Assembly (NCBI GenBank): GCA_963712115.1 | Contig: CAVQGX010000030.1 | Location: 96,001-160,000, forward strand | Direction: 5' to 3' | Length of the DNA: 64,000 nucleotides | Origin: an uncultured delta proteobacterium | GTDB taxonomy: Bacteria > Desulfobacterota > Syntrophobacteria > BM002 | Shown: one piece after another, positions 1-64,000 of the stretch | How positions within the stretch are numbered: the stretch's first letter is position 1 | Layout: each line of letters opens with the position of its first letter | The notes under the pieces: generated by a model | Databases searched by the model: none | What the model was told of the DNA's origin: nothing | The model's input: the letters and a program-made list of their open reading frames with translations, nothing else | Translations under genes and position numbers: made by a program

Positions 1-2
1 TT

Positions 3-1310
3 CTGATATTGGGCTTGCTGGCCACTTTTACCCTCCATCTCATAAACGGACTCCATTTCTATTTCCCTTCAGTACCGCAGATTCCGACCTTGATCCTTGC
101 CGGTCCGTATTTCCCCAAACATGGCCTGTTTTCTGGCTTCCACAAGCTGAAAATCTTCATCTACCCCGCCTTTATCGGGTTTGCCTTTGTAACCTCTCGG
201 CAGATTTCTTTCAGTTTCTGGTTCTTCTTTTTCTTGGGCGGCCTATTGTTTGGCTTGCTGGGTGTTTTGGGTTACAACATACCCACCGCTGCTTTGGGTG
301 TGACCTTTGGTCCCACCCTTTCACGTCCGGAAGAAACTCAGGTAATAGGCGCTTACGCTGTCTTCTTTATCTTCATCCTCTGGCTGGCTCGCTATCACCT
401 GCTGGATGTTACGCGGCAGTGCTTCTTCATAGGCAAAAGGAAAGAATCCGAGGTGAGATGGGCTTCTTCGAGGATTTCCGGTTGGGGATTTTGGCTGGGA
501 ACATCAATGCTTGTCTTCTGGTGTCTAAAGTTCGGCATGCCTCTGAAAGTGGCACTCCTCCTTCTAGGCGCCTTCTTTTTTATTATGCTGGTGACCAGCA
601 AGGTGGTCTGTCAGGGGGGTATTCCATATTTCACCCTTTCTGCCGCTCCTACAGATGGACTGCTCTCCTTTTTCGGCTCGCGTTTCTTTACTAGTCTGGG
701 GCTGACCATGGCAGCGGTTATGCAAAAGGTGATGTTTGTGGATCTGCGGGAATCCATGATGCCTTCGCTGGTTCATGGTGCCAAGGTAAGTGAAGGCGTC
801 CGCAACAGGGGGATTATCTTTACAGGGATTATCCTAGCGGTTATTGCTGGGGTAGTGGTCTCCTTCGTGGCAATGCTCGCTCTGTGTCACAAATACGGAA
901 TCCGCGGACTCCAGATGGATTGGGCCACTCGCACGACACTGGGCGTATACGAAAATGTCCAGCGTCTCCTGGATGCTCCCGGTGAACCGCGTCAGTGGGT
1001 GCTAATATTCTCAGCTGTCGGTGCGGTTATTATGCTGGTTCTGGTGATTTTGTATCAACGTTTTTACTGGTGGCCAATCCATCCCATAGGCTACCTAACG
1101 GCCTACAGCTCAGCAATGCGGATTCTCTGGTTCAGCTTCGTGGTGGGCTGGCTCTGTAACCATTTGAGTCTCAGATACGGAGGAGTATCGCTCTTCAAGA
1201 AGGTGCGATTATTCTTCATTGGCTTGATTATAGGGGATTTTCTCATGGCAGGCTCCTGGGCTCTGGTAGGTCTGTTCACCTTTGCAAGCTACCAGGTCTT
1301 ACCAACTTGA
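3..1310 (+). CDS. Multi-pass membrane protein, DUF6785/DUF6784-like (5' partial)
   Basis: Frame is open to the window edge; many hydrophobic segments; C-terminal WWPIHPIGY and FFIGLIIGD motifs recalled from this family. Confidence 0.6.
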   Translation: MILGLLATFTLHLINGLHFYFPSVPQIPTLILAGPYFPKHGLFSGFHKLKIFIYPAFIGFAFVTSRQISFSFWFFFFLGGLLFGLLGVLGYNIPTAALGVTFGPTLSRPEETQVIGAYAVFFIFILWLARYHLLDVTRQCFFIGKRKESEVRWASSRISGWGFWLGTSMLVFWCLKFGMPLKVALLLLGAFFFIMLVTSKVVCQGGIPYFTLSAAPTDGLLSFFGSRFFTSLGLTMAAVMQKVMFVDLRESMMPSLVHGAKVSEGVRNRGIIFTGIILAVIAGVVVSFVAMLALCHKYGIRGLQMDWATRTTLGVYENVQRLLDAPGEPRQWVLIFSAVGAVIMLVLVILYQRFYWWPIHPIGYLTAYSSAMRILWFSFVVGWLCNHLSLRYGGVSLFKKVRLFFIGLIIGDFLMAGSWALVGLFTFASYQVLPT

Positions 1311-1317
1311 GTTAACC

Positions 1318-1382
1318 CGGAACTCGGATCGCGGAATTGGGAATTATTTTGTTCCCCTCCGCATTCCGCGTTCCGAATTCCC
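1318..1382. repeat. Inverted pair of GCGGAAT/ATTCCGC heptamer arrays
   Basis: cggaactcggatcgcggaattgggaatt ... ccgcattccgcgttccgaattccc. Confidence 0.65.
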
Positions 1383-1392
1383 ACTTAAAAAG

Positions 1393-3354
1393 ATGTACGA
1401 CGATAAAGAGCTGCGAGAGTACCGAGACCTTTTGAAGGTGCCGGATCATTTTGAGGAAGGCTTCGACTGGAAAACAATTGTTGGCGCCATTTTCATCGGC
1501 TTCCTCATGATGCCAGGCAGCATGTACCTGCAGCTTGTAATAGGTACGGGCATCGGTCCAGCAGCCCGTTGGGTGACCATAATTCTTTTTGCTGAGCTGG
1601 CCAAAAGGTCTTACAGCGAACTAAAGCAGCAGGAGATTTTCCTCCTCTACTACATGGCGGGGGCTGCCCTGGCATCACCCTTTCAGGGGCTGCTCTGGAA
1701 CCAGTATCTGGTCCAGTCAGATGCCGCCAAGATGTTGGGACTCACTGAATTCATCCCTCAGTGGGTGGCACCGCCCATAGGTTCTGAATCTCTCCTGGAA
1801 CGCACTTTCTTTCACCGCGATTGGATGATCCCCATTTTACTTCTGGTTGGGTCTCAGATCATTCAACGTATCGATCATTTTGGTCTCGGCTATGCTCTTT
1901 TTAGGATTACCTCTGATGTGGAAAAACTTCCTTTCCCCATGGCACCGGTGGGAGCCCTGGGGACAATGGCTCTGGCCGAATCCACAGAAGATAAGCAAAA
2001 GAGTTGGAAATGGCGCGTTTTCTCCATTGGCGGAGTCATTGGCTTGGCTTTCGGCTCCCTGTACGTGCTTTTGCCAGCTGTCTCCGGCTTGCTTTTGACT
2101 GAACCAATCCGTCTCATTCCTATTCCTTGGATTGATTTAACCCGCCACACTGAGGATGTATTGCCGGCAGTAGCCACTGGCCTGCAGTTCGATCTGGGGC
2201 TTATATTCATTGGTATGGTCTTACCATTTTGGGCGGTAATGGGCGGACTGGTGGGATTGATAATCACGGTAGCGGCTAACCCGGTTCTTTACAAACATGG
2301 GATACTCCACCGCTGGCGCCCGGGCATGGCTACCGTTGATACCGTTTTCGCCAACAACTTCGATTTTTATATGAGTTTTGGTATTGGCCTGGGACTCGCC
2401 ATTGGCCTGATAGGCGTGTGGTATGTTCTGCGCTCTTTTTGGAATAGCGGTGGAGGTCAACGGGTTAGTTTTAAAGAACTCTTTAAGCCGCCACCCGGCA
2501 GGGGTGATTTCAATTTTTGGATCTCCATAGGCATCTATGTTTTCTCCACTCTGGCCTATACGGGCCTCTGTGTCTGGCTGGTTCCCAAATTTCCCTGGAT
2601 TTTCTTCCTTGGCTATGGCTTCATCTATACGCCGGTCATCTCTTACATTACCGCCCGCATGGAGGGCATTGCCGGACAGTTCGTCAGTTTACCCCTGGTG
2701 CGAGAGGCGAGTTTCATTGCAGGGGCCAAATTCTTTGGCTATCAGGGAATTGAGATCTGGTACGCCCCCATTCCCATTCACAACTACGGGGCGGCCACTG
2801 TAGAGTTTCGCAAGATAGAACTCACCGGAACAAGCATCCGGGGTATCATCAAGGCGGAGATTGTGGTTTTTCCGGTTGTTATGGTGGCAAGCCTTCTTTT
2901 TTCGCAGTTCATCTGGCGGTTGGCGCCTATACCCTCCAGTAGCTATCCCTATGCCCAGGAGCTTTGGCATCTGCAGGCCTTAAACACCTTGCTTATGCAA
3001 ACTTCGACTTTGGAGGGAAATTCCCTTTTCTTCCAGGCGCTGAAGGGAAGTTACGTTTTGGGTGGATTGGGCTTTGGTATAGTGACCTATGTCGTACTCA
3101 ATCTGGTGGGCTTACCGGTACTCCTGGTGTACGGAGTAGTTCGTGGCTTGGGCCAGTCTACCCCCCATGGCATGATCCTGGAGGTGGTGGGTGCCTTCCT
3201 GGGGCGCTTTTTTTTCCTCAAGCGCTACGGTACAATGTGGCGACAGTATGCACCTGTTCTATTGGCGGGTTTTTCCTGCGGAATGGGTCTTACCGGTATG
3301 TTCGCCATGGGAGTAACCCTCATTCTCAAATCCCTCGGCAAGCTGGCCTATTAG
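1393..3354 (+). CDS. OPT-like oligopeptide transporter family membrane protein
   Basis: About 650 aa, many TM helices, EKLPFPMAPVGA resembles the OPT LPFP motif; ATG 1393 preferred because the upstream ORF extension is repeat-derived. Confidence 0.65.
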   Translation: MYDDKELREYRDLLKVPDHFEEGFDWKTIVGAIFIGFLMMPGSMYLQLVIGTGIGPAARWVTIILFAELAKRSYSELKQQEIFLLYYMAGAALASPFQGLLWNQYLVQSDAAKMLGLTEFIPQWVAPPIGSESLLERTFFHRDWMIPILLLVGSQIIQRIDHFGLGYALFRITSDVEKLPFPMAPVGALGTMALAESTEDKQKSWKWRVFSIGGVIGLAFGSLYVLLPAVSGLLLTEPIRLIPIPWIDLTRHTEDVLPAVATGLQFDLGLIFIGMVLPFWAVMGGLVGLIITVAANPVLYKHGILHRWRPGMATVDTVFANNFDFYMSFGIGLGLAIGLIGVWYVLRSFWNSGGGQRVSFKELFKPPPGRGDFNFWISIGIYVFSTLAYTGLCVWLVPKFPWIFFLGYGFIYTPVISYITARMEGIAGQFVSLPLVREASFIAGAKFFGYQGIEIWYAPIPIHNYGAATVEFRKIELTGTSIRGIIKAEIVVFPVVMVASLLFSQFIWRLAPIPSSSYPYAQELWHLQALNTLLMQTSTLEGNSLFFQALKGSYVLGGLGFGIVTYVVLNLVGLPVLLVYGVVRGLGQSTPHGMILEVVGAFLGRFFFLKRYGTMWRQYAPVLLAGFSCGMGLTGMFAMGVTLILKSLGKLAY

Positions 3355-3740
3355 CTCATAGTAAAGAAGTTGATTAGTCAAATCGTCAAATCGTCGAATA
3401 GTCAATTCGTTCAAATCGTTGAAGCCGTTCAAATCGTTTAAGTCGTTAAAGCCGTTGAAATCGTTGAAACCGTTCAGGTGGTTAATTAGTTAATTAGTCG
3501 ATTAGTCAATTCGTTCAAATCGTTAATTCGTCATTGAGGCCATTCATAACCATTTGACTATTCGACAAATTGACGATTTGACTTGCTGCCCTCTGACCGC
3601 TGACCTCCGACTTCTGACTTCTGTTTTCCTTCGTCTGTCTTCTACCTTTTACAACAAATGACAGCGCAGCGTAGTGACCTAATGACGCCGAAGGCAAATG
3701 ACTGTTCTGTCTTCTGCCCCCGTCTCGCTCTTCTCGCATT
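3352..3740. repeat. Composite intergenic short-repeat array (8-mer AATTAGTC, 9-mer ATCGTTCAA, 7-mer CTCTGAC, GTCTCGC) with a 63-bp dispersed core
   Basis: Read directly; 3467-3624 is the reverse complement of 8776-8933; 3641-3703 is the reverse complement of 11256-11318 and 15489-15551. Confidence 0.9.
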
Positions 3741-3745
3741 ATTCC

Positions 3746-4333
3746 CTACCACGCATGCGGTCGAATCCAGTCTGTAACAGCGCCCGATGACTGGTAACCC
3801 TCAAGTCGGCTCAGTTCCTTGCCGGATTGGAACAGGACCAAAGTGGGCGTTCCACCTACTCGATATAAAGTCGGAACATACTGATTAATATCCACGTTCA
3901 AGGAGCCGACGCTAAGGCGACCTTCGTAATCTTTAGCTATTTTGTTAATGGTGGGGCTAAGTAACTTGCAAGGACCGCAATTGGGCGAAAAGAAGTTGAC
4001 TAAAGCAGGGATAGGTGAACGCAATACAGTTTCAGTGAAGTTTTGATCTGACAGCAACAAAGGTGCACCTTGGGTAGAAAAGTTCAAGGCAAGAGGGGCC
4101 TTGCATTTCCCGCAGATCGGCTGATCTCCAACCCTCTTGATAGGGATTTTGTTGCTAGTTTGGCATTGCTTGCAGGATAGGATCAATGCACCAGTACGAA
4201 TCGGAGATGACTGGGAAAAAAGTTGTCCCTTACATTTACCACAGTTGGGACTCTGCGCCAGCCTAGATGCTGACAGCTTGTTTCTTGTGCCGCAATTGCT
4301 GCATCTAATGTAGTAATCTGTGTTGTTTGCCAT
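3746..4333 (-). CDS. TrxC-like thioredoxin with two N-terminal zinc fingers
   Basis: CSNC..CGKC and CKQC..CGKC modules, then a thioredoxin domain with NCGPC and GTPTL. Confidence 0.85.
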   Translation of the reverse strand: MANNTDYYIRCSNCGTRNKLSASRLAQSPNCGKCKGQLFSQSSPIRTGALILSCKQCQTSNKIPIKRVGDQPICGKCKAPLALNFSTQGAPLLLSDQNFTETVLRSPIPALVNFFSPNCGPCKLLSPTINKIAKDYEGRLSVGSLNVDINQYVPTLYRVGGTPTLVLFQSGKELSRLEGYQSSGAVTDWIRPHAW

Positions 4334-4637
4334 ATCTGTGAATCACCCCTGAGTTAAGAATCCAGGCCCGGCCACCGGCCCAGAGGGCCTATGGGAATAC
4401 CTGCTCAGCTAGCAGCGGGCAACTGGCAGCTGGCAGAAGTCAGAGATCAGAGGTCGGAAGTCAGTGGTTTCTATCCCTTTTCAGATCCGCAATCCGCAAT
4501 CCGAAATGTCGCCCTTTGCTCCATGCCCTCAGCCCATGGAAGATCTCACTGTGCAAAGGAGGACCAGGTTTCCGAGACTGTAATCAAATATAAATTACAT
4601 TAAGAATGAGATTGGTTCTGTCAAGAAGGGAAGGGGG

Positions 4638-4790
4638 GATTGGAGATTGTGGATTTTAGATTGCAGAATCCTGAAACTTATAGTTTGGACCAGCACACTT
4701 GATTCGAACTGGATAGGCTGTTCCCCCGGGCACTAGGGGAAAGATGGCAGGGTTCCTAAATCTACAATCTTAGATCTACAATCTAAAATC
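4638..4790. repeat. Inverted pair of GATTGTA/TACAATC-type heptamer arrays
   Basis: gattggagattgtggattttagattg ... aatctacaatcttagatctacaatctaaaatc. Confidence 0.75.
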
Positions 4791-5558
4791 TTAGGCTAGG
4801 TCCAAATCAGGCGGTTGGGTCTTGGCGTATTCTTCATCCTCATCCGGCTCAACTTCAGGCTCGGGCCCGATGTTATCTTTGACATCATCGGGCAAAGCGC
4901 CATAGTTGATTCGGAGATAGGGAGCACCTATGCCGGGCGGGCGGTTCTTGTCGTATTTTACTGGCTCTCCCAGTTGTTGTTCGGTGGTAATGATTCGAAC
5001 TCCTTCACTTCCACCTGCCACACAGACTGAGACCTGGTCATCTGGGAAGCGGGCCCAGAAGATATTCACTTGGGCTGCTCCTTCTTTGGACCAACCGATG
5101 ACCCGTCGCTCCTTCTGATCTTTACTGAGAATCAGCCATACCTCATCGCTCTTGTGGATGTCAGAGAGAAGGCGAACCTTTTCCTTTTTTTCCTTTCTAG
5201 AGGTGTCTACCCCGACGTCGTAAAAGAAGGTGTTGACTATCTTTAAAACATCGGGAGGTAGGTCACGAGGCTCTAGAGATATGTGGCTCAACATCCATCC
5301 AGGTGGGAGGTCTTTTTCTTCTGGGTTGAAAGGAACAGTTTCCTCCGAGTTGGCCAGGATGCGCAGACCCGCGTCACCGCCGACCACCAACAGATCGATG
5401 AAACCACTAGACAATTCAGCCCAAAACACGCTTAGGTCGCACGGTCCGGACTTGGACCAACCAACCACAATTCGATGGAGCCGGTCTTCTAAGCTAGGAA
5501 GAATAAGGTATCTAGTTTTATACGCGTTTGAAACAGGAAATATAATTTCTTTCGCCAT
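4791..5558 (-). CDS. Hypothetical protein with an internal tandem domain duplication
   Basis: RIVVGWSKSG..VFWA..VVGGDAGLRI..PPG is repeated as RRVIGWSKEG..IFWA..VAGGSEGVRI..PPG. Confidence 0.75.
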   Translation of the reverse strand: MAKEIIFPVSNAYKTRYLILPSLEDRLHRIVVGWSKSGPCDLSVFWAELSSGFIDLLVVGGDAGLRILANSEETVPFNPEEKDLPPGWMLSHISLEPRDLPPDVLKIVNTFFYDVGVDTSRKEKKEKVRLLSDIHKSDEVWLILSKDQKERRVIGWSKEGAAQVNIFWARFPDDQVSVCVAGGSEGVRIITTEQQLGEPVKYDKNRPPGIGAPYLRINYGALPDDVKDNIGPEPEVEPDEDEEYAKTQPPDLDLA

Positions 5559-5649
5559 TGCCCAGAACCCATCGGATTTGATCAGACAGAAATACTAGCA
5601 GAGGTTAGGGATTTTTGCCAACAGGTAAATGGTCTTCCCTCGATTCGTT

Positions 5650-5666
5650 TGCAATGCTTGTGCCAG
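5650..5666 (-). promoter_or_regulatory. Sigma54 (-24/-12) promoter for the 4791-5558 gene
   Basis: Minus strand CTGGCAC-AAGCA-TTGCA, full match to YTGGCAC-N5-TTGCW. Confidence 0.8.
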
Positions 5667-5800
5667 TCACGAGAAGCTAAGGCTCAATATAAGTTTATTT
5701 AATTCTAGCAAACCTGGTCCTCCGGGTCAGGTCAGTTCTCAATGGCTTCGCCGGTAAAGATGGCGAGGGCTTTTGGAGTTTTGGAGTACTAGAGGGATAG

Positions 5801-5932
5801 AAATTCCAAATCACAAATCACAAATTTCAAATAAATCACAATAACCAAAATTCAAAATTCCAAACCTGTTTCGGTCATTTGGTATTGGAATTTAAGATTT
5901 GTTTGTAATTTGGTGCTTGGAGTTTGGGATTT
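5801..5932. repeat. Gene-less AAATYCC/GGRATTT inverted arm pair nested in a GGAGTACT/ACTCCA pair
   Basis: 65-nt left arm and 66-nt right arm are colinear with the arms flanking the gene at 25529-25894; outer arms at about 5773-5790 and 5945-5960. Confidence 0.85.
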
Positions 5933-6162
5933 CAGTGACTTCACCACTCCATTACTCCAGCATACCGCGGCAAGAGCGAAAGACCTTGGCTCCCCTTCGG
6001 GGGATGGCAAGGGCCCGGATTCTTTATTTTACTCTTGCTCTTTAAGGTCTTCTGGGGATAAATGTAGAAGGACGCATAGCGCTTTAGGCACCCTAACAAA
6101 ATACTAATTCTTGCTACGCGATCTTTCGGGATTTGCGCTTGCCCTGCTGGGACAGAGGTCAA

Positions 6163-7071
6163 ATGAATAGTGTGAATTTGGATTCTTGGAAAACTGTGGC
6201 CTGGAACGGAATCAGTATGAGAGTGCCTTCTCAGTGGGAGGTAAGCTCTTTGGCAAAATCTTACCTTCAGCTTGATGACGGCATGGGCCCTGTACTTGAG
6301 CTGAAGTGGCAACAAGTGAAAGGTGTTTTTTCCCACCAGGATCATCTGAAAAAGCTGGCTCGCCATTCCAGATCTGTTCCTGGACTAAGTTTCCAGCAAA
6401 CTTCTTTGCCAGAGGAGTGGCGGCAAGCTCTGCGTCATTTTGAGACTCAATGCTTTGAGTGGCAGGGTGGAGAAATAAATGGGAAAGGGGTTGTTTTGTA
6501 TTGTCCGGCGAGTCAACAGGCCAGCCTGCTGCAATTTTATCAGCAGAGGGGTTTAGGCGGCTCTGAGGTACACTTGGGCGTGTTAGATTCATTTCGGGAC
6601 CATTGTGAACAAGACATGGTAAGATGGTCATTATTCGGCCTCAATGCGCTTATGCCAAAATCATTTGGGCTGGTACGATATCGTTTTGAGCCGGGCCACT
6701 ACCAGTTGGAGTTCAAAGATCGTCAGGAGTGTGTCGACCTTAATCGCTGGGGGCCAGCTGATTTGCTTCTCAGGAAGAGTGATCTTCGTCACTGGTTTGA
6801 AAAGAGGTGCAACGAATTAGACTGGTGCAAGTTGGCAAGCATCCGAGAGCATAATTATCAGGGGAGGCCTGCTCTTTATGGAGAAAACCGAGGTCCGGAT
6901 ACCCTCTCAGTGAGGCTTTGGGCAAGGATATCCAGGAAATTGCCCAATGTGTGGATTCGCATCTGGCACCTTTCTTCACAGAACCAGATCCTCGGTGTGG
7001 CGGCACGTGGCTTGAAATCTTTGGATGAATACTTGCTTGAGGAAATCTGCAGAAACTATGATATGGCCTAG
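6163..7071 (+). CDS. Hypothetical protein coupled to the PqqD-family gene
   Basis: About 300 aa ORF overlapping the next gene; no recognised motif. Confidence 0.7.
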   Translation: MNSVNLDSWKTVAWNGISMRVPSQWEVSSLAKSYLQLDDGMGPVLELKWQQVKGVFSHQDHLKKLARHSRSVPGLSFQQTSLPEEWRQALRHFETQCFEWQGGEINGKGVVLYCPASQQASLLQFYQQRGLGGSEVHLGVLDSFRDHCEQDMVRWSLFGLNALMPKSFGLVRYRFEPGHYQLEFKDRQECVDLNRWGPADLLLRKSDLRHWFEKRCNELDWCKLASIREHNYQGRPALYGENRGPDTLSVRLWARISRKLPNVWIRIWHLSSQNQILGVAARGLKSLDEYLLEEICRNYDMA

Positions 7072-7492
7072 AAGGAAAAAGCTGCAGAAACATCACCTCA
7101 TGAGCGAACCTTCCACTAGGGCAGAGGCTTTTGCCTATTGTCCAGTTAAAAATCGAGAGGTGCTGGAAGAGGAGCTGGAAGGGGGTGCAATGGTGCTAAC
7201 CTATCCCCTAGTGATACGGCCTTGGCTGGCAGGTGTCGCTCAGAGGCTTGGGCTGCAGTCCAGTGAACCTCTAACCAGAAGGCTTGAACTTGATGAAATG
7301 GGGAGTCTCACCTGGAGTCTTCTAGACGGTAAACGTACTGTGCAAGATGTTGTGGACTTCTTATGTCGTCGCTATAAACTAAACCGTAGGGAGGCAGAAG
7401 TTGCAACGACCGGATTTCTTCGCGAGCTTGGTAAGCGAGGTCTTATTGGACTACGATCACCCCATGAGGAGGATAGAGAGAAATCCACTTGA
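7058..7492 (+). CDS. PqqD-family (RiPP recognition element-like) protein
   Basis: LELDEMGSLTWSLLDGKRTVQDVV...FLRELGKRGLI pattern. Confidence 0.8.
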   Translation: MIWPRRKKLQKHHLMSEPSTRAEAFAYCPVKNREVLEEELEGGAMVLTYPLVIRPWLAGVAQRLGLQSSEPLTRRLELDEMGSLTWSLLDGKRTVQDVVDFLCRRYKLNRREAEVATTGFLRELGKRGLIGLRSPHEEDREKST

Positions 7493-7550
7493 CAAAGAGA
7501 TGAACCTCTCGGCACCATGTTAAACCCTTTGACCAGGTAGGAGGTGTACA

Positions 7551-8474
7551 ATGCGTATAGTAGTGGTTGGGCAGGCGCCCTTTGGTGCCAAAGTACTGGA
7601 GGGACTGCTGGAAAAGGGAGAAGAGGTGGTGGCAGTATATACCCCTCCTGACAAAGGGAGTAGACTGGACCCTCTAAAGGAAGCAGCACTTGCCAAAGGA
7701 ATTGCGATTTATCAACCAGCAACCTATAAAGATGATCAAGTTTTCGCCGAATACAAAGACCTCAAACCTGACCTGACAATTTTGGCTTTTGTAACTGACA
7801 TTATTCCTGAAAAGTTTTTCACTGAACCCTCTCTCGGCACCATCTGTTACCATCCCTCTCTTCTCCCCCTGCACCGTGGCGCTAGCGCCATAAACTGGGC
7901 GATCATTATGGGTAGAGCCAAGACTGGTCTGACCATTTTTTGGCCGGACGGTGGAATCGATACAGGCCCAATTCTTCTCCAAAAGGAGGTGGAGATCGGA
8001 CCGGATGATACCACCGGGTCCATCTACTTCAATTATCTTTTCCCCATGGGAGTTGATGCCATCCTCGAGTCTGTAGATCTGATCAAAGAGGGCAAGGCCC
8101 CCAAAATTCAACAGGCGAAAGAAGGAGCCACTTACGAGCAGCCGTGCAGTGGTCGTGTGGCTGCCATAGACTGGGAAAGATCTGGCCAAGAAGTTTACAA
8201 TTTAGTGCGAGGCTGTGATCCTCAACCCGGGGCGTACAGTAAATTGAAGGAAGAAAAAGTCTGTTTTTACGGCGCTAGGCTCTTGCGGGAGTCCACTGAA
8301 GAGGTTCCTGGTACGGTAGTAAAAATAGACCCGGAGGGCTTTCAGGTAGCTGTGGAGGGAGGAAAACTGGCTGTCAGTAAAGTAAGGCCGGAGACTGGGG
8401 GCAAAATGGAGGCTGCGGCCTTTGCCTCGGAAAGAGGATTAGAAATAGGAGATCGATTTAGCAATGACGGGTGA
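7551..8474 (+). CDS. Formyltransferase (Fmt / 10-formyl-THF hydrolase N-terminal family)
   Basis: YHPSLLPLHRGASAINW, DGGIDTGPILLQ, RGCDPQPGA; AGGAGG RBS. Confidence 0.85.
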   Translation: MRIVVVGQAPFGAKVLEGLLEKGEEVVAVYTPPDKGSRLDPLKEAALAKGIAIYQPATYKDDQVFAEYKDLKPDLTILAFVTDIIPEKFFTEPSLGTICYHPSLLPLHRGASAINWAIIMGRAKTGLTIFWPDGGIDTGPILLQKEVEIGPDDTTGSIYFNYLFPMGVDAILESVDLIKEGKAPKIQQAKEGATYEQPCSGRVAAIDWERSGQEVYNLVRGCDPQPGAYSKLKEEKVCFYGARLLRESTEEVPGTVVKIDPEGFQVAVEGGKLAVSKVRPETGGKMEAAAFASERGLEIGDRFSNDG

Positions 8475-8718
8475 GACAGAACCAGACAAAGGGGAGATGG
8501 AGGAGGAGAACCGCCGAATACGGACCCTAAGACTCTTGGTGGATTTCTCTCTGGCTTACCTCGCCCAGACTAACTTGCCCCTGGAAGAGGCGCAGGCAGT
8601 CGTGGAAGGAGTTAAAAAACAGGCCTTGCGCCTTTTTCCAGAAAAGGAGGAGACCTTCGACCTGATTTACCTCCCAAGGTTTCGCCGTTTACTGAGGGAA
8701 AAGTATCACTTGCATTAG
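8464..8718 (+). CDS. Small hypothetical protein
   Basis: Overlaps the formyltransferase stop; LFPEKEETFDLIYLPRFRR. Confidence 0.7.
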   Translation: MTGETEPDKGEMEEENRRIRTLRLLVDFSLAYLAQTNLPLEEAQAVVEGVKKQALRLFPEKEETFDLIYLPRFRRLLREKYHLH

Positions 8719-8985
8719 CGCAGAGCGAATAGCGCTCTGCGCGGCGGGACGGGGATAGAGGTCAGAGGGCGGAGGACAGAAGTCAGAAGTCGGAGATCAG
8801 CGGTCAGAGGGCAGCAAGTCAAATCGTCAATTTGTCGAATAGTCAAATGGTTATGAATGGCCTCAATGACGAATTAACGATTTGAACGAATTGACTAATC
8901 GACTAATTAACTAATTAACCACCTGAACGGTTTGAACGATTCAACCACCTGAACGGTTTGAAGGCTTTGAAAGACTGCAACGGAT
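8716..8985. repeat. Composite intergenic short-repeat array
   Basis: GTCAGAG, GTCAAATC, GACTAATT and TTGAACGAT units; 8776-8933 is an inverted copy of 3467-3624. Confidence 0.9.
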
Positions 8986-8998
8986 AGCACTTAAAATC

Positions 8999-9769
8999 AT
9001 GAAAGAAATCTACCTACGCTTGATGAACGAATCGCGCTGCATTGCTTCTCGTTACGAGTTACCTGAATTCTACCGGCGATTCAAGCCTTCACTGGCAATT
9101 TCACGGCGTATTTTTTTTGATAACCCGTTGCTTATTCATTGCAGAGAGTTAGTTACCCCGCAATATCCGGGTGATTTTGGTCATGGACTTCAACATGCCA
9201 CCAAGGTGAGTGTTGATGCAGGTACCATTGTTCTTTTGGAAGGTGAGAAGTATTTTACTGTTCAAGCAGAATTAGAGCGTGCGGTTGTGCTGGTTCAACT
9301 CGCAGGACTTCTCCACGATTTAAAAAGGATGGAACACAAGCACGCCTCCGCCGGCGCTAAGGCGGCCAGAAAACTCCTATATGATTTTCCCCTCAGTCAC
9401 CCAGAGGTAAATTGCGTGGCAGAGGCCATAGCTAATCATGAAGCATTTTCTGAGCCCCAAATGTGCGAAACGCTAACAGGCCAACTGGTAGCCGATGCGC
9501 TCTATGACGCAGACAAATTCCGCTGGGGCCCGGACAATTTTACCCATACAGTCTGGTACATGATGAGTTACCACCAAGTAGACATAGCCGAGCTGTTTGG
9601 TCGCTTCCCATGGGGTGTAGATGGTATCGTCAGGATCAAGGATACTTTCAGAACGAATATAGGGGTTCAGTACGGCCCGGAGATCATCGATTTAGGAGTA
9701 AGGATCGGCAAAGAGATCTATCAACATCTGCAGAAATATCTACACTCGTTTAACCCGGATGTTTCATGA
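8999..9769 (+). CDS. HD-domain phosphohydrolase
   Basis: GHGLQHA, GLLHD, IANH, LYDADK; the stop codon lies inside the terminal repeat of the downstream MITE. Confidence 0.8.
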   Translation: MKEIYLRLMNESRCIASRYELPEFYRRFKPSLAISRRIFFDNPLLIHCRELVTPQYPGDFGHGLQHATKVSVDAGTIVLLEGEKYFTVQAELERAVVLVQLAGLLHDLKRMEHKHASAGAKAARKLLYDFPLSHPEVNCVAEAIANHEAFSEPQMCETLTGQLVADALYDADKFRWGPDNFTHTVWYMMSYHQVDIAELFGRFPWGVDGIVRIKDTFRTNIGVQYGPEIIDLGVRIGKEIYQHLQKYLHSFNPDVS

Positions 9770-10100
9770 ATCCGCCTAAGGCGGACCACGGATATGGCCG
9801 TCCTTCTCTCCGAGCAGTAGGCTCTACGAGCCGGACGCCGTGCGTCCTCGGGTGTCGGCCCCTGCGACGTACCATTCAGGTAGGCCTCGGCTTCGATCTT
9901 GGATTTGGGATTTCGGATCTCGGATTCTTGAGTACAATTAATGATATCGAACTTAACAGTTCAGATTTCACCATTTGTTTTCTGGTTCTCACGTACTCTT
10001 CAGCAAATTTTAAATCCGCAATCCGCATTCCGCAATCGTCGACCCGGCGGCCCGCCCATCTTCGTGGTCTGGTGACAGTAATTCATGAAATATCCGGGTT
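9752..10100. mobile_element. MITE-like element with 20-bp TIRs, carrying a nested heptamer-arm insertion
   Basis: AACCCGGATGTTTCATGAAT ... ATTCATGAAATATCCGGGTT; body matches the reverse complement of 22802-22985. Confidence 0.8.
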
Positions 10101-10138
10101 GAGAGAGTTGGGAGGAGACTCTAGAGAGTAGTCTTCAA

Positions 10139-11164
10139 GTGGACATGGAGACGGAGGGTAAGATTGCCCAGGGTGAAAGGGATGTGATGGTTTTCAATGA
10201 AAGCGAAGGCATCGACGGACTTCGCATAGGTCAGGTGACAGACAAAGAAAATAACACTGGTTGCACCGTTGTGCTGGCCGAAAATGGTGCTGTTGCAGGA
10301 GTTGATGTACGTGGAGGGGCACCAGGAACACACGGAACCGATGCCTTACGACCGGAAAACCTGGTAGAGCGACTACACGCAGTGGTCCTTACCGGTGGTA
10401 GTGCTTTTGGGTTAGCCTCGGTACAGGGAGTTATGCGATACCTACGTCAAAGGAATTGTGGTTTTCAAACCGAATACGGAGTGGTTCCTATTGTAAGCGG
10501 TGCAGTAGTTTTCGATCTCGGTCTAAACAGAAGTGAAACGCTTCCAGACGCCGATATGGGCTATCGAGCATGTGAAAATTCTTCAAAAGCGGGTGCTGAA
10601 CAGGGATGCGTGGGTGCAGGTACCGGTGCGACAGTGGGAAAGCTTTTCGGACTTGAACGTGCCATGAAGGGCGGACAAGGCTTCGCCTCTCTTGTTTCCC
10701 CCAATGGACTGAGGCTTTGGGTCCTGGCAGTAGTTAATGCTTTCGGTGACATTCGCAACCATGAGAATGGTCAGTTACTGGCAGGGGTGCGCACTAGAGA
10801 CGGACGGCGACTGGCAAATGCAGCTGCAAGCCTGACTGAGTTGGAAGTTTTGAGGGGTTTCTCGGCCACAAACACTGTCTTGGGTGTAGTGAGCACCAAT
10901 GCCACCCTTTCAAAAGCTGAACTCACGAGGGTGGCTCAAATGGCTCATGATGGTATTGCTCGTGCCGTTGTTCCTTCCCACACTCTTTACGATGGTGACA
11001 CCATCTTTGCCTTGAGTACGGGGTCTCATGGGCGAGTTGAGACAACTGTTGTTGGCGCGATTGCTGCCCAGTTAATGGGCCAAGCTATTGTCAACGCGGT
11101 TGTCCATGCTGTTGGGGTGGATAACCTTCCCGCCTACCAGGACCTTTTTGGAAATAGCCCATAG
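10139..11164 (+). CDS. P1/DmpA-family (S58) peptidase
   Basis: VDVRGGAPGT, LTGGSAFGL, GAGTGA, NTVLGVV, HTLYDGD; exact start uncertain. Confidence 0.85.
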   Translation: MDMETEGKIAQGERDVMVFNESEGIDGLRIGQVTDKENNTGCTVVLAENGAVAGVDVRGGAPGTHGTDALRPENLVERLHAVVLTGGSAFGLASVQGVMRYLRQRNCGFQTEYGVVPIVSGAVVFDLGLNRSETLPDADMGYRACENSSKAGAEQGCVGAGTGATVGKLFGLERAMKGGQGFASLVSPNGLRLWVLAVVNAFGDIRNHENGQLLAGVRTRDGRRLANAAASLTELEVLRGFSATNTVLGVVSTNATLSKAELTRVAQMAHDGIARAVVPSHTLYDGDTIFALSTGSHGRVETTVVGAIAAQLMGQAIVNAVVHAVGVDNLPAYQDLFGNSP

Positions 11165-11480
11165 CGCAAAGCGCTTCGCGGCTGGTAAACAGTAAACGGT
11201 GAACGGTAAGCAGCGAGACGGGCGAGACTTGCGAGACGGGGGCAGAAGACAGAGTAGTCATTTGCCTTCGGCGTCATTAGGTCACTACGCTGCGCTGTCA
11301 TTTGTTGTAAAAGGTAGAGGACAGACGACGGAAAACAGAAGTCAGAAGTCGGAGGTCGGAGGTCAGAGAAAAGCGAGTTATTGGCTGATCTTTTGCTTAT
11401 AACGTATAACAAATAACGAATAACAACTCGTACCGTTCACCGTTTACCATTTAACGATTTCAACGACTTGAACGTTTTTA
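11162..11480. repeat. Composite intergenic short-repeat array
   Basis: CGGTAAA ... TTTACCG outer pair enclosing GCGAGAC, GTCAGAG and ATAACGA units and the 63-bp core; 11352-11437 nearly identical to 16525-16610. Confidence 0.9.
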
Positions 11481-11546
11481 ACCAGTGGGAGAATTGACAA
11501 CCGCACTGCAAATTCCTCTGGAATTAATGGAAATAGGAGTAAAAAC

Positions 11547-12113
11547 TTGAAGTCGATTATAAACTTTTTTTTTGAATTAGGCATGTTGAAGAAAACTCCA
11601 AGGAGTGGGTACCAGTTTCTCGGTTCAGGACGAGAGTCTGTAGCTGATCACGCTTTTCGAGTGGCGACAATTGGCTTCACCATGGCGAGGCTGGACAAGG
11701 AAGCCGACGCCTTTACCGTAATGCGGATGTGTTTGTTTCACGATCTTCCTGAGTCCCGCACGGGTGACCTAAACTACGTAAACAAACGCTATGTTGAAGT
11801 TAAGGAGGACCAGGCTATAAAGGATCTGGCCAAGACACTTCCCTTCGGCGAAGAAATTCAGGATTTGTTGGAAGAGTTTAAAGGAGGAAAGACCCGAGAG
11901 GCCCAGTTGGCTCGGGACGCAGATCAATTGGATCTCATTTTGGAACTGAAGGAACATCAGGATTTAGGCAACCGCTATGCCAAGGATTGGATCCAATTCG
12001 CCCTTAAACGGCTGAAAACGGATTTGGGCAAACGGTTGGCGGTACAGGTTTTAGAGACTGATTCTACCGCCTGGTGGTTCGAGGGGAGGGATCATTGGTG
12101 GACTGCTGAATAG
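11547..12113 (+). CDS. HD-domain hydrolase (YfbR/HDDC2-like 5'-deoxynucleotidase)
   Basis: LKKTPRSG, ESVADH, LFHDLPESRTGD, DADQLD. Confidence 0.85.
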   Translation: MKSIINFFFELGMLKKTPRSGYQFLGSGRESVADHAFRVATIGFTMARLDKEADAFTVMRMCLFHDLPESRTGDLNYVNKRYVEVKEDQAIKDLAKTLPFGEEIQDLLEEFKGGKTREAQLARDADQLDLILELKEHQDLGNRYAKDWIQFALKRLKTDLGKRLAVQVLETDSTAWWFEGRDHWWTAE

Positions 12114-12214
12114 CAAGCTGTCGGCGAGAGGCGCGAGAAGAGATCATTCAATCCTTTTCATCCCAGACCTCTCGTCTCGCCCGACATCCCGTCTCGTAGC
12201 GCCACGTAGTGGCG

Positions 12215-13276
12215 CTAGGCGACCGTGATGGAATTCTTGCCCACATCTTTGCTTCTGTAGAGAGAGTTGTCTGCCAGTTGTAGCAGTTCTTTCTTGTCTG
12301 AGGCATCAGTGGGATAATTGGCTATACCGAAGCTGGCGGTCAATTTGATAGCGAGGTTCAGGTCCTGGAGGAAAGTCGCATCCGCCAATGCCTTGCGGAT
12401 GGCAACCACTTTATCAAAGGCCGAATTTTTGTCCTGGCCCGGCAAGATTATTACATATTCATCCCCACCGTAGCGCACCAACCGATCATCTTGTTCTAGC
12501 TTTGAATCTATAACCTCAGCAGCCTCTCGTAAAATTTTGCTCCCGAGTAGGTGTCCGTGCTTGTCTACGTGTTCCTTGAAGTTATCCAAGTCAAGGAACA
12601 CCAAGGAAACTTCCTGCCCTTGGTGCAGCAACAGGTCCAAGTGCTGATGCATGAAGCGGGTGTTGTAATAACTCGACACGTCGTCAGTGATGCTCAGGGA
12701 CTCGATCTTTCTGTAGGTGCGAGCATTATGGATGGCGATGGCTACATAATCGGCTAGGATGGATAGCAGGGGCATGAAATTGTCCTGGAAGAGAGACATG
12801 TCTTCAGGGTTTATTATTTCAATGACGCCAATTACCGCACCCTGCATTTTAAGAGGAAGACAAATGATAGAGCGAGTGACGAAGCCGGTGAGATCGTCCA
12901 CTTTATTACTGAAGCGAGGGTCACGTCGAACCTCCGGCACCAACATTGGCTCACCGGAAAGGGCAACGGTACCTGCTATTCCTTCGCCAAGCTGTATTCG
13001 CACGTCGGCCAAGGAACCTTTATCTAAACCAACTACCACCTCGAAATATAGCTCCTGTGTCTCAGGATCCAGCAGGAACAAGGTCCAGTTTTTCGCCTTA
13101 ATAAGCTCACTTAATCTTTTAAGTATGATTATTAGTATCTGGTCCATGTTAAAAGTTGAGGTGAGAGCCTTGCCAATCTCAACGCAGGTCATCAGCTGTT
13201 GAATGTAAATGGAACTCTCTTCAGGTGAATTGGTGTGGGTGGGTAACAGATCTACTTCTTTGAATAGCTCATCCAT
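12215..13276 (-). CDS. GAF-GGDEF diguanylate cyclase
   Basis: GAF (GEGIAGTVA, DPRF, IICLPL) plus DLDNFK..GH and RYGGDEY; start set at ATG 13276, downstream of the sigma54 site. Confidence 0.9.
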   Translation of the reverse strand: MDELFKEVDLLPTHTNSPEESSIYIQQLMTCVEIGKALTSTFNMDQILIIILKRLSELIKAKNWTLFLLDPETQELYFEVVVGLDKGSLADVRIQLGEGIAGTVALSGEPMLVPEVRRDPRFSNKVDDLTGFVTRSIICLPLKMQGAVIGVIEIINPEDMSLFQDNFMPLLSILADYVAIAIHNARTYRKIESLSITDDVSSYYNTRFMHQHLDLLLHQGQEVSLVFLDLDNFKEHVDKHGHLLGSKILREAAEVIDSKLEQDDRLVRYGGDEYVIILPGQDKNSAFDKVVAIRKALADATFLQDLNLAIKLTASFGIANYPTDASDKKELLQLADNSLYRSKDVGKNSITVA

Positions 13277-13322
13277 GGGCGATCCACTGCCTTTGTTATT
13301 GCTTATACACCGAATTAGGTAA

Positions 13323-13338
13323 AGCAACCTTCATGCCA
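13323..13338 (-). promoter_or_regulatory. Sigma54 promoter for the diguanylate cyclase
   Basis: Minus strand TGGCAT-GAAGG-TTGCT. Confidence 0.7.
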
Positions 13339-13580
13339 ACACCAAAGTTTAAGAGGACAGAAGACAGAAGACAGAAGACAGAAGTCAGAGGTCAGAGGTC
13401 AGAGATCAGTGAGTTATAGGCTGATCTTTTGCGTATAACGAATAACGGATAACGGATAACGGATAACATCTCATACCGCTCACTGCTCACCGCTACCGCT
13501 TACCATAAGGACTACCTCTTGAATCAATTGTAACACCTATGCTACTTAGGATGGACACTATAGTGAAAAGGAAGTGCTAA

Positions 13581-14270
13581 ATGAGCAAGAGTGATCTCGA
13601 CGAGCACCTTCAGGATATCGAGAAGGATTACAAGACTGAGATTGTTCCCATAACCGTATCCGGGCTGTCCTTGCGCTGTCTGAGGATAGCCGACTTAGAC
13701 GAGATAATCCTCGACCAGCTAGGCACGGGTGATCTCAATGGGGCAGAGCTTCCCTACTGGGGAAAAATCTGGGAGGCGAGCATTCTCCTGGCGGCTTACT
13801 TGATAGCCCAGCCTGTAGTGCCAGGGAGACAGATCCTTGAGATTGGCACGGGTCTTGGGGTTAGTGGCCTTTTTGCGGCCGCATGCGGCCATGATGTAAC
13901 ACTATCTGATCATAAAAAGGAGATCATCAGATTCATCAGGGCAAATATTTTATTGAACAAATTGGACAATGTGGACGTTATTAATGTTGACTGGACCAAA
14001 CCAACCTCAAACCAACTCTACGACTGGATTGTGGGCTCGGAGGTGGTATACCACCGGCCAACCTATGATTCCTTGGTGCAGTTTTTTCAACAGGCGCTGA
14101 AGCCTCACGGTACTATTTTTCTCGCCAAGAGCACGAGTCTACCGGCCAACGCTTTTTTTTCAAAACTCACACAGTATTTTAAGTTTAAAAAACTGGACAA
14201 AGTAATGCGTTCTGGGGATCAACAATATGCCATCAGTCTCTATGCAATCAAGAGGAAGGATGAGACTTAG
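13581..14270 (+). CDS. Class I SAM-dependent methyltransferase (family 16-like)
   Basis: PYWGKIWEASILLA, ILEIGTGLG, IVGSEVVY. Confidence 0.85.
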   Translation: MSKSDLDEHLQDIEKDYKTEIVPITVSGLSLRCLRIADLDEIILDQLGTGDLNGAELPYWGKIWEASILLAAYLIAQPVVPGRQILEIGTGLGVSGLFAAACGHDVTLSDHKKEIIRFIRANILLNKLDNVDVINVDWTKPTSNQLYDWIVGSEVVYHRPTYDSLVQFFQQALKPHGTIFLAKSTSLPANAFFSKLTQYFKFKKLDKVMRSGDQQYAISLYAIKRKDET

Positions 14271-14506
14271 CTCACAGCTCATAGCTCGAAAGGAGTTCGT
14301 CAATTAGTTAATTAGTTGATTAGAGAACTAGAGAATTAGTTAATACAGTTAAGCAGTTGACCGTTTACCGTTCACCATTTACGATTTGAACGACTTTAAC
14401 GACTTCAACGATTTGAACGATTTGAACGGCTGCAACGAATGAACTAATTCTCTAATTACCTAATTCTCTAATTGACCTTGACTGTCTGCTGCGAGCTGCC
14501 TGCTGC
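14268..14506. repeat. Composite intergenic short-repeat array
   Basis: AGCTCAC; AATTAGTT ... CTAATT inverted pair enclosing TTTACCG and TTGAACGAT units; CTGCCTG. Confidence 0.85.
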
Positions 14507-14519
14507 TTTGGGGTGATCA

Positions 14520-15428
14520 ATGAGATTAACCTTCTTGGGAACAGGTTCTGCCTGGTCCCTACCTGAGATAGGTTGTGACTGCTTGATATGCCGGCAAATG
14601 CATAAAAACGAAGAGACTCGTCTCCGCACTTCTTTTTACCTGGAGGGGCGAGAGAAGTTATTGATTGATTGCGGGCCGGACATAGTGCGGCAATGGTGGA
14701 CTAACGGCTTGAAGTCACTAGACGGAGTGCTCATAACTCACGAGCACGGAGATCATTATCTGGGCCTCGATGAGTTGGTTGCTTTACGACGTTCCACTGA
14801 TCCCGGTAACTGGCATCCCATTCCCACCTACGCCACGGAAAGTTCCTGGGAGACCATTGAGCTTCGTTTCGGGTATCTTCTGGAGAAAACCCTGGAGAAA
14901 AGATTGGTTGTCCCCGGCGAACCGCTGCCTGGATTGCAAACCAGGGTGGTTCCTTTCAAAACTTACCACGGGCCGATGGCAAAGGGGGCGGTGGGCTACG
15001 CGTTTGAGGACGGAGGAAAAAGGCTGGTTTACACTTCTGATCTGCTCCATCTCGAGGGGCAAGAGGACATATTGCGCCACCCAGATGCACTAGTCATTCA
15101 GTCTCACTGGCTCAATGAACCTGAGTTTAACCGGCCATCACTGCTTAGCTTGCAGCGGGCATTGCCGATGATTCGTGCCTGGCAACCTAGAGAAAAGGTT
15201 TTTCTGGTTCATATCTCGGACGCCGATCAGGTGCCCGGTGACCCGGCCAACCATTACCTCAAAAAGATACCCCCTGCAGCTCCGCTCAAGGACCCGCAGA
15301 CAGGCATTGCATATCCCGTTCCGACCTGTCAGGCGGAATGGCAAGAGACAGCTGAGAGAGCCTTTAAAGACAGCGGTATATATATACCAGTGCAGGTCGC
15401 TTATGATGGACTAGCGGTCGAAATTTAG
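14520..15428 (+). CDS. Metallo-beta-lactamase-fold hydrolase (PhnP-like)
   Basis: FLGTGS, GCDCLIC, LLIDCGPD, THEHGDH. Confidence 0.85.
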   Translation: MRLTFLGTGSAWSLPEIGCDCLICRQMHKNEETRLRTSFYLEGREKLLIDCGPDIVRQWWTNGLKSLDGVLITHEHGDHYLGLDELVALRRSTDPGNWHPIPTYATESSWETIELRFGYLLEKTLEKRLVVPGEPLPGLQTRVVPFKTYHGPMAKGAVGYAFEDGGKRLVYTSDLLHLEGQEDILRHPDALVIQSHWLNEPEFNRPSLLSLQRALPMIRAWQPREKVFLVHISDADQVPGDPANHYLKKIPPAAPLKDPQTGIAYPVPTCQAEWQETAERAFKDSGIYIPVQVAYDGLAVEI

Positions 15429-15730
15429 CACGCAGAGCTCTCGGGGCATAGAGTAAGAAATCAGGGGTCGGGGGTTAGAAGACAGAGCAGTCATTTGCCT
15501 TCGGCGTCATTAGGTCACTACGCTGCGCTGTCATTTGTTGTAAAAGGTAGAAGACAGAGGGCAGAGGACAGACGACAGAAGTCAGAGGTCGGAGATCAGA
15601 GGTCGGAGATCAGAGGTCGGAGATCAGAGGTCGGAGATCAGAGGTCAGAGATCCTAAGTTAGAGATTAACGAATAACGAATAACAAATAACATCTCATAC
15701 CGCTCACTGCTTACCGCTTACTGCTTACAA
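15426..15730. repeat. Composite array with four perfect tandem copies of TCAGAGGTCGGAGA and the 63-bp core
   Basis: 14-bp tandem at about 15582-15651; core at 15489-15551; ATAACGA and CTTACCG arrays follow. Confidence 0.9.
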
Positions 15731-15763
15731 TTTGTAACAGATAACGAACTTGGGCTTTCGGTT

Positions 15764-16471
15764 ATGAAAGAACAACATCTCGAAATACTCTCGGATGGCC
15801 TGAAAATTCGAGCTGTACTACACACTCCGGATACCGCTTCCTGGCCCTTGGTTATATTGTGTCACGGGTTTTTGAGCTACAAAGACAGCTCAAAATACAG
15901 ACAGCTAGCCCAGGTATTTGCTCGAGAATCAATCGCCACGGTTAGGTTTGACTTCAGAGGCTGCGGTGAAAGTGAAGGGTTATTGTCTGAAAGCTCGATT
16001 TCCAGACGGTGGAGAGATTTGCAAAGGGTGATTGACGAGAGCGTGGACTTAAAGGATTTTGATGGACGTCTGGGTTTATTGGGAAGCAGCTTAGGTGGTT
16101 ACCTGGCTCTCCTGGAGGTAAGTCATAATTCTAAAGTTCGCTGTGCTGCGGTATGGTCCACCCCTTCCCACCTCCTCGATCTGGCGAAACGACTCCCTAA
16201 AGTTTCTCCAGTGGAATTCTCCCAGGAATGCTACGAAGACCTGCTCACAGTGGAGCTCCTTCCTCGCTTAAAAAATGTCCAGCGTGTTCTCATCGTACAT
16301 GGCCAGGAGGACCAACAGGTTCCGCCCGAACACGCCTCGAGATTGTATGAAGTGCTAGATGAGCCCAAGGCTCTTCATATCTTAGAGGGAGCTGATCACC
16401 GGTTAACTGCGTCAGAGTGGAGAGAGGAGGCTATTCGCCTCACCATGGAATGGTTCAAGAGGTTCCTTTGA
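15764..16471 (+). CDS. Alpha/beta hydrolase
   Basis: LCHGF, FDFRGCGES, GSSLGG, HGQEDQQV, GADH. Confidence 0.9.
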   Translation: MKEQHLEILSDGLKIRAVLHTPDTASWPLVILCHGFLSYKDSSKYRQLAQVFARESIATVRFDFRGCGESEGLLSESSISRRWRDLQRVIDESVDLKDFDGRLGLLGSSLGGYLALLEVSHNSKVRCAAVWSTPSHLLDLAKRLPKVSPVEFSQECYEDLLTVELLPRLKNVQRVLIVHGQEDQQVPPEHASRLYEVLDEPKALHILEGADHRLTASEWREEAIRLTMEWFKRFL

Positions 16472-16726
16472 GTCAGGGGTCGGGGGTCAGGCGTCAGAGG
16501 GCAGAGGACAGAGGTCGGAAGTCAGAGGTCGGAGGTCAGAGAAAAGCGAGTTATTGGCTGATCTTTTGCGTATAACGTATAACAAATAACGAATAACAAC
16601 TCGTACCGTTTACCGTTCACGACTTAAAGGCTTTTAACCATTTGACTACTCGACCAATCGACGAGTTGACTAATTCTCTAATCAACCAATTGACGAACTC
16701 CTGTGAGCTTTCAGCTGTGAGCTGAC

Positions 16727-19700
16727 TTACATTATCTTGCCAGTCAGTTTGTAACGTGCGTCCAAAACCAGGCTGAAAAGTGCTGGAATCAGGAAAAGGG
16801 TGAATATAGTGGAAAGGGCAAGGCCACCCACAACCACGCTGCCCAGTCCCCGATAGAGCTCAGAGCCGGCGCCGCGGAAAAGCACTAGGGGCAGCATGCC
16901 GAAAACACTGGTGGTGGTGCTCATGAATATGGGTCTGATTCTGTTCCTCACCGCTTCACGGATAGCCTCCCGCCTCTCCAATCCTTCTTGCCGCATGTGG
17001 TTGAGACTCTGGTGCACTATTAAGATGGCGTTGTTCACCACCGTGCCGATTAGGATGATGAAGCCCAACATGGTGAGCACGTCCAGAGCCTGATATTCGA
17101 TAAAAGTGCTTACCAACCACAAGCCGGCGAAACCCCCGGCGGCCGCCAACGGAACGCTGAACATAATAACGAAAGGGTACAAAAAGCTGGCGAATAGCGC
17201 CGCCATAAGCAAATAAGTGATCACCAGCGCCAGGATGAAGTTCCACTGCAAAGCTCTCCGGGTGACCACAAGGTCGTCAGCGGTGCCGGCAAGGTTAATA
17301 TTGTAAAGGCTGCCGAGTTCTCCGCTGTTCTTGAGGGGGGGGATTATCTGATTTTCTATGATCTGCATGGCCGTTTCAAGAGGCGTCTCCTTTGGCGGCC
17401 GCACCTGAATGGTGATAGCTCTCTGGCGCTCTATGTGGTTGATCTGGGTGGGACCGGCCACCCAACGAACATCTGTCACTGACCCCAGTGTGATCAACTG
17501 GCCGTCACGAGTTCGCAATAAAAGATTGTCGAAGTCCTGAGTGCGTTGGGTGGAGGAGGACCGACCCATCAGAGTTAGGTCGATTTCTTTGCCCTCGTGC
17601 TGGTAGTCGCTAACCTTGCGACCGTCCAGCAGGGTGTCCACTGCTTCGCCGATGTCCCGAGCTGCAAGTCCTAGGCTGGCAGCTCGGACACGGTCAGGAA
17701 TTATCTGGATTTCTGGATTGCCCAGATCGAGACTAGGAATGGGACGTATCTGAGAACCTGGTAGCAATTGCATGGACTGACCGAAGATGCGGGCTCCGAT
17801 CTGCACCAACTGCACCATGTCCGGTCCAGTGATGTCTATGTCGATGGTTCGGCCTGAGCTGATGCCCCGGCCGAACAAGCTGCTCTGATAGGAAGTAGCG
17901 TAGAATCCAGGAATCTTGGTCAGCTCTTGTTTGAAAATTGGAACCAGGTCTCTGGCTTTGAGCGGATCCTCAGTGGAGGCACCGGCAAACATTAGGCGAC
18001 CGAGAGCCACATAGAAAAGATTGCGGATCCGGGGTTCGCGAAATTCGGTCGTTGCCTCCTTAGTCTCCACTCCCTTCCAGTAAGGTTCGAGGTTCTCAAC
18101 GATTTCTTTTCCAATGTCGTCCAGCTCTTCGAGATTGTAACCGGGTGGGGGGAGCAGAAAGTTGAAGACAAAATTCCGGTTGCCCTCGGGTAAATATTCA
18201 GAGGGTGGCGATAGCCATAATGCCATGCCCAGAGACAAGCCCGTCAGCACAAGGACGACCGCCAACCGAGCCGGTACGGACTCTGTAACTTTATAATTAA
18301 AGTTGGCCACCCATTCGGTAAATCTGTGAGCAAAGTTGTCGAGTCGCCTAAGTGCTTTGCTAAGAGCGGAAACTTGTACCACTGAGTCGTAGGTGTCGTT
18401 CCCAGCCGGTTTGGATCCCGGATTGGCTGATACACCGTGCATTTGTTGATATTTCACTGCCAATTTGGCCTTGCGCCTTTCACGGAAAAACCCAAGGATT
18501 TTAGCTGCAAACGTGGGAATAACCGTGATGGAAACGATCAGACTCAGGGCCACGGCACAGCTGATGGCAATAGCGATGTCCTTGAACAGCTGGCCGGCTT
18601 CTTCCTGTACATAGACCACAGGGATAAAGACCGCCATGGTTGTCAGGGTACTGGCCAGCACCGCGCCCCAAACCTCAGTGGTGCCCCTGTAAGCTGCAAC
18701 AACTCGGGATTCTCCCAGTTCTCGGTGCCGGTCAATGTTTTCCAGCACTACAATGGCTGCGTCCACCACCATGCCCACGGCAAAGGCTAGTCCAGCCAGG
18801 CTGATGACGTTAATGTTGCGACCAAAGAAGGTCATCATCAGGAAAGTGCCCACCACGCTTATAGGAATGGCGGTGGCAATGATCAAGGTGCTGTTGATCG
18901 AACGGAGAAAGAGGATGAGCACCAAAACTGCCAGCGTGCCTCCCACAAACAAGTTCTGGCGCACCAGATCAATGGCGCTTTCGATGTATTCGGTCTCGTC
19001 ATAAACCTGGCGAAGTCGCATTCCCCGCTCTTTGAGAAGACCTGCATTCAATTCGGTAATGGCCTGCCGAACCCCCTTCATCACCTGGATGACATTGGCA
19101 CCTGTCTGGCGCTTACAATTGACAGCAATGGTTGGCCGGTCCTTCTCATGAACGGTGGCGGTAGGCTTTGCGTAACCGAGGCGAACCTCGGCAACGTCAT
19201 AGACATAGATAGGAGCGCCGTTGATGTATTTGATCACCACATTTGCCACATCCTGTGGCGACTGGTACTGACCAACAGTTCTGGCAATGAACTTACGTTT
19301 ACCCTCATCAAAATCCCCGGCACTGATATTTTCATTTTCACTATTCAGTGCAACGGCAACTTCGGCTATGCTGATGCGGTGCGCAGCCAGGGAGTCGGGG
19401 TCAAAGATGACCTGCATTTCCGGCTCGACCCCGCCATAAATTTCTGATTCAGCGACTCCTGGGATCCTCTCAAACCGCGGCTTAATGAAGTCTTTGATGA
19501 ACTGGTACTCGGTGGCAATATTGGTGTTGTCACCGCTGAGACGCTCGAGAACAATCCAGGCAATGGCGTTTTGCTGACTTCCGGAGGAGACCAGCACGGG
19601 CTCTTCGGCCTCATCCGGGTACTCCGGCACTTGGTTGAGATTGTTGGATACTTTTAAGAGAGCGGCGTTAGGGTCGGTGCCTACCTGAAATTTGAGAGTA

Positions 19701-19972
19701 ATCGTGCCGCGACCATAGAAACTCTCGCTTTTCATTTCCACGAGGCCTTCGACGCTCTTGAGGACATCCTCCTGTTCGTCGATGATCTCCCGTTCAACCT
19801 CTTGAGGGCTTGCTCCCGTCCAGATGGTATTAACAGTAATCTCGGCTTTGTCCACATTCGGTGTGAGTTGCACTGGAATGCGGAGAAGGGCAATCAGCCC
19901 AAACATCACCAAGAGAATGACTCCCACGATCACGGTGATAGGATTCTTTATGGAGGCATCTACTAGTTTCAT
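16727..19972 (-). CDS. RND efflux permease (AcrB/AcrD/AcrF family)
   Basis: 1081 aa; GMVVDAAIVVLENI, GTVVNNAIL, RIRPIFM. Confidence 0.95.
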   Translation of the reverse strand: MKLVDASIKNPITVIVGVILLVMFGLIALLRIPVQLTPNVDKAEITVNTIWTGASPQEVEREIIDEQEDVLKSVEGLVEMKSESFYGRGTITLKFQVGTDPNAALLKVSNNLNQVPEYPDEAEEPVLVSSGSQQNAIAWIVLERLSGDNTNIATEYQFIKDFIKPRFERIPGVAESEIYGGVEPEMQVIFDPDSLAAHRISIAEVAVALNSENENISAGDFDEGKRKFIARTVGQYQSPQDVANVVIKYINGAPIYVYDVAEVRLGYAKPTATVHEKDRPTIAVNCKRQTGANVIQVMKGVRQAITELNAGLLKERGMRLRQVYDETEYIESAIDLVRQNLFVGGTLAVLVLILFLRSINSTLIIATAIPISVVGTFLMMTFFGRNINVISLAGLAFAVGMVVDAAIVVLENIDRHRELGESRVVAAYRGTTEVWGAVLASTLTTMAVFIPVVYVQEEAGQLFKDIAIAISCAVALSLIVSITVIPTFAAKILGFFRERRKAKLAVKYQQMHGVSANPGSKPAGNDTYDSVVQVSALSKALRRLDNFAHRFTEWVANFNYKVTESVPARLAVVLVLTGLSLGMALWLSPPSEYLPEGNRNFVFNFLLPPPGYNLEELDDIGKEIVENLEPYWKGVETKEATTEFREPRIRNLFYVALGRLMFAGASTEDPLKARDLVPIFKQELTKIPGFYATSYQSSLFGRGISSGRTIDIDITGPDMVQLVQIGARIFGQSMQLLPGSQIRPIPSLDLGNPEIQIIPDRVRAASLGLAARDIGEAVDTLLDGRKVSDYQHEGKEIDLTLMGRSSSTQRTQDFDNLLLRTRDGQLITLGSVTDVRWVAGPTQINHIERQRAITIQVRPPKETPLETAMQIIENQIIPPLKNSGELGSLYNINLAGTADDLVVTRRALQWNFILALVITYLLMAALFASFLYPFVIMFSVPLAAAGGFAGLWLVSTFIEYQALDVLTMLGFIILIGTVVNNAILIVHQSLNHMRQEGLERREAIREAVRNRIRPIFMSTTTSVFGMLPLVLFRGAGSELYRGLGSVVVGGLALSTIFTLFLIPALFSLVLDARYKLTGKIM

Positions 19973-19980
19973 CTGGTCTT

Positions 19981-20071
19981 AGTTCCAGGTTCCAGGTTCA
20001 AAGTTTCAAATTATGATCCTCATTAGGTTTTTATAGATTAAACTTGAAACTTTGAACTTGGTACTTTGAAC
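19981..20071. repeat. Gene-less GTTCCAG/AACTTGA inverted heptamer pair inside the RND operon
   Basis: agttccaggttccaggttcaaagtttcaaa ... aacttgaaactttgaacttggtactttgaac. Confidence 0.8.
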
Positions 20072-21166
20072 TCATTTGATAATTTGTACAGGCTGTCCAG
20101 GACGGAGCCTTTCATTACCCCTGGTGACCACCTGCATACCTGGTTCGAGCGGCCCTTTGACTTCTATCAAGCTATCCGAGGCATTACCCAGTTCGACTGG
20201 CAGCGGCTGTGCTGTTCCCTCGCGCACCACAAAAACTAGGTGCTTTTGACCCACATTTACCACTGCGTCTTTGGGCACCGCCAGTACTGAGCCTGGTTTG
20301 CCAATGGCCAGGTTAACCCTGCAAAGCATGCCGCCCTTAATGTGATTGTCGCTGTTCTCAACCGAGACTTTGATTGGGAAAGTCCGACTGGCTGAGTCGC
20401 CCACAGGAATGATAGCCGCAATCTTACCTTTGAATTTCTCCGGGTTCAGGGCATCAACCTGAACATTGGTACTTCCTCCCAACACGAGCTTGGGCACGTA
20501 GCGCTCGGGTACGTCCACCAAAATGTCCATGATGCTGAGATCGGCAACTGTGACTATCGGTCCGCCCTTTTCTACCCACTGACCAACTTCAGTATATTCT
20601 TTCACCACAAAGCCGGAGAAAGGCGCGCGGATGATTTTTTTGGCGATAGAGTCCTCTTTGTGCTCTATCTCAGCCTCTAAGCTACGGACCCTCGCCTCCA
20701 GGGATTGGACCTCGGCTAGATTGTCTGTGTACTGTTTGTCAGAAATGGTTTCTGTCGCCAGCAACTTAGATGACCTGGTCAAATCTGCGCGAGCCCTGCT
20801 CAATTGAGATTGGGTGTCGGCTTTATTGGCCTGGGCCCCTTTGAGTTCAATTCTGAGAAGACTGTCTTCTAAACGAGCAAGAATGGCTCCCTTTTTTACA
20901 AAATCTCCCTCACTCACATCGAATTTTTCTACGATACCCTCAATATCTGAGGCCAGTACGCTGGTCAACTTTGGTTGAGCCGTGCCAATGAGCTGAACCT
21001 GTGGCGCAATCTCCACTCGGGTTACTTCGGCGACTTTAACCAGAGCAGCTGGAGGTGCTTTTTCTTGAGCTTGACTTGTGGAGATCTGCATAACAGAAAA
21101 GTGGAAAAACGCGGCAATTAAAAGCAGAGCGATCCGCAAAGTATTCCCCGGTATCAACTTGGTCAT
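20072..21166 (-). CDS. RND periplasmic adaptor (membrane fusion protein)
   Basis: N-terminal signal/TM, EGDFVKKG, IRAPFSG, VPKDAV, GNERLRPG. Confidence 0.92.
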   Translation of the reverse strand: MTKLIPGNTLRIALLLIAAFFHFSVMQISTSQAQEKAPPAALVKVAEVTRVEIAPQVQLIGTAQPKLTSVLASDIEGIVEKFDVSEGDFVKKGAILARLEDSLLRIELKGAQANKADTQSQLSRARADLTRSSKLLATETISDKQYTDNLAEVQSLEARVRSLEAEIEHKEDSIAKKIIRAPFSGFVVKEYTEVGQWVEKGGPIVTVADLSIMDILVDVPERYVPKLVLGGSTNVQVDALNPEKFKGKIAAIIPVGDSASRTFPIKVSVENSDNHIKGGMLCRVNLAIGKPGSVLAVPKDAVVNVGQKHLVFVVREGTAQPLPVELGNASDSLIEVKGPLEPGMQVVTRGNERLRPGQPVQIIK

Positions 21167-21461
21167 AGAGGGCTCCTAATCTGCCTTGGAACGTTTGAAT
21201 ATCCAAAACAAATAGTTTAGCACGCACCATGCCTAGTTACAAGAAGCAGAAGCAGAGCGTATAGCGTCAATTGGTTGATTAGAGAACTAGTCAACTCGTC
21301 GATTGGTCGAGTAGTCAAATCGTTAAAGCCAATGAAGACGTCCATCACAGAGGTCAGAAGTCGGAGATCAGAGATCAGCTTTAACCCTGACCTCCGACAT
21401 CTGATCTCTGACCTCTAAGTTCTACCTGCTGCCAGGTAAAATCTGTCATCTGTCGTCTATC

Positions 21462-21995
21462 CTAGACGTTTATATCGCAAAGATGGAGGGATGGTAGGTT
21501 GCGATAGAGCTGCCTGTAATCCATGCCGTAACCCACCACGAAAACGTCGGGAATGTCGAAGCCGGTGAAGCTTATGGGAAGGGGTACTATGCGACGAATG
21601 GACCGATCCAGCAATGTACAAATCTTAATACTCTCAGGATTTCTCGCTTCCAGGTGCCGAATGAGGTATCCGAGGGTGAGACCGGTGTCTATGATGTCCT
21701 CTACAATGACTACGTTTTTGCCGGTGATAGACTCGTCTAAGTCTTTTAAAATCTTTACAGCGCCCGGGGAGCCCTCAACACCTTCATAGCTGGAGATTGC
21801 CATAAAATCGAGTGAGTGAGGGATTTCAATATTTCTGACCAAGTCAGCCAAAAAAACGAAAGAACCCTTTAGTATACCCAAGAGAACCAACTCCTTGCCT
21901 CGGTAGGCAGCGGAAATCATTTTGCCAAGTTCTTTAACGCGACCTTGGATCTGTTCAGCGCTGAAATAGACTTCACCTAGTGGATCCTTTTTCAT
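21462..21995 (-). CDS. hpt: Hypoxanthine phosphoribosyltransferase
   Basis: GILKGSF, VVIVEDIIDTGLTL, FVVGYGMDY. Confidence 0.95.
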   Translation of the reverse strand: MKKDPLGEVYFSAEQIQGRVKELGKMISAAYRGKELVLLGILKGSFVFLADLVRNIEIPHSLDFMAISSYEGVEGSPGAVKILKDLDESITGKNVVIVEDIIDTGLTLGYLIRHLEARNPESIKICTLLDRSIRRIVPLPISFTGFDIPDVFVVGYGMDYRQLYRNLPSLHLCDINV

Positions 21996-22067
21996 AATAT
22001 TTCCTCATTGACGCGTAGGCTTCTAAAAGGGTGGCAGAAGGATTTGTCTTCTAAGGATTCCTGCGGC

Positions 22068-22691
22068 CTATTCTTTTTTTGGCGTGTGCGATCCGATATT
22101 ATTCGCAGAAATTCCAAATTTGACCAATAAAGCTTTGTAGTCTTTGCCGTAAAACAATTTGATAGGGATGTCAGGATAATGTTGTTCAAAAAGACGGACC
22201 TTCCGATTCTTCTTGGTTACCAGGGACTGTTTCATCGTGGTTAGTTCGATGAAAATGCCGTAATCGGGAAGATAGAAGTCGGGTGTAAAAGATTCTCGAA
22301 CATAACCCTCAGCATCCCAGGCAATGGGGAAAGTTGTAGGTTCATATTCCCAGCTTATTTTGTAGAAATCGAGAATGCGGGCAAACTCCTGCTCACTCTC
22401 ATTGGCAAAAGGGAGTGTGCGGCTCTGCTGGTAGGCCTGAGCATTGTCGTAGTCATCAAGTTCGCCCCTATCGGAGAGTATTGTTTCTATTTCATTTATA
22501 GCTCGTTTCATCTCAGGTAGCAGAGCGACTGGGATAGATGTCCTTGATTCTACCACTGCTTCACCATCTCCATTCTTCTCGGTTTGCAGCTGTAGAAAAA
22601 GACCCTGTTTGGACTCCAGTAGACTCACTGTAGCTTCCTTGTTTGCACCTATGGTGAACTTCTTTTCAAAAAGTGAAACTTCAGCAGACAC
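22068..22691 (-). CDS. Hypothetical protein with a C-terminal PD-(D/E)XK-like domain, upstream of hpt
   Basis: SEQEFARILD, WEYEP, FTPDFYLP, FIELTT. Confidence 0.65.
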   Translation of the reverse strand: MSAEVSLFEKKFTIGANKEATVSLLESKQGLFLQLQTEKNGDGEAVVESRTSIPVALLPEMKRAINEIETILSDRGELDDYDNAQAYQQSRTLPFANESEQEFARILDFYKISWEYEPTTFPIAWDAEGYVRESFTPDFYLPDYGIFIELTTMKQSLVTKKNRKVRLFEQHYPDIPIKLFYGKDYKALLVKFGISANNIGSHTPKKE

Positions 22692-22801
22692 GGGTATCTC
22701 CTAATGGCAGGACCATAGTGAGGTTATCTTGTTGAAAAGTTCTCTATCTAAGTTCACAGTCTTTAATTAAACTTAGAGGCTGTTGTCAAGCAAAAGTTCA
22801 C

Positions 22802-22985
22802 TAGCCCGGATGTTTCATGAATTGCTGTCACGAGAGCACGAAGATGGGCGGGCCACCGGGCAACCGCAGGGTGTTGGTCCCGAGGCGCACCTGAATGGTA
22901 CGTCGCAGGGACCAACACCCGAGGACGGCAGGAAGGATGCCCATATTCGTGGTCGCAGTAAGCGATTCATGGAATATCCGGGCTA
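22802..22985. mobile_element. MITE-like element (uninterrupted copy)
   Basis: TAGCCCGGATGTTTCATGAAT ... ATTCATGGAATATCCGGGCTA; CTAG at both ends; homologous to 9752-10100. Confidence 0.8.
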
Positions 22986-23234
22986 GATCACTCGAAGCCT
23001 CGATTGTTTGGTTTCTAGCCCGGTAAAGACTGACCTCCCCTTCTTGATCGGGCTTTTCGTGCATGTTATAGTTCCTCTTATACTTTTTATATTCGGTTTT
23101 CTCGTCACTAATAAAGCACTCTGCTCCTAGGACATGGAGGACCCATAAGGGATAATCCCACAGCGCTGTGGGGTGCTATATTTTTTTCCGTATTACAGGT
23201 CATACAAAAATAGTCATTAAGGACGGAGCAATCA

Positions 23235-23576
23235 ATGTCCAAAGAAGGTGACCTGGTACTAGTGCATGTAGAAGATAGTCCGGCCTTTTTTGCCCGAATC
23301 GAATGCATAAGTCCAGATGTTAAGCGCGACTGGTACCAGGTAACCCTGCTGGTTCTGCAGGTGCCGCTAGTTGAGGTTACTTGGATATTGAAAGAGGAAT
23401 ACATTAGCGGAGTCTCTTTCACCATGGGAGGGAAAAGGGTGGTTATGGAGCGTGTTGTGGCTCCTCCCAAAATGCTACCGCCAGACGAGGATAGTAAATC
23501 GCAAAAATATCCCAAGAAAAAGCCAAGTCCTGACAGGGAGACAGGCAAAGTCATATCTTTGTTTGAAAGGAAATAA
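23235..23576 (+). CDS. Hypothetical protein
   Basis: GGAG RBS; beta-rich N-terminus; KVISLF C-terminus. Confidence 0.75.
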   Translation: MSKEGDLVLVHVEDSPAFFARIECISPDVKRDWYQVTLLVLQVPLVEVTWILKEEYISGVSFTMGGKRVVMERVVAPPKMLPPDEDSKSQKYPKKKPSPDRETGKVISLFERK

Positions 23577-23942
23577 TTGATCCATGCCCTCGCCCCCCAC
23601 CACACAAATTCCCCATCAAGAGTAAGTTGTAAGCAGTCAGCGGTAAGCGGTATAATTTGTTATCCGTTTCCGAAGAACCTCAGCCTTTTACTCTCAGTCC
23701 TCTGACCTCCGATCTCTGTCTTCTGCCAGCTGCCTGTTTAGCCAGTTGAGCCAGTTTAGCGCGTTTAGCCCGTTGGCCATCAGAACAAGAAAGAATTCCA
23801 CGTTCCGCCTTTAAATCCTCGTCTCGCCCGTCTCGCTCATCTCGCCACCCTTACACTAAACCATTGTAATTCTGCATGATTTGCGCTATATTGCACTAGT
23901 CTGGGTATTTCGCAAAGGAAAATAAATATCCACGGTCGGAGC

Positions 23943-23968
23943 AAGCGATTCATGAAACATCCGGGCTA
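23943..23968. repeat. Solo MITE terminal repeat
   Basis: AAGCGATTCATGAAACATCCGGGCTA matches the right end of 22802-22985. Confidence 0.75.
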
Positions 23969-23982
23969 TATGAGGTGACGGG

Positions 23983-24522
23983 ATGCCCGACTTCTTTGAA
24001 TTCCCCCAAATCGAAGGCGAGAGGCGGATCAACTCGCGTGTCTACTTGCGCGAGATTAAAGGTAGGGTTGAGGTTTTTAAGGATGGGGAAGTATATGCTG
24101 TTTTTGCTGAAAACGACAGGGAATTTCGTAAGGCGGTTATGATTCAGTTAGCTCGTCTTGGTGCTGCAAGTTTCCGGGAACTCTGTGCTGGTTTTCAGGT
24201 TGACCGTGAGACCTTGGAAAGATACCTCATTCGCTCTCAGGAAAGTGGTCTCCGTGCTGTGATGGACGACAAGCCCGGCCCTAAAGGCCCGTGGAAGGCT
24301 GATGATGTTACGCGCCTGGAGGTGATCAAAGAATACGTCAATGAACCCGGAATCTCTGACAGTGAGATTGCTCGACGAGTCTCGGCACGACGGCCTATTC
24401 AAGTAGACCATAAAATGGTAAACCGTATTCTTCGTCATGCCGGTCTGAAGGCCTCACCGGAGGTTGATTCCGTGAGCGACGAATCCCCAGCCAACCAACT
24501 CGCCCTCCGTTTCAAGACCTAA
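23983..24522 (+). CDS. Helix-turn-helix protein resembling a transposase N-terminal/ORFA module
   Basis: Two HTH-like segments (FRELCAGFQVDRETLERY; SDSEIARRV..VNRIL) joined by KPGPKGPWK; no catalytic domain. Confidence 0.6.
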   Translation: MPDFFEFPQIEGERRINSRVYLREIKGRVEVFKDGEVYAVFAENDREFRKAVMIQLARLGAASFRELCAGFQVDRETLERYLIRSQESGLRAVMDDKPGPKGPWKADDVTRLEVIKEYVNEPGISDSEIARRVSARRPIQVDHKMVNRILRHAGLKASPEVDSVSDESPANQLALRFKT

Positions 24523-24753
24523 CCTTAGGGTTAATTTGTCGATTAGTTAATTAGTTGATTCGTCAATTAGTTGATTAGGGAATTTGATAATTAGTTAAAT
24601 AGTTCCAATACTTAACCGCTTACGGCTTACTGCTTACGGCTTACCAATACCGTTTACCGTTCACCGTTTACGACATAACGACTTCTATGATTTTTACGAC
24701 TTTTACGATCTCCGAACGATTTGACTATTCGACCAATCGACCAATTGACGAAA

Positions 24754-25071
24754 TTAATAATACGTCTCGACAAATTTCTCTAGGTAGGCATAATAGATGG
24801 GCTGCATCTCGGTGAACTCGATGGCCATACCATCTGGTTCGCTTCTTCTGACAACACCTTTGGCCACAATGGGAAGGTATTGGGACTCGAGTGGAATTTG
24901 GAACTGAAGATTCACCTCAGTGTCCACTGGGAGGGGCTTGGCTGTTTCAATGAAGCATCCCAGGGGATTCAAATCCCTGATCATCCAGTCTTTCTCTTCG
25001 AAGACCCTGATGCCAAATTCCAAGCGTGGATAGCGTCTCCTGCTTTCGATATCCAATGATTCCTCCGCCAT
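24754..25071 (-). CDS. PilZ domain protein
   Basis: RRYPR (RxxxR) and DLNPLG (D/NxSxxG-like) motifs; GMAIEF. Confidence 0.85.
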   Translation of the reverse strand: MAEESLDIESRRRYPRLEFGIRVFEEKDWMIRDLNPLGCFIETAKPLPVDTEVNLQFQIPLESQYLPIVAKGVVRRSEPDGMAIEFTEMQPIYYAYLEKFVETYY

Positions 25072-25232
25072 ATGAAACTCCCCATATCACTCTGCAAATC
25101 AAGGGCCTCTGACTTGCGCCACTCCCGAGCATATAATTAAAGCTTGTTTGAAGGCAAACAAATAAAACAATTTTATCTAAATTTTGATTGTTTCCCTTGG
25201 CCCATATTTTGGGCCTCACGGTGGTGTAGTTA

Positions 25233-25248
25233 TGCAATCGGTATGCCA
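25233..25248 (-). promoter_or_regulatory. Sigma54 promoter for the PilZ gene
   Basis: Minus strand TGGCAT-ACCGA-TTGCA. Confidence 0.7.
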
Positions 25249-25443
25249 TAAATCCCGGATGTATAGAAAATAATTCGAATTTTTTGAATCGATTTTTCCA
25301 CAATATTCACGAACCACCATTTACAAATTAAAGGTTTCTACGGCTTCCTGTGAGCTATGAGCTTTCAGCTGTCAGCTAACTTGACGCCTTCAACATTTTG
25401 AACGACTTGAACGCTTTGAACGACTTGCCCCCCTCTTTCCCCC

Positions 25444-25473
25444 TTGACTTTCACCTAACTTTCACCCTATAAT
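25444..25473 (+). promoter_or_regulatory. Sigma70 promoter of the SOS cassette with an overlapping direct-repeat operator
   Basis: TTGACT-N18-TATAAT; ACTTTCACC at 25447-25455 and 25458-25466. Confidence 0.7.
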
Positions 25474-25488
25474 TCAAACATAGTTTGT

Positions 25489-25960
25489 AAATCCGAAATC
25501 CCAAGCACGAAATCCTAAACAAATTCAAATGTCCAAAGCACAAAATTCAAAACAATACGATTTGGAAGATCGCACTCTGGCTTTTGCTAAAGATGTACGC
25601 AGTTTCGTGAAAAAACTGCCGAAAACTTTAGCCAATATCGAAGACGGCAGACAGCTGATCAAAGCCCCCGGCTCCGTTGGTGCCAATTACATTGAAGCTA
25701 ATGAAGCTTTAAGCAAAAAAGATTTCATTATGAGAATTAAGATATGTCGCAAGGAGGGGAAAGAAAGCCGATATTGGCTGAGGTTGATTAGCACGGAAGA
25801 CATTAGAGAACTTGAAGAAGAAAGACGAGATTTGGAAAGAGAAGCCAGCGAGCTCACCAGTATTTTTGGTTCCATCCTGACTAAAAGCTCATGATGTTTT
25901 GGTGATTTGAAATTGGGATTTGGGATTTGTTTAGGATTTAGGATTTAGATATTGGGATTT
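25489..25960 (+). mobile_element. Four-helix-bundle cassette 1 (AAATCCY arms)
   Basis: Left arm 25489-25553 and right arm 25895-25960 are in-register inverted heptamer arrays; mobility is inferred. Confidence 0.6.
25529..25894 (+). CDS. Four helix bundle protein (23S rRNA IVP / bAvd-like)
   Basis: DLEDRT..F, QLIKAPGSVGANYIEA, SKKDF, ESRYWLRL. Confidence 0.9.
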   Translation: MSKAQNSKQYDLEDRTLAFAKDVRSFVKKLPKTLANIEDGRQLIKAPGSVGANYIEANEALSKKDFIMRIKICRKEGKESRYWLRLISTEDIRELEEERRDLEREASELTSIFGSILTKSS

Positions 25961-26038
25961 TCCCTAATCACCGTTTACCGTTCACCATTTACGAATTGAC
26001 TAATCAACGAATTGACCAATTGACTCAGAGGTATACCC

Positions 26039-26641
26039 ATGCAACTCACAAAACAGCAAACCCGAGTCTATAGCTATCTGGAGACCTATCTTCGCCGGAA
26101 AGGTAGGCCGCCATCTTACCAAGAAATCCAGGATTACTTTGGCTTTGGTTCCCTAAACTCAGTGGTCAAGCACCTCAAGCAGCTTGAACGCAAGGGCTAT
26201 CTGGAGAGTCCCTGGGGTAATCAGAAACGGGCTTTTCGCCTTCTACCTCTGCGAACAACTGCGGCTACCATACCCTTTCTCGGGAGGGTAGCTGCCGGCG
26301 CTCCCATCGAGGCTGTAGATATACCCGAAGCGGTGGAAGTGCCCGAAAGCCTGCTTGCCGGCGGTAACAACTTCGCCCTTCAAGTGCAAGGAGAGTCGAT
26401 GATCGATGAGGGCATTCGCGACGGGGATGTACTCATAATCCGAAAACAGGACCATGCTGACAATGGTCAGACCGTGGTGGCACAGATCGAAGGGGAGGCC
26501 ACAATAAAGAAGTTTTACCAGCGGGACGGTAGGGTGGAACTACGACCGGCGAATGAGGAACTGAAACCTCTCGTGGTTCCCGCCGAAAAGGTAGAAATCA
26601 TCGGCGTGGTTGTAGGGCTAGTCCGGCATTATAAGAGATAA
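26039..26641 (+). CDS. lexA: LexA repressor
   Basis: LT..Q, PPSYQEI winged HTH; VAAG cleavage site; GESM serine and TIKK lysine. Confidence 0.95.
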   Translation: MQLTKQQTRVYSYLETYLRRKGRPPSYQEIQDYFGFGSLNSVVKHLKQLERKGYLESPWGNQKRAFRLLPLRTTAATIPFLGRVAAGAPIEAVDIPEAVEVPESLLAGGNNFALQVQGESMIDEGIRDGDVLIIRKQDHADNGQTVVAQIEGEATIKKFYQRDGRVELRPANEELKPLVVPAEKVEIIGVVVGLVRHYKR

Positions 26642-26657
26642 CGCAAAGCGTTTTCCG

Positions 26658-27200
26658 GCGAGACGAGCGAGACGGGAGGTCGAGCGAGACGGGGATTAAA
26701 TATCAAAATGATTACGCAGGTAATTACATGAGAAAGGGGCGCCATTATGAGTAAAAGCAAAAAGGTTAGTCGGTTCGAAGATTTGGAAGTTTGGCAGGAA
26801 GGATGTGATCTCGCTGTTCAAATTTACAAGCTGTCGAGAGAAGGAAAACTTGCAAGGGATTATGGTCTCAGGGATCAGATGACTAAATCCGCAGTTTCTA
26901 TTCCCTCAAACATAGCCGAGGGTAAGGAGCGTGAGACGGCACCAGAACTTATCCGCTACCTTTACATTGCCAAAGGCTCTACTGGTGAGTTGCAAACACA
27001 AATATACATAGCTCAGAGAATCGGCTACGTGGACGAAGGAACATCCTACAACCTTATTCAGCAAACCAAAGTTTTGTCCAAAAAACTAGGCAGCTTCATT
27101 CAATACCTTAAAAGAAACGTTGAGCTAGCGAGAAAGTGAGACAAGATAAAAAGGTCTGATCATTACTCGTCTCGCCCGTCTCGCTCGTCTCGCGTCTCGC
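26658..27200 (+). mobile_element. Four-helix-bundle cassette 2 (GCGAGACGG arms)
   Basis: gcgagacgagcgagacgggaggtcgagcgagacggg ... ctcgtctcgcccgtctcgctcgtctcgcgtctcgc; mobility is inferred. Confidence 0.6.
26747..27139 (+). CDS. Four helix bundle protein (23S rRNA IVP / bAvd-like)
   Basis: FEDLEVWQ, DQMTKSAVSIPSNIAEG, AKGSTGELQTQ, GY. Confidence 0.92.
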   Translation: MSKSKKVSRFEDLEVWQEGCDLAVQIYKLSREGKLARDYGLRDQMTKSAVSIPSNIAEGKERETAPELIRYLYIAKGSTGELQTQIYIAQRIGYVDEGTSYNLIQQTKVLSKKLGSFIQYLKRNVELARK

Positions 27201-27210
27201 GAAAATTGCT

Positions 27211-28446
27211 ATGCTTCGCGAAAAGATGATAAGCGAAATCTTACACTTAGATATCCGCGACTTCTGCATTGCCCTGGAACGGCAGCGACGGCCTGATCTG
27301 AGGGAATGGCCGGTAGTCGTCGCACCGGGGCAGGGGCGAACGGTGGTCCAGGCTGTCTCTCCCGAAGCCCGAGAGGAAGGCATACATCCGGGTATGGTCG
27401 TGGCTCGGGCCCGACAGTATTGCCGCCGTCTTACTGTGCTGCCTCCGGATTTCTCGCTCTATCGGCAAGCCCAGGAAAAGATAGTGACCGCTTTAGGAAG
27501 GTTTTCGCCCTTGGTGGAGCCGGCCTCCTGGGGACATTTCTTTGTTGATGCCACCGGGACTCGTCGCCTCTGGGGGGGGTTGCTCGATAGGGCTGATCTG
27601 ATGCGGCGATTGGTGGATACAGAATTTCAACTGGATACTGCTGTGGGTGTGGCCAGCAACAAACTGGTGAGCCGGGTTGCCTCCCGGGTGGTGAAGGCTC
27701 GGGAATTGTGTGATGTTTTTCCTGGACTGGAGGCTTCTTTCCTCTCACCTCTGGCGGTAAATGTTCTTCCCGGGGTGGGGGAAGTGACCACCGCCAGATT
27801 GCTAGCCGAACTTAATCTTCAAACCGCGGGAGAATTAGCCCACGTCTCCCCAATGCTTTTGAGTCAGATATTTGGAGCCGTGGGGCAAAGGCTTCGGAGC
27901 ATGGCTTTGGGAGAAGATCCCTCACCGGTGCTAACACCGAAAGCCGTGCCCATGTTGCGGGAAGAGGTTCAACTGCCGGAAGATGATAATCACCGGCATA
28001 GGTTGTTGGGTTATCTCTATGGGCTCGTTGAAGCACTGGGCCGCCGGTTGCGTTCCCAAAATCGCTGTCCCGGTGAACTGGCCCTTACAGCGACCTATGC
28101 AGACGGTGTTCAGGCGAGGGCGCGGGAGCGACTTGCTGTTGCCGGCTGTGAATTTCATTTGGACAGTTTTCTATATGAGGCAGCGTTACGGCTTTTCACT
28201 CAGGCTGTTCAGCGACGTATACGCTTAAGACGTTTGTCTCTAAACGTCGCCCATCTCCAGACCCCTTTCGGCCAACTGGCCTTATTCCCCTGGGACGACC
28301 CCGGCCGGGGCAAAGAGGTCAAGCTACTACGGGCTATCGACCAAGTCCGCCACCGTTTCGGTAACGAGGTGCTTTACTATGGACGCACGGAGGTCAGACG
28401 ACGGAGGACAGAGATCAGACGTCAGAGGTCAGAGGACAGAACTTAA
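27211..28446 (+). CDS. imuB: Y-family polymerase homolog, ImuB-like (catalytic acidic residues degenerate)
   Basis: HLDIRDF instead of DMDAF; SWGHFFVD instead of SIDEAFLD; QLALF clamp motif; upstream of dnaE2; last ~20 aa are encoded by a repeat arm. Confidence 0.8.
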   Translation: MLREKMISEILHLDIRDFCIALERQRRPDLREWPVVVAPGQGRTVVQAVSPEAREEGIHPGMVVARARQYCRRLTVLPPDFSLYRQAQEKIVTALGRFSPLVEPASWGHFFVDATGTRRLWGGLLDRADLMRRLVDTEFQLDTAVGVASNKLVSRVASRVVKARELCDVFPGLEASFLSPLAVNVLPGVGEVTTARLLAELNLQTAGELAHVSPMLLSQIFGAVGQRLRSMALGEDPSPVLTPKAVPMLREEVQLPEDDNHRHRLLGYLYGLVEALGRRLRSQNRCPGELALTATYADGVQARARERLAVAGCEFHLDSFLYEAALRLFTQAVQRRIRLRRLSLNVAHLQTPFGQLALFPWDDPGRGKEVKLLRAIDQVRHRFGNEVLYYGRTEVRRRRTEIRRQRSEDRT

Positions 28447-28906
28447 GGGGTGACCAAAAATGCGCATTAATTCTGCAAAAGAGCTGAAGGTCTATCAAGA
28501 AGCTTACAGCTTGGCGATGGAGATTTTTGAAATCAGTAAGCAATGGCCACCCGAAGAGAAGTATTCTCTCATAGATCAGGTCAGACGATCATCCCGCTCA
28601 GTCTGTACAAATTTGCGTGAGGCCTGGTCGAAGAGGAGATATAAAGCACATTTCGTCAGCAAATTAACTGATTCCGATGGTGAAAATAGTGAGACTGATA
28701 CCTGGTTGGATTTTGCAAAAGATTGCGGATACGTGGAAAAAAGTGATCACACTCGACTGACGGAGAGATGTACGCGTGTCGGAAAGATGCTTGGGTCTAT
28801 GCTCAACAACCCTACACCGTTTTTAAGACGCTGACTTCTGATCTCCGATCTCCGATTTCTTATTTGCTGACCTCTGACCTCCGACTTCTGACCTCTGTGA
28901 TAGACG
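28389..28906 (+). mobile_element. Four-helix-bundle cassette 3 (GTCAGAG arms)
   Basis: ggaggtcagacgacggaggacagagatcagacgtcagaggtcagaggacaga ... ctgacttctgatctccgatctccga..ctgacctctgacctccgacttctgacctctg; mobility is inferred. Confidence 0.6.
28460..28834 (+). CDS. Four helix bundle protein (23S rRNA IVP / bAvd-like)
   Basis: ELKVYQ, EEKYSLIDQVRRSSRSVCTNLREAW, ETDTWLDFAKDCGY. Confidence 0.92.
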   Translation: MRINSAKELKVYQEAYSLAMEIFEISKQWPPEEKYSLIDQVRRSSRSVCTNLREAWSKRRYKAHFVSKLTDSDGENSETDTWLDFAKDCGYVEKSDHTRLTERCTRVGKMLGSMLNNPTPFLRR

Positions 28907-28933
28907 ATTTTAACGGCTCGGGACCGGAAGCCA

Positions 28934-31903
28934 ATGTTTATTCATCTCCACACTCACTCCTGTTACTCGTTGATGCGCGGCGCCAGTCAGCTGGAAGCAC
29001 TGGTCACAGCAGCGCGCCGGCGCGGTATGACCCATCTGGCCATCACTGATACCAATGGCTTCTATGGTCTCCCCAATTTTCTTGAAATAGCCAGAAAACA
29101 TAAAATCTCTCCCATTGTGGGAGTTCAGGTAACCGCCCGGGACGGAGAAGCGGTACTGCTGGCCAGGACCCCTGAAGCCTATCCGTACCTGAGCGAACTG
29201 GTAAGTTGTCGACATCTAGAGGATACTTTTTCCCTGACTTCAGCTCTGGCTTCCGGTCTTCCCGGCTTGGCTGTGCTTAGTTCTGATTTGGAGCTGCTCT
29301 CAAGGCTACAAGGGTGTGCCGAGCTCTATGTGGAAATACGTCCTGGTGCAGAAGGGGAGGGGCCTTTAAGATTTGCCCGGGAACGCCAGTTACCCAGAGT
29401 GGCCACCAATGCAGTCTACTTCGCCGATCCGGAAGGCTATTCCTTGCACCGATTGCTGCGCGCCATTGATTTGAACACCACCCTTACCAATCTACCCGAG
29501 GATGAAGTGGTCCACCCGGGACAGTGGTTAAAATCTACCGGACAAATGGCAGTCCACTTTCCCCATTGCCCAGAGGCTATGGCTGAAGCTATTCACCTTG
29601 CTCATCGCTGCCACACGGAGTGGAACTTCAGTGGCCAGATCTTTCCTCACTACCGGGATCAGGAGCGGGATCACTTTCAACTCTTACGACAAAAATGTTT
29701 GGAAGGAGTGAACTGGCGCTACGGTGAGATGAATCCGGCGGTGGCCGAGCGTCTGGAAGAAGAGCTTTCCCTTATTCGGGACAAAGGTTTCACCGACTAT
29801 TTCTTAATCGTAGCAGACATTGTCCAGGATGCACCAATAACCTGTGGACGGGGCAGTGCTGCCGCAAGTCTGGTGAGCTATCTTCTCGGCATTACCCACG
29901 TTGATCCCATCCGCCACCAGCTTTTCTTTGGCCGATTTCTCAGTCCCAATCGGCGGGACTTTCCCGACATTGACGTGGATTTCCCCTGGGATGAGCGGGA
30001 TGAAATACTCGATTCTGTGGAACGTGCCTATGGCAGTGAACGAACCGCCATGGTGGCCAATCACGTAGGTTTTCGCAGCAGGGCTGCAGTTCGGGAGGTG
30101 GCCAAGGTATATGGAATAACACCGGCGGAAATCAAAGAGGTAACCAGGCGGCTTTCCTTTTTCGGTCGCCCCACAAAGATCCCGGAGCGAATGGCCCGCC
30201 ACCCCAAATTCAGGAATTTACACCTGGAACCACCATGGCCTGAAATTTTCCAGTTAGCCGGTCGGTTGGAAGGTATTCCCCGCCACCTTTCCGTGCATTG
30301 TGGCGGCACTATTATTGTTCCAGATCAGGTTCAGCGCTATGTGCCTGTGCAGCGGGCCACTAAAGGGGTGCGAGTAATTCAGTGGGAAAAGGATCAAGCC
30401 GAGGCGGCCGGTCTGGTAAAGATCGATCTATTGGGTAATCGCTCTTTAGCAGTGATTCGTGACACCCTTGCTGCTATTCGCCACAACACCGGGAGAAATA
30501 TCTCTTATGCCCAGCTCAACCCTGTTGATAATCCTGCCACCCAGGAGTTGATTGCCAGGGGTGAGACCATGGGTGTTTTTTACGTGGAATCACCTGCCAT
30601 ACGCCAGCTACAGCAAATGACCGGGCGGGGTGACTACGAGCATTTGGTCATTCACTCATCGATTATTCGCCCGGCAGCCAACCGCTACATTTTGGAATAT
30701 GTGCGACGCCTCAAAGGTGGTTCATATAGGAGCCTACATCCGGTTCTGGATGAGGTGCTCGCCGAGAACTATGGCATCATGGTGTACCAGGAGGACGTCT
30801 CCCAGATTGCCATGAAACTGGCGGGGTTCGATCCTGCCGAGGCTGACACTTTGCGCAAGATTTTGTCCTGGAAAAGTAAAGAACGACTGGCCGACTATCG
30901 CACCCATTTTTTTGAAGGCAGCCGCCAAAGAGGGGTGAGCCGCGAGGTAAGCGAAACTGTTTGGGAAATGATCGAATCTTTCGGGGGCTACAGCTTCTGC
31001 AAGCCTCATTCGGCCAGCTATGCCCTGGTGAGCTTCAAGTCAGCTTATCTCAAGGTACATTATCCTGCCGAGTTCATGGCTGCGGTGATTTCCAATGGCG
31101 GGGGGTATTATTCCACTTTTGCCTATGTTTCCGAGGCCAGGCGGATGGGGCTACAGGTTCTGGGGCCGGATGTCAACGGTAGCGCCATCGAATACACAGG
31201 CAAAGATCGAACTTTGCGGGTGGGATTGATGCAACTTCAAGGATTTCCACGTGATGTTGCCGAGACCATCGTCAGCGAACGGCTTGAGAATGGGCTTTTT
31301 AACTCCCTGGACGATTTTTGTCTGAGAGTTAATCTTGAACCTGCCGCCGCCCGAATTTTAGTGCAAAGTGGGGCTTTAGACAGCATCTCCGGCGGGCTAA
31401 ATCGGCCGCAAATGCTCTGGCGGTTTTATGGTGAACCGAAAGATCAGGCCGTTGGCCAATCCTTTTCCCTTGTGCCCGTTGCCATCGATCCATCCCAATG
31501 GCCCCAGGTTGAAGACTATGATCGCTCTACCAAACTGTCCCATGAACGGGAGACCCTGGGTTTCATACTTTCAGTTCACCCTTTGAGGGTTTATGGTCGA
31601 AAGATTGCTGCCAGTGGGCGCAAAATCGTGCCGGCCAGTGAGCTCTCCAGATACGTGGGCCGAAGAGTAACCCTTGCAGCATGGTCCATAACCGGAAAAG
31701 AGGTAGTTACTAAAAAGGGCGACCCCATGGAGTTTGTCTCTTTCGAGGATGAGACCGCCATCTTCGAGACCACCTTCTTCCCCAAAGCTTACCAACGCTT
31801 CTGCCAGATACTGGATATGAACCGCGCCTATCTCCTCACCGGTCTAGTTCAAGAACAGTACGACACGGTGAGTGTTAATGTGGAGCAGATCCAGCGATTG
31901 TAG
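28934..31903 (+). CDS. dnaE2: Error-prone DNA polymerase III alpha (DnaE2/ImuC)
   Basis: PHP HLHTHS, GRGSAAAS, PDIDVDF, SVHCGG, KIDLLG, YSFCKPHS; short 989 aa form in lexA-imuB context. Confidence 0.9.
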   Translation: MFIHLHTHSCYSLMRGASQLEALVTAARRRGMTHLAITDTNGFYGLPNFLEIARKHKISPIVGVQVTARDGEAVLLARTPEAYPYLSELVSCRHLEDTFSLTSALASGLPGLAVLSSDLELLSRLQGCAELYVEIRPGAEGEGPLRFARERQLPRVATNAVYFADPEGYSLHRLLRAIDLNTTLTNLPEDEVVHPGQWLKSTGQMAVHFPHCPEAMAEAIHLAHRCHTEWNFSGQIFPHYRDQERDHFQLLRQKCLEGVNWRYGEMNPAVAERLEEELSLIRDKGFTDYFLIVADIVQDAPITCGRGSAAASLVSYLLGITHVDPIRHQLFFGRFLSPNRRDFPDIDVDFPWDERDEILDSVERAYGSERTAMVANHVGFRSRAAVREVAKVYGITPAEIKEVTRRLSFFGRPTKIPERMARHPKFRNLHLEPPWPEIFQLAGRLEGIPRHLSVHCGGTIIVPDQVQRYVPVQRATKGVRVIQWEKDQAEAAGLVKIDLLGNRSLAVIRDTLAAIRHNTGRNISYAQLNPVDNPATQELIARGETMGVFYVESPAIRQLQQMTGRGDYEHLVIHSSIIRPAANRYILEYVRRLKGGSYRSLHPVLDEVLAENYGIMVYQEDVSQIAMKLAGFDPAEADTLRKILSWKSKERLADYRTHFFEGSRQRGVSREVSETVWEMIESFGGYSFCKPHSASYALVSFKSAYLKVHYPAEFMAAVISNGGGYYSTFAYVSEARRMGLQVLGPDVNGSAIEYTGKDRTLRVGLMQLQGFPRDVAETIVSERLENGLFNSLDDFCLRVNLEPAAARILVQSGALDSISGGLNRPQMLWRFYGEPKDQAVGQSFSLVPVAIDPSQWPQVEDYDRSTKLSHERETLGFILSVHPLRVYGRKIAASGRKIVPASELSRYVGRRVTLAAWSITGKEVVTKKGDPMEFVSFEDETAIFETTFFPKAYQRFCQILDMNRAYLLTGLVQEQYDTVSVNVEQIQRL

Positions 31904-31964
31904 TATTGGTCAACTGGTCAACTAGTCGATTGGTCAAAGGTCGGTGAAGGAACGGTAAACGGAT

Positions 31965-32243
31965 CAAGCAGAGACTGGTCTATCATGGCTCAAGCTTTGA
32001 ATTAACAGTTGAACTACGCAAACAGAGACTGCCGGTGATGAAAATTCGCTGATTCTCAATGGCAGGCGCGGTCTCAGTCAGCATCCGCGCTGAATGACTT
32101 CATTAGTTCCTGCCAACGCAAAGGGATCTCTGGCGCAGTTCATCTGTAATCGGCTTGGCTATCTAACTGGTGATACTTTTGAACATGGAGAGGAAATAAC
32201 TTCTACTGGGCTCATGATACTGAGAAATGACCTGGCCGAGTGA
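31965..32243 (+). pseudogene. Decayed four helix bundle gene (cassette 4, CGGTAAA/TTTACCG arms)
   Basis: 32112-32243 reads ANAKGSLAQFICNRLGYL..., compare IAKGSTGELQTQIYIAQRIGYV in 26747; frameshifted fragments FELTVEL, GDE, VSV and NDFI upstream; arms at 31942-31962 and about 32243-32302. Confidence 0.65.
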
Positions 32244-32380
32244 CTGTTTGCCGTTCAATCCGTCACAACAACACTGTTTACCGCTTACCGTTCACTGTTT
32301 ACGACATATCGATTTCATTGACTTAACAAATCTACCCATGTTATTAAGACACTTCCTCAATCTGATGGAGTAAAGACTCG

Positions 32381-33598
32381 TTGCTTGAAACGACCGAAAA
32401 ACCTACTTCGCCTGTCAAAATTGGAGTGCGACAACACTCCACTCCTATCCTTTTCAGTTTGTGCATACTGACCTTCAGCAGTGCGAACTTGATGCTTAGC
32501 TTTTTTCTTCCTGTGTACATGAAAGCACAGGGCCTAACTGACGGTCAAATTGGAACAGTATTTGGGCTTATGTCCATATCTGCTCTGATATTGATGTTTC
32601 CTTTGGGTGTCCTTTCGGACCTTTTCCCGCCGCGACGACTAGTGCTTTATGGTGTTTGTATCTTTATTCTTTATTCTTGGCAGATTCTTACGGCGGAAAT
32701 TTATTGGCAATTTCTTCTGGTTGCTCCATTGGGGGGGCTAGCAGTTTCTACTTTTTTTATCGTTCTATATGCTTTGTTTTTGAAAGTAATAGACAAGAAC
32801 CAGGTTGGCAAGAAAATCGCCTTTTACCAGTCTGGCATGTATCTTGGCCTCGGAATTGGGCCTGCTATCGGTGGACTGCTGATCCGTGAGGGAGGTTTTG
32901 GAGCCCTGCTTTGGGGGGTGCTGGCTGGAGGACTGGTTGTTTTGATTCTCGTTTTGAAGTTGCCTGAAACAGACACTATCCGTCTAGATCTGGGCGGTTA
33001 TAAGCGCGACCTCCATCAGGGCCGAATTGTCCTTTTCCTTCTCCTTGTTTTTACTTATCCCATTCATTTTGGGGTTGAGCAGACTGCCCTTACTTTGCTC
33101 ATGAAAGAGAGCCTTGGTTTTTCCTTTACCAACATCGGTCTAGTTTATCTCATGATCGGCATCTGGATGGCTTTCCTTGCTCCTTTTGCCGGGCATCGCT
33201 TTGATACTAGTCAGAGCCTTCGAGCTCTTCTTATCTGTGGATTGGCCATTTCTGGAACTTTTCAAATTCTTACCGCCATGGTCTCCTCCCTTCCCTCTAT
33301 GGTCATAGTGCGGCTCCTCCACACCGTAGGTGATGTAATGATGATCCTGTCAATAGGAGTGATGACTGCTGCTTTTTTCCCCGAGGCGAGAATGGGAGGC
33401 AACTCTGCAGTTGTTGTGGCCATTCGTACCTGTGGCATATTCACGGGGAATTTAGGATCTGGTTTCATCAATGGTGCACTGGGCTACGGTTACAGCTTTG
33501 CCATCAGCGGAGGTGTCCTCCTACTTTTTGTAATCTTGACAGGCGGTGCCATGGGACGCCTCCTGATAGTCAACAAGGACTCGGACTCCTCTAATTAG
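32381..33598 (+). CDS. MFS transporter
   Basis: About 12 TM segments; GVLSDLFPPR motif A-like; GPAIGG. Confidence 0.85.
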   Translation: MLETTEKPTSPVKIGVRQHSTPILFSLCILTFSSANLMLSFFLPVYMKAQGLTDGQIGTVFGLMSISALILMFPLGVLSDLFPPRRLVLYGVCIFILYSWQILTAEIYWQFLLVAPLGGLAVSTFFIVLYALFLKVIDKNQVGKKIAFYQSGMYLGLGIGPAIGGLLIREGGFGALLWGVLAGGLVVLILVLKLPETDTIRLDLGGYKRDLHQGRIVLFLLLVFTYPIHFGVEQTALTLLMKESLGFSFTNIGLVYLMIGIWMAFLAPFAGHRFDTSQSLRALLICGLAISGTFQILTAMVSSLPSMVIVRLLHTVGDVMMILSIGVMTAAFFPEARMGGNSAVVVAIRTCGIFTGNLGSGFINGALGYGYSFAISGGVLLLFVILTGGAMGRLLIVNKDSDSSN

Positions 33599-33780
33599 TC
33601 AAATAGTCAACTCGTCGATTAGTCAATTCGGCCATTAGTTAATTGGTCAATTAGTGGACTAGTCAATTAGTGAAATCGTTGAGGGTAAAGAGCAGCCGGT
33701 AAGCGATTCAGAGGTAATGGGTAATAGGTTATGGGTTATGAGTGACAACCTATCACCTATGGCCTATAAACCATCACCGG
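33595..33780. repeat. 8-mer AATTAGTC array plus GGTAATG/CCATCAC-type inverted heptamer pair
   Basis: ggtaatgggtaataggttatgggttatg ... cctatcacctatggcctataaaccatcacc; similar pair at 38967-39030. Confidence 0.8.
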
Positions 33781-34390
33781 CGAGGCCCGTAGGTCGGATG
33801 GTTCCGCGGAGCGGGTTCATCCGACAACAATTTACTGAACCACCGAGCTATTTGATATCACAAGGAACAAAGTATCTACAGTTTATTTACATTTTTTTAC
33901 AATTAATTAACAATAAGTTTTTCCATAACAGTAATCTACAGTATATGTACAACTTTGGTACAAATTAGAAACGAATAAATAACAACTTTAAAATAAAAAA
34001 AATTTTATATTGACAATTTGATATGTTTTGAGAGAATGCGTTCATTATTGAACATATATATACCTACCAAGTGATCTAATATCGACTTAAGTTGGGCACA
34101 ATGCGAGTCTTCAATCGCGCTAATGTCAACTGCTTCCAGTAAACTTGATTGAGTTATCAACCCATACTTCTATCTCTACTGTCGGTGGCAGACTGTAACC
34201 GAGTTGGCGAAGCTATGCTCCAGTTACGCTGGAGCACGAGACGGGAGGTCGGGCAAGACGGCGATACGAGAAATCTCTTCAACGGATTTGACTATTTGAC
34301 AATTCGACGAATTGACCTAACTGTGAGCTGTGAGCTTTCAGCTGTGAGCTAAGTTGACAACTTTGACGACTTGAAAGATCGGAGAAAAAA

Positions 34391-34597
34391 ATGATCCTCC
34401 GCTTATGCCTTTCATGTAATTATCACGAAATAAGAGAAGAGCTCGAAACCAGGGTGACCTATTGTCTTAAGGAAAACTGCTGGTCTCAGTACTCGAAGTG
34501 TGTGGCTACAAGAGCCATAGAGCGATTCTTGGAACAAGAGCGCATCGAAGTGCCACCATTCTTTTCGGCCTTATCTCACTTATACAGCGAGTTCTAA
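34391..34597 (+). CDS. Small cysteine-rich hypothetical protein
   Basis: GGAGA RBS; CLSCNYH..YCLKENCWSQYSKC. Confidence 0.65.
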   Translation: MILRLCLSCNYHEIREELETRVTYCLKENCWSQYSKCVATRAIERFLEQERIEVPPFFSALSHLYSEF

Positions 34598-34751
34598 CCT
34601 GATTATTTCCTGTTCTGCCATCTGTCATCCGCCCTCTGCTTTCTGACTTCTGTTCTCTAATCTCTGACCTCTGGTTAAATGAAAAACGGACGACCGTGGT
34701 GTATAAAGGAATTACCGAAAAACCAAAACACACCACAAAGTAGGTCGTCCA

Positions 34752-35804
34752 ATGAAAAAGGTAGCATATCTGGCTATAGATGTACATGCAGGTCACTGTG
34801 TTCTCGGCCACATGGATTTTGATGGAACTTTTATTGGAAACAGAAGATTTCCCACATCCGAGCGACACATTATCCAGGCCCTCAAAGCTGTTAAAGCAAA
34901 GGAGAAGTATCTGGCACTGGAAGAAAGTAACCTTGCCTATTGGGCTGCCCAGGTGGCCAGACCCTATGTAACCGAAGTCATCTCCTCTGATCCCAGGGAG
35001 AACGCCTTGATCTACCGCAGTGCCAACAAGAGAGATAAGGTTGATACCCACAAGTTGTGCCGTCTTCTTAGACTGGGGGAGTTGAACCGGGTTTATCATG
35101 CTGAAAATGATGACCGCGCCATATTTAAGTCGGCGGTTCAACACTATATAGATCTTCGCGATCAGCAGGTGGTGTTGAAGAACAAGATTAAAGCTATGTA
35201 CCGTCACTGGGGTGTTATTGAGGTAACAGGCCAAGCCGTCTATGGCACCAGCCGTGATGATTATCTGCAAAGGGTGAAGCATCTTCATATTCGCAATCAA
35301 CTTCATCGTCTCTATTGTCTAATGGATGAAACCGAGTCCATGCAAAAAAGAGCTCTTAAGGCAATGAAGCAACTCGGGCGTAAATATCCTGAGATCAAAG
35401 AATTCGAAAAGATGCCTGGCATAGGGGAGATTCTTTCCCATATTTTCGATGCCTTCATTCAAACTCCCCACCGCTTTGCTCATAAGCGTAAACTCTGGCG
35501 CTATTGCCGCTTAGGGATCACCGATCGCTCCAGCGACGGTAAACCGCTGGGATTTAAACGGCTGGACAGATCCGGTGTCTCAGAACTCAAAGCCTTGAGC
35601 TATCGAGCATGGCTTGGTGCCATGGGAGGCGATAACGAGGTTAGAAAGTTTTACTCACGCTCCTTGCGGCAGACTCTAAGCCATGTCCATGCCAGACTCA
35701 ATACCCAGCGAAAGATCATTGCCGTCATGTACGGCATGTGGAAAAGAGGAGATGCCTATAGGCCTGAACTGTTCCTGGATTCGCCACAGATGAACGTTGT
35801 CTAA
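34752..35804 (+). CDS. IS110-family transposase/recombinase
   Basis: DEDD RuvC domain (AIDVH, LEES, KRDKVD); PGIG; C-terminal GITDRSSDG serine motif. Confidence 0.9.
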   Translation: MKKVAYLAIDVHAGHCVLGHMDFDGTFIGNRRFPTSERHIIQALKAVKAKEKYLALEESNLAYWAAQVARPYVTEVISSDPRENALIYRSANKRDKVDTHKLCRLLRLGELNRVYHAENDDRAIFKSAVQHYIDLRDQQVVLKNKIKAMYRHWGVIEVTGQAVYGTSRDDYLQRVKHLHIRNQLHRLYCLMDETESMQKRALKAMKQLGRKYPEIKEFEKMPGIGEILSHIFDAFIQTPHRFAHKRKLWRYCRLGITDRSSDGKPLGFKRLDRSGVSELKALSYRAWLGAMGGDNEVRKFYSRSLRQTLSHVHARLNTQRKIIAVMYGMWKRGDAYRPELFLDSPQMNVV

Positions 35805-35809
35805 AGGAG

Positions 35810-36130
35810 ACAGCACCATTAACTGGACTGAAGTGCGCAGACCAGTCCGGCGGATCCGGGTTGCCGGGTGAGTCTCGATCAATAGAAGTCTAGCCACCCC
35901 CGATGCTTCGGGGCGACAGGCTCGACCTCTGGATAGGCCCCCGGCCTTTATACCCAATGTGACCCTAGTCATTTTCCTCTCAGGAAAAACAGACTCATAT
36001 ATGTGACTGGAAAGAACACGGCCCGCACTGTCATGTTGATCCGATCACCCGACTGTGTATGCACACTTCATAAGTTAAGTGATGGTCTGCTCCCACATGG
36101 CCAACAAGGCTCACGGTCGTCCTGTGAAGT
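35810..36130 (+). ncRNA. Candidate bridge/seek RNA in the IS110 3' non-coding region
   Basis: About 380 nt non-coding end; GACCTCTG (35924-35931) equals target-left plus core; ATATGTG (35999-36005) equals donor-left plus core; boundaries are approximate. Confidence 0.5.
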
Positions 36131-36775
36131 CAAAAACTCGATTTCACGGTAATGGATAAGTTTTTCTTTACTTCACTTTTCATATGTGACCTCTGATAAA
36201 AACGACTTCAACGATTTAACTAATTGCCTAGGTAATAGGTGATGGGTTATAGGTTTTTGCCTCTTACCCATGACCTTTTGTTCCTTTCCCGCCTGTCTCG
36301 CATTTTTCGCTTTATACCTACCGCTTACTGCTTACCGCGTAACCTTTACTAATACCTAATAATCTTTTCCCACATCTCTTTTTCCCCACCCTACAGCCGC
36401 AGCAAATCACCCACCTCTGAGCAGCCTTCAATTCCATCCACCGCATAACCCTTAATAAAATCAGTTAGGAAAGCATTTTTACCCATTTTATACCGGGTAT
36501 GTTTTGGGTAAATTTACCCATTTCTTACACGGTAAAAAATGGGTAAATTTGTGATTCAAGGTTTGAGGTAAAGATTTTTTGCTGTTTGCTGCTTAGAGCG
36601 TGTTAATTGTCGTTCATGAGAGGTTAGGAGATTTGTTCTTGAGCGTTGAGCTGTTAGTTGTTAAGGTCAAAACTTCTACAACTTGACCTAATGGGCGACG
36701 TCTATGCTACTATTTGAGATGATACTTATGAGACTTTAAATATCCGCTTACTGCTTATTAGAAAAAGAGGTGAAT

Positions 36776-37843
36776 ATGGAATTTCTTCACAAATGGCTGC
36801 CTCAGGTTTGGGCCTTTATGAATGAATCGAAGGTAATTGGTGGGGTTATTATTGTGGTGGCTTTTGCCATCCTGGCGTGGTTGGTAGATTTCATTGTGGA
36901 TCGTGTGCTCACTGCCCTGGTGCGCAAATCCAAGTTCCACTTAGATGACAAGATCCTAGAGATAATCCATCGACCTGTCTGGGTCAGCATCGTGCTAGTG
37001 GGGGCTATAACGGCTGTCCAATGGATTTCTCCTCGACCGCCTTTCCCTTTTATCTTAACAGCAGCATTGAAAAGTCTTTTGGTCTTGATCTGGGTTTTTA
37101 CTATCAACCGCATAGTACTGCGGATAGTTGAGGATTGGGTTCGCCACTGGCGCGAAGCGGGTCGTGAGGGGAGCGAGATCATCGGCCTGGTGGGAAACAT
37201 CACCAGGGTATTAGTTCTTGCCGGTGGGATTTTTCTCCTTTTGTCAATCTGGAAGATCAACATAACCCCTTTGCTCGCATCTGCAGGTATCGCAGGTGTG
37301 GCAGTTGCCCTGGCCGCAAAGGAGACGCTTTCAAACTTTTTCGGCGGTGTTACCGTCCTGCTCGATCAGCCATATAAAGTGGGGGATTACATAGTTCTTG
37401 ATTCAGGCGAAAGGGGTGAAGTAGTAGAAATTGGCCTTCGGAGCACGAGAATCACGACCAGGGATGATGTTCAAATTTCCATACCGAACGCAATCATCAC
37501 CAACACCAAGGTCATAAACGAAAGCGCCCCCGAGCCCCGTTTCCGGGTACGGATCAAAGTCGGGGTGGCTTACGGGAGCGATGTTGATCAGGTGGAAGAA
37601 ATTCTCCTCGACGTGGCTCGCAACAATCCGCACGTGTCGCCCCAACCCAAGCCTCGGGTGCGGTTTCGTGTTTTTGGGGATTCATCTCTGGATTTTGAAC
37701 TACTGTGCTGGGCCCATCGGCCCCATGACAAGGGAAGGATAATTCACGAACTGAATCGGGACATTTATAAAGTATTTGGTCAGGAAGGTGTTGTTATTCC
37801 CTTTCCTCAAAGGGATGTACATGTTCATGCGAAAAGCACATAA
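36776..37843 (+). CDS. MscS-family mechanosensitive channel
   Basis: LLASAGIAGVAVALAAKETLSN, PYKVGDYI, IGLRST, IPFPQRDV. Confidence 0.92.
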   Translation: MEFLHKWLPQVWAFMNESKVIGGVIIVVAFAILAWLVDFIVDRVLTALVRKSKFHLDDKILEIIHRPVWVSIVLVGAITAVQWISPRPPFPFILTAALKSLLVLIWVFTINRIVLRIVEDWVRHWREAGREGSEIIGLVGNITRVLVLAGGIFLLLSIWKINITPLLASAGIAGVAVALAAKETLSNFFGGVTVLLDQPYKVGDYIVLDSGERGEVVEIGLRSTRITTRDDVQISIPNAIITNTKVINESAPEPRFRVRIKVGVAYGSDVDQVEEILLDVARNNPHVSPQPKPRVRFRVFGDSSLDFELLCWAHRPHDKGRIIHELNRDIYKVFGQEGVVIPFPQRDVHVHAKST

Positions 37844-37992
37844 AAAATTGGTGAGCGGTAAACGGTTAGAAGCAAAGAATTATATTTTAAAAATACTCTT
37901 TAATTAATAATCCTTATACCGCTTACTGCGTCTTTATGCAAGGTGGTAGCCAGCAGCTTGGAACTTGGGATTTTAGACTTGGAACTTGAAGT

Positions 37993-38925
37993 ATGGAATG
38001 CATATTACTCGGCAGCGGCGGCATGATGCCAATGCCGTATAGGCTTCTTACTTCACTGGCGGTTCGGTTCAATGGCAGAATCTACATTTTCGACGCCGGT
38101 GAAGGCACCCAGCTTGGATTGAAAAAAACCAAGATAGGCATACGCGGGTTGAATGTCCTGGCGGTGAGTCATCTCCACGCCGATCACTGTCTTGGCATTC
38201 CTGGCATTATGATGCTGAAGGCACAAATCGAGGACCCTGAACCACTCACCATAATAGGCCCCCCCGGAATCAAACAGTTCGTGGAACAAGCCCACGCTAA
38301 CCTTGGTTTCTTCTTGAATTTTACCGTTAGCTTTTTGGAATGGTCAGAGCAAAACAGTGAGGTGGCTTACGAAGATGGCAAGATTCGGATCATCTGGCAT
38401 CCACTAGAACACAGCCGCTTCTGCCTGGGTTATCGTTTAGAGGAATTAGATCGACCAGGAAAATTTAAACCTCACCTAGCTACATCCCTTGAAATTCCAA
38501 AGGGGTCTCTTTGGGGCAAATTGCAGCAAGGTGAGTCGATCACCCTTGAAGATGGCACGGAGATCTCACCCGAACAGGTTTTAGGTCAGCCAAGGAGGGG
38601 ACGCCATGTAGCCTATGTGGTAGACACCAGGCCTTCAAAGGGGGTTTACCGGCTCTGCCAAGATGCGGACATTGCTTTTATGGAAGGCATGTTCCTGCCT
38701 GAGCACTCTGAACATGCGGAGGCCAAGGGACACCTTACTGTGGTGGATGCAGCCCGCATTGCCGGCAGGGCTGGGGTACGTCGTGCTGTACTGGTTCACA
38801 TCAGCCCGCGCTATAATAGTGATGAGCTATCTCTTCTGGCAGAAGCAGCCAAATCTCGCTTTAACGGGGCGGAGGTTGGTGAAGACTTTAAAGTCTACCA
38901 GGTACCGTTGCCGGAAGATGATTAA
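37993..38925 (+). CDS. rnz: Ribonuclease Z
   Basis: LGSGGMMP, FDAGEGTQ, SHLHADH, exosite GKF..PKG..WGKLQ, HISPRY. Confidence 0.9.
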   Translation: MECILLGSGGMMPMPYRLLTSLAVRFNGRIYIFDAGEGTQLGLKKTKIGIRGLNVLAVSHLHADHCLGIPGIMMLKAQIEDPEPLTIIGPPGIKQFVEQAHANLGFFLNFTVSFLEWSEQNSEVAYEDGKIRIIWHPLEHSRFCLGYRLEELDRPGKFKPHLATSLEIPKGSLWGKLQQGESITLEDGTEISPEQVLGQPRRGRHVAYVVDTRPSKGVYRLCQDADIAFMEGMFLPEHSEHAEAKGHLTVVDAARIAGRAGVRRAVLVHISPRYNSDELSLLAEAAKSRFNGAEVGEDFKVYQVPLPEDD

Positions 38926-39104
38926 GAACGCATAGCGCAAAGCGCAGAGCGCAGAACGTCGCGATAGGTGATGGGTAATGGGTAATCGGTGAGAGGTAAC
39001 CTATAACCTATGACCTATAAACCATTACCCGGCGAAGCCGTGATTTGAACGATTTGACTAATTGACTAATCGACCAATCAACCAATTGACTAAATACGAA
39101 GGAA

Positions 39105-39281
39105 ATGCCTTTGAGTCGCAGAGGGCGATTTGGAAAATATGGAGACCTCAAGAGGAAATCGAGGCTGAGGGCGGCGCGACTTGCTAAGCGCAAGAGATTC
39201 GGAGCAAATGCGTATTTGCCTGGAGGGCGGAGGAAGGCAGCAGGCAGCGGGCAACGGGCAGCCGGCAAAGGGCGGAAGTGA
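39105..39281 (+). CDS. Putative 58-aa highly basic small protein (below the ORF-track cutoff)
   Basis: AAGGA RBS; MPLSRRGRFGKYGDLKRKSRLRAARLAKRKRFGANAYLPGGRRKAAGSGQRAAGKGRK; the C-terminal part runs into a repeat arm. Confidence 0.4.
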   Translation: MPLSRRGRFGKYGDLKRKSRLRAARLAKRKRFGANAYLPGGRRKAAGSGQRAAGKGRK

Positions 39282-39534
39282 GAGGGCAGAGTGTTTCAAG
39301 GCGAGAAAAGCGAGAAAGGCGAGTAAGGCATAGGGTATGGGGAAAAGCGGCAGGCAGTGTCGTTATCCGTTATTAGTTATTTGTTATTGGGGACATCTAA
39401 AGACAGCGAGTTAAGAACAGAGTTTCTGCGAATAACGGATAACAAATAACAAATAACATCTTATACCGCTCACTGCTTACCGCTTACGGCTTACGAAAAC
39501 TAATTGACCAGTTGACCAAACAGTAAGGAAAAGA

Positions 39535-39888
39535 ATGGGGAGAAAGCCGAATCCATTGCTGCAAGAGTTCTTGGACGAGGACCTTCCTCTGCCGGAAATT
39601 GACTGGCAAACAGTGCCACCAGGGGTGAACCCAATGGATGCCTGGGACATGTTTGACGAAAACATAGAGGGTTGGGTGCCTATTTGGTTTCCCACCGGTG
39701 ACCTATTAAGCGGTAAGACATTTACCGAGTTTGAGCGCGCCTATTTTTTTAACGACGACCTTGAAAGAATTCTGAAGGCCATGCGCCGCTGGCCTTTGTG
39801 GGGAAATCCAGTTCAAAAGAAGCAGGCGGTAGCAATTGCTCTTTTGCATTTGTATTGCGAAGTGAGCAGGCTTTGTGCGAAAGTCTAG
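39535..39888 (+). CDS. Hypothetical protein
   Basis: AAGGA RBS; 117 aa; W/P-rich. Confidence 0.7.
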   Translation: MGRKPNPLLQEFLDEDLPLPEIDWQTVPPGVNPMDAWDMFDENIEGWVPIWFPTGDLLSGKTFTEFERAYFFNDDLERILKAMRRWPLWGNPVQKKQAVAIALLHLYCEVSRLCAKV

Positions 39889-40133
39889 CCCAAAGCGGGC
39901 GGCGCTTTGGGCTGCAGGACGGGAGGTCGGGCGAGACGAGCGAGACGGGATCAAGGGTCAGAAGACAGAAGACAGAAGACAGAATGCCGCATTTCGGATT
40001 GCGGATTTCGGATTTGGGATGTGAGATGAGAAACGAGAAATACCGCTTACGGCCTACTGCTTACCACTTAAGAAAACAAATTGACTAATCAACGAATTGA
40101 CTAATTGACTTGACACGAGGCGGAGAGATGACG

Positions 40134-42692
40134 ATGTCGAACTTGTATTTTTGCAAATATTTCCCTGAAACCGTTGAGGAGGATAACTTCCTCCTTCCTG
40201 ATGCCAAACCCCAGTGGAATCCCTCCAGAGACATAATACTAACCCATGTCTACTTGGATCTTGTTTTTCAATTGGAAGGGAAGAAGCTGGCGGGAAAAGC
40301 AAAGATCGCCTTTGCCTCCATCAAAAAGGAACTGAAGAGCATTTTTTTCGACTGTTGCGAATTAAAAATCGAGCGAGTAACCTCCGAAAGCGGACAAGTG
40401 CTGAAATTCAAGCAGAACGATCGAGGTGTAAAGATATATTTAGCTGAGTCTATGGGCCGCGACCAAAGTAGTACGATTAACCTTGATTATCAGGTGGAGG
40501 ACCCACGGTTAGGACTATATTTTACTGGACCAGATGAGCACTATCCCGACAAGCACTGGCAGGTTTGGAGCCAGGGTCAGGACGAGGACAACAAATACTG
40601 GTTTCCCTGCGTGGATCACCCCAGGGAAAAAGTCACCAGCGAGATTAGGGTGAAAGTAGACAAACCTTACGTAGTGGTCAGCAACGGTGTACTCAGGGAT
40701 CGATATGAAGATGGGGATGGTCGGTTGGTATATCACTGGTCAATGGAAAAACCGCACAGTATCTACCTCATTAGCCTGGCCATTGGGAGTTTTACCGAAT
40801 TATCGGATTGTTTCGAAGATATTCCTCTATCTTTTTATGTGCCCGAAGGCCGCGAAGAGCAAGGTCAGCGATCTTTCGAGAAGACAGCTGAGATCATGCA
40901 ATTCTTTTCAGAGAAGACCGGCATCCGTTACCCCTATCCACAGTATTCGCAGGTGATTGCTCAAGACTTCATCTTTGGAGGTATGGAGAATACCACCGCT
41001 ACTACCTTGACAGAAATGACTTTGCATGATGAGAGGGCTCATCTCGATTTCACCAGTGAACATCTGGTGGCGCACGAGTTAGCGCATCAATGGTTTGGGG
41101 ATCTGGTCACCTCCAAAAGCTGGAGTCACAGCTGGCTCCATGAGGGTTTCGCTACCTATTTTGACCTGCTCTACACCGAGCACGCTAAAGGAGAAGATGA
41201 ATTCTATTACCGCTTGCTCGAGAATCGGGAGACCTATTTCGAAGAGCACGATTCGAAGTATAAGCGATCTATCGTAACTAACGTCTACAGCCAACCCATT
41301 GATCTCTTTGATATGCACCTATACCCAGGTAGTGCAGCCCGACTTCATATGCTTAGACGACTCCTGGGGGAGGAGGAATGGTGGGAAATTATCAACCTTT
41401 TTCTTAAGAAACATAGGGATTCGGTAGTGGAGACAGTTGATTTCGCCCGCTGCATTGAGGAGGTTACCGGTGACAATTACGACTGGTTTTTAGACCAGTG
41501 GTTTTTTAGGCCAGGTTTTCCCTTGCTTGAATGTTCTTTCGAGTATCAGGACAAAGAAAAGACTTTGGTTTTCCATCTCAAACAGAATCAGGATGGTGAA
41601 AAGGAACAGCCACCGTTCCGCTTTCAGCTAATTGTTCGGCTGGCAGATGACAAGGGGGGAGGGGAGGATGTCCGGCTACAGATAGATGAACGGGAGCACC
41701 ATTTCTACATCCCTGCAGCTCAAGAACCTTTTATGGTTCTAGTTGACCCTGAGGATAGCGTTTTAAAAAGGTTGAAATGGAAAGCAGATAGCGGAAAACT
41801 ATGCAATCAACTGAAAAAAGCTAAGAATGTGTTAAAGCGCATTGAAGCGGCTGCTGAATTGGCAAAGGTGGGCAGTCGTGAGGCAGTGGCTGCTTTGGAA
41901 GAGTCGATGCACCAGGACCCGTTTTGGGGAGTGTCAGCACGTGCTGCTAAGGCACTGGGTGAAATTCGCACAGAGAAAGCTATGAAGGCTTTGATTGGCG
42001 GACTGAAAATCTCACACCCGAAAGCGCGTCGTGCTGTGGTAAAAGCTCTCGGAAATTTCAAGGAAGAGCAAGCTTTCAAAGCCCTAAAGCCTCTGGCGAA
42101 GAAAGACCCTTCTTATTTTGTTGAGGCTGAGGCGGTTTACGCCATCGCCCGCACTAGGATAGAGGGCGCATTTGGAGTGCTCGAGAGTGCCCTGGCGAAG
42201 GACTCTTTCAATGAAGTAATTCGGTGCAAAGCATTGGAGGGGTTTGCGGAACTGGATGATGACCAGGCCCTGCCCATACTTTATGAACACTCCCGTTATG
42301 GCAAAGCAGAAATGGTTCGAGCACAGGCCCTGCGAACACTGGGTATGATGGGGAAAAGTAGACCCAATAACAGGGAGATTTTAGAGAAGATAGGTGACGC
42401 TTTCCGGGCCCCAAGCGGTCCCAGGTCTTTTCGTGCTAAGTTGGCTGGTATCCAGGCCCTGGAATCGCTGAATCGGGAGGATGGAATTCCCATTCTAAAG
42501 AGGGTGGCCGAGGCAGAGTTGGATGGCCGCCTTGTGCGCAATGCCAGAATGGCCATAAGAAAGATCGAGAAAGGCAAGGACAAGGGTGAGGCTATTCAAA
42601 AGCTGGAAAAGAGGTTGGACGATTTTGCGGAGGAAAACAAAAAGCTGAAGGATCGCCTGGATAGACTTGAGATGCAAGCCAGTGAGGAGTAG
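40134..42692 (+). CDS. M1 family aminopeptidase with C-terminal HEAT repeats and coiled coil
   Basis: GGMEN, HELAHQWFGD..WLHEGFA; HEAT repeats such as RAAKALG and RRAVVKALG. Confidence 0.92.
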   Translation: MSNLYFCKYFPETVEEDNFLLPDAKPQWNPSRDIILTHVYLDLVFQLEGKKLAGKAKIAFASIKKELKSIFFDCCELKIERVTSESGQVLKFKQNDRGVKIYLAESMGRDQSSTINLDYQVEDPRLGLYFTGPDEHYPDKHWQVWSQGQDEDNKYWFPCVDHPREKVTSEIRVKVDKPYVVVSNGVLRDRYEDGDGRLVYHWSMEKPHSIYLISLAIGSFTELSDCFEDIPLSFYVPEGREEQGQRSFEKTAEIMQFFSEKTGIRYPYPQYSQVIAQDFIFGGMENTTATTLTEMTLHDERAHLDFTSEHLVAHELAHQWFGDLVTSKSWSHSWLHEGFATYFDLLYTEHAKGEDEFYYRLLENRETYFEEHDSKYKRSIVTNVYSQPIDLFDMHLYPGSAARLHMLRRLLGEEEWWEIINLFLKKHRDSVVETVDFARCIEEVTGDNYDWFLDQWFFRPGFPLLECSFEYQDKEKTLVFHLKQNQDGEKEQPPFRFQLIVRLADDKGGGEDVRLQIDEREHHFYIPAAQEPFMVLVDPEDSVLKRLKWKADSGKLCNQLKKAKNVLKRIEAAAELAKVGSREAVAALEESMHQDPFWGVSARAAKALGEIRTEKAMKALIGGLKISHPKARRAVVKALGNFKEEQAFKALKPLAKKDPSYFVEAEAVYAIARTRIEGAFGVLESALAKDSFNEVIRCKALEGFAELDDDQALPILYEHSRYGKAEMVRAQALRTLGMMGKSRPNNREILEKIGDAFRAPSGPRSFRAKLAGIQALESLNREDGIPILKRVAEAELDGRLVRNARMAIRKIEKGKDKGEAIQKLEKRLDDFAEENKKLKDRLDRLEMQASEE

Positions 42693-43052
42693 GCAGAGGG
42701 CATAGGGCATGGGGATATGGGGCGAGACGAGAGGTCGGGGTGAAGAGAGTTCAGGTGATGGGTAACAGGCAGCAGGCAGTGTCGTTATCCGTTATTAGTT
42801 ATTTGTTATTCAGGAGAGCTGTCGCAATGAGCTGCCTTAACGATTTCAACGGCTTGAACGTCTTCAACGGTTTTAACGAATTGACTAGTCGACTAATTAA
42901 CTAATTAACGATTTAACGAGTTGACCAGAACCTGGAACTCAAAGGTAAATTCGGATGTCTTGTAAAGTAAGTGACTAACCAAGCCTGCCCTTGAATAGTT
43001 GGGTGGTTTCTATTATGCTGAAAACAAATTGCTATTTAGGAGGCCTAAGCCA

Positions 43053-43841
43053 TTGACCGTCAATATAGAGATTCTCTCAGAAGTTGAACTCCATGAACCT
43101 CTTCTCCTTGCAGCGTGGCCAGGAATGGGACACGTTGCTCTGAAAGCCTTTGTTTTCTTGCACGAGGCACTTAAGGCCCAGAACTTGGCGTTTGTTGAAG
43201 AGGCTGAATTTTTTCGTATCCCCGGCATCTCAATCCAGGATGGGTTAGTTCAGTCCACTCTTTTGCCCAAAAGCGGCTTCTACTATTCGAGGCGGGACGG
43301 TAAGGCAAACGATCTCTTGTTTTTCGTGGGTGATCAACAGCCGGTAGGCGGAAAGGAGTACCATCTGGCCTCTGCACTGCTGAATTTTGCTGGCAGCCTA
43401 GGAGTTAAGAAGGTCATAACCGCTGCTGCTATGCCGACTGCCATTAACCACTATCAGCCTTCTCAGGTATGGGTCACTGCCACACACCATAACCTTCTTT
43501 CTGATCTATCACCCTATTGCGAAAAAGTGCTGCGGGAGGGACAAATCTCCGGAATGAACGGGCTGCTGCTAGGAGTCGCAAAACAGTTGGGGATGGAGGG
43601 GTTTTGCCTATTGGGAGAGATACCCTTTTATACTACTGAGATTGAAAACCCAAAAGCCTCAATGTCTGTACTGCGAGTGCTGGGTAAGATTTTAGGCTTG
43701 CGGTTAGACTTGAGGGAATTGGAAGAGCTCGCAGAAGAGACGGAGAAGGAAATAGATAACTATCTACTTGAGCTGCAGCAACGGGAACAAGAGGAAGACA
43801 AGCAAACCGAAGATCAGGAGGGACCGGTTACAGTTCATTGA
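43053..43841 (+). CDS. PAC2 (proteasome assembly chaperone 2) family protein
   Basis: AAWPGMGHVA, GDQQP, GQISGMNGLLL, CLLGE..NPKA; AGGAGG RBS before TTG. Confidence 0.85.
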   Translation: MTVNIEILSEVELHEPLLLAAWPGMGHVALKAFVFLHEALKAQNLAFVEEAEFFRIPGISIQDGLVQSTLLPKSGFYYSRRDGKANDLLFFVGDQQPVGGKEYHLASALLNFAGSLGVKKVITAAAMPTAINHYQPSQVWVTATHHNLLSDLSPYCEKVLREGQISGMNGLLLGVAKQLGMEGFCLLGEIPFYTTEIENPKASMSVLRVLGKILGLRLDLRELEELAEETEKEIDNYLLELQQREQEEDKQTEDQEGPVTVH

Positions 43842-43988
43842 CGGTAAGCAGTAAGCAGTAAGCGGTGAGCAGAAGACAGAGATTAATATCAGAGAACTGA
43901 AGCAATACGTTAAGAAATACCCAAAGCTTAATCCGTGATTTGGCTTCTAATGCGCTTCAGTTCTTTTTTATTGTGTGGATGAAAGTCT

Positions 43989-44522
43989 ATGGTGCTTGAA
44001 GAAGAACAACAGGTTAGACTTTGGTTACAACTAGCCCATGAGGCTTACGGTGATCAGCAGGTACTGCGGGCCCTCCATTACTTCCACCGTGCTCTGGATT
44101 ATGCTCAAGAGAAAGGAATGAATGAGGAAACAGCCTCGGTGTGCCGGGACTTGGGATATGTTTACGCTCGAGAGGAGTCATTTGACAAGGCGCTCGCCTG
44201 CTTTGACCAGGGCTTGGCGATCACAGAGACCGAACTATCGATCCGAGCTGGGTTAATGGCCAACAAGGCGAGCGTGCTCGTCAGGTTAGGGGCATATCGC
44301 CCGGCATTAGAGCTGTTGGAAAAAAGTTCTGATTTGATTCGCACAGCACATAACGATTTTTCGAATGCGCCCGGAGAATTAGTTCACTCCTATGCTGCCA
44401 TGGTCAGAATGGCAGATGATCTGCGCAAGGTTGTTGACCTCCTCGACATGGGTGTTCGAGCGGATCGGATTCAGGTTGATATCAAACGGTATGAGCCACC
44501 GTGGTTTTCGGGTAAGCACTAA
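43989..44522 (+). CDS. Tetratricopeptide repeat protein
   Basis: ALHYFHRAL, LGYVY..ALACFDQGL, ALELLEKS. Confidence 0.8.
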   Translation: MVLEEEQQVRLWLQLAHEAYGDQQVLRALHYFHRALDYAQEKGMNEETASVCRDLGYVYAREESFDKALACFDQGLAITETELSIRAGLMANKASVLVRLGAYRPALELLEKSSDLIRTAHNDFSNAPGELVHSYAAMVRMADDLRKVVDLLDMGVRADRIQVDIKRYEPPWFSGKH

Positions 44523-44720
44523 GCAGAGGTCAGAGGTCGGAGATCAGAAGTCAGATTTCAGCTGGCAGCTCGCACCCGGCAGCTCGCAGGTTAGGTTAAT
44601 TAGAGAATTAGAGAATTGGGTAAGTCTCAGAAAACGTTACAGTTCACCGTTTACCTTTTACCATTCACTTAAACTAATCAACCAATCAACTAATTGACTA
44701 TTTAACTAACCGAAGAACAA

Positions 44721-45773
44721 ATGAAAAAAACCGCTCCAAGTAAAAAAACCTGCAACCTGATGCAGCAGGGCTATCGTCCAGGGAGTTGCCTTGTGGCGAC
44801 AGGAAACAAACGCCAGTTGGCCTGTGAGGCAACCCTGCGTCTACAGGAAGGTGAGTGGCAGCGTCTAATCACCAGCATGCATCTTTCCAGACCCGAAAAT
44901 TATTTCTCCATCTATCAATCAGGATGCAACCTTTCCTGTAGAAAGTGTCATTCCTGGTATTTCAGTAAAGAGGCAACAGGGGAGTGGCTCAGCCCCCATG
45001 ATATTTTTCTAAATGTAAAGAACTACGAGATGCAGGTAACACTCGTGGAGCCGAGGGAACGCTGTACAGCTTGGCATGCACACGAATCTTGCCACTGTTG
45101 CGGTTCCTGTGTTCTGACTGGTGAGAGGTCCCCTCGCTGTCCCGGGGTTTTAGAGCCTCAAGACATTAACATAAGTCCCCAGGGTTTTGGTCCGGCAAGA
45201 AATATCGTTGGTTTCACCGGTGGAGACCTCACCTGTCGCCCAGATTTTTACTCCCAGTGCGCTCAGCTTATCAAGGAAAATACCAACCTTTGGGTCCTTA
45301 TAGAAACGAACGGGTATGGATTGACTCCCGAGAATTTGGACATGCTGAGAGAGAGTGGTACTGACGGCTTCTGGCTCGACATCAAGGCCGAAAATTCAGA
45401 CCGACATCAGTGGCTAACAGGCTGCGACAACCAATGGATTCTACAACTGCCAGAGGAGATGCTTAAGAGGAATTTCGTTGTTGAAGTACTCTCCCTCTAT
45501 ATACCTGAGGTGGTGGAAGCTGAAGAGTTGGGAAGGATTGCCAGCCGTTTGGCCGCTGTTGATCCAACTATTCCTTTCACCATTCTGGCATTTTTTCCTC
45601 AATACAAGATGAAGGATGCACGAACTCCAACTGTTGAGGACATAGTCCGAGCTTACGAGAATGCTAAAGCTGCTGGACTCACAAGCATTAGGCTTGGTAA
45701 TTTGGGTGTGTTTGCTAAGACTGTGGAGGACTACCGTTATCTGGAAGAATATGTGGACAGTGATGCCTATTAA
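44721..45773 (+). CDS. Radical SAM protein (PFL-activase / AmmeMemoRadiSam-like)
   Basis: GCNLSCRKCH, extra CHCCGSC cluster, FTGGD, IETNG, LDIKA. Confidence 0.85.
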   Translation: MKKTAPSKKTCNLMQQGYRPGSCLVATGNKRQLACEATLRLQEGEWQRLITSMHLSRPENYFSIYQSGCNLSCRKCHSWYFSKEATGEWLSPHDIFLNVKNYEMQVTLVEPRERCTAWHAHESCHCCGSCVLTGERSPRCPGVLEPQDINISPQGFGPARNIVGFTGGDLTCRPDFYSQCAQLIKENTNLWVLIETNGYGLTPENLDMLRESGTDGFWLDIKAENSDRHQWLTGCDNQWILQLPEEMLKRNFVVEVLSLYIPEVVEAEELGRIASRLAAVDPTIPFTILAFFPQYKMKDARTPTVEDIVRAYENAKAAGLTSIRLGNLGVFAKTVEDYRYLEEYVDSDAY

Positions 45774-46102
45774 ACGCATAGCGCAAAGCGCATAGCGTCT
45801 CCATAGGTGATGGGGAATAGTTCACAGGTAATAGGTAATGAGTGATGGGTGAGAGGTCAGAGGACAGAATTTCGAATTTGGGATTGCGGATTTCGAAATG
45901 TTTGAAGGTCTCTACGATTCCTACGACTTCTGCGATTTGAACGAGATACTGCTGACCGCTTACTGCTTACCGCTTAAGAAGAGAATTGACTAATCAACTA
46001 ATCGACGAATTGACTAAAGCTGATAGGTTTGAAAAACATCTTGCGTCGATACGAAAATCTCGTTTAGAATTAAAGGCTAGTTAACAAATAGGGAGAAGAA
46101 GA

Positions 46103-46378
46103 ATGGGAAATTGGACAGTCAAGAAGGTGCCCATCACAGCTGACAGTGGAGATGTGGAGGAGCGTGAGGGTATAATTGAGGGTCAGGGCTCAGTCATGCT
46201 AGACGATTGTCCCTTCAAGCAAGAAGTTACAGATGCAACAGGGAAGGTGATCAAAGTTGAGTGCGCCGATGACACTGGAGTCAGAAAATGTGAACCTGAT
46301 GCGGAAGATTGTAAACTCCAACAGTGGATGGATTCGGTTAAAGCATTTATACGTCAAATCGATGTCGACGCCCTGTGA
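46103..46378 (+). CDS. Small acidic hypothetical protein with four cysteines
   Basis: GGGAG RBS; upstream TTGCGT..TAGAAT promoter-like sequence; downstream hairpin plus T run near 46430-46456. Confidence 0.65.
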   Translation: MGNWTVKKVPITADSGDVEEREGIIEGQGSVMLDDCPFKQEVTDATGKVIKVECADDTGVRKCEPDAEDCKLQQWMDSVKAFIRQIDVDAL

Positions 46379-46910
46379 AATTTGTGCCACTGCCCAACGG
46401 GGCATTAGTTTAGAAAGGAACGCGGGTCAGGAGTGTATCTCTCCCCCGCGTTTTTGGTCTCGAGCGCAAGGCGCATGGGCACTTCGCGCGGCAAGGCGGG
46501 AGGTCGGGATTAGCTGGAAAGGCGAAAAAGGGTTATCAGGTTATAGGTGACGGGTGAGAGGTCAGAGATCAGATGTCGGAGGTCAGAAGACAGACGACAG
46601 ATTTCAGCAGGCAGCAGCAGCAGGCAGAAGTCAGAGGACGGAGGTCTGAAGTCACTAGGACAGTTGTTCATAGTTCAGAGCGTTCAAAGTTTAAAGTTAG
46701 AACGAATTATAGGCTGATCTTTTGGGAAGTAACGTATAACAAATAACGAATAACATTTCGTGCGGTTTACCGTTTACCGTTCACGGTTTTACGACTTGAG
46801 CGACTTTAACGATTTCAACGATTTTAACGGTTTAACCGTTGACGGTTTGCTTTGCACCTTTTAAATTCAAACTATCGCCTCAAAGACTTGCACAAGTAGA
46901 GAAACCTTAA

Positions 46911-47984
46911 ATGAGAATCATACGGAGAGAAACGCATAAAATTCATGTTGGGAACGTTGCTGTTGGCGGCGATGCCCCAGTAGTAGTACAGTCCATGTGC
47001 AGTACTGACACTCGAGATATCCGCGCCTCCTTGCAGCAGATTAGCCGTCTGGCTGAGGTGGGTTGTGAACTTATTCGACTCGCCGTACTGGATGATAAGG
47101 CAGTAGAGGCCTTAAAAATCATTAAAGAGGAAGCTCCCATACCCCTCATCGCTGATATTCATTTTGATCATCGCCTCGCTCTAGGTGCACTAAAGGCGGG
47201 TGTGGATGGTTTGCGGATCAACCCCGGAAACATCGGCGGTGACAAAGCTGTGGCCAAAGTGGTACGGGCAGCCGCTGAGCGGAGGGTTCCCATTCGCATT
47301 GGGGTGAACTCCGGGTCTTTGGATAAGGACCTGCACCAGCGCTACGGCGGTGCCACCCCAGAGGCCATGGTGGAAAGTGCTCTTCGCCAGATACAATTAC
47401 TGGAATCCCTACAATTTCATGAGATCAAAATCTCCTTGAAGTCATCCGATGTTATGACCATGGTGGATTCTTACCGCCTCCTTGCTGACAAGGTTGCTTA
47501 CCCTCTGCATTTGGGTGTAACTGAAGCGGGGACTTTGATCAGTGGCACGGCGAAGTCAGCAATTGGCATTGGCCTGTTGCTGGCTGAGGGTATTGGTGAC
47601 ACTATTCGGGTATCGCTTACCAGTGACCCCATCGACGAGATAAAGGCCGCCTATGAAATCCTCAGGGCACTGAAGCTGCGGGAGAGAGGAGTAGAAGTAA
47701 TTTCCTGCCCCACCTGCGGTCGCTGCGAGATAGACATTATAGGTCTGACCCACGAAGTAGAGAAGCGGCTGTTAACGGTCAAAACCCCACTAAAGGTAGC
47801 TATCATGGGATGTGTGGTCAATGGACCGGGAGAGGCGAAGGAGGCAGATGTGGGCATTGCAGGTGGACGAGGCCAGGGAATTCTTTTCAAGAAAGGGGAG
47901 ATAGTCGAGAAGCTAGCTGAAGACGAGTTGATGCCCAGGCTTCTCAAGGAAATTTCGTCAATGGTTGATGAGGAGATTCTCTAG
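46911..47984 (+). CDS. ispG: (E)-4-hydroxy-3-methylbut-2-enyl-diphosphate synthase
   Basis: VQSM, ADIHFD, RINPGN, HLGVTEAG, SCPTCGR, MGCVVNGPGE. Confidence 0.97.
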   Translation: MRIIRRETHKIHVGNVAVGGDAPVVVQSMCSTDTRDIRASLQQISRLAEVGCELIRLAVLDDKAVEALKIIKEEAPIPLIADIHFDHRLALGALKAGVDGLRINPGNIGGDKAVAKVVRAAAERRVPIRIGVNSGSLDKDLHQRYGGATPEAMVESALRQIQLLESLQFHEIKISLKSSDVMTMVDSYRLLADKVAYPLHLGVTEAGTLISGTAKSAIGIGLLLAEGIGDTIRVSLTSDPIDEIKAAYEILRALKLRERGVEVISCPTCGRCEIDIIGLTHEVEKRLLTVKTPLKVAIMGCVVNGPGEAKEADVGIAGGRGQGILFKKGEIVEKLAEDELMPRLLKEISSMVDEEIL

Positions 47985-48015
47985 CGCTGCGCGCAGACGA
48001 CATCAAGTAAAAATC

Positions 48016-48114
48016 AGAGGTCAGAGATCAGATGTCGGAGGTCAGAAATCAGATGCTGGAGGTTAGGGCTAAAGCTGATTTCTGATCTCCGACTTCTGAC
48101 CTCTGTGATGGACG
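48016..48114. repeat. Gene-less GTCAGAG/CTCTGAC inverted arm pair
   Basis: Reverse complement of 21339-21416 plus a 21-bp (3x7) expansion; end 48087-48118 matches the cassette 3 end 28879-28910. Confidence 0.85.
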
Positions 48115-48181
48115 ATTTCAACGATTTCAACGGTTTAACTTTAGTTGATCTATTTTACACCATGCGGCATGGGGGAGGTAA

Positions 48182-49621
<1,440 letters not shown>

Positions 49622-49749
49622 CTGGCGAGACGCGCGAGACGCGCGAGACGTGAAAGAGCTGGAGTACTGGAGTTCTTTTACACTCGACCTCCAGTCTCGC
49701 CCGACCTCCCGTCTCGCTGTTTATGCGCCTCGCGCATAAAGAATTCGTT

Positions 49750-51906
49750 ATGATTCGTCTCAACGATATAGTCGATCAAGTCCTCTCCTATCACCCCGAA
49801 GCTGACGTCAGTCTGATCGAAAAAGCATACGTTTACTCAGCTAAGGTACATGCAGGACAGGTGCGACTATCGGGTGAGCCCTACCTTATGCATCCCCTAG
49901 GGGTGGCCGACATCCTGGCGAGGATGAGACTCGACGTTTTCAGCATAGCCTCTGGTCTTCTCCACGATACTCTAGAAGATACCGACACTAAACTGGATGA
50001 CTTGAAGCGTCTTTTTGGCACCGAAGTCACTCAAATAGTCGATGGCGTGACCAAGATCGGTAGATTTGAGTTTAGCAGTCACGAGGAGCGCCAGGCTGAA
50101 AACATGCGCAAGATGATCTTGGCCATGGCCGATGACATTAGAGTAGTTCTGATCAAATTGGCAGACAGGCTTCACAACATGCGTACCCTAAATTATCACG
50201 TTGTGGGGAAACAGCGGCTCATAGCCCGGGAGACGATGGATATTTATGCTCCCCTGGCAGGAAGGTTAGGCATTGACTGGATCAAGACCGAGTTGGAGGA
50301 CCTTTCTTTCTCCTACCTAGACTCTGATGTTTATGAGGAGATTGTCAGCGGTTTGAAGAGAAACGAAGGAGAGCGTGAACGCTATATCAAAGAAGTCAAG
50401 GATGTTATCGAGGAGAAATTAGCAGAACTAGACCTGAAGGGGAAGGTAAGCGGTCGACCGAAACACATCTACTCCATCTACAAAAAAATGATCGTCCAGA
50501 ACCTGGACTTAGAGCACATTTATGACATCATAGCCTTCCGGATTATCCTAAACAGCATTCGCGAATGCTATGAGGCTTTGGGGGTGATTCATTCCTCGTG
50601 GAAACCTATCCCGGGCCGTTTCAAAGACTACATTGGCATGCCCAAGGCCAACATGTACCAATCCTTGCACACCACGGTAATTGGACCCTACGGCGAAAGG
50701 GTCGAGATTCAGATTCGCACAGAGGAGATGCATCGCATCGCCAATGAAGGGATTGCGGCACACTGGGTGTACAAAGAAGGAAGGAGTGTTCCAGAAAGCG
50801 ACAGCAAGCGTTTCACCTGGCTTCGCGAACTGCTGGAATGGCAACAAGACCTCAAGGACCCGAGAGAATTTCTCGAAACGGTTCGAGTGGATCTTTTCCC
50901 CGATGATGTCTACGTATTTACCCCAAACGGGGATGTAAGGGCTTTTCCACGAGGCTCCACACCGATAGATTTTGCCTACAGCGTTCATACCGAAGTAGGG
51001 AATCAATGCACCGGAGCGAAAGTTAATGGGAAGTTGGTGCCACTCAAGTACGAGTTGAAGAACGGTGACATCGTCGAGATTATCACCTCTTCCAAGCACG
51101 TGCCCAGTAAAGACTGGCTCAAGATAGTAAAAACCTCCAGAGCCCGGACGCGCATTCGTTACTGGATCAAGACCGAGGAGAGAGAAAGGAGCATTACTCT
51201 CGGCCGGGAAATCTGCGAACGTGAATTTCGCAAACATGGTAAGAATTTCACCAAATACCTCAATTCTGACGAATTTCTCCAAGTAGCCAAATCGTTCTCT
51301 CTCCAGAAGGTGGAAGACCTACTCGCCAGTATCGGCTACGGGAAGATCTCCGCCTTGCAAGCTATTGGCAAACTAACGAGTTTGATAGAGCCGGAGGAAA
51401 AACCGGACGAACTCTTAATAGAGCGACCGGAGCGCAAAGAACGGCCCTTGCACCGAGGCGGAGTTTTGGTGAAAGGGGTGGATGACATCTTGGTGCGGTT
51501 CGCCAAGTGCTGCAACCCCCTGCCCGGTGAGCAGATTGCCGGCTTTATCACTCGGGGAAGGGGCGTGTCGGTTCACCGGGCGGACTGCCCGAGCTTGCTC
51601 AGCAGTGGCTTTGAGCGGCGAATCGAGGTGGACTGGGACAGAGACGCCGAAGAGGTCCATCCTGTAGGGTTAGCCGTGATTTGTGCCAACGTTAAAGGCA
51701 TGCTGGCCGCCATCAGCGGCGCATTGAGTAATCATGATATCAATATTTTACAGGCCAACGTTCGCACCCGAGTCGACAATCGAGCAGAATGTAAGTTTGT
51801 TGTAGAAGTCAGGGACACCGACCATTTGTTGGGTGCAATGGCGGCGGTGCGGAAGATCAAAAATGTAATCGACGTGCAGAGGTCTTCTGTTTTGGATGTT
51901 CAGTAA
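49750..51906 (+). CDS. relA: Bifunctional (p)ppGpp synthetase/hydrolase (RelA/SpoT)
   Basis: HD domain (LLHDTLED, KLADRLHN), synthetase YQSLHT, TGS, AKCCNP and ACT domains. Confidence 0.95.
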   Translation: MIRLNDIVDQVLSYHPEADVSLIEKAYVYSAKVHAGQVRLSGEPYLMHPLGVADILARMRLDVFSIASGLLHDTLEDTDTKLDDLKRLFGTEVTQIVDGVTKIGRFEFSSHEERQAENMRKMILAMADDIRVVLIKLADRLHNMRTLNYHVVGKQRLIARETMDIYAPLAGRLGIDWIKTELEDLSFSYLDSDVYEEIVSGLKRNEGERERYIKEVKDVIEEKLAELDLKGKVSGRPKHIYSIYKKMIVQNLDLEHIYDIIAFRIILNSIRECYEALGVIHSSWKPIPGRFKDYIGMPKANMYQSLHTTVIGPYGERVEIQIRTEEMHRIANEGIAAHWVYKEGRSVPESDSKRFTWLRELLEWQQDLKDPREFLETVRVDLFPDDVYVFTPNGDVRAFPRGSTPIDFAYSVHTEVGNQCTGAKVNGKLVPLKYELKNGDIVEIITSSKHVPSKDWLKIVKTSRARTRIRYWIKTEERERSITLGREICEREFRKHGKNFTKYLNSDEFLQVAKSFSLQKVEDLLASIGYGKISALQAIGKLTSLIEPEEKPDELLIERPERKERPLHRGGVLVKGVDDILVRFAKCCNPLPGEQIAGFITRGRGVSVHRADCPSLLSSGFERRIEVDWDRDAEEVHPVGLAVICANVKGMLAAISGALSNHDINILQANVRTRVDNRAECKFVVEVRDTDHLLGAMAAVRKIKNVIDVQRSSVLDVQ

Positions 51907-51966
51907 TCGGGAGTGATTGCTTAGTTCTGGAGGTATTCCATAATTCCGACTTTGAGCGGAGCAAAT

Positions 51967-52158
51967 CTAGGCAGGTTTAAGCACCTTGCCCGACCTTAGA
52001 CAACGCGTACAGATTTTAATGTAGCGGACAACGCCGTTCTGTACTGAACGAACCCGCTGTAAATTGGGATACCATCGCCTTTTGGTTTTGTTATTAGCGT
52101 GACTGACATTGTGCCCCGTTTGAGGGCCTTTCCCGCATATCTGGCAAACCTTGGACAT
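51967..52158 (-). CDS. rpmB: 50S ribosomal protein L28
   Basis: [30 protein letters not shown]. Confidence 0.97.
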
Positions 52159-52353
52159 TATTTCATACCTCCAATCGGAGTGGCTAATCTCAAATTCTGC
52201 CTAATATTGCTAAGTCGACAAATAAGCCTAGCACATTTCCCAGTGCACAACAATCGAGCTTTTTAACACGGCCAGTCCAATTTGACAAGACAAAAAAGTA
52301 AATTCTCATATTGGCTTGGCACAATATAAAATTGATGGATGTGCCATATGAGA

Positions 52354-53394
52354 TCACTCAATCACTACAGGGGGTTCCTTTTTCTCCCGACTGTGAATCG
52401 TCCCTATGTGGAAGGCCTTTTCACCCATGCCGTGAAGCAACTCGAGGGCCCCTTCCAAATGTTTCGCAGGTAAAACCAAGACAAAACCGATGCCGTTGTT
52501 AAAGACCCGGTACATTTCGTGGTCGGAAATTTTTCCATGCTGTTGGAGGAATGAAAAAATGGAGGGCACCTCCCAGTTTCCTCCTCTGAGTCGGGCCTGG
52601 CAGGCCGATGGAAGGATTCTGGGTAAGTTGTCGTAAAAGCCTCCACCGGTGATGTGAGCCATTCCCGAGATCTTGAATTCTCGCAAAGCCACGTGAACGG
52701 TCTCTGCATAAATGCGAGTGGGGCGCAAAAGTTCCTCGGCAACGGTGCAGCCGCATGGCGGAATAACGTCGTTGGCAGAGAGGCCTAAATCCTGGAAGAT
52801 GATACGCCGGACTAAAGAATAGCCATTGCTGTGGAGACCACTAGAGGCGAGGCCGATAATTTCATCTCCCACACGGATATCTGAGCCGTCGATGATGGAG
52901 TCCTTTTCCACTGCACCGACAGCAAAACCTGCGAGATCGTATTCACCCTCACCGTAAAAATCTGGCATCTCAGCTGTTTCACCGCCGATGAGAGAACATT
53001 TTGCCTGGCGACAACCTTTGGCTATACCGGTGATGATGTCGGTTACCAAATCTAAATTCATGCGACCTATGGACAAGTAATCCAGGAAAAAAAGCGGCCT
53101 AGCCCCCTGGACAAGGATATCGTTAACACTCATTGCCACCAGGTCGATACCCACTGTGTCGTGTTTGTTTGCCAGACAAGCAACTTTGAGTTTGGTGCCA
53201 ATTCCATCAGTTGAACTCACCAGAACTGGTTGTTCGTAATTAAGGTGGCCGAGAGAATAAAGGCTGCCAAAGCCGCCCACATCGGTGATAACGCCAGCGT
53301 GAAAGGTAGATTTGACCACTGGTCTAATCCTGGCGACTAGCTCGGATGCAGCATCGAGATCCACGCCAGCTTCCTTATACAAATCTCTACTCAT
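52354..53394 (-). CDS. purM: Phosphoribosylformylglycinamidine cyclo-ligase
   Basis: YKEAGVD, TDGIGTK, GGETAEMP, SSGLHSNGYS, HITGGG. Confidence 0.97.
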   Translation of the reverse strand: MSRDLYKEAGVDLDAASELVARIRPVVKSTFHAGVITDVGGFGSLYSLGHLNYEQPVLVSSTDGIGTKLKVACLANKHDTVGIDLVAMSVNDILVQGARPLFFLDYLSIGRMNLDLVTDIITGIAKGCRQAKCSLIGGETAEMPDFYGEGEYDLAGFAVGAVEKDSIIDGSDIRVGDEIIGLASSGLHSNGYSLVRRIIFQDLGLSANDVIPPCGCTVAEELLRPTRIYAETVHVALREFKISGMAHITGGGFYDNLPRILPSACQARLRGGNWEVPSIFSFLQQHGKISDHEMYRVFNNGIGFVLVLPAKHLEGALELLHGMGEKAFHIGTIHSREKKEPPVVIE

Positions 53395-53598
53395 AATTTA
53401 GCCTCCATCTGCATGCAGATACCCGACTATCGGTATTTCAATAATTGCCGTTAAGGTCCAATCCTAGACTAGGCGAAGAAGCGACTTAGGACCCTACTTC
53501 TGTTGGTGCCGTAAAGGGCGTGCTTTTTATTGCCTTAACCTCATTCTAGATAATGGGTTAGAGGGGTGTCAATTGCTTTAGTGGTAGGGAAAAACTTT

Positions 53599-53627
53599 TT
53601 GACAAGGGTTACGCCTTGCGGTATTTT
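53599..53627 (+). promoter_or_regulatory. Sigma70 promoter candidate
   Basis: TTGACA-N17-TATTTT upstream of the aminotransferase. Confidence 0.5.
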
Positions 53628-53659
53628 TACCAAATCTCAAAAAACAAGGGACGGTGACT

Positions 53660-54841
53660 ATGAGTGAGCCATTGATAAAGTTCAGCCGCATGCGGCGACT
53701 ACCTCCTTATGTTTTTGCCCAAGTGAACGAGCTCAAAATGAAGCTAAGGCGCGAGGGCAAAGACATCGTTGATTTGGGTATGGGCAACCCTGATTTACCG
53801 ACTCCCCAGCACATCATCGACAAATTGCTCGAGGCAGCCCAGAAACCGCACAACCATCGCTACTCAGCTTCCCGGGGTATTACCAAACTGAGAGAAGCCA
53901 TAGCTGACTGGTACGGACGCCGATATGACGTGGATATAGATCCGGATACAGAGGCAGTTGTGACCATTGGGGCCAAAGAAGGGCTTTCTCACTTGGTGCT
54001 TTCTCTAATAAGTCCAGGAGACGTTGTTTTTGCCCCTAATCCTACTTATCCAATTCATCCTTATTCGGTAATCATCGCTGGTGGAGATTTGCGAAGTATA
54101 CCAATCGAGAAAGGTCGAGACTTCTTTGAGGATTTGCAGGTGGCGACCAAACAGACCTGGCCGCAGCCGAAGATGCTGATAATCTCATATCCCCATAATC
54201 CTACTACAGAGGTTGTGGATCTAGACTTTTTCCAAAAGATCTGCGATTTCGCCAAAGAACATGAGATCATTTTGGTACACGATTTGGCCTATGCTGATCT
54301 AGTTTTTGATCAAGAAATGGCCCCCAGTTTTCTCCAGGTGAAGGGTGCCAAAGATATCGGAGTCGAATTCTTTTCCCTGTCAAAAAGTTACTCCATGCCA
54401 GGATGGCGTGTTGGCTTCTGTGTCGGCAACGCTGAAATCATTTCAGCACTAACACGAATAAAGAGTTATCTTGATTACGGGATCTTTCAGCCTATCCAGA
54501 TTGCTTCAATTATTGCGCTTAACTCGGACCAGGCTTGTGTCAAGGAGATAGTCGAGATCTACCGCTCTCGACGAGACGTTTTAGTGGATGGCTTGAATCG
54601 TGTTGGCTGGCCTACTGACAAGCCTAAAGCGACTATGTTTGTCTGGTCGAAAATTCCCAAAGAGTTCTTAGAAATGGGATCAGTGGAGTTTTCCAAGTTC
54701 TTAATTCGTGAAGCCGGGGTTGCAGTCTCTCCCGGGCGAGGCTTTGGAGAATACGGCGATGACTACGTGCGTTTCGCCTTGGTGGAGAACGAAGAACGAA
54801 CCCGCCAGGCTCTACGTGGGATTCGTCGTGTACTGCGCTGA
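53660..54841 (+). CDS. Class I/II PLP aminotransferase (AlaC/YfdZ or LL-DAP aminotransferase-like)
   Basis: [39 protein letters not shown]. Confidence 0.9.
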
Positions 54842-54882
54842 TATGAAGCGCGTCGAACATCTATAGGTGGGCGGTTTTTTGG

Positions 54883-54927
54883 AAGACACCAGAAAGGGAA
54901 AAAATTTCCCCTTTCTGGTGTCTTTTT
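54883..54927 (+). terminator. Intrinsic terminator-like hairpin
   Basis: AAGACACCAGAAAGGG / CCCTTTCTGGTGTCTT stem followed by a T run. Confidence 0.65.
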
Positions 54928-55138
54928 GATCTGCCCATAGGCGCATTAGGAAGCGAGACTGGCGAGACTGGCGAGACTGGCGAGACGTGTTTCACAGCTA
55001 CTGATTTAAACTATCGACCACGTCTTTTTCGCTCTCGCACGTCTCGCCCGACCTCCCGTCTCGCTGTCCGATACACAGTCATAGTATGATTTGAAAACAG
55101 TATAGCATCCAACTATTAATCAGAGTGCAGGATAGATT

Positions 55139-56461
55139 ATGAAGGACATACAGATAGGTTTAATTGGACTTGGCACGGTGGGCTGTGGTTTGGTTAAGGT
55201 TCTAGAGGACAACAGCAAGATTCTTCAAGAACGGCTAGGTGTGCCGCTAAGACTCAAAAAGGTGGTGGATATCGACCTGGAAAGACCTAGACCGGTCTCT
55301 CTTCCAAAGGAAGTTCTTTCCACCCAGGTAGAGGACATTCTGGCGGATGAGGAAATTCAAATTGTTGTGGAGCTCATAGGAGGCATGGAGCCAGCCAAGA
55401 CCTTCATTTTGGAGTCGATGAAACGGGGCAAACACGTGGTCACCGCCAACAAAGCTCTGCTGGCTATTCATGGCAGTGAGCTGTTCGCGGTAGCCCGGGA
55501 ACAGGAGGTCAGCATCGCTTTTGAGGGAGCCGTTGGCGGTGGCATTCCTCTTATTCGCTCCTTGCGTGAAGGCTTGATAGCAAACCGGATCGGCCACATC
55601 TATGGGATTCTAAATGGTACGGCAAATTACATTCTCACCCGCATGGCTCGCGAGGGAACTACTTTCGCCGAAGCCCTCAGCGAGGCGCAGGCACAGGGCA
55701 TTGCCGAAGCCGACCCCCGTTTGGACGTTGAGGGAGTGGACGCAGCCCACAAGATAGCTGTTCTCAGCTCACTTGCCTACTGTTGTGAGATAGATTTCGA
55801 TCAAATTCACATAGAGGGTATTTCCCAGATCGATCCGTCTGATATCCAGTTTGCCGAAGACTTCGGCTATCAAATAAAGCTCTTGGCCATTTCACGCAGT
55901 GACGGGGAGAGGATCGAAGTGAGGGTGCATCCAACAATGATTCCCCAAGAGCACATGCTGGCCAAGGTTGAGGGCGCTTACAATGCTGTCCACATTTCTG
56001 GCGATGCTGTGGGTGACGTCATGTTTTACGGTCTGGGTGCCGGCATGATGCCTACAGGTAGTGCGGTGGTCAGTGACCTGCTGGACCTGGGGCGAGATCT
56101 TCTGGCTGGCAGGGGTGTGAGAATTTCGCCCTTGGCCTGTGACGGCAAAGCGGTGGTGCAACGCAAGATCAAGCCCATGGAAGAGTTGGTAATCAATTAC
56201 TATTTCAGATTCTCGGCGATGGATCGCCCAGGGGTGCTATCTAAGATTTCCGGTATACTTGGTAGTCATGACATCAGCATTGCCTCGGTGATTCAGAAGG
56301 GCAGGCAGGTAGAAGGCTCAGTGCCCTTGGTAATGATGACTCATGAAGCAAGAGAACGTGATGTTCGTCTGGCCCTAGCTGAGATAGATGAACTTAAGGT
56401 GGTTACAGCAGCCACCAAGCTAATTAGGGTAGAGAACGAAACGTCAGTTGCTAATTCCTAG
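55139..56461 (+). CDS. hom: Homoserine dehydrogenase with ACT domain
   Basis: GLGTVG, VVTANK, GGGIP, GILNGTANYIL, DRPGVL. Confidence 0.95.
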   Translation: MKDIQIGLIGLGTVGCGLVKVLEDNSKILQERLGVPLRLKKVVDIDLERPRPVSLPKEVLSTQVEDILADEEIQIVVELIGGMEPAKTFILESMKRGKHVVTANKALLAIHGSELFAVAREQEVSIAFEGAVGGGIPLIRSLREGLIANRIGHIYGILNGTANYILTRMAREGTTFAEALSEAQAQGIAEADPRLDVEGVDAAHKIAVLSSLAYCCEIDFDQIHIEGISQIDPSDIQFAEDFGYQIKLLAISRSDGERIEVRVHPTMIPQEHMLAKVEGAYNAVHISGDAVGDVMFYGLGAGMMPTGSAVVSDLLDLGRDLLAGRGVRISPLACDGKAVVQRKIKPMEELVINYYFRFSAMDRPGVLSKISGILGSHDISIASVIQKGRQVEGSVPLVMMTHEARERDVRLALAEIDELKVVTAATKLIRVENETSVANS

Positions 56462-56686
56462 GTGTTCACCTGGCAGCCTCAAAAGAAAAGAGGTCAGAGG
56501 TCGGAGGTCAGAGGGCAGATGGGTAATTAGAAAATTAGAGAATTAGAGAATTAGTTAAATACTCAAGTAGTTACCGTTTACCATTCACCTTTCACCATTT
56601 ACTAATGCTGATCAACTACCTGCTTGCTGCCTGCTGCAGGCTTTGCTTCAAGCCAAATCCGACAGGCGAAAAACGAGTGTTATGAA

Positions 56687-57910
56687 ATGGAAGACCGCAA
56701 ATCGAAATACCTGATTTTGGTGGGCGATGGAATGGCCGATGAGGCTCAGAAAGAGCTAGACGGCAAAACACCTCTAGATGCGGCTCAAACTCCCCACATG
56801 GACCGACTTGCCTCCAGTGGTATTCTTGGACTGACTGAGACAATTGGGCCTCACCAAGAGCCTGGAAGTGATGTGGCAAATATGGCCATTTTGGGTTACG
56901 ACCCTGATCGATTCCATACTGGACGCGCTCCTCTGGAAGCCGCCAGTATGGGAGTTAACCTGTTGCCCGGCGAAGTGGCTTTCAGGTGCAATCTGGTGAC
57001 AATTGAAATCAATCCTGACGGGGAGCTCATTTTGGCAGACTATTCAGCGGGCCATATATCCAGCGAAAATGGCAGAGTACTCATTACAGCTCTACAGAAA
57101 AGCTTGGGAAATGAATGGTTCCAGTTTTATCCAGGGGTCAGCTACCGCCACCTTCTTGTCTGGCGGGGCGGGCGATCTGATCTCACCATCACTCCTCCCC
57201 ATGACGTCATCGGTCAGCCGGTAGCCGAATACTGGCAGGTGTACCACGAAGTCCCCGATCTTAGATCCCTAATGGAATCTGCCCGTGAGGTTCTAGGGGA
57301 ACAGGAGTTGAACCGGCAGTTTGTTGCACAGGGCAAGCGACCAGCCAATGCCATCTGGCTTTGGGGACAGGGGTTAGCTCCCGTCATGCCGAGCCTAACC
57401 GAACGGTTTGGCATTCGGGGGGTGGTTATTTCAGCAGTGGACTTACTGAAAGGACTGGGGATTTGTTCTGGTCTCGAGGCATTGTCAGTTCCAGGGGCCA
57501 CCGGATATTTGGACACCAATTATAAAGGCAAGGTTGTCGCAGCTCTGGATGCTTTACAGGATAAAGATTTTGTCTATTTGCACGTAGAGGCCCCAGACGA
57601 GGCATCTCACGAAGGGAACCTGGGGCTAAAGATAGAAGCCATAGAGGCCTTTGATGCCAATGTGGTTGGACCGATACTTGAAGAATCCAGTAATTTGCCC
57701 GACCTTCGAATAATGGTTATTACTGATCATCTGACTCCCATCCGAACTCGCACTCACGCCAAGGGACTTGTTCCCTTTGCAGTTTGTGACTTTCCTGCTG
57801 GCCAGGTTACCAGCCGGAGAGGGTTTTCTGAAGGAAATGCGGCAGGAACTGGACTGGTTGTCAAGCCTGGGCACATGTTGATGGAGAGGTTTATCAAAGG
57901 CGATTTTTAG
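56687..57910 (+). CDS. apgM: Cofactor-independent phosphoglycerate mutase, ApgM type
   Basis: GDGMAD, PGSDVAN, YLHVEAPDEASHEG, TDHLTP. Confidence 0.88.
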   Translation: MEDRKSKYLILVGDGMADEAQKELDGKTPLDAAQTPHMDRLASSGILGLTETIGPHQEPGSDVANMAILGYDPDRFHTGRAPLEAASMGVNLLPGEVAFRCNLVTIEINPDGELILADYSAGHISSENGRVLITALQKSLGNEWFQFYPGVSYRHLLVWRGGRSDLTITPPHDVIGQPVAEYWQVYHEVPDLRSLMESAREVLGEQELNRQFVAQGKRPANAIWLWGQGLAPVMPSLTERFGIRGVVISAVDLLKGLGICSGLEALSVPGATGYLDTNYKGKVVAALDALQDKDFVYLHVEAPDEASHEGNLGLKIEAIEAFDANVVGPILEESSNLPDLRIMVITDHLTPIRTRTHAKGLVPFAVCDFPAGQVTSRRGFSEGNAAGTGLVVKPGHMLMERFIKGDF

Positions 57911-58161
57911 CAAAGGGCATAGAGTAAAAAATCAGGGGTCAGGGGTCAGAGGACAGAAGAAGAGGACAACTGGCAGGAGGCAGCTAGCAGGTAGTTAATT
58001 AGAGAATTAGACAATTGGAGAATTAGTGAAGGAAGTCGGTTATTTACGGATTAACCGTTTACCGTTTACTAATAACTAATTACCTAATCAACTAATTAAC
58101 GGTTTTAAAGATTTGAACGACTTCAACGTTTTCAACGGTTTTAACGATCTGTGAAAAGAGA

Positions 58162-58599
58162 ATGACTGAATCCTTTCGGGCAGAGCAAAGAGTGTTATAC
58201 GGTGATACCGATTCCATGGGGGTAGCCTATTATGCCAATTACTTGAAATGGTTCGAAATCGGTCGCACCGAGCTCTTCCGAACCGTTGGGAGCACTTATC
58301 GGTCGTGGGAAGGGCGTGGTTGTTTTCTGCCGGTATATGAAGCTTATTGCCGCTACCACAAACCAGCCCGCTATGATGATATTATCCGCATAGAGACCGC
58401 CTTTTCTCTCGGGGGCAAACTGAGACTGCGCTTTGATTATCGACTTTTCCACAAAGAGAATGGAACGCTTCTGGCAGAAGGATATACTGTGCATGTGTGC
58501 ACGGATAGAGATGGTCGAGTGATCAAGCCCCCACCAGAGTTGAGAAAACTTCTCAAGCAAATGGAAGAAATGTCAAGCGACGAGCATGGTAAGGAGTAG
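58162..58599 (+). CDS. Acyl-CoA thioesterase (YbgC/4HBT family)
   Basis: YGDTDSMGVAYYANYLKWFEIGRTE, PARYDD. Confidence 0.9.
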   Translation: MTESFRAEQRVLYGDTDSMGVAYYANYLKWFEIGRTELFRTVGSTYRSWEGRGCFLPVYEAYCRYHKPARYDDIIRIETAFSLGGKLRLRFDYRLFHKENGTLLAEGYTVHVCTDRDGRVIKPPPELRKLLKQMEEMSSDEHGKE

Positions 58600-58751
58600 G
58601 TAGCTCTTCCTAGGGAGAATGGAACAGCGGGACGTTCTCCACATGCGTGACGAGTATTGGTGCGAAAGGCGAGAAAAGTGTCAGGCGAGAAAGGGAAAAG
58701 ACACACGGCGCGGGGCGTAACCCTTTGCTACGAGCGGAGTAAATCGGAGAA

Positions 58752-59489
58752 ATGTTGATAATTCCTGCCATCGACTTGAAAGAAGGGCGATGTGTGCGCT
58801 TGCAGCGAGGAGTAATGTCTACGGCCACGATCTATTCCGACAATCCGGCTTTGACAGCAAGACGGTGGGAAGCGCAAGGAGCCCAATGGCTGCACGTGGT
58901 GGACTTAGATGGTGCCTTTGCCAAGAAACCCAAGAACCTGGCGGCCGTTGCTGCAATTGTCGACTCCGTTGGTATACCAGTTCAGGTGGGCGGGGGTGTG
59001 CGCACGCTAGAGACTCTTGCTGCTTATCTTGAGATAGGAGTGGAGCGTGTGGTAATGGGGACAGCTGCCCACAGTAATCCGGAAATATTGGTGCAGGCTT
59101 GTCAAAGTTTTCCAGGGAAAGTTGTTTTGGGGATAGACAGCCGCAAGGGTAGAGTTGCAATTGAGGGATGGAGCCAGACCACTGATGTAGGGTCAGGGGA
59201 CTTGGCAGTCAGGTTTGAAAACCTGGCTCTTGCAGCTATTGTCTACACTGACATCTCCAGAGACGGCATGCAGACTGGTCCAAATGTAGAAGCGACCCGA
59301 CAGCTGGCTCGAGCGGTGAAAAGGCCTGTTATTGCATCAGGGGGAGTGGGGAATCTTGACCATATCCGAGCACTCTTGCCCCTTGAACAAGACGGGGTAA
59401 TAGGAGTGATTGTTGGTCGTGCACTCTATAGTGGAAGTGTGGAGTTGAGTGAAGCCATTGCTCTGGCGAGGGGAATTCCTGGGGCATAG
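58752..59489 (+). CDS. hisA: ProFAR isomerase
   Basis: IPAIDLKEGRCVRL, LHVVDLDGA, QVGGG, YTDISRDG, ASGG. Confidence 0.96.
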   Translation: MLIIPAIDLKEGRCVRLQRGVMSTATIYSDNPALTARRWEAQGAQWLHVVDLDGAFAKKPKNLAAVAAIVDSVGIPVQVGGGVRTLETLAAYLEIGVERVVMGTAAHSNPEILVQACQSFPGKVVLGIDSRKGRVAIEGWSQTTDVGSGDLAVRFENLALAAIVYTDISRDGMQTGPNVEATRQLARAVKRPVIASGGVGNLDHIRALLPLEQDGVIGVIVGRALYSGSVELSEAIALARGIPGA

Positions 59490-59703
59490 GGCATAGGGTA
59501 AAGAGTTAGAGGTCAGAGAACAGAGGTCAGATATCAGAGGACAGAAGGCAGGAGGCAGAATTTCGAATTGCGGATTTCGAAATGAGAAATTACCGCATTG
59601 TGATTTCAGCGAATTTAAGGATTTGAACGACTTGAACGTTTTCAACGGTTTCAACGATTTGACTAATCGACTGATTTTCGATTTGAACAAAGCTTGCTTT
59701 TGG

Positions 59704-59731
59704 TTGACAAATTCTGAAGAAAAGCTATAAT
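59704..59731 (+). promoter_or_regulatory. Consensus sigma70 promoter of the (rpsU)-yqeY-mutS2-dnaG region
   Basis: TTGACA-N16-TATAAT. Confidence 0.8.
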
Positions 59732-59759
59732 TACAAGTTTAAGTGCACAATTGCACAAC

Positions 59760-59915
59760 CAGAAGAACCAATTGGGCGGCACGAAGGGGAAATGGCTTGC
59801 CGGCATCCTAATTAAGCTCCGCAAACAAGCACATTACTAGAACCGAAAAAGGAAAGAGCTGGCGGCAACCATAGGGGAGCTGAAAGGGATGGACAAAAGA
59901 GGAAGAGGCCAATGA
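59760..59915 (+). pseudogene. rpsU: Degenerate 30S ribosomal protein S21 gene
   Basis: 59799-59867 reads AGILIKLRKQAHY*NRKRKELAA, matching the bS21 core; TAG at 59838; frame ends in TGA overlapping the yqeY ATG; 5' boundary approximate. Confidence 0.6.
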
Positions 59916-60358
59916 ATCTCCAGGCTGAAATTTCTGCAGCACTGAAGGATGCCATGCGGGCAAAGGATGAGGCCAAACTGGCCAGCCTGAGGTTGGTGCT
60001 CACTGCCATTAAGAATAGGGAGAAAGAAGTCCGCCGGTCCCTTGAGAATCCAGAAATTATTTCGCTCATCTCTACCCAGATTAAACAGAGAAAGGAATCC
60101 ATAGATTATTATCGTAAGGCCGGCAGGGACGATTTGGTAAAGGCAGAAGAAAGCGAACTTCAGATACTACAGGCCTACATGCCGGAGGAGCTTTCCGCGG
60201 AAGAGATGTCTCAGGCACTTGATGAGGTTATTTCTGAGGTTGGTGCCGTCAGCATAAAGGACATGGGCAAAGTAATGAAGGCAGCCATGGCCAAGCTGGC
60301 GGGCAGGGCGGATGGCCGTGTGATTAATGAAATGGTTAAGGCAAAACTTTCTGGCTAG
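59912..60358 (+). CDS. GatB/YqeY domain protein
   Basis: AMRAKD, IKQRKES, YMPEELS, DMGKVM, GRADG. Confidence 0.92.
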   Translation: MNLQAEISAALKDAMRAKDEAKLASLRLVLTAIKNREKEVRRSLENPEIISLISTQIKQRKESIDYYRKAGRDDLVKAEESELQILQAYMPEELSAEEMSQALDEVISEVGAVSIKDMGKVMKAAMAKLAGRADGRVINEMVKAKLSG

Positions 60359-60711
60359 CTCCGAACTGTTTGGACTAAAATCGGAGTGTAACAGCTTTTT
60401 GGGGCACATTTTAACAACTTGCATCTCACATTCAACTACATCTCCTTCTCATCTAGTGGCACGACCTGTCCAGGAGGCAGGCTTGCAAATACTCTTCGAT
60501 TTATCAGCGAGCAGTAATTCTCACTATGCTTTTTCATTAGAAGCCGAGAAAACTGGTCCTTTGCGCAAGATCAGAGGTCCATGGCTTTGCCCTTAAAAAT
60601 GTCCAGGGGATTTGAAGTATGGGGTGAGCTCAAAGACAGGCCCTGAGGGCCTGGATGGTTTACCCTAGTTGAGAGCATCAAGCCGTTGCTTTCTTCCCAC
60701 CATGGAGTGAT

Positions 60712-63159
60712 ATGGACAGCCAATCTCTTCGTGTCCTTGAGTTTCAACATATCCAAAGCTTTCTACAGTCACTTGCCCTCACTGGACCTGGACGGCAAGC
60801 AGTGGCGCATGTCCGTCCCATAACGGACAAAGAGCAAATCCAGGTCTTGCTCGACCAAGTAACAGAACTCAAGGAATATCTGCAAATCGGTAATTCGCTG
60901 CCCCTCGGAGGCATTCATGAACTTGTTAGTACCATTGAGCAAGTGAGTGGTTCCGGGCAATCGTTGCAGCCTGCTGAGCTCCTTGACGTGGCTGAGACCT
61001 TGAGAGCGACTAGTACACTGCAGCAGTTGGTGAGCCGCTGCGAGGCACAGTATGGCAGACTGGCAGATCTCCTGGGGAATCTGGAGCCGATACCGGAGTT
61101 GGAAAGGAAGATCAGTCGAGCTATTGATCATCGAGGTCAAATAAAAGACGGAGCTAGTCAAGAACTTGGGCGAATCAGAAAAGAGATTGGCGATGTGCGC
61201 AAGCGTCTCCATGAAGAGCTCGAAGAAGTTTTGGAAAAGCAGGCTTCCCAGAAGACGCTACAGGAGAAGCTAATTAGCGTTCGCAACGACCGGCTGGTAA
61301 TTCCTCTCCGCAGTGGTGCCAAAGGGGCGCTAGAGGGTATTGTGCACGCTACTTCCCACAGTGGTGCCACCTGCTTTGTAGAACCGCTCTCTGCTGTACC
61401 TCTCAACAACCGACTCAGTCAAGCCCGGAGTCGCGAACGGGAAGAGGAAGCACGAATCCTCCGGGAATTGACCGACGCTGTGTTGGCAGCTGCAGAAGTT
61501 ATCCGACACAACGAGAGCTGGTTGGGATTCATAGACTGTGTACATGCCAAGGTCCGCTTGAGCACTCTTCTCATTGCTCGTGCCCCCCAGATTGACGACG
61601 GTGGCAGGATACGACTACTTCAGGCTTCCCATCCCATTTTAGCTTTGCAGGAAGGGGCCCAGAAGACCTCTTCATTACCCTCTGCGCTGACTGAAGTAGT
61701 CTTGGGGGCTGAAGTATCTGAAAGGAGCAAATCCGAGCAGACAGAGGTTGTGCCAATAGACCTCTACCTCGATGAAGATCAAAAGACCATGATAATCAGC
61801 GGTGCGAACACTGGAGGTAAGACTGTATCTTTGAAAACCCTTGGTCTTTTAGGTGCTATGGTGCAGGCCGGGCTACACATTCCAGTGGCTGAGGGTAGCG
61901 AATGGCCGGTGCTGACGAATATATTTGCCGAAATTGGTGACGAACAAGACGTGCGGGCCCATCTGAGTACGTTTTCAGCCAGAATCCAGAGATTGGTGAC
62001 AATGTTGAAAAAGGTTGACCGTCGCTCTCTTGTGCTGCTCGATGAAATCGGAACTGGCACTGATCCAGCGGAAGGTGCTGGCCTTGCGTTGGCCCTGCTG
62101 GATCAACTCAGGAAACAGGGGCCCTTTGTTATGGTTACAACCCACTACCACCTTATTAAGGCATACGGCATGCTCCATGAAGAGGTGGAAAACGTTTCAG
62201 TGGCCTTTGATGAAAAGAGTGGGCGTCCCACCTATCAGTTGATTTATGGTCATCCTGGAACCAGTAATGCCCTACAGATAGCCGCCGACCTCGGCATGCC
62301 CTCGAACATTTTGGAGACAGCCCGAGGCTATGTCGATAAAGACGAGAGTAGAGCAATTGATTTGATTCGAGAACTGACTGATACTTTGAGGAGGACCAAG
62401 ACCGAAGAAGAGCACTTGAGATCACAGCGACGGAAGTTGGAACTTGCGCAGGATGAATTGGTGCAACAGCGAAGCCGGCTTGTCGAGTCTCGTGAGAGGA
62501 TTTTAAGCGAACTGCGGGAGCAAGGTGGGGAGTTAATCGAAGGGGCCGAAAAAGAGCTGAAATCAGCCATTGCCCTTTTACAGAAAGCCGGCATGCGAGA
62601 GGCGATGGGGGTTCGTAAGAGGGTTAGGGAGGTCAAAAAAGAGCTGCGGTCCGCACTGAAATCACAAGCACAGCCAGAGTATAGGGGGGTGAAACCTTCT
62701 GCGGAAGGGCAGTTGGTTCGTCTGCGCGGTCTTGGCTCCAGTGGAACCCTTGTTAAAATAAAAGACCAAGGACGTCGCGCAGAAGTGCAAGTGGGCCCGA
62801 AGCGGGTGGAAGTGGACATGGAGGTCCTTGAACTCTTGACAACTGAGCAGGGTGAAGACAGCAGAACAACAAGGATGAACGGGATTAGAATATTTCGTGA
62901 GGAACCTGAGACCTGTCAGCAGCGATTGCACTTGGTGGGGCTCAGGGTGGAAGAGGCACTTCCTCTACTGGATAAAGCGATTGATCGGGCGCTTATGGAT
63001 GGTTGCAGCCAAATTCACGTAGTTCATGGACACGGCACCGGAAAGCTGCGCAAGGCGGTGCAAGACTTCCTCAGTGACCATTCCGTGGTCAAAGGGTTTC
63101 ATCCTGAAAACCAGAGCGCTGGAGGCACCGGGGTTACAGTGGTTGAGCTCAAGGACTGA
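60712..63159 (+). CDS. mutS2: MutS2 with Smr domain
   Basis: SGANTGGKT, IGDEQ, LSTFS, LLDEIGTGTDP, TTHY; Smr HGHGTGKL..GGTGVT. Confidence 0.95.
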   Translation: MDSQSLRVLEFQHIQSFLQSLALTGPGRQAVAHVRPITDKEQIQVLLDQVTELKEYLQIGNSLPLGGIHELVSTIEQVSGSGQSLQPAELLDVAETLRATSTLQQLVSRCEAQYGRLADLLGNLEPIPELERKISRAIDHRGQIKDGASQELGRIRKEIGDVRKRLHEELEEVLEKQASQKTLQEKLISVRNDRLVIPLRSGAKGALEGIVHATSHSGATCFVEPLSAVPLNNRLSQARSREREEEARILRELTDAVLAAAEVIRHNESWLGFIDCVHAKVRLSTLLIARAPQIDDGGRIRLLQASHPILALQEGAQKTSSLPSALTEVVLGAEVSERSKSEQTEVVPIDLYLDEDQKTMIISGANTGGKTVSLKTLGLLGAMVQAGLHIPVAEGSEWPVLTNIFAEIGDEQDVRAHLSTFSARIQRLVTMLKKVDRRSLVLLDEIGTGTDPAEGAGLALALLDQLRKQGPFVMVTTHYHLIKAYGMLHEEVENVSVAFDEKSGRPTYQLIYGHPGTSNALQIAADLGMPSNILETARGYVDKDESRAIDLIRELTDTLRRTKTEEEHLRSQRRKLELAQDELVQQRSRLVESRERILSELREQGGELIEGAEKELKSAIALLQKAGMREAMGVRKRVREVKKELRSALKSQAQPEYRGVKPSAEGQLVRLRGLGSSGTLVKIKDQGRRAEVQVGPKRVEVDMEVLELLTTEQGEDSRTTRMNGIRIFREEPETCQQRLHLVGLRVEEALPLLDKAIDRALMDGCSQIHVVHGHGTGKLRKAVQDFLSDHSVVKGFHPENQSAGGTGVTVVELKD

Positions 63160-63409
63160 GCGCTTTGAGCTCAGTCCACACACTAAGCACTTATAAAAGT
63201 ATAAGATAACCATTTGATAAAATTATTTAAAATAGTTTTGATTTGAAAAACTAGTTTAAGTTTGTTGATGCAAATTAAATGGCTTGATTTTGGCGGATGG
63301 AACCAACATCTCTAAGCTTTTGACTAATTTTTTAAGCAGTGCTTGTTGCCGAGTTATTAGTGCCTACTGCCTAGTGTTTAGTGCCTAGTGGACAAAGTGG
63401 GGACCAAAA

Positions 63410-64000
63410 GTGGGTCGAATCAATCGAGAGGTAATTGAAGAGGTCAGAGCCAGTGCCAACATAGTTGATGTGGTGGGCTCTTATGTAGCTCTCCGCAAGA
63501 GGGGCAAGAATTATCTCGGCAATTGTCCATTTCATTCTGAAAAAGAGCCGTCGTTCACTGTGAGTAACGAGAAGCAGATTTTTCACTGCTTCGGCTGTGG
63601 CGCCAGCGGCAGTGTTTTCGATTTCGTCATGCGGACGCGAAATCTCACCTTTGCCGAGGCCGTGAAAGAGTTGGCTAATCGTTTTGGTATTCCTCTACCC
63701 CAGGAAAAAGATACACCTCAGGCAAAGAAGATCCGTGAGATGGCGGAGCGGTTGCGTCAGCTTAATAGCCTGGCAGCCAGTTATTTTAACCGAAGTTTGC
63801 TGGATAGAAGTTCTGGGAAGATAGCCCGAGAATACTTGCGAAGTCGAGGTATGGGCGATGAAACTATCCAGGATTTCCAGCTAGGTTATGCTCCCAAGAG
63901 TTGGGACGGCCTGAAACGCTTTCTTATAAGAGAAAAAGTTGATCTGAAAGTGGCGGCTCAGGCGGGGCTATTGGTGCAGAAATCTGAGGGGGACAGTTAT
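63410..64000 (+). CDS. dnaG: DNA primase (3' partial; absent from the ORF track)
   Basis: GTG start; NCPFHSEKEPSF..FHCFGCGASG CHC2 zinc finger; YLRSRG..FQLGYAP. Confidence 0.93.
   Translation, partial: MGRINREVIEEVRASANIVDVVGSYVALRKRGKNYLGNCPFHSEKEPSFTVSNEKQIFHCFGCGASGSVFDFVMRTRNLTFAEAVKELANRFGIPLPQEKDTPQAKKIREMAERLRQLNSLAASYFNRSLLDRSSGKIAREYLRSRGMGDETIQDFQLGYAPKSWDGLKRFLIREKVDLKVAAQAGLLVQKSEGDSY

Follow-up and report, generated by a model that had tools for sequence, protein, structure and literature searches.

Intergenic DNA of an uncultured sediment bacterium, a Desulfobacterota MAG, is crowded with tandem arrays of 7-9-nt units, and we lean towards the view that a large population of hairpin repeats, with arms built of such arrays, has colonised it. 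The founding form would have been an IVS-like cassette in which a G-rich array preceded, and a complementary C-rich array followed, a PF05635 (S23p/Avd-type) four-helix-bundle gene. Most present copies would be gene-less derivatives or lone surviving arms, intermixed with other short dispersed modules into BIME-like mosaics. Copies may have spread through some copy or recombination step, their arms lengthening or shortening in whole units through replication slippage, and most are probably near-neutral passengers, not host regulators. The arrays resemble the bloom of a selfish hairpin element because many of them are arms like those that bracket a four-helix-bundle gene.

An excess of intergenic heptamers occurs in scattered bacterial lineages, and excerpts of two reports on it give no settled explanation (PMC4679880, PMC4692102). 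The arrays described here are dense enough for a grammar of fixed-polarity hairpin arms to be read, and they share unit families, in one case an exact flank, with PF05635 cassettes. If this link is true, it gives context to an orphan protein family and a testable origin to heptamer repeats, and it marks the spacers of an RND pump, of lexA-imuB-dnaE2 and of ispG-proS-relA as likely RNase III processing sites. In practical terms, such arrays break metagenome assemblies and erase spacer homology among close relatives. Within literature outside subscription journals and supplementary files, we found no report linking gene-less intergenic heptamer arrays to PF05635 cassettes.

Tandem arrays crowd the spacers

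The arrays are non-random and intergenic. We analysed a 64,000-nucleotide stretch (the window) of the MAG, which comprises 70 contigs with contamination estimated at 6%. TRF listed 170 rows for the window. Arrays of period 7-9 numbered 115 in 43 spacers (14,207 bp), compared with a mean of 1.1 and a maximum of 4 in 20 dinucleotide shuffles. Arrays occupied 3,819 of 14,227 bp of non-coding DNA (27%) and 255 of 49,773 bp of coding DNA. Their density, 19.5 per 10 kb, was about three times the genome mean of 6.3. Genome-wide, they covered 7.2% of crudely delimited non-coding DNA and 0.35% of coding DNA; genes were called by a crude script based on ORFs and codon usage, so that genome-wide spacer statistics are approximate. 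Period 7 was the commonest (2,115 of 4,676 TRF rows genome-wide), and the genome held 792 distinct canonical units.

A first-pass annotation of the window had described most intergenic regions as nested mosaics of inverted arrays from more than ten families. The number of families was borne out, as the 120 non-redundant window arrays reduced to 71 canonical units, all distinct. The mosaic claim stood for array presence (at least one array in 34 of 45 spacers) and was overstated for pairing, which is a minority state. For twelve of the 16 units it had named, an exact copy was followed by one that differed at no more than one position. AACTTGA, GCTGTGA, GATTGTA and TTGAACGAT failed this strict rule; TRF arrays at these four were built of GATTGTA itself, the rotation CTGTGAG, the one-mismatch TTGAACGAC and the period-14 unit AACTTGAAACTTTG.

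CRISPR arrays consist of 23-47-nt repeats split by unique spacers of similar length. We rejected this class, since the units here are 7-9 nt long and directly abutting. No RAYT-type gene was flanked by the arrays either, in keeping with the annotation's view that they are neither CRISPR arrays nor classical REPs.

The main array mosaics and hairpins of the window are as follows (no strand assigned unless stated):

3377..3623: array mosaic in a convergent spacer, with 9-mer TCAAATCGT x11, 8-mer GTTAATTA and 7-mer CTGACCT (TRF and sequence)
~3647-3709, minus strand: copy of a 60-nt dispersed element, after the 3377..3623 mosaic
4638..4791: inverted pair GATTGTA / AAATCTA with a 90-nt spacer; further loci carry this family
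5773..5960: nested hairpin, outer 8-mer GGAGTnnT arms and inner CAAATCA-type arms (MFE -60.9 kcal/mol)
11165..11546: mosaic spacer (fold z -3.8); outer pair GTAAACA (11185-11213) / TACCGTT (11431-11453) enclosing arrays of GCGAGACGG, CAGAAGT and ATAACGA together with the 60-nt element (11250-11312), with a 9-mer array after it
13352..13504: unpaired composite module of GTCAGAG-type, ATAACGG and ACCGCTC arrays, in that order
14271..14519: nested hairpin A B [C D] B' A' of AGCTCAC, AATTAGnn, GTTTACC and 9-mer ACGATTTGA (MFE -77.1 kcal/mol, z -5.4)
19973..20071: hairpin GTTCCAG / AACTTGA between RND pump and membrane-fusion genes (MFE -33.0)
38925..39120: array series from a stop codon: AGCGCAn array, GGTAATG / TAACCTA hairpin, 9-mer and 8-mer arrays
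44523..44720: array mosaic from the stop codon of a TPR gene: GTCAGAG, CAGCTCG, AATTAGAG, TTACCGT and AACTAATC
48014..48136, plus strand: GTCAGAG hairpin (blastn copy 48038-48105), then a 9-mer ACGATTTCA array, in the ispG-proS spacer
49622..49722, plus strand: GCGAGACG hairpin in the proS-relA spacer (MFE -43.6), with three left units, GGAGTACT units in the loop and a right arm of CGTCTCGC that extends to the start of relA

The array order of the 13352..13504 module was repeated at 15555-15728, 16472-16610, 39431-39494 and 46553-46848. Array families recurred in fixed order, with conserved non-array linkers. The 13352..13504 spacer folded no better than shuffles (z +0.4).

Arms pair with fixed polarity

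Arms pair with fixed polarity. Genome-wide, 229 inverted pairs fell within one spacer against 59.4 +/- 8.0 expected (200 permutations, maximum 82), while direct pairs were depleted (35 vs 59 expected). The polarity of a family was kept in 157 of 161 pairs, and the 5' arm was richer in G than C in 156 pairs, richer in C in 32. The annotation had stated that arrays often come as left and right inverted partners. This holds as a genome-wide excess over chance, but the paired condition is that of a minority: the strict rule found 7 inverted pairs among the 120 window arrays, and no more than 458 of 2,604 spacer arrays can be members of the 229 pairs, most having no detectable partner.

Comparison with shuffled controls, which the annotation had named as a check, was similarly divided. 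Pairs were in excess genome-wide, but only 9 of 33 window spacers folded beyond shuffles (z < -3; median z -0.85). Genome-wide, two pairs were nested, two crossing and four serial, a count too small for statistical power. The three sites singled out beforehand as nested (5773-5960, 11162-11480 and 14268-14506) all folded into nested stems, with -99.4 kcal/mol for 11162-11480. Arrays had also been noted even within the RND, ispG-proS and proS-relA spacers, and each of these contained a hairpin (z -5.6, -5.3 and -4.6, respectively). In several families, e.g. CACTAGG and GGAGTAAT, loops were unrelated among copies, so that hairpins of these types need not be copies of one element.

Cassettes with a four-helix-bundle gene share the arms

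PF05635 proteins are otherwise known from 23S rRNA IVSs and as DGR accessory proteins. Three genes of this family lie among arrays in the window, and we compared them with the syntenic stretch of a close relative, G001:

25353..26024, plus strand: four-helix-bundle gene (25529-25894; E 2e-11 to PF05635), flanked by arrays up- and downstream; the upstream AAATCCG-type array pairs with downstream TTGGGAT (25913-25960); no match to the gene in the syntenic stretch of G001
26658..27193, plus strand: four-helix-bundle cassette in the lexA-imuB spacer (gene 26747-27139, PF05635); arms GCGAGACGA x3.9 (26658-26691) and CGTCTCGCC x2.9 (27168-27193); replaced in G001 by a 145-nt gene-less spacer with an AATTAG-type hairpin
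28382..28897, plus strand: four-helix-bundle cassette in the imuB-dnaE2 spacer (gene 28460-28834, PF05635); arms GAGGTCA x7.3 (28390-28440), which doubles as coding sequence for the last residues of ImuB, and CTGACCT x4.4 (28867-28897); gene also present in G001 (92% identity)

This genome has 13 PF05635 loci, 7 of them bracketed by inverted arms; in an 11-genome sample (this genome, eight of its genus and two of its class) the count was 20 of 36. Among all 4,002 genes of the genome, 25 were bracketed in this way and 31 were flanked by direct arrays. Arrays away from PF05635 genes (n=2,986) matched one of 21 arm families in 45.6% of cases, compared with 17.6% for letter-shuffled units. When homologous cassettes were compared, flanks were unrelated and homology ended at the arms in four of seven pairs.

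A link between gene-bearing and gene-less forms came from a 71-nt gene-less GTCAGAG hairpin, which, besides the copy at 48038-48105, has this copy in the window:

21348..21416, minus strand: 71-nt GTCAGAG hairpin copy (blastn, 98.6% identity)

Near-identical copies are dispersed around the genome: there are 28, of 88-100% identity, with the order of variant units and the loop kept. Their likeness left no compensatory change detectable among the 28. The hairpin corresponds to the 28382-28897 cassette minus its gene, aligning collinearly with both ends (left arm 27/30; right arm and 19-nt flank 40/43). As judged by this alignment, the forms with and without the gene have their arms and one flank in common. 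The annotation had proposed that arrays are footprints of cassette insertion. The shared arm families, the gene-less hairpin collinear with cassette ends and the non-homologous flanks in four of seven pairs all favour that proposal.

Its companion prediction, that array load follows the number of four-helix-bundle genes, was not supported at this sampling. Across 69 Desulfobacterota genomes, PF05635 matches per genome and heptamer-array density, taken from one sample of at most 20 kb per genome, gave a Spearman coefficient of 0.14 (p 0.24). Where a genome had 10-13 matches, its sample held 0-0.5 heptamer arrays per 10 kb. A close relative, G187, whose coordinates coincide with those of G001, had one strong match, yet 6.4 arrays per 10 kb. 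Gene-less arrays are at most derivatives of an IVS-type cassette, because they are without the PF05635 ORF.

A search for a mobility enzyme gave four Y1 transposase genes (PF01797 matches), none flanked by heptamer arrays or hairpins; two were IS200-like with hairpins of their own. Filled-versus-empty comparisons revealed no target-site duplication.

Spacers turn over among relatives

The closest relatives are Desulfobacterota / Syntrophobacterales MAGs. Alignment indicates wholesale spacer turnover among close relatives. G001 shares 20 orthologous spacers with this genome, and 14 of them aligned over less than 30% of the shorter, while the proteins of the genes were 75-99% identical. One spacer measured 255 nt here and 29 nt in G001, another 369 nt and 25 nt. 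The same spacer carried hairpins of different families in different relatives. At the RND site, G001 has a GCGAGACG-type hairpin in the same position; its spacer orthologous to 14271..14519 has other content at a similar energy (-75.5). The GCGAGACG hairpin between proS and relA was kept in L001 and L005, and other relatives had GGTAATn or ATAACGn hairpins there.

Further changes were also seen. A contig from an RNA library (X16) joined 44516 to 44715 with 35 other letters between, in place of the spacer 44523-44720, and a contig of run X3 lacked 21 nt (three units) of the GTAAGCA array at 43847. In the proS-relA hairpin, the left arm counts three units here and four in L001. Such whole-unit length changes between strains amount to only a few cases.

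These data bear on a rival account to which we give some, though minor, credence. Slippage only would make long simple-sequence repeats in place, with 7-nt units favoured; inverted pairs would be local hairpins (e.g. old terminators) expanded on both arms, and four-helix-bundle genes would merely land or be kept there. Intergenic heptamer excess is general in bacteria, and polymerase slippage has been named as its cause (Mrazek 2007, according to excerpts of PMC4679880 and PMC4692102). The variety of units, the whole-unit length changes, the unpaired majority of arrays and the weak correlation with PF05635 number all agree with it. However, slippage would not be expected to disperse 28 copies of one hairpin that agree in loop and in order of variant units, to fix polarity in nearly all pairs, to fix family order with conserved linkers, or to exchange whole spacers in place of resizing them. 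The bracketing of PF05635 loci, far above that of genes at large, also argues against it.

Arrays at the RNA level

Once transcribed, paired arms would fold into long, imperfect stems, probable substrates of RNase III by analogy with the 23S rRNA IVS of Coxiella, which is cut at the start of the first heptamer repeat (excerpts of PMC4990558). Such a cut would uncouple adjacent cistrons or free the four-helix-bundle mRNA. The annotation's claim of long imperfect mRNA stems fits the 71-nt hairpin, which lies in sense orientation in 17 cases and antisense in 3; its sense RNA is the stabler (-44.1 vs -37.8 kcal/mol), with three conserved G-U pairs. For the arrays at large the results speak against it, as most array-rich spacers fold no better than shuffles and strand asymmetry of folding was absent over 156 co-directional modules (76 vs 78).

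Intrinsic terminators combine a GC-rich stem with a following T run. Terminator-like sites in 8001-28000 were at shuffle level (22 vs 20.2 +/- 5.9), with none in an array hairpin, and the 71-nt hairpin is followed by TGATGGAC without a T run; we rejected this class.

Arrays often begin at the upstream stop codon, as the annotation had it: first arrays lay within 3 nt of a gene 3' end in 17.5% of cases and of a 5' end in 4.9%, which makes starts at stop codons 3.5 times commoner than at gene starts. Measured from the upstream stop codon, the relative spacer position was 0.39 for G-rich and 0.53 for C-rich arrays (p 2e-20). Units did not favour sense-strand stop codons (735 vs 665 of 1,757). Modules showed little preference of gene junction, occurring in 156 of 2,562 co-directional, 30 of 484 convergent and 21 of 485 divergent spacers.

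Selection by the host for regulation, with arrays or hairpins kept as stems for mRNA processing or stabilisation or as multiple binding sites for a protein (a four-helix-bundle, a cold-shock or S1-type or a nucleoid protein), is in our judgement improbable. Operon-internal hairpins retained at a site though their family differs between relatives (RND spacer, 14271-14519) speak for it, as do the sense bias of the 71-nt hairpin and the preference for stop codons, and TAACTGA repeats have been proposed as a translational regulator (excerpts of PMC4679880). Against it, the spacers of 255 or 369 nt that shrink to 29 or 25 nt in G001 mark their content as dispensable, and the arrays show no overall strand asymmetry, only a slight junction preference, no likeness to intrinsic terminators and no bias of units to sense-strand stop codons. 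Collapsed or chimeric repeats, produced when the metagenome was assembled or binned, are a very nearly negligible explanation: the MAG is fragmented with some estimated contamination, and contigs C34 and C35 duplicate one another around two hairpin copies, but like arrays are present in the syntenic spacers of relatives assembled independently, the closed chromosomes L001 and L005 among them, and the stretch is also covered by contigs from four public runs belonging to different studies.

Comparison with known repeat systems

The array system is not wholly new; it is a variation on known kinds, namely heptamer repeats, IVSs and REP/BIME elements. Classical IVSs lie in helix 25 or helix 45 of 23S rRNA. 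Here the 23S gene (C2:49082-52088) has no large insert: it is 3,007 nt long, the model 2,925 nt, and its expansions are only small. ORF-bearing IVSs of 23S rRNA are known from Coxiella burnetii, with an S23p / PF05635 gene, and from Leptospira (Ralph and McClelland 1993, cited in PMC4990558), and earlier authors proposed them as selfish or mobile (excerpts of PMC4990558). Both there and here, terminal inverted repeats that make a long stem enclose a PF05635 gene, tandem heptamers precede the ORF (in those excerpts Coxiella GACAGAT, which resembles the GACAGAn / GTCAGAG family) and unit number differs between strains. Unlike IVSs, the elements here lie in mRNA spacers between protein genes and not in rRNA, the great majority are gene-less, and one genome has dozens of arm families. 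Within the window, a PF05635 ORF belongs to three elements only (25529-25894, 26747-27139 and 28460-28834).

The arrays also resemble long simple-sequence repeats (5-11-nt, LSSR/STRR-like), being longer than composition predicts, mainly heptameric, biased to non-coding DNA and variable by whole units. STRR heptamers were reportedly described in cyanobacteria by Mazel in 1990. STRRs proper have a cyanobacterial host and the STRR1-3 heptamers; we rejected this assignment on the grounds of the host's Desulfobacterota / Syntrophobacterales relatives and of different units. According to excerpts of the reports, heptamer repeats include TAACTGA in Beggiatoaceae, cyanobacteria and Bacteroidetes (PMC4679880), and GGGAATC in Xanthomonas, occasionally in inverted arrangement, and GGGGAYT in Nostoc (PMC4692102); these excerpts do not mention Desulfobacterota. 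Shared with them are tandem 7-mers strongly enriched in non-coding DNA, variable copy number and unexplained function. In contrast to the one or few units per genome in those excerpts, this genome has its 792 units, with 8- and 9-mers besides, as well as systematic fixed-polarity arm pairing and a tie to a gene family.

Like REP/BIME/REPIN elements with their RAYT transposases (PMC3116915, PMC3733652), the hairpins are high-copy extragenic imperfect palindromes in mosaics with other motifs, sited downstream of genes and within operons, with fast turnover between relatives. The arms here are tandem oligomers, whereas a REP is a unique 20-40-nt palindrome, and a RAYT (Y1 transposase) gene is flanked by repeats there and none here. 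The dispersed 71-nt hairpin and the fixed-order families with conserved linkers form mosaics of the BIME kind.

The short non-autonomous copies, with ends common to a gene-bearing form, also recall MITEs. MITEs have the terminal inverted repeats of a transposase-encoding autonomous element and a target-site duplication; here the ends are shared with the gene-bearing cassette, but that form encodes a 120-aa helical bundle and no recognisable transposase, and duplications were not seen in the filled-versus-empty comparisons. Nostoc small dispersed repeats, reportedly described by Elhai in 2008, are similarly small elements embedded in heptamer arrays, as the 60-nt element is here.

A broader reading, which we regard as doubtful, would make heptamer-armed hairpins a self-propagating IVS-type class. 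The PF05635 protein would be a trans-acting mobility or maintenance factor recognising its own arm repeat, gene-less hairpins would be non-autonomous riders, and heptamer excess in scattered lineages (cyanobacterial STRR, Xanthomonas, Beggiatoaceae and this Desulfobacterota genus) would be its debris.

Other dispersed elements

Besides the 60-nt element, observed embedded within heptamer arrays, two larger dispersed elements lie in the window:

9750..10098, plus strand: dispersed element of ~350 nt with inner arm pair GGATTTC (9901-9926) / AATCCGC (10013-10037)
22800..22986, no strand assigned: separate ~185-nt dispersed repeat, not array-built (spacer fold z -13.7)

The ORF of the first matched no Pfam family, and G001 has only 25 nt between the flanking gene pair. 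For the ~185-nt repeat, this genome holds 53 near-full copies, and the genomes of five relatives hold many each.

Tandem arrays fill the intergenic DNA

The host genome (4.9 Mb, 70 contigs, 48.9% G+C) is represented here by a window of ordinary chromosomal content, including an RND pump, lexA-imuB-dnaE2, ispG, proS, relA/spoT, mutS2, and dnaG. A cyanobacterial host, suggested by the STRR-like heptamers, was ruled out by the relatives of proS. The nearest of these (87-96% identical) came from MAGs whose labels read Deltaproteobacteria, Syntrophobacterales, or Desulfobacterota; two of these MAGs are closed chromosomes. The window stretch was also present in public runs from marine, estuary, and other sediments. 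No Rfam family or tRNA was detected in the window, and five ORFs located among its arrays (9766-10131, 39535-39888, 23108-23605, 46103-46378, and 8464-8718) matched no Pfam family at E values up to 1.

Tandem Repeats Finder (TRF) returned 170 rows in the window. Arrays with periods of 7-9 nt numbered 115 in the 43 tested spacers (14,207 bp), compared to a mean of 1.1 and a maximum of 4 in 20 dinucleotide shuffles, confirming the arrays described in the first-pass annotation as real. Of 14,227 non-coding bases they covered 3,819 (27%), as against 255 of the 49,773 bases in hand-curated genes, and 34 of the 45 window spacers held at least one array. The 120 non-redundant arrays of the window comprised 71 unit types. 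Twelve of the 16 units originally named passed a strict tandem test. The other four failed; at their positions TRF gave arrays of unaltered GATTGTA, of a rotated unit, of a unit with one mismatch, and of a period-14 unit.

Genome-wide, TRF yielded 4,676 rows, led by period 7 (2,115), period 9 (541), period 14 (455), and period 8 (426). There were 3,082 arrays, built from 792 different canonical units. With 4,002 genes called crudely from ORFs and codon usage, array coverage was 7.2% in non-coding DNA and 0.35% in coding DNA. Array density in the window was roughly threefold the genome-wide mean (19.5 vs 6.3 arrays per 10 kb).

The suggestion that arrays frequently start at the upstream stop codon was borne out. 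First arrays lay within 3 nt of the gene in 17.5% of cases at 3' ends vs 4.9% at 5' ends, and within 10 nt in 27% and 8.2%, respectively. A small hairpin of the GCGCAAAGCGC type, or else AGCGCAn heptamers, frequently started inside or directly after TAG or TAA, making the stop codon a part of the initial repeat unit. Examples are listed below.

Stop-codon starts of the GCGCAAAGCGC-type hairpin or AGCGCAn heptamers
Window 11162
Window 26642
Window 38927
Relatives L004, L006, L007, and L010, after the proS stop codon

Some arrays extended into the reading frame. Roughly the last 20 residues of ImuB (window 28382-28446) were encoded by a GAGGTCA heptamer arm, and likewise in the related genome G001, indicating that a repeat array had been taken into the reading frame.

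Inverted pairing of arrays

Units were considered inverse if some rotation of one matched the reverse complement of the other with at most one mismatch, and arrays were assigned to spacers. Strict pair counts, which are lower bounds with weak arms missed by TRF, came to 229 same-spacer inverted pairs genome-wide (in 212 of the 727 spacers with at least two arrays) and only 7 in the window. Permuting arrays among spacers 200 times gave an expectation of 59.4 +/- 8.0 inverted pairs and a maximum of 82. Direct pairs were depleted in the same comparison (35 observed vs 58.9 expected).

The arms were separated by a median gap of 31 nt and had a defined orientation. Polarity was fixed within families for 157 of 161 pairs (counted over the 23 families that had three or more pairs), and the 5' arm contained more G than C in 156 pairs and more C than G in 32. 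G-rich arrays in co-directional spacers lay closer to the upstream stop codon than C-rich arrays (relative position 0.39 vs 0.53, p 2e-20).

Inverted arrangement was thus far above permutation, but involved a minority of arrays (no more than 458 of the 2,604 located in spacers). Folding was better than that of shuffled sequences (z < -3) in 9 of 33 spacers, with a median z of -0.85. The three sites named in the first-pass annotation did fold as nested stems, but "nested" fits only a minority of arrays. Spacers with two pairs numbered only 8 genome-wide (2 nested, 2 crossing, and 4 serial), too few to test nesting. The original observation is real, with "inverted" and "nested" holding for a significant minority of arrays.

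Relationship to four-helix-bundle cassettes

The genome contained 14 matches to PF05635, the four-helix-bundle (S23p/Avd-type) family, of which 13 were above the curated cut-off. Three of these genes lay in the window, two among lexA, imuB, and dnaE2 and a third just upstream of lexA. The lexA-imuB-dnaE2 SOS mutagenesis operon (26039-31903) is split by two four-helix-bundle cassettes, each a PF05635 gene between complementary arms.

Inverse arms bracketed 7 of the 13 PF05635 loci, with an arm family that varied from locus to locus. Among all 4,002 called genes, 25 were bracketed by inverse and 31 by direct arrays, which is the chance level; PF05635 genes accounted for 3 of the 25. A sample of 11 genomes (the present one plus eight from its genus and two from its class) contained 36 PF05635 loci, 20 of which had inverse arms differing by no more than one mismatch and 2 more by two mismatches. 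Loci in this sample lacking inverse arms were often at contig ends.

Units of arrays located away from PF05635 genes were compared to 21 arm families. Matches were obtained for 45.6% of 2,986 such arrays, relative to 17.6 +/- 0.8% for letter-shuffled units, and for heptamers alone the proportions were 61% and 25%. Judged by their units, gene-less arrays draw on the cassette arm families. The hairpin in the ispG-proS spacer, which carries no gene, was collinear with the cassette at 28382-28897, matching 27 of 30 positions in the left arm and 40 of 43 across the right arm and 19 nt of its flank. By this alignment, the hairpin is that cassette minus its interior. Homology between related cassette pairs ended at the arms, with unrelated flanks, in 4 of 7 cases. 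The remaining three pairs had flanks in common, and so represent orthologous loci.

The closest precedent is the Coxiella 23S rRNA intervening sequence (IVS). According to PMC4990558, this IVS has a PF05635 (S23p) ORF between terminal inverted repeats and GACAGAT heptamers upstream of the ORF that vary between strains, and its mobility was proposed in older work. In PMC4679880 and PMC4692102, intergenic heptamer excess is attributed to slippage (Mrazek 2007, as cited there), and the former reports TAACTGA repeats as another heptamer case. No paper linking PF05635 cassettes with intergenic heptamer arrays that lack the gene turned up in our literature search.

The first-pass annotation had proposed footprints of cassette insertion that would form mRNA stems. 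The arrays are best explained by a bloom in which IVS-like hairpin elements, the majority of them without a gene, would be resized by slippage and rapidly replaced. These elements probably form RNase III-sensitive stems, and we infer both their mobility and their RNA processing.

Array families and other dispersed repeats

The GTCAGAG "pairs" proved to be copies of a 71-nt hairpin in which the order of variant units and the loop were fixed. Copies 55 nt or longer numbered 28, were 88-100% identical, and comprised 23 distinct sequences. Covariation analysis revealed no double changes among the 23 distinct sequences, which were all too alike. The same two hairpin copies, with identical spacing, appeared on contig C34 (about 16881-19059) and contig C35 (about 552-2730); this stretch of the MAG is probably duplicated or was assembled twice. 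The CACTAGG, GGAGTAAT, GATGTGA, and GATTGTA families had arms in common and unrelated loops. A recurrent order of arrays with conserved linkers was also observed (GTCAGAG, ATAACGn, TACCGYT, then a 9-mer). The composite linker GAGTTATTGGCTGATCTTTTGC was considered as the mark of a major family and rejected, with just 5 copies.

A 60-nt element with 52 near-full copies was interleaved with the arrays.

Copies of the 60-nt element in the window
About 3647-3709, minus strand
11250-11312
15483-15545

Its conserved 3' end (TTGTAAnAGGTAG, ending GGTAG) directly adjoined heptamer arrays of many different families, a layout resembling a leader followed by an array. GGCAGCn arrays often lay upstream of the element.

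Two longer repeats were also present. The first, of about 185 nt (window 22800-22986), was not built of arrays and had 53 near-full copies at about 87% identity; its spacer folded with a z of -13.7. Many copies per genome (86-91% identity) were found in five relatives. The second, of about 350 nt (window 9750-10098), lay between two co-directional genes and contained an internal GGATTTC/AATCCGC hairpin and an open 121-codon frame that matched no Pfam family. Copies 73-81% identical were found in 3 of the 5 relatives' genomes searched (G003, G004, and G005). Altogether, array families and dispersed repeats form a BIME-like mosaic.

Turnover between relatives

G001 was syntenic with window 1-28834, with proteins 75-99% identical. 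The best local alignment of orthologous spacers covered less than 30% of the shorter sequence in 14 of 20 comparisons. The spacer between RND genes held an AACTTGA hairpin in the window and a GCGAGACG hairpin in G001. Spacer 14271-14519 differed in content from its G001 counterpart with similar fold energy (-77.1 vs -75.5). Only the imuB-dnaE2 cassette of the three in the window was present in G001, which had an AATTAG-type hairpin of 145 nt, carrying no gene, in place of the lexA-imuB cassette. Also missing from G001 was the 350-nt element, leaving the genes there just 25 nt apart. Among 11 relatives, the proS-relA spacer contained GCGAGACG, GGTAATn, or ATAACGn hairpins, or long composites.

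Contigs from four public runs inform on variant forms only, not on transcription, ends, strand, or level, and stretches they leave uncovered are uninformative; an RNA-library contig joined 44516 to 44715 through 35 other letters, and a DNA contig lacked 21 nt (three units) at 43847.

Orientation and candidate functions

Copies of the 71-nt element in co-directional spacers were sense in 17 cases and antisense in 3, a count that includes the C34/C35 duplicates (two antisense and two sense copies). The sense RNA folded more stably than the antisense (-44.1 vs -37.8 kcal/mol) and had three conserved G-U pairs. Over all 156 co-directional modules, folding showed no strand asymmetry (76 vs 78; Wilcoxon p 0.78). 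General RNA-level selection, as judged by G-U asymmetry, was rejected; the asymmetry showed in the 71-nt element alone.

The share of spacers with a module was 6.1% for co-directional, 6.2% for convergent, and 4.3% for divergent ones. Modules are not intrinsic terminators, sites of that kind showing no enrichment in window 8001-28000. The idea that 7- and 8-mers serve to place stop codons in every frame was dismissed, as stops lay on the sense strand of the units for 735 of 1,757 arrays and on the antisense for 665, no real bias. As for a RAYT/IS200 partner, Y1 transposase genes exist and none was flanked by arrays. An IVS in the host's own 23S rRNA was likewise rejected, as only small expansions and no large insert were found.

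Array load and four-helix-bundle gene number

PF05635 was present in 105 of 181 sampled Desulfobacterota genomes (0-14 matches each), with the present genome tying for the top count. Array load was measured in one stretch of at most 20 kb per genome, chosen regardless of PF05635, for 80 genomes, of which 69 with at least 5 kb were kept. The proposal that array load tracks PF05635 number was not upheld (Spearman 0.14, p 0.24, heptamer arrays per 10 kb in 69 genomes), noting that the samples are small and related genomes non-independent. Mean heptamer density was 0.59 with no matches, 0.69 with 1-2, 1.16 with 3-6, and 2.08 with 7 or more. Among genomes that had 10-13 matches, however, heptamer arrays numbered 0-0.5 per 10 kb. 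The related genome G187, which shares coordinates with G001, had one match at E <= 1e-10, yet its array density across 72 kb was 6.4 per 10 kb. The weak correlation and these exceptions suggest that array blooms are lineage-specific and not set by gene number. In a second array-rich Desulfobacterota genus (L091/G019, L096/G061, and L142/G098), the density of heptamer arrays ranged from 3.3 to 12.5 per 10 kb, and each genome had 6-8 PF05635 matches.

What the first reader, a model, noticed from the sequence alone, without database searches (positions are those of the whole stretch)
5801..5932. Empty cassette exactly colinear with gene-bearing cassette 1
Seen: the left arm 5801-5865 (aaattcc aaatcac aaatcac aaatttc aaat aaatcac aataacc aaaattc aaaattc caaac) aligns without gaps to 25489-25553 (aaatccg aaatccc aagcacg aaatcct aaac aaattca aatgtcc aaagcac aaaattc aaaac), including the same 4-nt phase break. 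The right arm 5867-5932 aligns without gaps to 25895-25960. One base separates the arms here, against about 340 bp of gene there. Length and register are conserved while some positions in each heptamer vary freely. Inference: the arms are defined-geometry recognition elements rather than random microsatellites, and gene-less copies are non-autonomous derivatives or excision scars. This copy is itself nested in a GGAGTACT-type pair.
Basis: seen in the sequence. Interest (0 to 1): 0.85.

Follow-up and report, generated by a model that had tools for sequence, protein, structure and literature searches.

The report
Gene-less copy of a mobile cassette
This 132-base hairpin-shaped repeat is a gene-less relative of a tiny one-gene cassette found in many bacterial phyla, and it suggests where many puzzling seven-base repeat arrays in bacterial genomes come from.

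Summary
Window 5801-5932 consists of two ~65-nt inverted arms. They align without gaps, in one register only, to the arms around the 121-aa gene at 25529-25894 (44/65 and 49/66 identical).

The gene is a PF05635/TIGR02436 four-helix-bundle (4HB, "23S rRNA IVS") protein. This Desulfobacterota-like genome holds 221 such arms (median 65 nt, IQR 64-66). They form 98 facing pairs, and only one pair holds a gene.

The same gene-plus-arms unit, with 61-79% identical protein, occurs in MAGs carrying 22 phylum labels. It is almost always co-oriented with its neighbour genes.

The finding's closest gene-bearing relative is locus L041, not cassette 1 (56/63 and 46/53). A congener lacks the ~322-nt composite that carries the finding. 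At the cassette-1 site it holds a gene-less remnant with the same outer junctions.

Mismatches between arms show no G-U excess and no compensatory change.

PF05635 genes in general are flanked by family-specific inverted tandem repeats: 13/13 here and 22/30 in five other genomes, plus Nostoc, Xanthomonas and Moorena.

Best reading: an IVS-like mobile cassette whose arms are recognition arrays, with MITE-like gene-less derivatives. The mechanism is inferred.

The parts
5801..5865 (+). Left arm of the gene-less element (A-type): 4 heptamers, a 4-nt break (AAAT), then an inner block that keeps a vestigial start codon (ATA at 5841-5843; ATG in sister copies) plus ~8 codons.
   Evidence: 56/63 identical to the left arm of gene-bearing L041.
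5866..5866 (.).
5867..5932 (+). Right arm of the gene-less element.
   Evidence: 49/66 to 25895-25960. (46/53 to L041).
5772..5800 (+). Left half of the outer TGGAG-type 8-mer hairpin in which the element is nested.
   Evidence: I7, I8.. 13 of 18 A-type copies are nested this way.
5933..5960 (+). Right half of the outer TGGAG-type hairpin.
5701..6022 (.). The ~322-nt layered composite repeat that carries the element. It is absent from the orthologous spacer of congener G002. TTTATTT stands at both junctions (5694-5700 and 6023-6029).
   Evidence: About 20 copies of the composite with different cores. CTTTAYTT is also the usual right end of the composite, so a true target duplication is not established.
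25444..25473 (+). Sigma-70-like promoter (TTGACT-18-TATAAT, 11 of 12 matches), 15 nt upstream of cassette 1 and conserved in G002.
25489..25553 (+). Left arm of gene-bearing cassette 1. The ATG of the gene (25529) lies inside it.
25529..25894 (+). Four-helix-bundle protein gene (121 aa), PF05635 / TIGR02436.
   Evidence: E 2e-11. (E 7e-18). (PDB 2rld, E 1e-11). (61-79% identical relatives in many phyla).
25895..25960 (+). Right arm of cassette 1, starting right after the stop codon.
26658..27201 (+). Cassette 2: a PF05635 gene (26747-27139) between inverted GCGAGACGN 9-mer arrays. It lies between lexA and imuB and is absent from that spacer in G002.
   Evidence: (z 9.6)...
28390..28897 (+). 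Cassette 3: a PF05635 gene (28460-28834) between inverted CAGAGGT 7-mer arrays. It lies between imuB and dnaE2 and is conserved in G002.
   Evidence: (z 11.1)..

Best explanation
The 132-nt element is a gene-less, non-autonomous member of a horizontally mobile one-gene cassette family.

The full unit is a ~120-aa four-helix-bundle (PF05635) gene bracketed by two ~65-nt inverted arms. Each arm is a fixed array of degenerate heptamers: four units, a 4-nt break, then about four more units. The gene's start codon lies inside the left arm.

Shown here:
- The fixed arm geometry.
- The homology between gene-less and gene-bearing forms.
- The spread across phyla.
- The sense orientation of gene-bearing copies inside host transcription units.
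- Presence/absence differences between congeners.
- In-situ loss of the gene between retained arm ends.
- Nesting of elements at the centres of other hairpin repeats.

Inferred, not shown:
- The arms work mainly as arrays of recognition sites, like the multi-site ends of transposons, rather than as a base-paired stem under selection.
- The protein that reads them is the cassette's own 4HB oligomer.
- Gene-less copies are maintained or moved in trans.
- The class is the same kind of element as the ORF-bearing intervening sequences that sit at helix tips of 23S rRNA.

The catalytic step of movement is unknown.
For: (1) Geometry. There are 221 arms of median 65 nt (IQR 64-66) and 98 facing pairs. 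The outer block is 28 nt in 20/24 left and 19/24 right parsed arms.

(2) Homology to gene-bearing units.
- Gene-less copies retain ...CAATGACCAAAATTCAAAATTCCAAAC, which is the start codon plus first codons.
- The finding matches the arms of gene-bearing L041 at 56/63 and 46/53.

(3) Spread.
The best 80 are 61-79% identical.
- The window's ProRS is only 58-62% identical to Planctomycetota hits.
- In a quick tree of 76 proteins, 22 phylum labels need 34 changes (shuffled mean 38.7).
- 58 of 79 loci have >=38 complementary positions between their arms.

(4) Mobility and turnover.
- Congener G002 lacks window 5701-6022.
- PF05635 counts range from 1 to 14 in 18 genomes of the family.
- G002 has a gene-less remnant with the same outer junctions as cassette 1, and it lacks cassette 2.
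- In metagenome contigs, arm bins reach depth 850-1200 against 20-30 for the gene interior. Left arms join directly to right arms, skipping 357-388 nt.

(5) Arms look like recognition arrays rather than a selected stem.
- Among arm mismatches, G-U 187 vs A-C 188, transversions 711 (58 loci).
- Heptamer i of the left arm is no more like its true partner than like other heptamers: diagonal mean 4.55, off-diagonal 4.61 of 7 (51 loci).
- An element's own arms match at 38.8 of 66 columns, against 41.1 +- 0.42 for arms of other elements (66 elements).
- The G/T at heptamer position 7 is concerted across both arms and follows protein clades.

(6) Generality.
- Every PF05635 locus in this genome has inverted tandem-repeat flanks with its own unit (13/13, z >= 5.2).
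- 22 of 30 do in five genomes of other phyla, against 6.6% of 197 small and 3.0% of 199 large control ORFs.
- The same holds in Nostoc, Xanthomonas and Luteimonas (GGGAATC arrays), and 4 of 5 Moorena loci inspected of the 6 PF05635 matches in that genome.
- The modal number of units per block genome-wide is 4.

(7) Expression context.
- In gene-bearing loci, the upstream neighbour is co-oriented in 67/76 and the downstream neighbour in 69/76.
- Both are co-oriented in 58/72; both are opposed in 0/72.
- Cassette 1 sits 15 nt behind a conserved promoter-like site.
Against: - No enzyme is encoded. A 120-aa helical bundle has no known recombinase or nuclease fold, so movement needs an unidentified host or trans factor.
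- No target-site duplication was found in 42 gene-bearing loci: longest direct match 3.79 vs 3.64 +- 0.15 in permuted pairs.
- No binding of the protein to the arms has been shown by any search.
- No close relative was found on 50,697 phage records. On plasmids only <=42.5% identical 4HB genes were found, so no vector is known.
- Gene-less copies show no orientation bias (30 sense, 33 antisense, 18 ambiguous). This fits inert relics as well as mobile copies.
- Loops of gene-less copies show no recognisable remnant of the ORF interior.
- Most genomes compared are MAGs. Binning errors could inflate the apparent spread across phyla.
- That an element's own arms are less complementary than arms of other elements is unexplained.
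- The arms are still ~70% complementary and fold strongly, so a structural role is not excluded.
Confidence: 0.55

Rival explanations
1. RNA-level module. The arms act by base pairing in the host operon transcript, giving a long stem that RNase III cuts, as in 23S rRNA intervening sequences. Cutting would release or silence the 4HB mRNA (its start codon lies in the stem). Gene-less copies would be processing or insulating hairpins.
For: - The gene sits in sense orientation in 58 of 72 loci with both neighbours scored, and in none with both opposed.
- Cassette 1 lies between a promoter-like site and lexA.
- Predicted folding is strong (z about -6).
- The start codon is inside the left arm.
- In the ORF-bearing IVS, terminal inverted repeats form a stem cut by RNase III (passages of PMC4990558).
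- RNA-library contigs cover the 4HB genes, but such libraries may contain DNA.
Against: - No excess of G-U over A-C: 187 vs 188, and 45 vs 47 in the divergent copies of this genome.
- No register-specific complementarity.
- An element's own arms are not more complementary than foreign arms.
- Both strands fold almost equally well.
- Gene-less copies lie in either orientation.
- Sense orientation is explained equally well by the gene's need for a host promoter.
Confidence: 0.2
2. Landing-pad model. The arm pairs (hairpin tips) are the stable genomic sites, and the cargo between their inner ends is what gets exchanged. On this view the 4HB gene homes into, and is lost from, pre-existing arm pairs.
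For: - The inner ends are sharp (..CAAAAC | loop | GTTTTG..) while loop content varies from 1 to 98 nt of unrelated sequence, or the gene.
- G002 keeps the outer arm parts at the cassette-1 site but holds other sequence inside.
- New hairpin families sit at the centres of older ones.
Against: - The start codon and first codons of the gene are part of the arm. They are kept in gene-less copies.
- Gene and arms travel together across phyla into unrelated spacers.
- Arm type follows protein clade.
Confidence: 0.1
3. Host regulatory sites. The paired arrays are binding sites for host nucleoid or global regulators (IHF/HU-type), as was proposed for paired tandem 7/8-mer sites in Geobacter metallireducens. 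The 4HB genes would merely lie between them.
For: - Passages of PMC2700814 describe 24, 21 and 8 pairs of such sites and suggest IHF/HU binding.
- The arrays are intergenic and often lie inside operons.
Against: - The same arms accompany the same gene in hosts from Patescibacteria to Planctomycetota. This is hard to reconcile with recognition by a host-specific factor.
- Each 4HB clade has its own repeat unit.
- Sites differ between congeners at orthologous spacers.
Confidence: 0.08
4. Chance or slippage. The arms are ordinary microsatellite-like heptamer tracts made by polymerase slippage, and the colinearity of the two loci is a low-complexity coincidence.
For: - The genome holds 3,473 short tandem-repeat blocks, 1,997 of them of period 7.
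- A few copies differ by about one heptamer.
Against: - The alignment is register-specific.
- Arm length is tightly bounded, IQR 64-66.
- Non-repeat features are conserved: the break, odd heptamers at fixed places, and the start codon.
- 98 facing pairs against 1 back-to-back adjacency.
- The architecture is conserved across phyla.
Confidence: 0.02

Closest known systems
ORF-bearing intervening sequences (IVS) of 23S rRNA (Leptospira and Coxiella type, 'S23p' ORF)
   Same: - The ORF belongs to the same protein family, PF05635.
- The ORF lies between terminal inverted repeats that can form a stem.
- The element replaces the tip of an existing hairpin.
- Distribution is sporadic and horizontal transfer is inferred.
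- An old, untested idea holds that the ORF serves mobility.
The last four points come from passages of PMC4990558.
   Different: - The elements here are not in rRNA. They sit in spacers of protein-coding operons.
- The arms are phased arrays of 7-9-nt units with a fixed break, ~65 nt long and only ~70% complementary. They are not a near-perfect 28-bp stem.
- Gene-less copies outnumber the gene-bearing copy 97:1.
- RNase III cleavage could not be tested here.
Bacterial MITEs (for example Correia/NEMIS and ERIC elements; recalled, no paper read here)
   Same: The elements are small, non-coding, multi-copy, have inverted ends and are intergenic. They can fold as hairpins when transcribed. They derive from a longer coding relative by loss of the interior.
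   Different: No target-site duplication was detected. The coding relative encodes no known transposase. The ends are long internally periodic arrays. Insertions sit at the centres of other hairpin repeats.
Paired heptamer arrays described without an explanation: Xanthomonas GGGAATC repeats (PMC4692102) and Geobacter metallireducens 'global regulator sites' (PMC2700814)
   Same: - Both are tandem 7-8-mers of about 4-5 units. They often occur as convergent pairs on opposite strands, in intergenic regions and inside operons. Function is unknown (passages).
- The single PF05635 gene of X. arboricola, and that of Luteimonas sp. R10, lies between GGGAATC-type inverted arrays.
   Different: In the passages I read, those papers do not connect the arrays to PF05635 genes. 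One states that no association with mobile elements was found. Their supplementary tables could not be read.
Cyanobacterial STRR heptamer repeats (recalled: Mazel et al. 1990; STRR inside RNase P RNA helix P12, Vioque 1997; neither read here)
   Same: They are tandem heptamers in intergenic DNA and at the tip of a structural-RNA helix. A Nostoc plasmid 4HB gene is flanked by (AATTCAA)x4 and (TTTTGAA)x4. Four of the 5 Moorena 4HB loci inspected have their own heptamer arrays.
   Different: The host phylum and the repeat units differ. STRRs are usually described as direct arrays. I found no published link to 4HB genes.
Avd, the accessory protein of diversity-generating retroelements
   Same: It has the same fold family. 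Cassette 3's protein hits NF033474 DivGenRetAVD weakly (E 1e-7, below cut-off). PF05635 is said to resemble Avd (passage of PMC10053308).
   Different: No reverse transcriptase (PF00078) was found in this 94%-complete genome. There is no template/variable repeat pair.
REP/BIME elements and their RAYT (Y1) transposases
   Same: They are abundant intergenic palindromes. Four Y1_Tnp genes are present in this genome, one of them beside a minimal copy of the composite repeat.
   Different: REPs are 20-40-nt G+C-rich palindromes (abstract listing of PMC3733652). They are not 65-nt periodic arms. No link between the Y1 genes and the AAAT family was tested.

Membership tests
PF05635 / TIGR02436 four-helix-bundle protein (the cassette's gene) | Profile match above the curated cut-off. 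| tested here: met
   PF05635: 44.5 bits against a cut-off of 33.8. TIGR02436: 64.8 bits against 24. PDB 2rld: E 1e-11.
23S rRNA intervening sequence (IVS) | Located in a 23S rRNA helix (9, 25 or 45). | tested here: not met
   No rRNA or other Rfam family was found in the window. The elements lie between protein-coding genes.
23S rRNA intervening sequence (IVS) | Terminal inverted repeats able to form a stem around an optional PF05635 ORF. | tested here: met
23S rRNA intervening sequence (IVS) | Excision from the transcript by RNase III. | not testable with these tools
   Only assembled contigs of RNA libraries were available. They show neither ends nor strand.
MITE | Short, non-coding, multi-copy, with terminal inverted repeats. 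| tested here: met
   132 nt; 98 pairs in the genome. Copies exist in all 17 congeners searched.
MITE | Target-site duplication. | tested here: not met
   42 gene-bearing loci: 3.79 vs 3.64 +- 0.15. A-type copies show no consistent direct repeat. The TTTATTT at the composite's junctions is ambiguous.
MITE | An autonomous relative encoding a transposase. | tested here: inconclusive
   A coding relative exists (cassette 1; L041). Its product is not a known transposase.
Diversity-generating retroelement | A reverse transcriptase plus a template/variable repeat pair next to the Avd-like gene. | tested here: not met
   PF00078: 0 matches in the genome, which is 94.4% complete.
Integron cassette | A single attC site per cassette and an integrase/attI platform. 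| not tested
   The arms stand on both sides of the gene, and cassettes are scattered in unrelated operons. No integrase search was run.
CRISPR array | Direct repeats of 25-40 nt separated by unique spacers. | tested here: not met
   The units are 7 nt, contiguous, and arranged as inverted arms.

The most novel reading that the evidence does not exclude
PF05635 four-helix-bundle genes, together with their family-specific inverted tandem-repeat arms, form a pan-bacterial class of mobile cassettes. Their only product is a small oligomeric protein that binds the repeats; it is not an enzyme.

On this reading, these cassettes and their gene-less derivatives are the common origin of several unexplained features:
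- 23S rRNA intervening sequences.
- Cyanobacterial STRR-like heptamer arrays.
- The Xanthomonas GGGAATC repeats.
- The Geobacter paired 'regulator sites'.
- The thousands of heptamer blocks in genomes such as this one.

The cassettes would insert preferentially at the tips of existing hairpins, which makes them tolerable inside operons and structural RNAs.
Probability: 0.3. Interest if true: 0.9.

Novelty: new variant of a known kind. Interest (0 to 1): 0.8.

Why it matters
PF05635/TIGR02436 is a very large protein family with no known function. Paired heptamer arrays have been catalogued in several genomes without explanation.

Each such gene carries its own inverted repeat arrays, and gene-less copies of those arrays can swarm through a genome. 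Together these give both puzzles a common, testable hypothesis: does the protein bind its own repeats?

It also gives annotators a practical rule. Inverted 7-9-mer arrays around a ~120-aa helical protein mark an inserted cassette, not a regulatory site or a CRISPR-like array. That may explain why these genes turn up inside cas loci and housekeeping operons.

It may also show how structured RNAs and operons tolerate insertions, if these go in at hairpin tips. Finally, it offers a set of natural protein/repeat pairs with differing specificities.

Tried and rejected
Rfam. No family reached threshold in the window. Around the finding only sub-threshold plant/animal microRNA-like hits appeared, as expected for any long hairpin.

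First-pass profiles. Profiles built from two sequences found only 8 of 80 foreign loci with both arms. I replaced them with fixed-coordinate extraction and 20-seed profiles.

Target-site duplication and host-hairpin flanks around gene-bearing copies: not significant.

Orientation of gene-less copies. A small sample suggested 8 sense to 1 antisense for the divergent subfamily. With all 98 pairs this vanished: 30 sense to 33 antisense, with 18 ambiguous, 10 divergent, 5 far from an ORF and 2 at contig ends. I reject the earlier figure.

Loops as gene remnants. blastn-short matched only the arm parts that I had included with the loops, not the ORF interior.

Retro-mobility through a resident reverse transcriptase: no PF00078 match.

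Phage or plasmid vectors: none close.

Metagenome contigs. RNA-library contigs cover the 4HB genes, but they cannot show transcription, ends or strand. Parts without cover are not interpreted. A joint from 25297 to 25983 (18 other letters between; sides 35-43) seen in two DNA runs and one RNA run suggests relatives lacking the whole spacer content. I use it only as a hint.

The careful tree did not finish within 300 s. The quick tree (SH-aLRT only, 40 of 73 inner branches open) was used.

No formal RNAalifold or covariance-model run was made. Pair statistics were computed in scripts instead.

Literature. Eight searches found no paper linking PF05635 genes to flanking tandem-repeat arms. These cover open-access PMC and bioRxiv only. 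Supplementary tables of PMC2700814 and PMC4692102 were not readable and might list such genes beside the repeats. The free-text comment of TIGR02436 was not available to me.

Full report
**The observation.** The window is contig C30:96001-160000 of a 4.9-Mb, 70-contig genome that is 94.4% complete. Its ProRS is 95% identical to that of an uncultured 'Deltaproteobacteria'/Syntrophobacterales-like MAG. Without gaps, the left arms share 44 of 65 bases and the right arms 49 of 66. No other shift within +-10 exceeds 36 and 32. One base separates the arms in the finding, against 341 nt in cassette 1. The arms of each element are inverted copies of one another: 41 Watson-Crick + 7 G-T of 65, and 42 + 4. 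Region 5770-5960 folds far better than shuffles on either strand, at -60.9 and -53.7 kcal/mol with z about -6 and -5.5. The element sits inside a second inverted pair of TGGAG-type 8-mers.

**What lies between the arms of cassette 1.** ORF 25529-25894 is a PF05635 '23S rRNA intervening sequence protein', also TIGR02436 four-helix-bundle protein. Its closest solved relative is 2rld. Its ATG lies inside the left arm, and the right arm starts right after the stop codon. A strong sigma-70-like site stands 15 nt upstream, and lexA follows downstream. Two more PF05635 genes separate lexA, imuB and dnaE2. Each has its own inverted arrays: GCGAGACGN 9-mers and CAGAGGT 7-mers.

**The family in this genome.** Profiles built from 20 arm pairs find 221 arms, with median length 65 nt and IQR 64-66. 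Of these, 196 form 98 facing pairs. There is one back-to-back adjacency and no same-polarity adjacency. The gaps between arms are:
- <=5 nt in 16 pairs
- 5-15 nt in 6
- 15-30 nt in 45
- 30-60 nt in 22
- 60-100 nt in 8
- 342 nt in one, which is cassette 1

The outer block is four heptamers in 20 of 24 parsed left arms and 19 of 24 right arms; 8 of 32 elements were not parsed. The finding belongs to an 'A' subfamily of about 18 copies. These copies keep ...CAATGACC..., the start codon and first codons, although this copy reads ATA. They match the query at 80-88%.

**Relatives elsewhere.**
- The protein has relatives in at least 514 stretches of the species-representative genome collection. The best 80 are 61-79% identical. 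They lie in MAGs labelled Planctomycetota, Thermodesulfobacteriota, Patescibacteria groups, Chlorobiota, Bacteroidota, Verrucomicrobiota, Chloroflexota, Nitrospirota and others.
- The window's ProRS is only 58-62% identical to Planctomycetota hits.
- In a quick, poorly resolved tree of 76 proteins, 22 phylum labels need 34 changes, against a minimum of 21 and a shuffled mean of 38.7. The window's protein is sister to nine Planctomycetota.
- Most of these loci show the same arms. The 5' arm is four AAAYNCK heptamers, then AAAC, then AAATTCAAATG..CAAAAC. The 3' arm is the mirror image.
- 58 of 79 loci have >=38 complementary positions between their arms.
- The finding's arms match those of gene-bearing L041 at 56/63 and 46/53. 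L041's protein groups with other carriers of A-type arms.

**Context.** In the foreign loci, the upstream neighbour is co-oriented in 67 of 76 and the downstream neighbour in 69 of 76. Both are co-oriented in 58 of 72, and both are opposed in 0 of 72. Examples of the flanking genes:
- aconitase large subunit | cassette | aconitase small subunit
- after a V-type ATPase B subunit
- isopropylmalate dehydrogenase | cassette | HMGL-like gene
- in Xanthomonas, for a different 4HB family: accB | cassette | accC

Gene-less copies in this genome show no orientation bias, at 30 sense to 33 antisense. An earlier 8:1 from a small sample did not hold.

**Turnover.** A congener with a one-contig genome (G002) lacks window 5701-6022, and the flanks abut. 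TTTATTT stands at both junctions. It is also close to the usual right end of this composite, so I do not call it a target duplication. Other congeners carry quite different repeat blocks in the same spacer.

The composite has about 20 copies: 21 pattern hits, one of them inside a gene. Their centres hold:
- nothing or little in 3 copies
- TGGAG arms with a short loop in 3
- TGGAG arms plus the A-type element in 7
- the A-type element broken by a CACCTGA-type hairpin in 5
- an AATCTGC-type hairpin in 2

New hairpins therefore sit at the centres of older ones.

At the cassette-1 site, G002 has the same outer junctions and the outer arm parts. The gene and inner arms are replaced there by ~70 nt containing a small hairpin of another family. 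G002 also lacks cassette 2 and keeps cassette 3. PF05635 counts run from 1 to 14 among 18 genomes of the family. In sediment metagenome contigs, the arm bins are 30-50 times deeper than the gene interior, and left arms are joined directly to right arms.

**Stem or recognition array?** Among mismatched arm positions in 58 loci there are 187 G-U, 188 A-C and 711 transversions, which is what random mismatch gives. In this genome the counts are 56/37 for the closely related A copies and 45/47 for the divergent copies. Left heptamer i is no more like its true partner than like other right-arm heptamers: 4.55 vs 4.61 of 7 in 51 loci. An element's own arms match at 38.8 of 66 columns, against 41.1 +- 0.42 for arms drawn from other elements.

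Three things are conserved. The first is the AA..C. skeleton of each unit. The second is the number of units, the break and the inner ends. The third is a lineage-wide choice of G or T at unit position 7 that is shared by both arms.

This pattern is that of repeated recognition sites in inverted orientation, as in transposon ends with several binding sites (established knowledge, recalled). It is not the pattern of a helix kept by compensatory change. It does not exclude folding.

**Generality.**
- All 13 PF05635 loci of this genome have inverted tandem-repeat flanks, with about ten different units (z 5.2-18.5).
- In five genomes of other phyla, 22 of 30 loci do.
- Controls in this repeat-rich genome: 6.6% of 197 small ORFs and 3.0% of 199 large ORFs.
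- A Nostoc plasmid copy has (AATTCAA)x4 and (TTTTGAA)x4.
- The single copies in X. arboricola and Luteimonas sp. R10 lie between GGGAATC-type arrays. Four of the 5 Moorena loci inspected (6 PF05635 matches in that genome) have their own heptamers.
- GGGAATC arrays had been described as 70-75 convergent pairs of unknown function in Xanthomonas (passages of PMC4692102). Paired 7/8-mer sites in G. metallireducens were described as putative IHF/HU sites (passages of PMC2700814).
- This genome holds 2,915 blocks of period 7-9, with a modal copy number of 4. Same-unit inverted pairs within 150 nt number 212, against 20 direct pairs.

**Comparison and verdict.** The nearest known thing is the ORF-bearing IVS of 23S rRNA. 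It has the same protein family, terminal inverted repeats, replacement of a helix tip and inferred horizontal transfer. The idea that its ORF serves mobility has never been tested (passages of PMC4990558). The present elements are not in rRNA, have periodic arms, and have produced MITE-like swarms. They fail the MITE tests for target duplication and for a known transposase. No reverse transcriptase is present and no phage or plasmid carrier was found.

I conclude that the finding is a real, gene-less member of an IVS-like cassette family. Its arms are most likely recognition arrays for the cassette's own protein. How the elements move remains open. Eight literature searches found no description of this association (see Tried and rejected for their limits).

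Noticed in passing
whole genome (G000); window-wide: Intergenic DNA is saturated with short tandem blocks. There are 3,473 non-overlapping blocks, 1,997 of period 7, with a modal copy number of 4. Same-unit inverted pairs are strongly enriched at gaps under 150 nt (212, against 20 direct pairs).
   Followed up: partly
window 25444-31903: The SOS-type operon lexA - imuB (Y-family polymerase) - dnaE2 is interleaved with three different PF05635 cassettes. Congener G002 keeps only the third and a gene-less remnant of the first.
   Followed up: yes
window 3377-3623 and 8753-8971: Two spacers 5 kb apart carry the same series of repeat blocks (9-mers, 8-mers, a ~75-nt hairpin, CAGAGGT 7-mers) in mirror order and opposite orientation. 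They bracket several genes, including the finding's locus. This may be a nested arm set around a multi-gene segment, or two halves of a split composite.
   Followed up: no
window 5701-6022; ~20 copies genome-wide (e.g. C64:7809, C49:23240): A ~150-330-nt layered composite repeat (ends like AACCTGGTCC..CCAGGTCA and ..CCTGGATTCTTTA) serves as host for several hairpin families. One minimal copy lies directly beside one of the genome's four Y1 (IS200/RAYT-type) transposase genes.
   Followed up: partly
G000 contigs C46, C30, C18, C3, C52, C59, C14: Most other PF05635 genes share a conserved AAGGGGC(A/G)CC-like motif 3-10 nt before the ATG, between the left array and the start codon. The AAAT family lacks it and instead starts inside the arm.
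   Followed up: no
66 oriented gene-less elements of G000: An element's own two arms are slightly but consistently less complementary than arms taken from different elements (38.8 vs 41.1 +- 0.42 of 66). This might reflect left/right-specific units or selection against perfect long palindromes. It is unexplained.
   Followed up: no
L001, L003, L008, L010, L013, L020, L021, L023 (Planctomycetota loci): In many Pirellulales and Phycisphaerae MAGs the cassette seems to occupy the same spacer, after an aconitase-family large-subunit gene. This was verified by Pfam only for L023; the others were judged from similar flanking sequence. It implies either long vertical retention or repeated use of one site.
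   Followed up: partly
L199-L278: Four exact tandem copies of GGGAATC occur in Xanthomonadales, Gemmatimonadaceae, Moorena and other cyanobacteria, Acidobacteriota, Elusimicrobia MAGs and even a Thermoplasmata MAG. One heptamer family is therefore spread across phyla, like the AAAT family.
   Followed up: partly
contigs C28/C47, C55/C70, C43/C70, C48/C67 of G000: Several contig pairs carry identical stretches around repeat elements. These may be assembly duplicates or bin contamination (contamination is 5.99%). Copy counts may be inflated by a few.
   Followed up: no

Follow-up and report, generated by a model that had tools for sequence, protein, structure and literature searches.

Background

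The four-helix-bundle (4HB) proteins of PF05635/TIGR02436 form a very large family, known chiefly from rRNA intervening sequences (IVS) and as relatives of the DGR protein Avd, and we know of no established function for them. Leptospira has such ORF-bearing IVS in its 23S rRNA. Integron cassettes, in turn, consist of a small promoterless ORF that depends on an upstream promoter, with variable recombination sites that fold as an attC hairpin. In the literature searched, which covered few subscription journals, we found no account, away from rRNA, of tandem-repeat arms around PF05635 genes.

The 23S IVS of Coxiella burnetii, located in helix 45, is described as an S23p ORF between 28-bp terminal inverted repeats that is cut by RNase III; the abstract considers it unlikely that S23p is produced in vivo, and the sporadic distribution of rRNA IVS is taken in that text to mean horizontal spread (PMC4990558). 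PF05635 has been reported as homologous to Avd (PMC10053308). Intergenic heptamers are known from marine Beggiatoaceae, whose TAACTGA repeats are described as mostly intergenic direct sets (169 direct, 1 inverted); the terms '23S', 'four helix' and 'intervening' do not occur in that paper (PMC4679880).

Results

Operon layout and host genes

The window, i.e. the whole 64,000-nt stretch of DNA that was analysed, contains a lexA / Y-family (imuB-like) / dnaE2 operon with 4HB cassettes in its 5' leader, at both gene junctions and at its 3' end. The order is promoter, 4HB1, lexA, 4HB2, imuB-like, 4HB3, dnaE2-like and a decayed 4HB4, and both the ORFs and the domain matches agree with the interleaved order given in the preliminary description of this DNA. 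The promoter and the host genes are as follows:

25444..25473, + strand, sigma-70-like promoter, TTGACT-18-TATAAT, 11 of 12 matches, the sole strong one on the + strand
26039..26641, + strand, lexA, with LexA_DNA_bind and Peptidase_S24
27211..28446, + strand, Y-family polymerase homologue (imuB-like), with IMS and IMS_C domains; possible alternative true start at ATG 27226
28934..31903, + strand, DnaE2-like polymerase, from profile matches

The promoter spacer carries the direct repeat CTTTCACC-TAA-CTTTCACC, which occurs once in the window and once in the genome. The same promoter stands ~40 nt upstream of lexA in the congener G008 and is kept in G011 and G005. No convincing + strand terminator was found between the operon genes, and there is one + strand promoter in all; we infer that it co-transcribes the operon and the cassettes. 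The domains and the order lexA / Y-family / dnaE2 make this a candidate mutasome operon; the Y-family gene scores below all DinB cut-offs, and both this gene and the DnaE paralogue score below all NCBIfam cut-offs. The ORF list contains no imuA, and two further dnaE paralogues lie elsewhere in the genome. Among the ORFs around the operon we saw neither an integrase nor an attI platform.

The 4HB genes

The four genes of the 4HB family at the operon are:

25529..25894, + strand, 4HB1, 121 aa; PF05635 E 2e-11 (44.5 bits), TIGR02436 64.8 bits
26747..27139, + strand, 4HB2, 130 aa; PF05635 E 4e-34 (117.3 bits), TIGR02436 113.4 bits; AAAGGGGCGCC + ATG in front
28460..28834, + strand, 4HB3, 124 aa; PF05635 E 5e-33 (114 bits), TIGR02436 101.3 bits; PDB 2rld and 2gsc
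31984..32250, + strand, decayed 4HB4 gene; deletions and frame breaks, DNA similarity to the intact G012 cassette

The cut-offs are 33.8 bits for PF05635 (Pfam) and 24 bits for TIGR02436. As claimed before, the three intact proteins are divergent from each other, with identities to 4HB2 of 24% for 4HB3 and 13% for 4HB1. The matches of 4HB3 to 2rld and 2gsc have E ~4e-7, and each of these entries contains five chains. A ribosome-binding context, RAAGGGGCRC, is conserved among the cassettes a few bases upstream of the ATG. We obtained dN/dS values of 0.04-0.10 in six of seven protein pairs, the seventh being saturated at synonymous sites, and judged from such sequence pairs the 4HB proteins are under strong purifying selection.

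The earlier view of 4HB4 as a pseudogene is confirmed by its homology to the intact G012 cassette downstream of dnaE2, against which positions 31984-32312 of the window align in four pieces with 82-96% DNA identity. A tblastn search recovers the fragment NAKGSL..LGYL, and PF05635 gave no match to 4HB4 at E <= 0.001.

Inverted arms at the locus

The repeat arrays that flank the genes, and those that flank the operon, are listed below:

25489..25536, + strand, left arm of cassette 1, AAATCCY units (inverted-pair search)
25913..25960, + strand, right arm of cassette 1, GGGATTT units (inverted-pair search and TRF)
26658..26691, + strand, left arm of cassette 2, GCGAGACGR units (TRF)
27166..27201, + strand, right arm of cassette 2, CGTCTCGCY units (TRF)
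28386..28447, + strand, left arm of cassette 3, GTCAGAG-type units (TRF)
28831..28899, + strand, right arm of cassette 3, CTCTGAC-type units (TRF)
32274..32312, + strand, right arm of cassette 4, GTTTACC units (its counterpart in G012 is 85% identical)
25965..26030, + strand, left half of an outer inverted pair (25960-26035 in the inverted-pair search), ACCGTTT array (25970-25992), then AATTGACY array (25994-26024)
31905..31962, + strand, right half of the outer pair (31900-31965 in the inverted-pair search), TGGTCAAC array followed by GGTGAAGGAACGGTAAACGG
26642..26650, + strand, cgcaaagcg, putative relic of a GCGCATAGC-type left arm (by-eye comparison with the intact G013 cassette)

The preliminary description had proposed that each gene is bracketed by inverted short-repeat arms of a different motif, and this is what the inverted-pair search and TRF returned. 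The arms are tandem arrays of degenerate units of 7, 8, 9 and ~16 nt in ~2.5-8 copies per arm. The 48-nt arms of cassette 1 (25489-25536 / 25913-25960) are 71% complementary, the 19-nt arm core of cassette 2 (26658-26676 / 27175-27193) is 100% complementary, and cassette 3 has inverted pairs of 24-40 nt with 81-85% complementarity. In the MFE fold 51, 29, 46 and 26 end-to-end pairs are predicted for cassettes 1-4, those of cassette 4 between 31940-31971 and 32274-32305. Thus, as in ORF-bearing IVS, inverted terminal repeats enclose the ORF, with a predicted stem in all cassettes.

The arms reach into coding sequence, and the ATG of 4HB1 (25529) and the TGA of 4HB3 (28832) lie inside them as previously noted. 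Host genes can also be lengthened or shortened by arms, which is of consequence for annotation; here the stop codon of the imuB-like gene and the ~20 codons before it fall within the left arm of cassette 3, which so supplies the last ~20 residues of the protein, and the alignment of relatives stops at residues ~393-403.

The outer two-layer pair, overlooked in the preliminary description, encloses the entire lexA..dnaE2 block (duplex -58 kcal/mol, z -8.6), and the end of its right half is also the left arm of cassette 4. The nonamer at 26642..26650, too short for statistics, probably descends, by its sequence, from the left arm that an earlier cassette of the GCGCATAGC type had. All cassettes sit between protein-coding genes and not in rRNA helix tips, and Rfam gave no match in 25200-32500 at E <= 0.1. 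The reported absence of transposase and reverse transcriptase within the cassettes holds for the ORF list, and RVT_1 has no match across the whole assembly either.

Turnover of cassettes among congeners

The question whether the cassettes are fixed at orthologous sites in relatives, put forward with the preliminary description, can be answered in the negative, as we found them present, absent, swapped, moved and scarred. At the lexA-imuB junction four different cassette types are found in G006, G013, G005 and the present genome (G000). The GGTAAAC type occupies this junction in G006 and lies 3' of dnaE2 in G012 and, as a pseudogene, in G000; the GCGCATAGC type is located at lexA-imuB in G013 and at imuB-dnaE2 in G010, where a remnant with ~130 nt of interior is left at lexA-imuB. 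In G007 there are two copies of the 4HB3 type, the identity of which stops directly past the right arm. By eye, no target duplication was visible at the duplicated cassettes of G010 and G007. G008 has no 4HB gene at either junction, only a scar at lexA-imuB that retains the tail of the ORF; its operon flanks are 97-98% identical to those of G013 (dnaE2 dS 0.07), so that of two nearly identical operons one has the cassette and the other the scar. Gene-less GCGAGACG hairpins are present at both junctions of G011, and in one of their arms 33 consecutive nt match the left arm of 4HB2 exactly. The same cassette types were also found in unrelated operons, e.g. among ABC-transporter and nuo genes. 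This recurrence of one type at different junctions, together with the filled, scarred and gene-less states, bears out the idea of gene plus arms as one heritable and relocatable unit.

For 4HB3 the dS between G000 and G007 is 0.37 and that of dnaE2 is 0.35, which fits vertical descent. The GGTAAAC-type copies of G006 and G012, on the other hand, have a dS of 0.77 against 0.34 for dnaE2, and hence are older paralogues. A further candidate, a cassette diverging faster than its flanks (L025 vs L026), was dropped as the downstream host gene turned out to be equally diverged.

In at least nine of the eleven congeners that could be assessed, a 4HB gene lies in the operon or beside it, and the arrangement lexA-[4HB]-imuB recurs in a Desulfatiglandales record, one of 80 broad loci. 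In the present genome three of the 14 PF05635 matches, plus the pseudogene that the profile misses, are gathered within 7 kb at the operon. Such numbers would agree with 4HB proteins that are accessory to the mutasome and act with error-prone polymerases as Avd acts with the DGR reverse transcriptase, which would account for their interleaving in this operon. We find this very improbable, as G008 and G011 retain the operon without an intact 4HB gene, and the more distant G021, G026, G027 and G028 have imuB-dnaE2 without any. Further, mutually divergent 4HB types occupy the same junction, copies decay into pseudogenes, and the same types reside in the unrelated operons mentioned above. 4HB3 also scores below the cut-offs for DGR Avd, with 32 bits for NF033474 (cut-off 80) and 38.3 bits for PF22296 (cut-off 40), and the genome yielded no reverse transcriptase.

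Wrapping of 4HB genes and of other genes

With equal flank sizes, all 13 of the 13 4HB loci in this genome score at least 28 for inverted arms, compared to 103 of 4673 other crude ORFs (2.2%; 19 of 1084 for ORFs of 90-160 aa), a difference with Fisher p ~7e-22. Arms are thus commoner around 4HB genes than around others, a comparison that had been called for earlier. Among 15 4HB loci of the congeners and one sister genus, 11 reach the same score; the rest are a locus at 27, two with N-masking and a fragment. Beyond these, 80 loci from many phyla were fetched, and 51 of the 72 assessable ones score at least 28, in comparison with none of 66 control flanks taken 600-900 nt away; a direct-repeat score of at least 28 was seen at 10 of the 72. 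The query for this broad sample was an alignment of five 4HB2-clade sequences, and the sample is biased to that clade; the alignment of the 13 cassette proteins was set aside as too diverse for the locus scan. Altogether, 24 of 104 cassettes are without arms at the threshold used. At the level of sequence, the design of a stem with an ORF inside is general for the 4HB family across phyla.

As to sequence, the polarity of the hairpins is fixed, the G-rich arm lying 5'. There is more G than C in the 5' arm of 67 cassettes, as against 8 with the reverse and 5 ties (p 1e-12), and 4HB1, with its C-rich 5' arm, is an exception to the rule. The gene-less hairpins of this genome show it as well (G-rich 5' arm 150 vs 48).

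The genome is unusually rich in arrays, with 3812 merged arrays and 206 gene-less hairpins, and ~2% of ordinary genes, e.g. rplR, serC, ispG, argB and mraY, are bracketed too; hence arms alone are not diagnostic in this genome. All four arm motifs at the locus are members of genome-wide repeat families, a fact overlooked before: ACCTCTG has 120 arrays, AAATCCG 103, AAACGGT 29 and ACGGGCGAG 23. The commonest family, ACTAGGC with 144 arrays, has no 4HB gene here with such arms. In 60 kb from each of 13 genomes, array cover was 0.9-2.0% where 4HB genes are of high copy number and 0.4-0.8% where they are of low copy number, which weakly suggests that array density is tied to 4HB copy number, a relation confounded by kinship. 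The congeners G013 and G002 are array-rich despite few 4HB copies (G002 has one match and 1.8% array cover).

It might therefore be asked whether the hairpins came first, inverted arrays being a generic intergenic feature (cf. REP/BIME, STRR) with loops that 4HB genes enter or stay in, much as rRNA IVS occupy helix tips. The genome-wide motif families, the array-rich congeners with few 4HB genes and the gene-less hairpins at both junctions of G011 are in line with this, as are short relics of an older arm type seen by eye beside the 4HB2 cassette. In addition, arrays with a partner within 100 nt are inverted in 206 cases and direct in 21, and the gene-less hairpins so formed share the G-rich-5' polarity. 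We nevertheless consider such an origin unlikely. In 66 loci of other phyla the arrays peak solely beside the gene, covering 19-24% of the first 100 nt on each side and 1-2% beyond 300 nt, and the same gene is found with the same arms at different sites. An older outer inverted pair, scored at 28 or more, was found in none of 59 cassettes (in one at 24 or more), and gene-less hairpins and scars are demonstrable as decay products from the remaining interior in G010 and the ORF tail in G008.

Arm motif and protein similarity

The preliminary description had asked whether protein clade predicts arm motif, and it does: protein similarity and arm motif are correlated with a Mantel r of 0.31, a value reached by 0 of 999 permutations. 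The arms are alike in all 6 pairs with at least 80% protein identity, in 31% of 26 pairs at 60-80%, in 7% of 148 pairs at 50-60% and in ~1% below 50%, and the motif is thus predictable down to ~55-60% identity. The heptamer AGTGCTG, for instance, is retained at 51-60% protein identity in records from Longimicrobium, Anaerolineae and an unclassified bacterium. For orthologous pairs the arms complement each other only slightly better within a cassette (mean score 40.5) than between cassettes (35.8).

This association raises the possibility that a given 4HB protein recognises, as RNA, ssDNA or dsDNA, the tandem units in the arms of its cassette, and that protein and motif co-evolve. Besides the correlation itself, the retention of a heptamer across phyla beyond the expected lifetime of neutral non-coding DNA would agree with it, as would the strong purifying selection on the proteins, the fixed polarity of the arms and the five chains per entry of the PDB relatives 2rld and 2gsc. 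The same association is, however, expected from common descent of the unit together with concerted evolution of two complementary arrays. The motif families are common to tens to more than 100 genomic arrays without a 4HB gene, and the commonest of them, ACTAGGC, has none here. Within the 4HB2 clade, proteins at 46-50% identity are flanked by unrelated motifs, and both the number and the length of the units vary. We regard such binding as conceivable but doubtful. It could, with the same reservation, serve the regulation, protection or mobilisation of the cassette, and it would be compatible with an IVS-like cassette, to which it adds a function.

Tests at the RNA level

Selection for RNA pairing is not visible in the arms, as sense-strand G.U wobbles are not in excess among the mismatches between arms (91 vs 85) and transversions are about as frequent as transitions (178 vs 176). 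No rnc gene turned up in the present assembly, which is 94% complete, while all five relatives tested have one.

Of seven RNA-labelled runs with parts of the stretch, four were compared with it; they consist of mixed-community contigs with 92-99% likeness to the stretch and contained contigs that skip cassettes (e.g. from 26693 to 27168). We count these neither for nor against excision or co-transcription, as the sides are just 19-29 nt long, the size of an arm, with other letters between them; the most probable source of the joints is gene-less hairpins at other sites or in related genomes.

Discussion

Taken together, we favour the reading, with a probability of roughly 0.7, that the locus carries cassettes akin to rRNA IVS, i.e. 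a stem with an ORF, placed in the spacers of an mRNA operon, in which gene and arms are passed on together. Each cassette is compact and promoterless and consists of one TIGR02436/PF05635 gene with its own ribosome-binding context and two complementary arms of ~3-8 units of 7-9 nt, and the locus holds four copies, three intact and one decayed. Among congeners, cassettes are gained, replaced and duplicated to the adjacent junction, and decay to scars or gene-less hairpins. Expression would come from read-through from the single upstream promoter, which is presumably LexA-controlled. In the RNA, pairing of the arms would loop the insert out of the host mRNA, and a double-strand RNase may cleave the arms, by analogy with rRNA IVS. 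The polarity with the G-rich arm first may keep a C-rich, Rho-loading 5' arm from exposure. The element seems to persist as a hitch-hiker rather than as a component of the mutasome; as to its movement, host recombination or template switching is our default guess.

Further, we speculate on a more far-reaching version, which we think quite unlikely. Here a ring of 4HB subunits would recognise the 7-9-nt units of its own arms and so serve as the recognition component of a mobile cassette that has no recombinase, with protein and arms co-evolving. Residence in the SOS operon would then be non-accidental: damage induction would couple expression to repair synthesis, and template switching at the hairpin by the adjacent error-prone polymerases would copy the cassette into new spacers. 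If true, this would amount to a new class of mobile element and to a function for a very large family that lacks one.

Irrespective of this, the packaging conserved across phyla gives a testable handle on the function-unknown PF05635/TIGR02436 family, and it connects two unexplained features, the intergenic heptamer arrays and the ORF family of rRNA IVS. The locus is a natural test bed, with three divergent intact cassettes, three arm motifs and one putative damage-inducible promoter, for which the congeners show the same junctions with a cassette, without one, with a scar or with another type.

Comparison with known systems

As with REP/BIME/REPIN elements and MITEs, many gene-less intergenic hairpins lie between operon genes, some of them derived from a gene-bearing version. 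We identified no RAYT or transposase partner here, however, and the arms are made of many unrelated tandem motifs and not of one palindrome; with regard to transposon and MITE traits, the arms differ between cassette types and are common to the copies of one type. The cyanobacterial STRR and the Beggiatoaceae heptamers are likewise abundant intergenic tandem 7-mers with several families per genome, whereas the arrays described here form inverted pairs that enclose a specific gene family.

Integron cassettes share the small promoterless ORFs. They differ in having one downstream attC, while in the present cassettes complementary halves flank the ORF, and the cassettes are scattered in ordinary operons. 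To Avd of the Bordetella phage BPP-1 DGR the likeness is that of a related four-helix bundle, with sub-threshold matches of 4HB3 to bAvd and DivGenRetAVD; scores stay under the Avd cut-offs, and neither the cassettes nor the assembly contain a reverse transcriptase.

The rRNA IVS differ in their host, which is an rRNA helix tip and here an mRNA operon, and the arms of the present cassettes are degenerate 7-9-nt tandem arrays that vary by cassette. Purifying selection acts on the present ORFs, which are preceded by a strong ribosome-binding context; for S23p of Coxiella the abstract, in contrast, considers production in vivo improbable. What the two have in common is the family of the protein encoded in the loop of a terminal-repeat stem, a sporadic distribution and, as far as the IVS are described in that text, no recombinase inside (PMC4990558).

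Organisation of the operon

In the preliminary description, 4HB genes (PF05635/TIGR02436, the four-helix-bundle family of 23S rRNA intervening-sequence proteins) were interleaved through lexA-imuB-dnaE2, and each was bracketed by inverted degenerate tandem arrays of a differing motif. Gene order and profile matches confirmed the interleaving, and the bracketing was recovered for the three intact cassettes.

Features of the operon (window coordinates)
25444-25473, +, strong sigma-70-like promoter (TTGACT-18-TATAAT), 11/12 matches
25489-25536 with 25913-25960, inverted pair, arms of cassette 1, AAATCCY units
25529-25894, +, 4HB1, PF05635 and TIGR02436 above curated cut-offs
26039-26641, +, lexA
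26658-26691 with 27166-27201, inverted pair, arms of cassette 2, GCGAGACGR units, 19-nt perfect core
26747-27139, +, 4HB2, PF05635 and TIGR02436 above curated cut-offs
27211-28446, +, Y-family imuB-like gene
28386-28447 with 28831-28899, inverted pair, arms of cassette 3, GTCAGAG-type units
28460-28834, +, 4HB3, PF05635 and TIGR02436 above curated cut-offs
28934-31903, +, DnaE2-like gene

The three intact proteins are mutually divergent (identity to 4HB2 is 24% for 4HB3 and 13% for 4HB1), and the arms pair in the predicted RNA fold of the cassettes. The fourth copy was rightly called a pseudogene, as 31984-32312 aligns in four pieces, at 82-96% identity, to an intact cassette after dnaE2 in the congener G012; the ends of this decayed cassette 4 also pair in the predicted fold. 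Both the start codon at 25529 and the stop codon at 28832 lie within arms, as had been claimed. At 28386-28446 the left arm of cassette 3 doubles as coding sequence: the imuB-like gene ends within it, with ~20 codons for an Arg-rich tail and the stop, and relatives without cassette 3 align to the imuB-like protein only to residues ~393-403. Inside the 470-560-nt units we found no recombinase, in keeping with the claimed absence of transposase and reverse transcriptase, and RVT_1 was not found in the whole assembly of the genome holding the window (G000).

The promoter is the sole plus-strand match within 25200-32500. Between its -35 and -10 hexamers lies a direct repeat, CTTTCACC-TAA-CTTTCACC (25448-25466), which has no second occurrence in the genome when 0-1 mismatches are allowed. 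Kept before lexA in G008, G011 and G005, the repeat is a candidate operator for this self-contained SOS operon. A two-layer inverted pair (25960-26035 / 31900-31965) encloses the entire 5.9-kb lexA to dnaE2 block, its left half running from an ACCGTTT array into an AATTGACY array and its right half mirroring this with GGTCAAYT and then AACGGTAAACGG. The predicted duplex reaches -58 kcal/mol versus -22.7 +/- 4.1 for shuffles; the pair may be a by-product, since the left arm of cassette 4 falls on the outer layer. A 350-aa ORF 2.4 kb downstream of the operon (34752-35804), which we take to resemble an IS transposase, has likewise array-rich surroundings.

Specificity and generality of the arms

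Inverted bracketing was present at all 13 PF05635 loci of G000 versus 103 of 4673 other crude ORFs (2.2%; 19 among 1084 ORFs of comparable size; Fisher p ~7e-22), and the arms are thus commoner around these genes than around others. Among the bracketed non-4HB ORFs are some housekeeping genes, three GxxExxY genes and IS transposases whose terminal repeats are ordinary. A conserved ribosome-binding context, RAAGGGGCRC, stands a few bases before the ATG of the 4HB genes, in strict form in 6 of 13 local copies and also in many relatives. G000 has five GxxExxY genes (PF13366, PD-(D/E)XK-like; C46:9416-9766, C31:229316-229666, C31:167808-168158, C31:175116-175469 and C31:145236-145589), three of which have short inverted arms (scores 26-34); four have the GGGGCRC-ATG context of the 4HB cassettes. 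GxxExxY genes may be another cargo carried in this packaging.

For the broad sample, named public genomes from many phyla supplied 80 loci with 4HB2-like genes, 72 of which had flank enough to judge; the sample is skewed to the 4HB2 clade, a more diverse alignment being unusable. At a score of at least 28, flanks were inverted in 51/72 loci against 0/66 for control flanks 600-900 nt further out, with direct repeats in 10/72, and the arms were again tandem 7-9-mers. With all sets pooled, 80 of 104 cassettes exceeded the threshold. The packaging belongs to the gene family, not to G000 alone.

That the hairpins came first seems improbable to us: array cover in 66 full-flank loci peaks only beside the gene (19-24% of the first 100 nt on each side versus 1-2% beyond 300 nt), an older outer hairpin was seen in 0 of 59 cassettes, and gene and arms relocate together.

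Tandem repeats are abundant throughout G000, where 4676 TRF rows (2115 of period 7) merged into 3812 arrays (2.3% of the genome), ~72% of them intergenic and predominantly 7-mers. Each of the four arm motifs falls into a widespread family (ACCTCTG, 120 arrays; AAATCCG, 103; AAACGGT, 29; ACGGGCGAG, 23) and is therefore not private to 4HB genes. Arrays with a partner within 100 nt were inverted in 206 cases, the gene-less hairpins, and direct in 21. One array order (CAGAGGT-type, then ATAACGR, then TACCGCT) recurs in one orientation in three intergenic regions (13352-13504, 15549-15728 and 16472-16724), a pattern suggestive of modular repeat mosaics and not of independent arrays.

The 5' arm holds more G than C in 67 cassettes versus 8 (5 ties), and the 206 gene-less hairpins share this polarity (150 versus 48, the remainder ties). 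Because an inverted repeat reads alike on both strands, polarity is a property of the hairpin and not of gene orientation. Arm mismatches do not point to selection for wobble pairing in RNA (91 versus 85). A possible reason for the polarity is that a C-rich 5' arm would lie open to Rho during transcription of the loop.

The association of protein and repeat behind the proposed co-specificity was recovered. Protein similarity predicts arm motif (Mantel r 0.31, reached by 0 of 999 permutations), in a comparison where relatives do not count as independent and shared descent of the unit predicts the association as well; motif families are, on the other side, common to many arrays without a 4HB gene. 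Alike arms were found in 6/6 pairs at 80% protein identity or more, 31% of 26 at 60-80%, 7% of 148 at 50-60% and ~1% below 50%, and some motifs persist at 51-60% identity between records of different phyla. Binding of each 4HB protein to its own arms, which is compatible with the cassette reading below, would suit the conservation of motif and polarity, but fits poorly with motif families shared with other arrays, varying number and length of repeat units and divergent motifs inside the 4HB2 clade; we consider it a tentative possibility.

Turnover among relatives

The dnaE2 orthologue was located in same-genus genomes, and 15 regions were fetched for operon comparison.

Operon states in congeners (G005-G013) and more distant relatives
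G005: two further cassette types, one per junction
G006: lexA, GGTAAAC-armed 4HB, imuB, dnaE2
G007: two 4HB3-type copies, identity stopping just past the right arm
G008: 4HB gene at neither junction, scar at lexA-imuB
G009, G012: cassette after dnaE2
G010: remnant of GCGCATAGC-armed cassette at lexA-imuB (arms, ~130 nt of interior, intact 3' end), intact copy at imuB-dnaE2
G011: gene-less GCGAGACG hairpins at both junctions
G013: lexA, GCGCATAGC-armed 4HB, imuB, dnaE2
G021, G026, G027, G028 (more distant): imuB-dnaE2 without cassette

From these states, at least four cassette types occur at lexA-imuB in one genus and two types sit at differing junctions between species; cassettes are present, absent, swapped or moved among congeners. 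This relocation and turnover bears out the earlier view of gene plus arms as a mobile unit inserted at operon junctions. No target duplication was visible by eye at two duplicated copies.

Synonymous divergence of 4HB3 between G000 and G007 (dS 0.37, dnaE2 0.35) fits vertical descent. Between G006 and G012, the GGTAAAC-type copies (dS 0.77 versus 0.34 for dnaE2) predate the species split. The operons of G008 and G013 are near-identical (dnaE2 dS 0.07, flanks 97-98%); G013 has the cassette, G008 keeps only the ORF tail and a right-arm stub, the trace of a recent deletion. Of the hairpin arms in G011, one matches the left arm of the window's 4HB2 identically over 33 nt. From the turnover states and synonymous divergence, decay accounts for at least part of the gene-less hairpins and scars. 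At another G011 locus (L024, C1:204816-206330) the 4HB gene, a member of the 'MAKFRF' clade, is split after ~8 codons by an insert of ~130 nt that has palindromes of its own and resembles a small element nested in a cassette. Judged by dN/dS (0.04-0.10 in six 4HB pairs, the seventh being saturated), the proteins are functional and under purifying selection.

Within 7 kb at the SOS operon lie 3 of the 14 PF05635 matches of G000, plus the pseudogene missed by the profile. A 4HB gene stands in or beside this operon in at least 9 of 11 assessable congeners, and the same arrangement was seen in 1 of 80 broad loci, a Desulfatiglandales record. The clustering is real; an accessory role of 4HB proteins in the mutasome is very improbable given congeners without cassettes, pseudogene copies and the same cassette types in unrelated operons.

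Interpretation and relation to known systems

We favour, at a probability of roughly 0.7, the reading that the cassettes resemble rRNA intervening sequences (IVS): a stem whose loop holds a 4HB ORF, lodged in the mRNA spacers of an SOS operon, gene and arms being passed on and moved as one unit. Expression would come by read-through from the single upstream promoter, and the insert would fold out of the RNA and possibly be cut, as in the 23S rRNA IVS. RNase III domains (PF14622, PF00636) were not found in the 94%-complete G000 assembly; rnc was present in 5 of 5 relatives tested, and its absence is probably an assembly gap.

Our search, mostly of literature outside subscription journals, returned no published description of a stem plus 4HB ORF outside rRNA or of tandem-repeat arms, and the terms '23S', 'four helix' and 'intervening' are all absent from the Beggiatoaceae heptamer paper (PMC4679880). 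The locus is a good entry point for experiments. Kinship of PF05635 with Avd, the DGR accessory protein, is known (PMC10053308). The stem-plus-ORF design inside 23S rRNA is likewise described (PMC4990558), and provides the parallel for folding out and cutting. Whereas the 23S rRNA IVS carries its ORF in a stem inside rRNA, here the same design stands in mRNA spacers, with arms made of tandem repeats.
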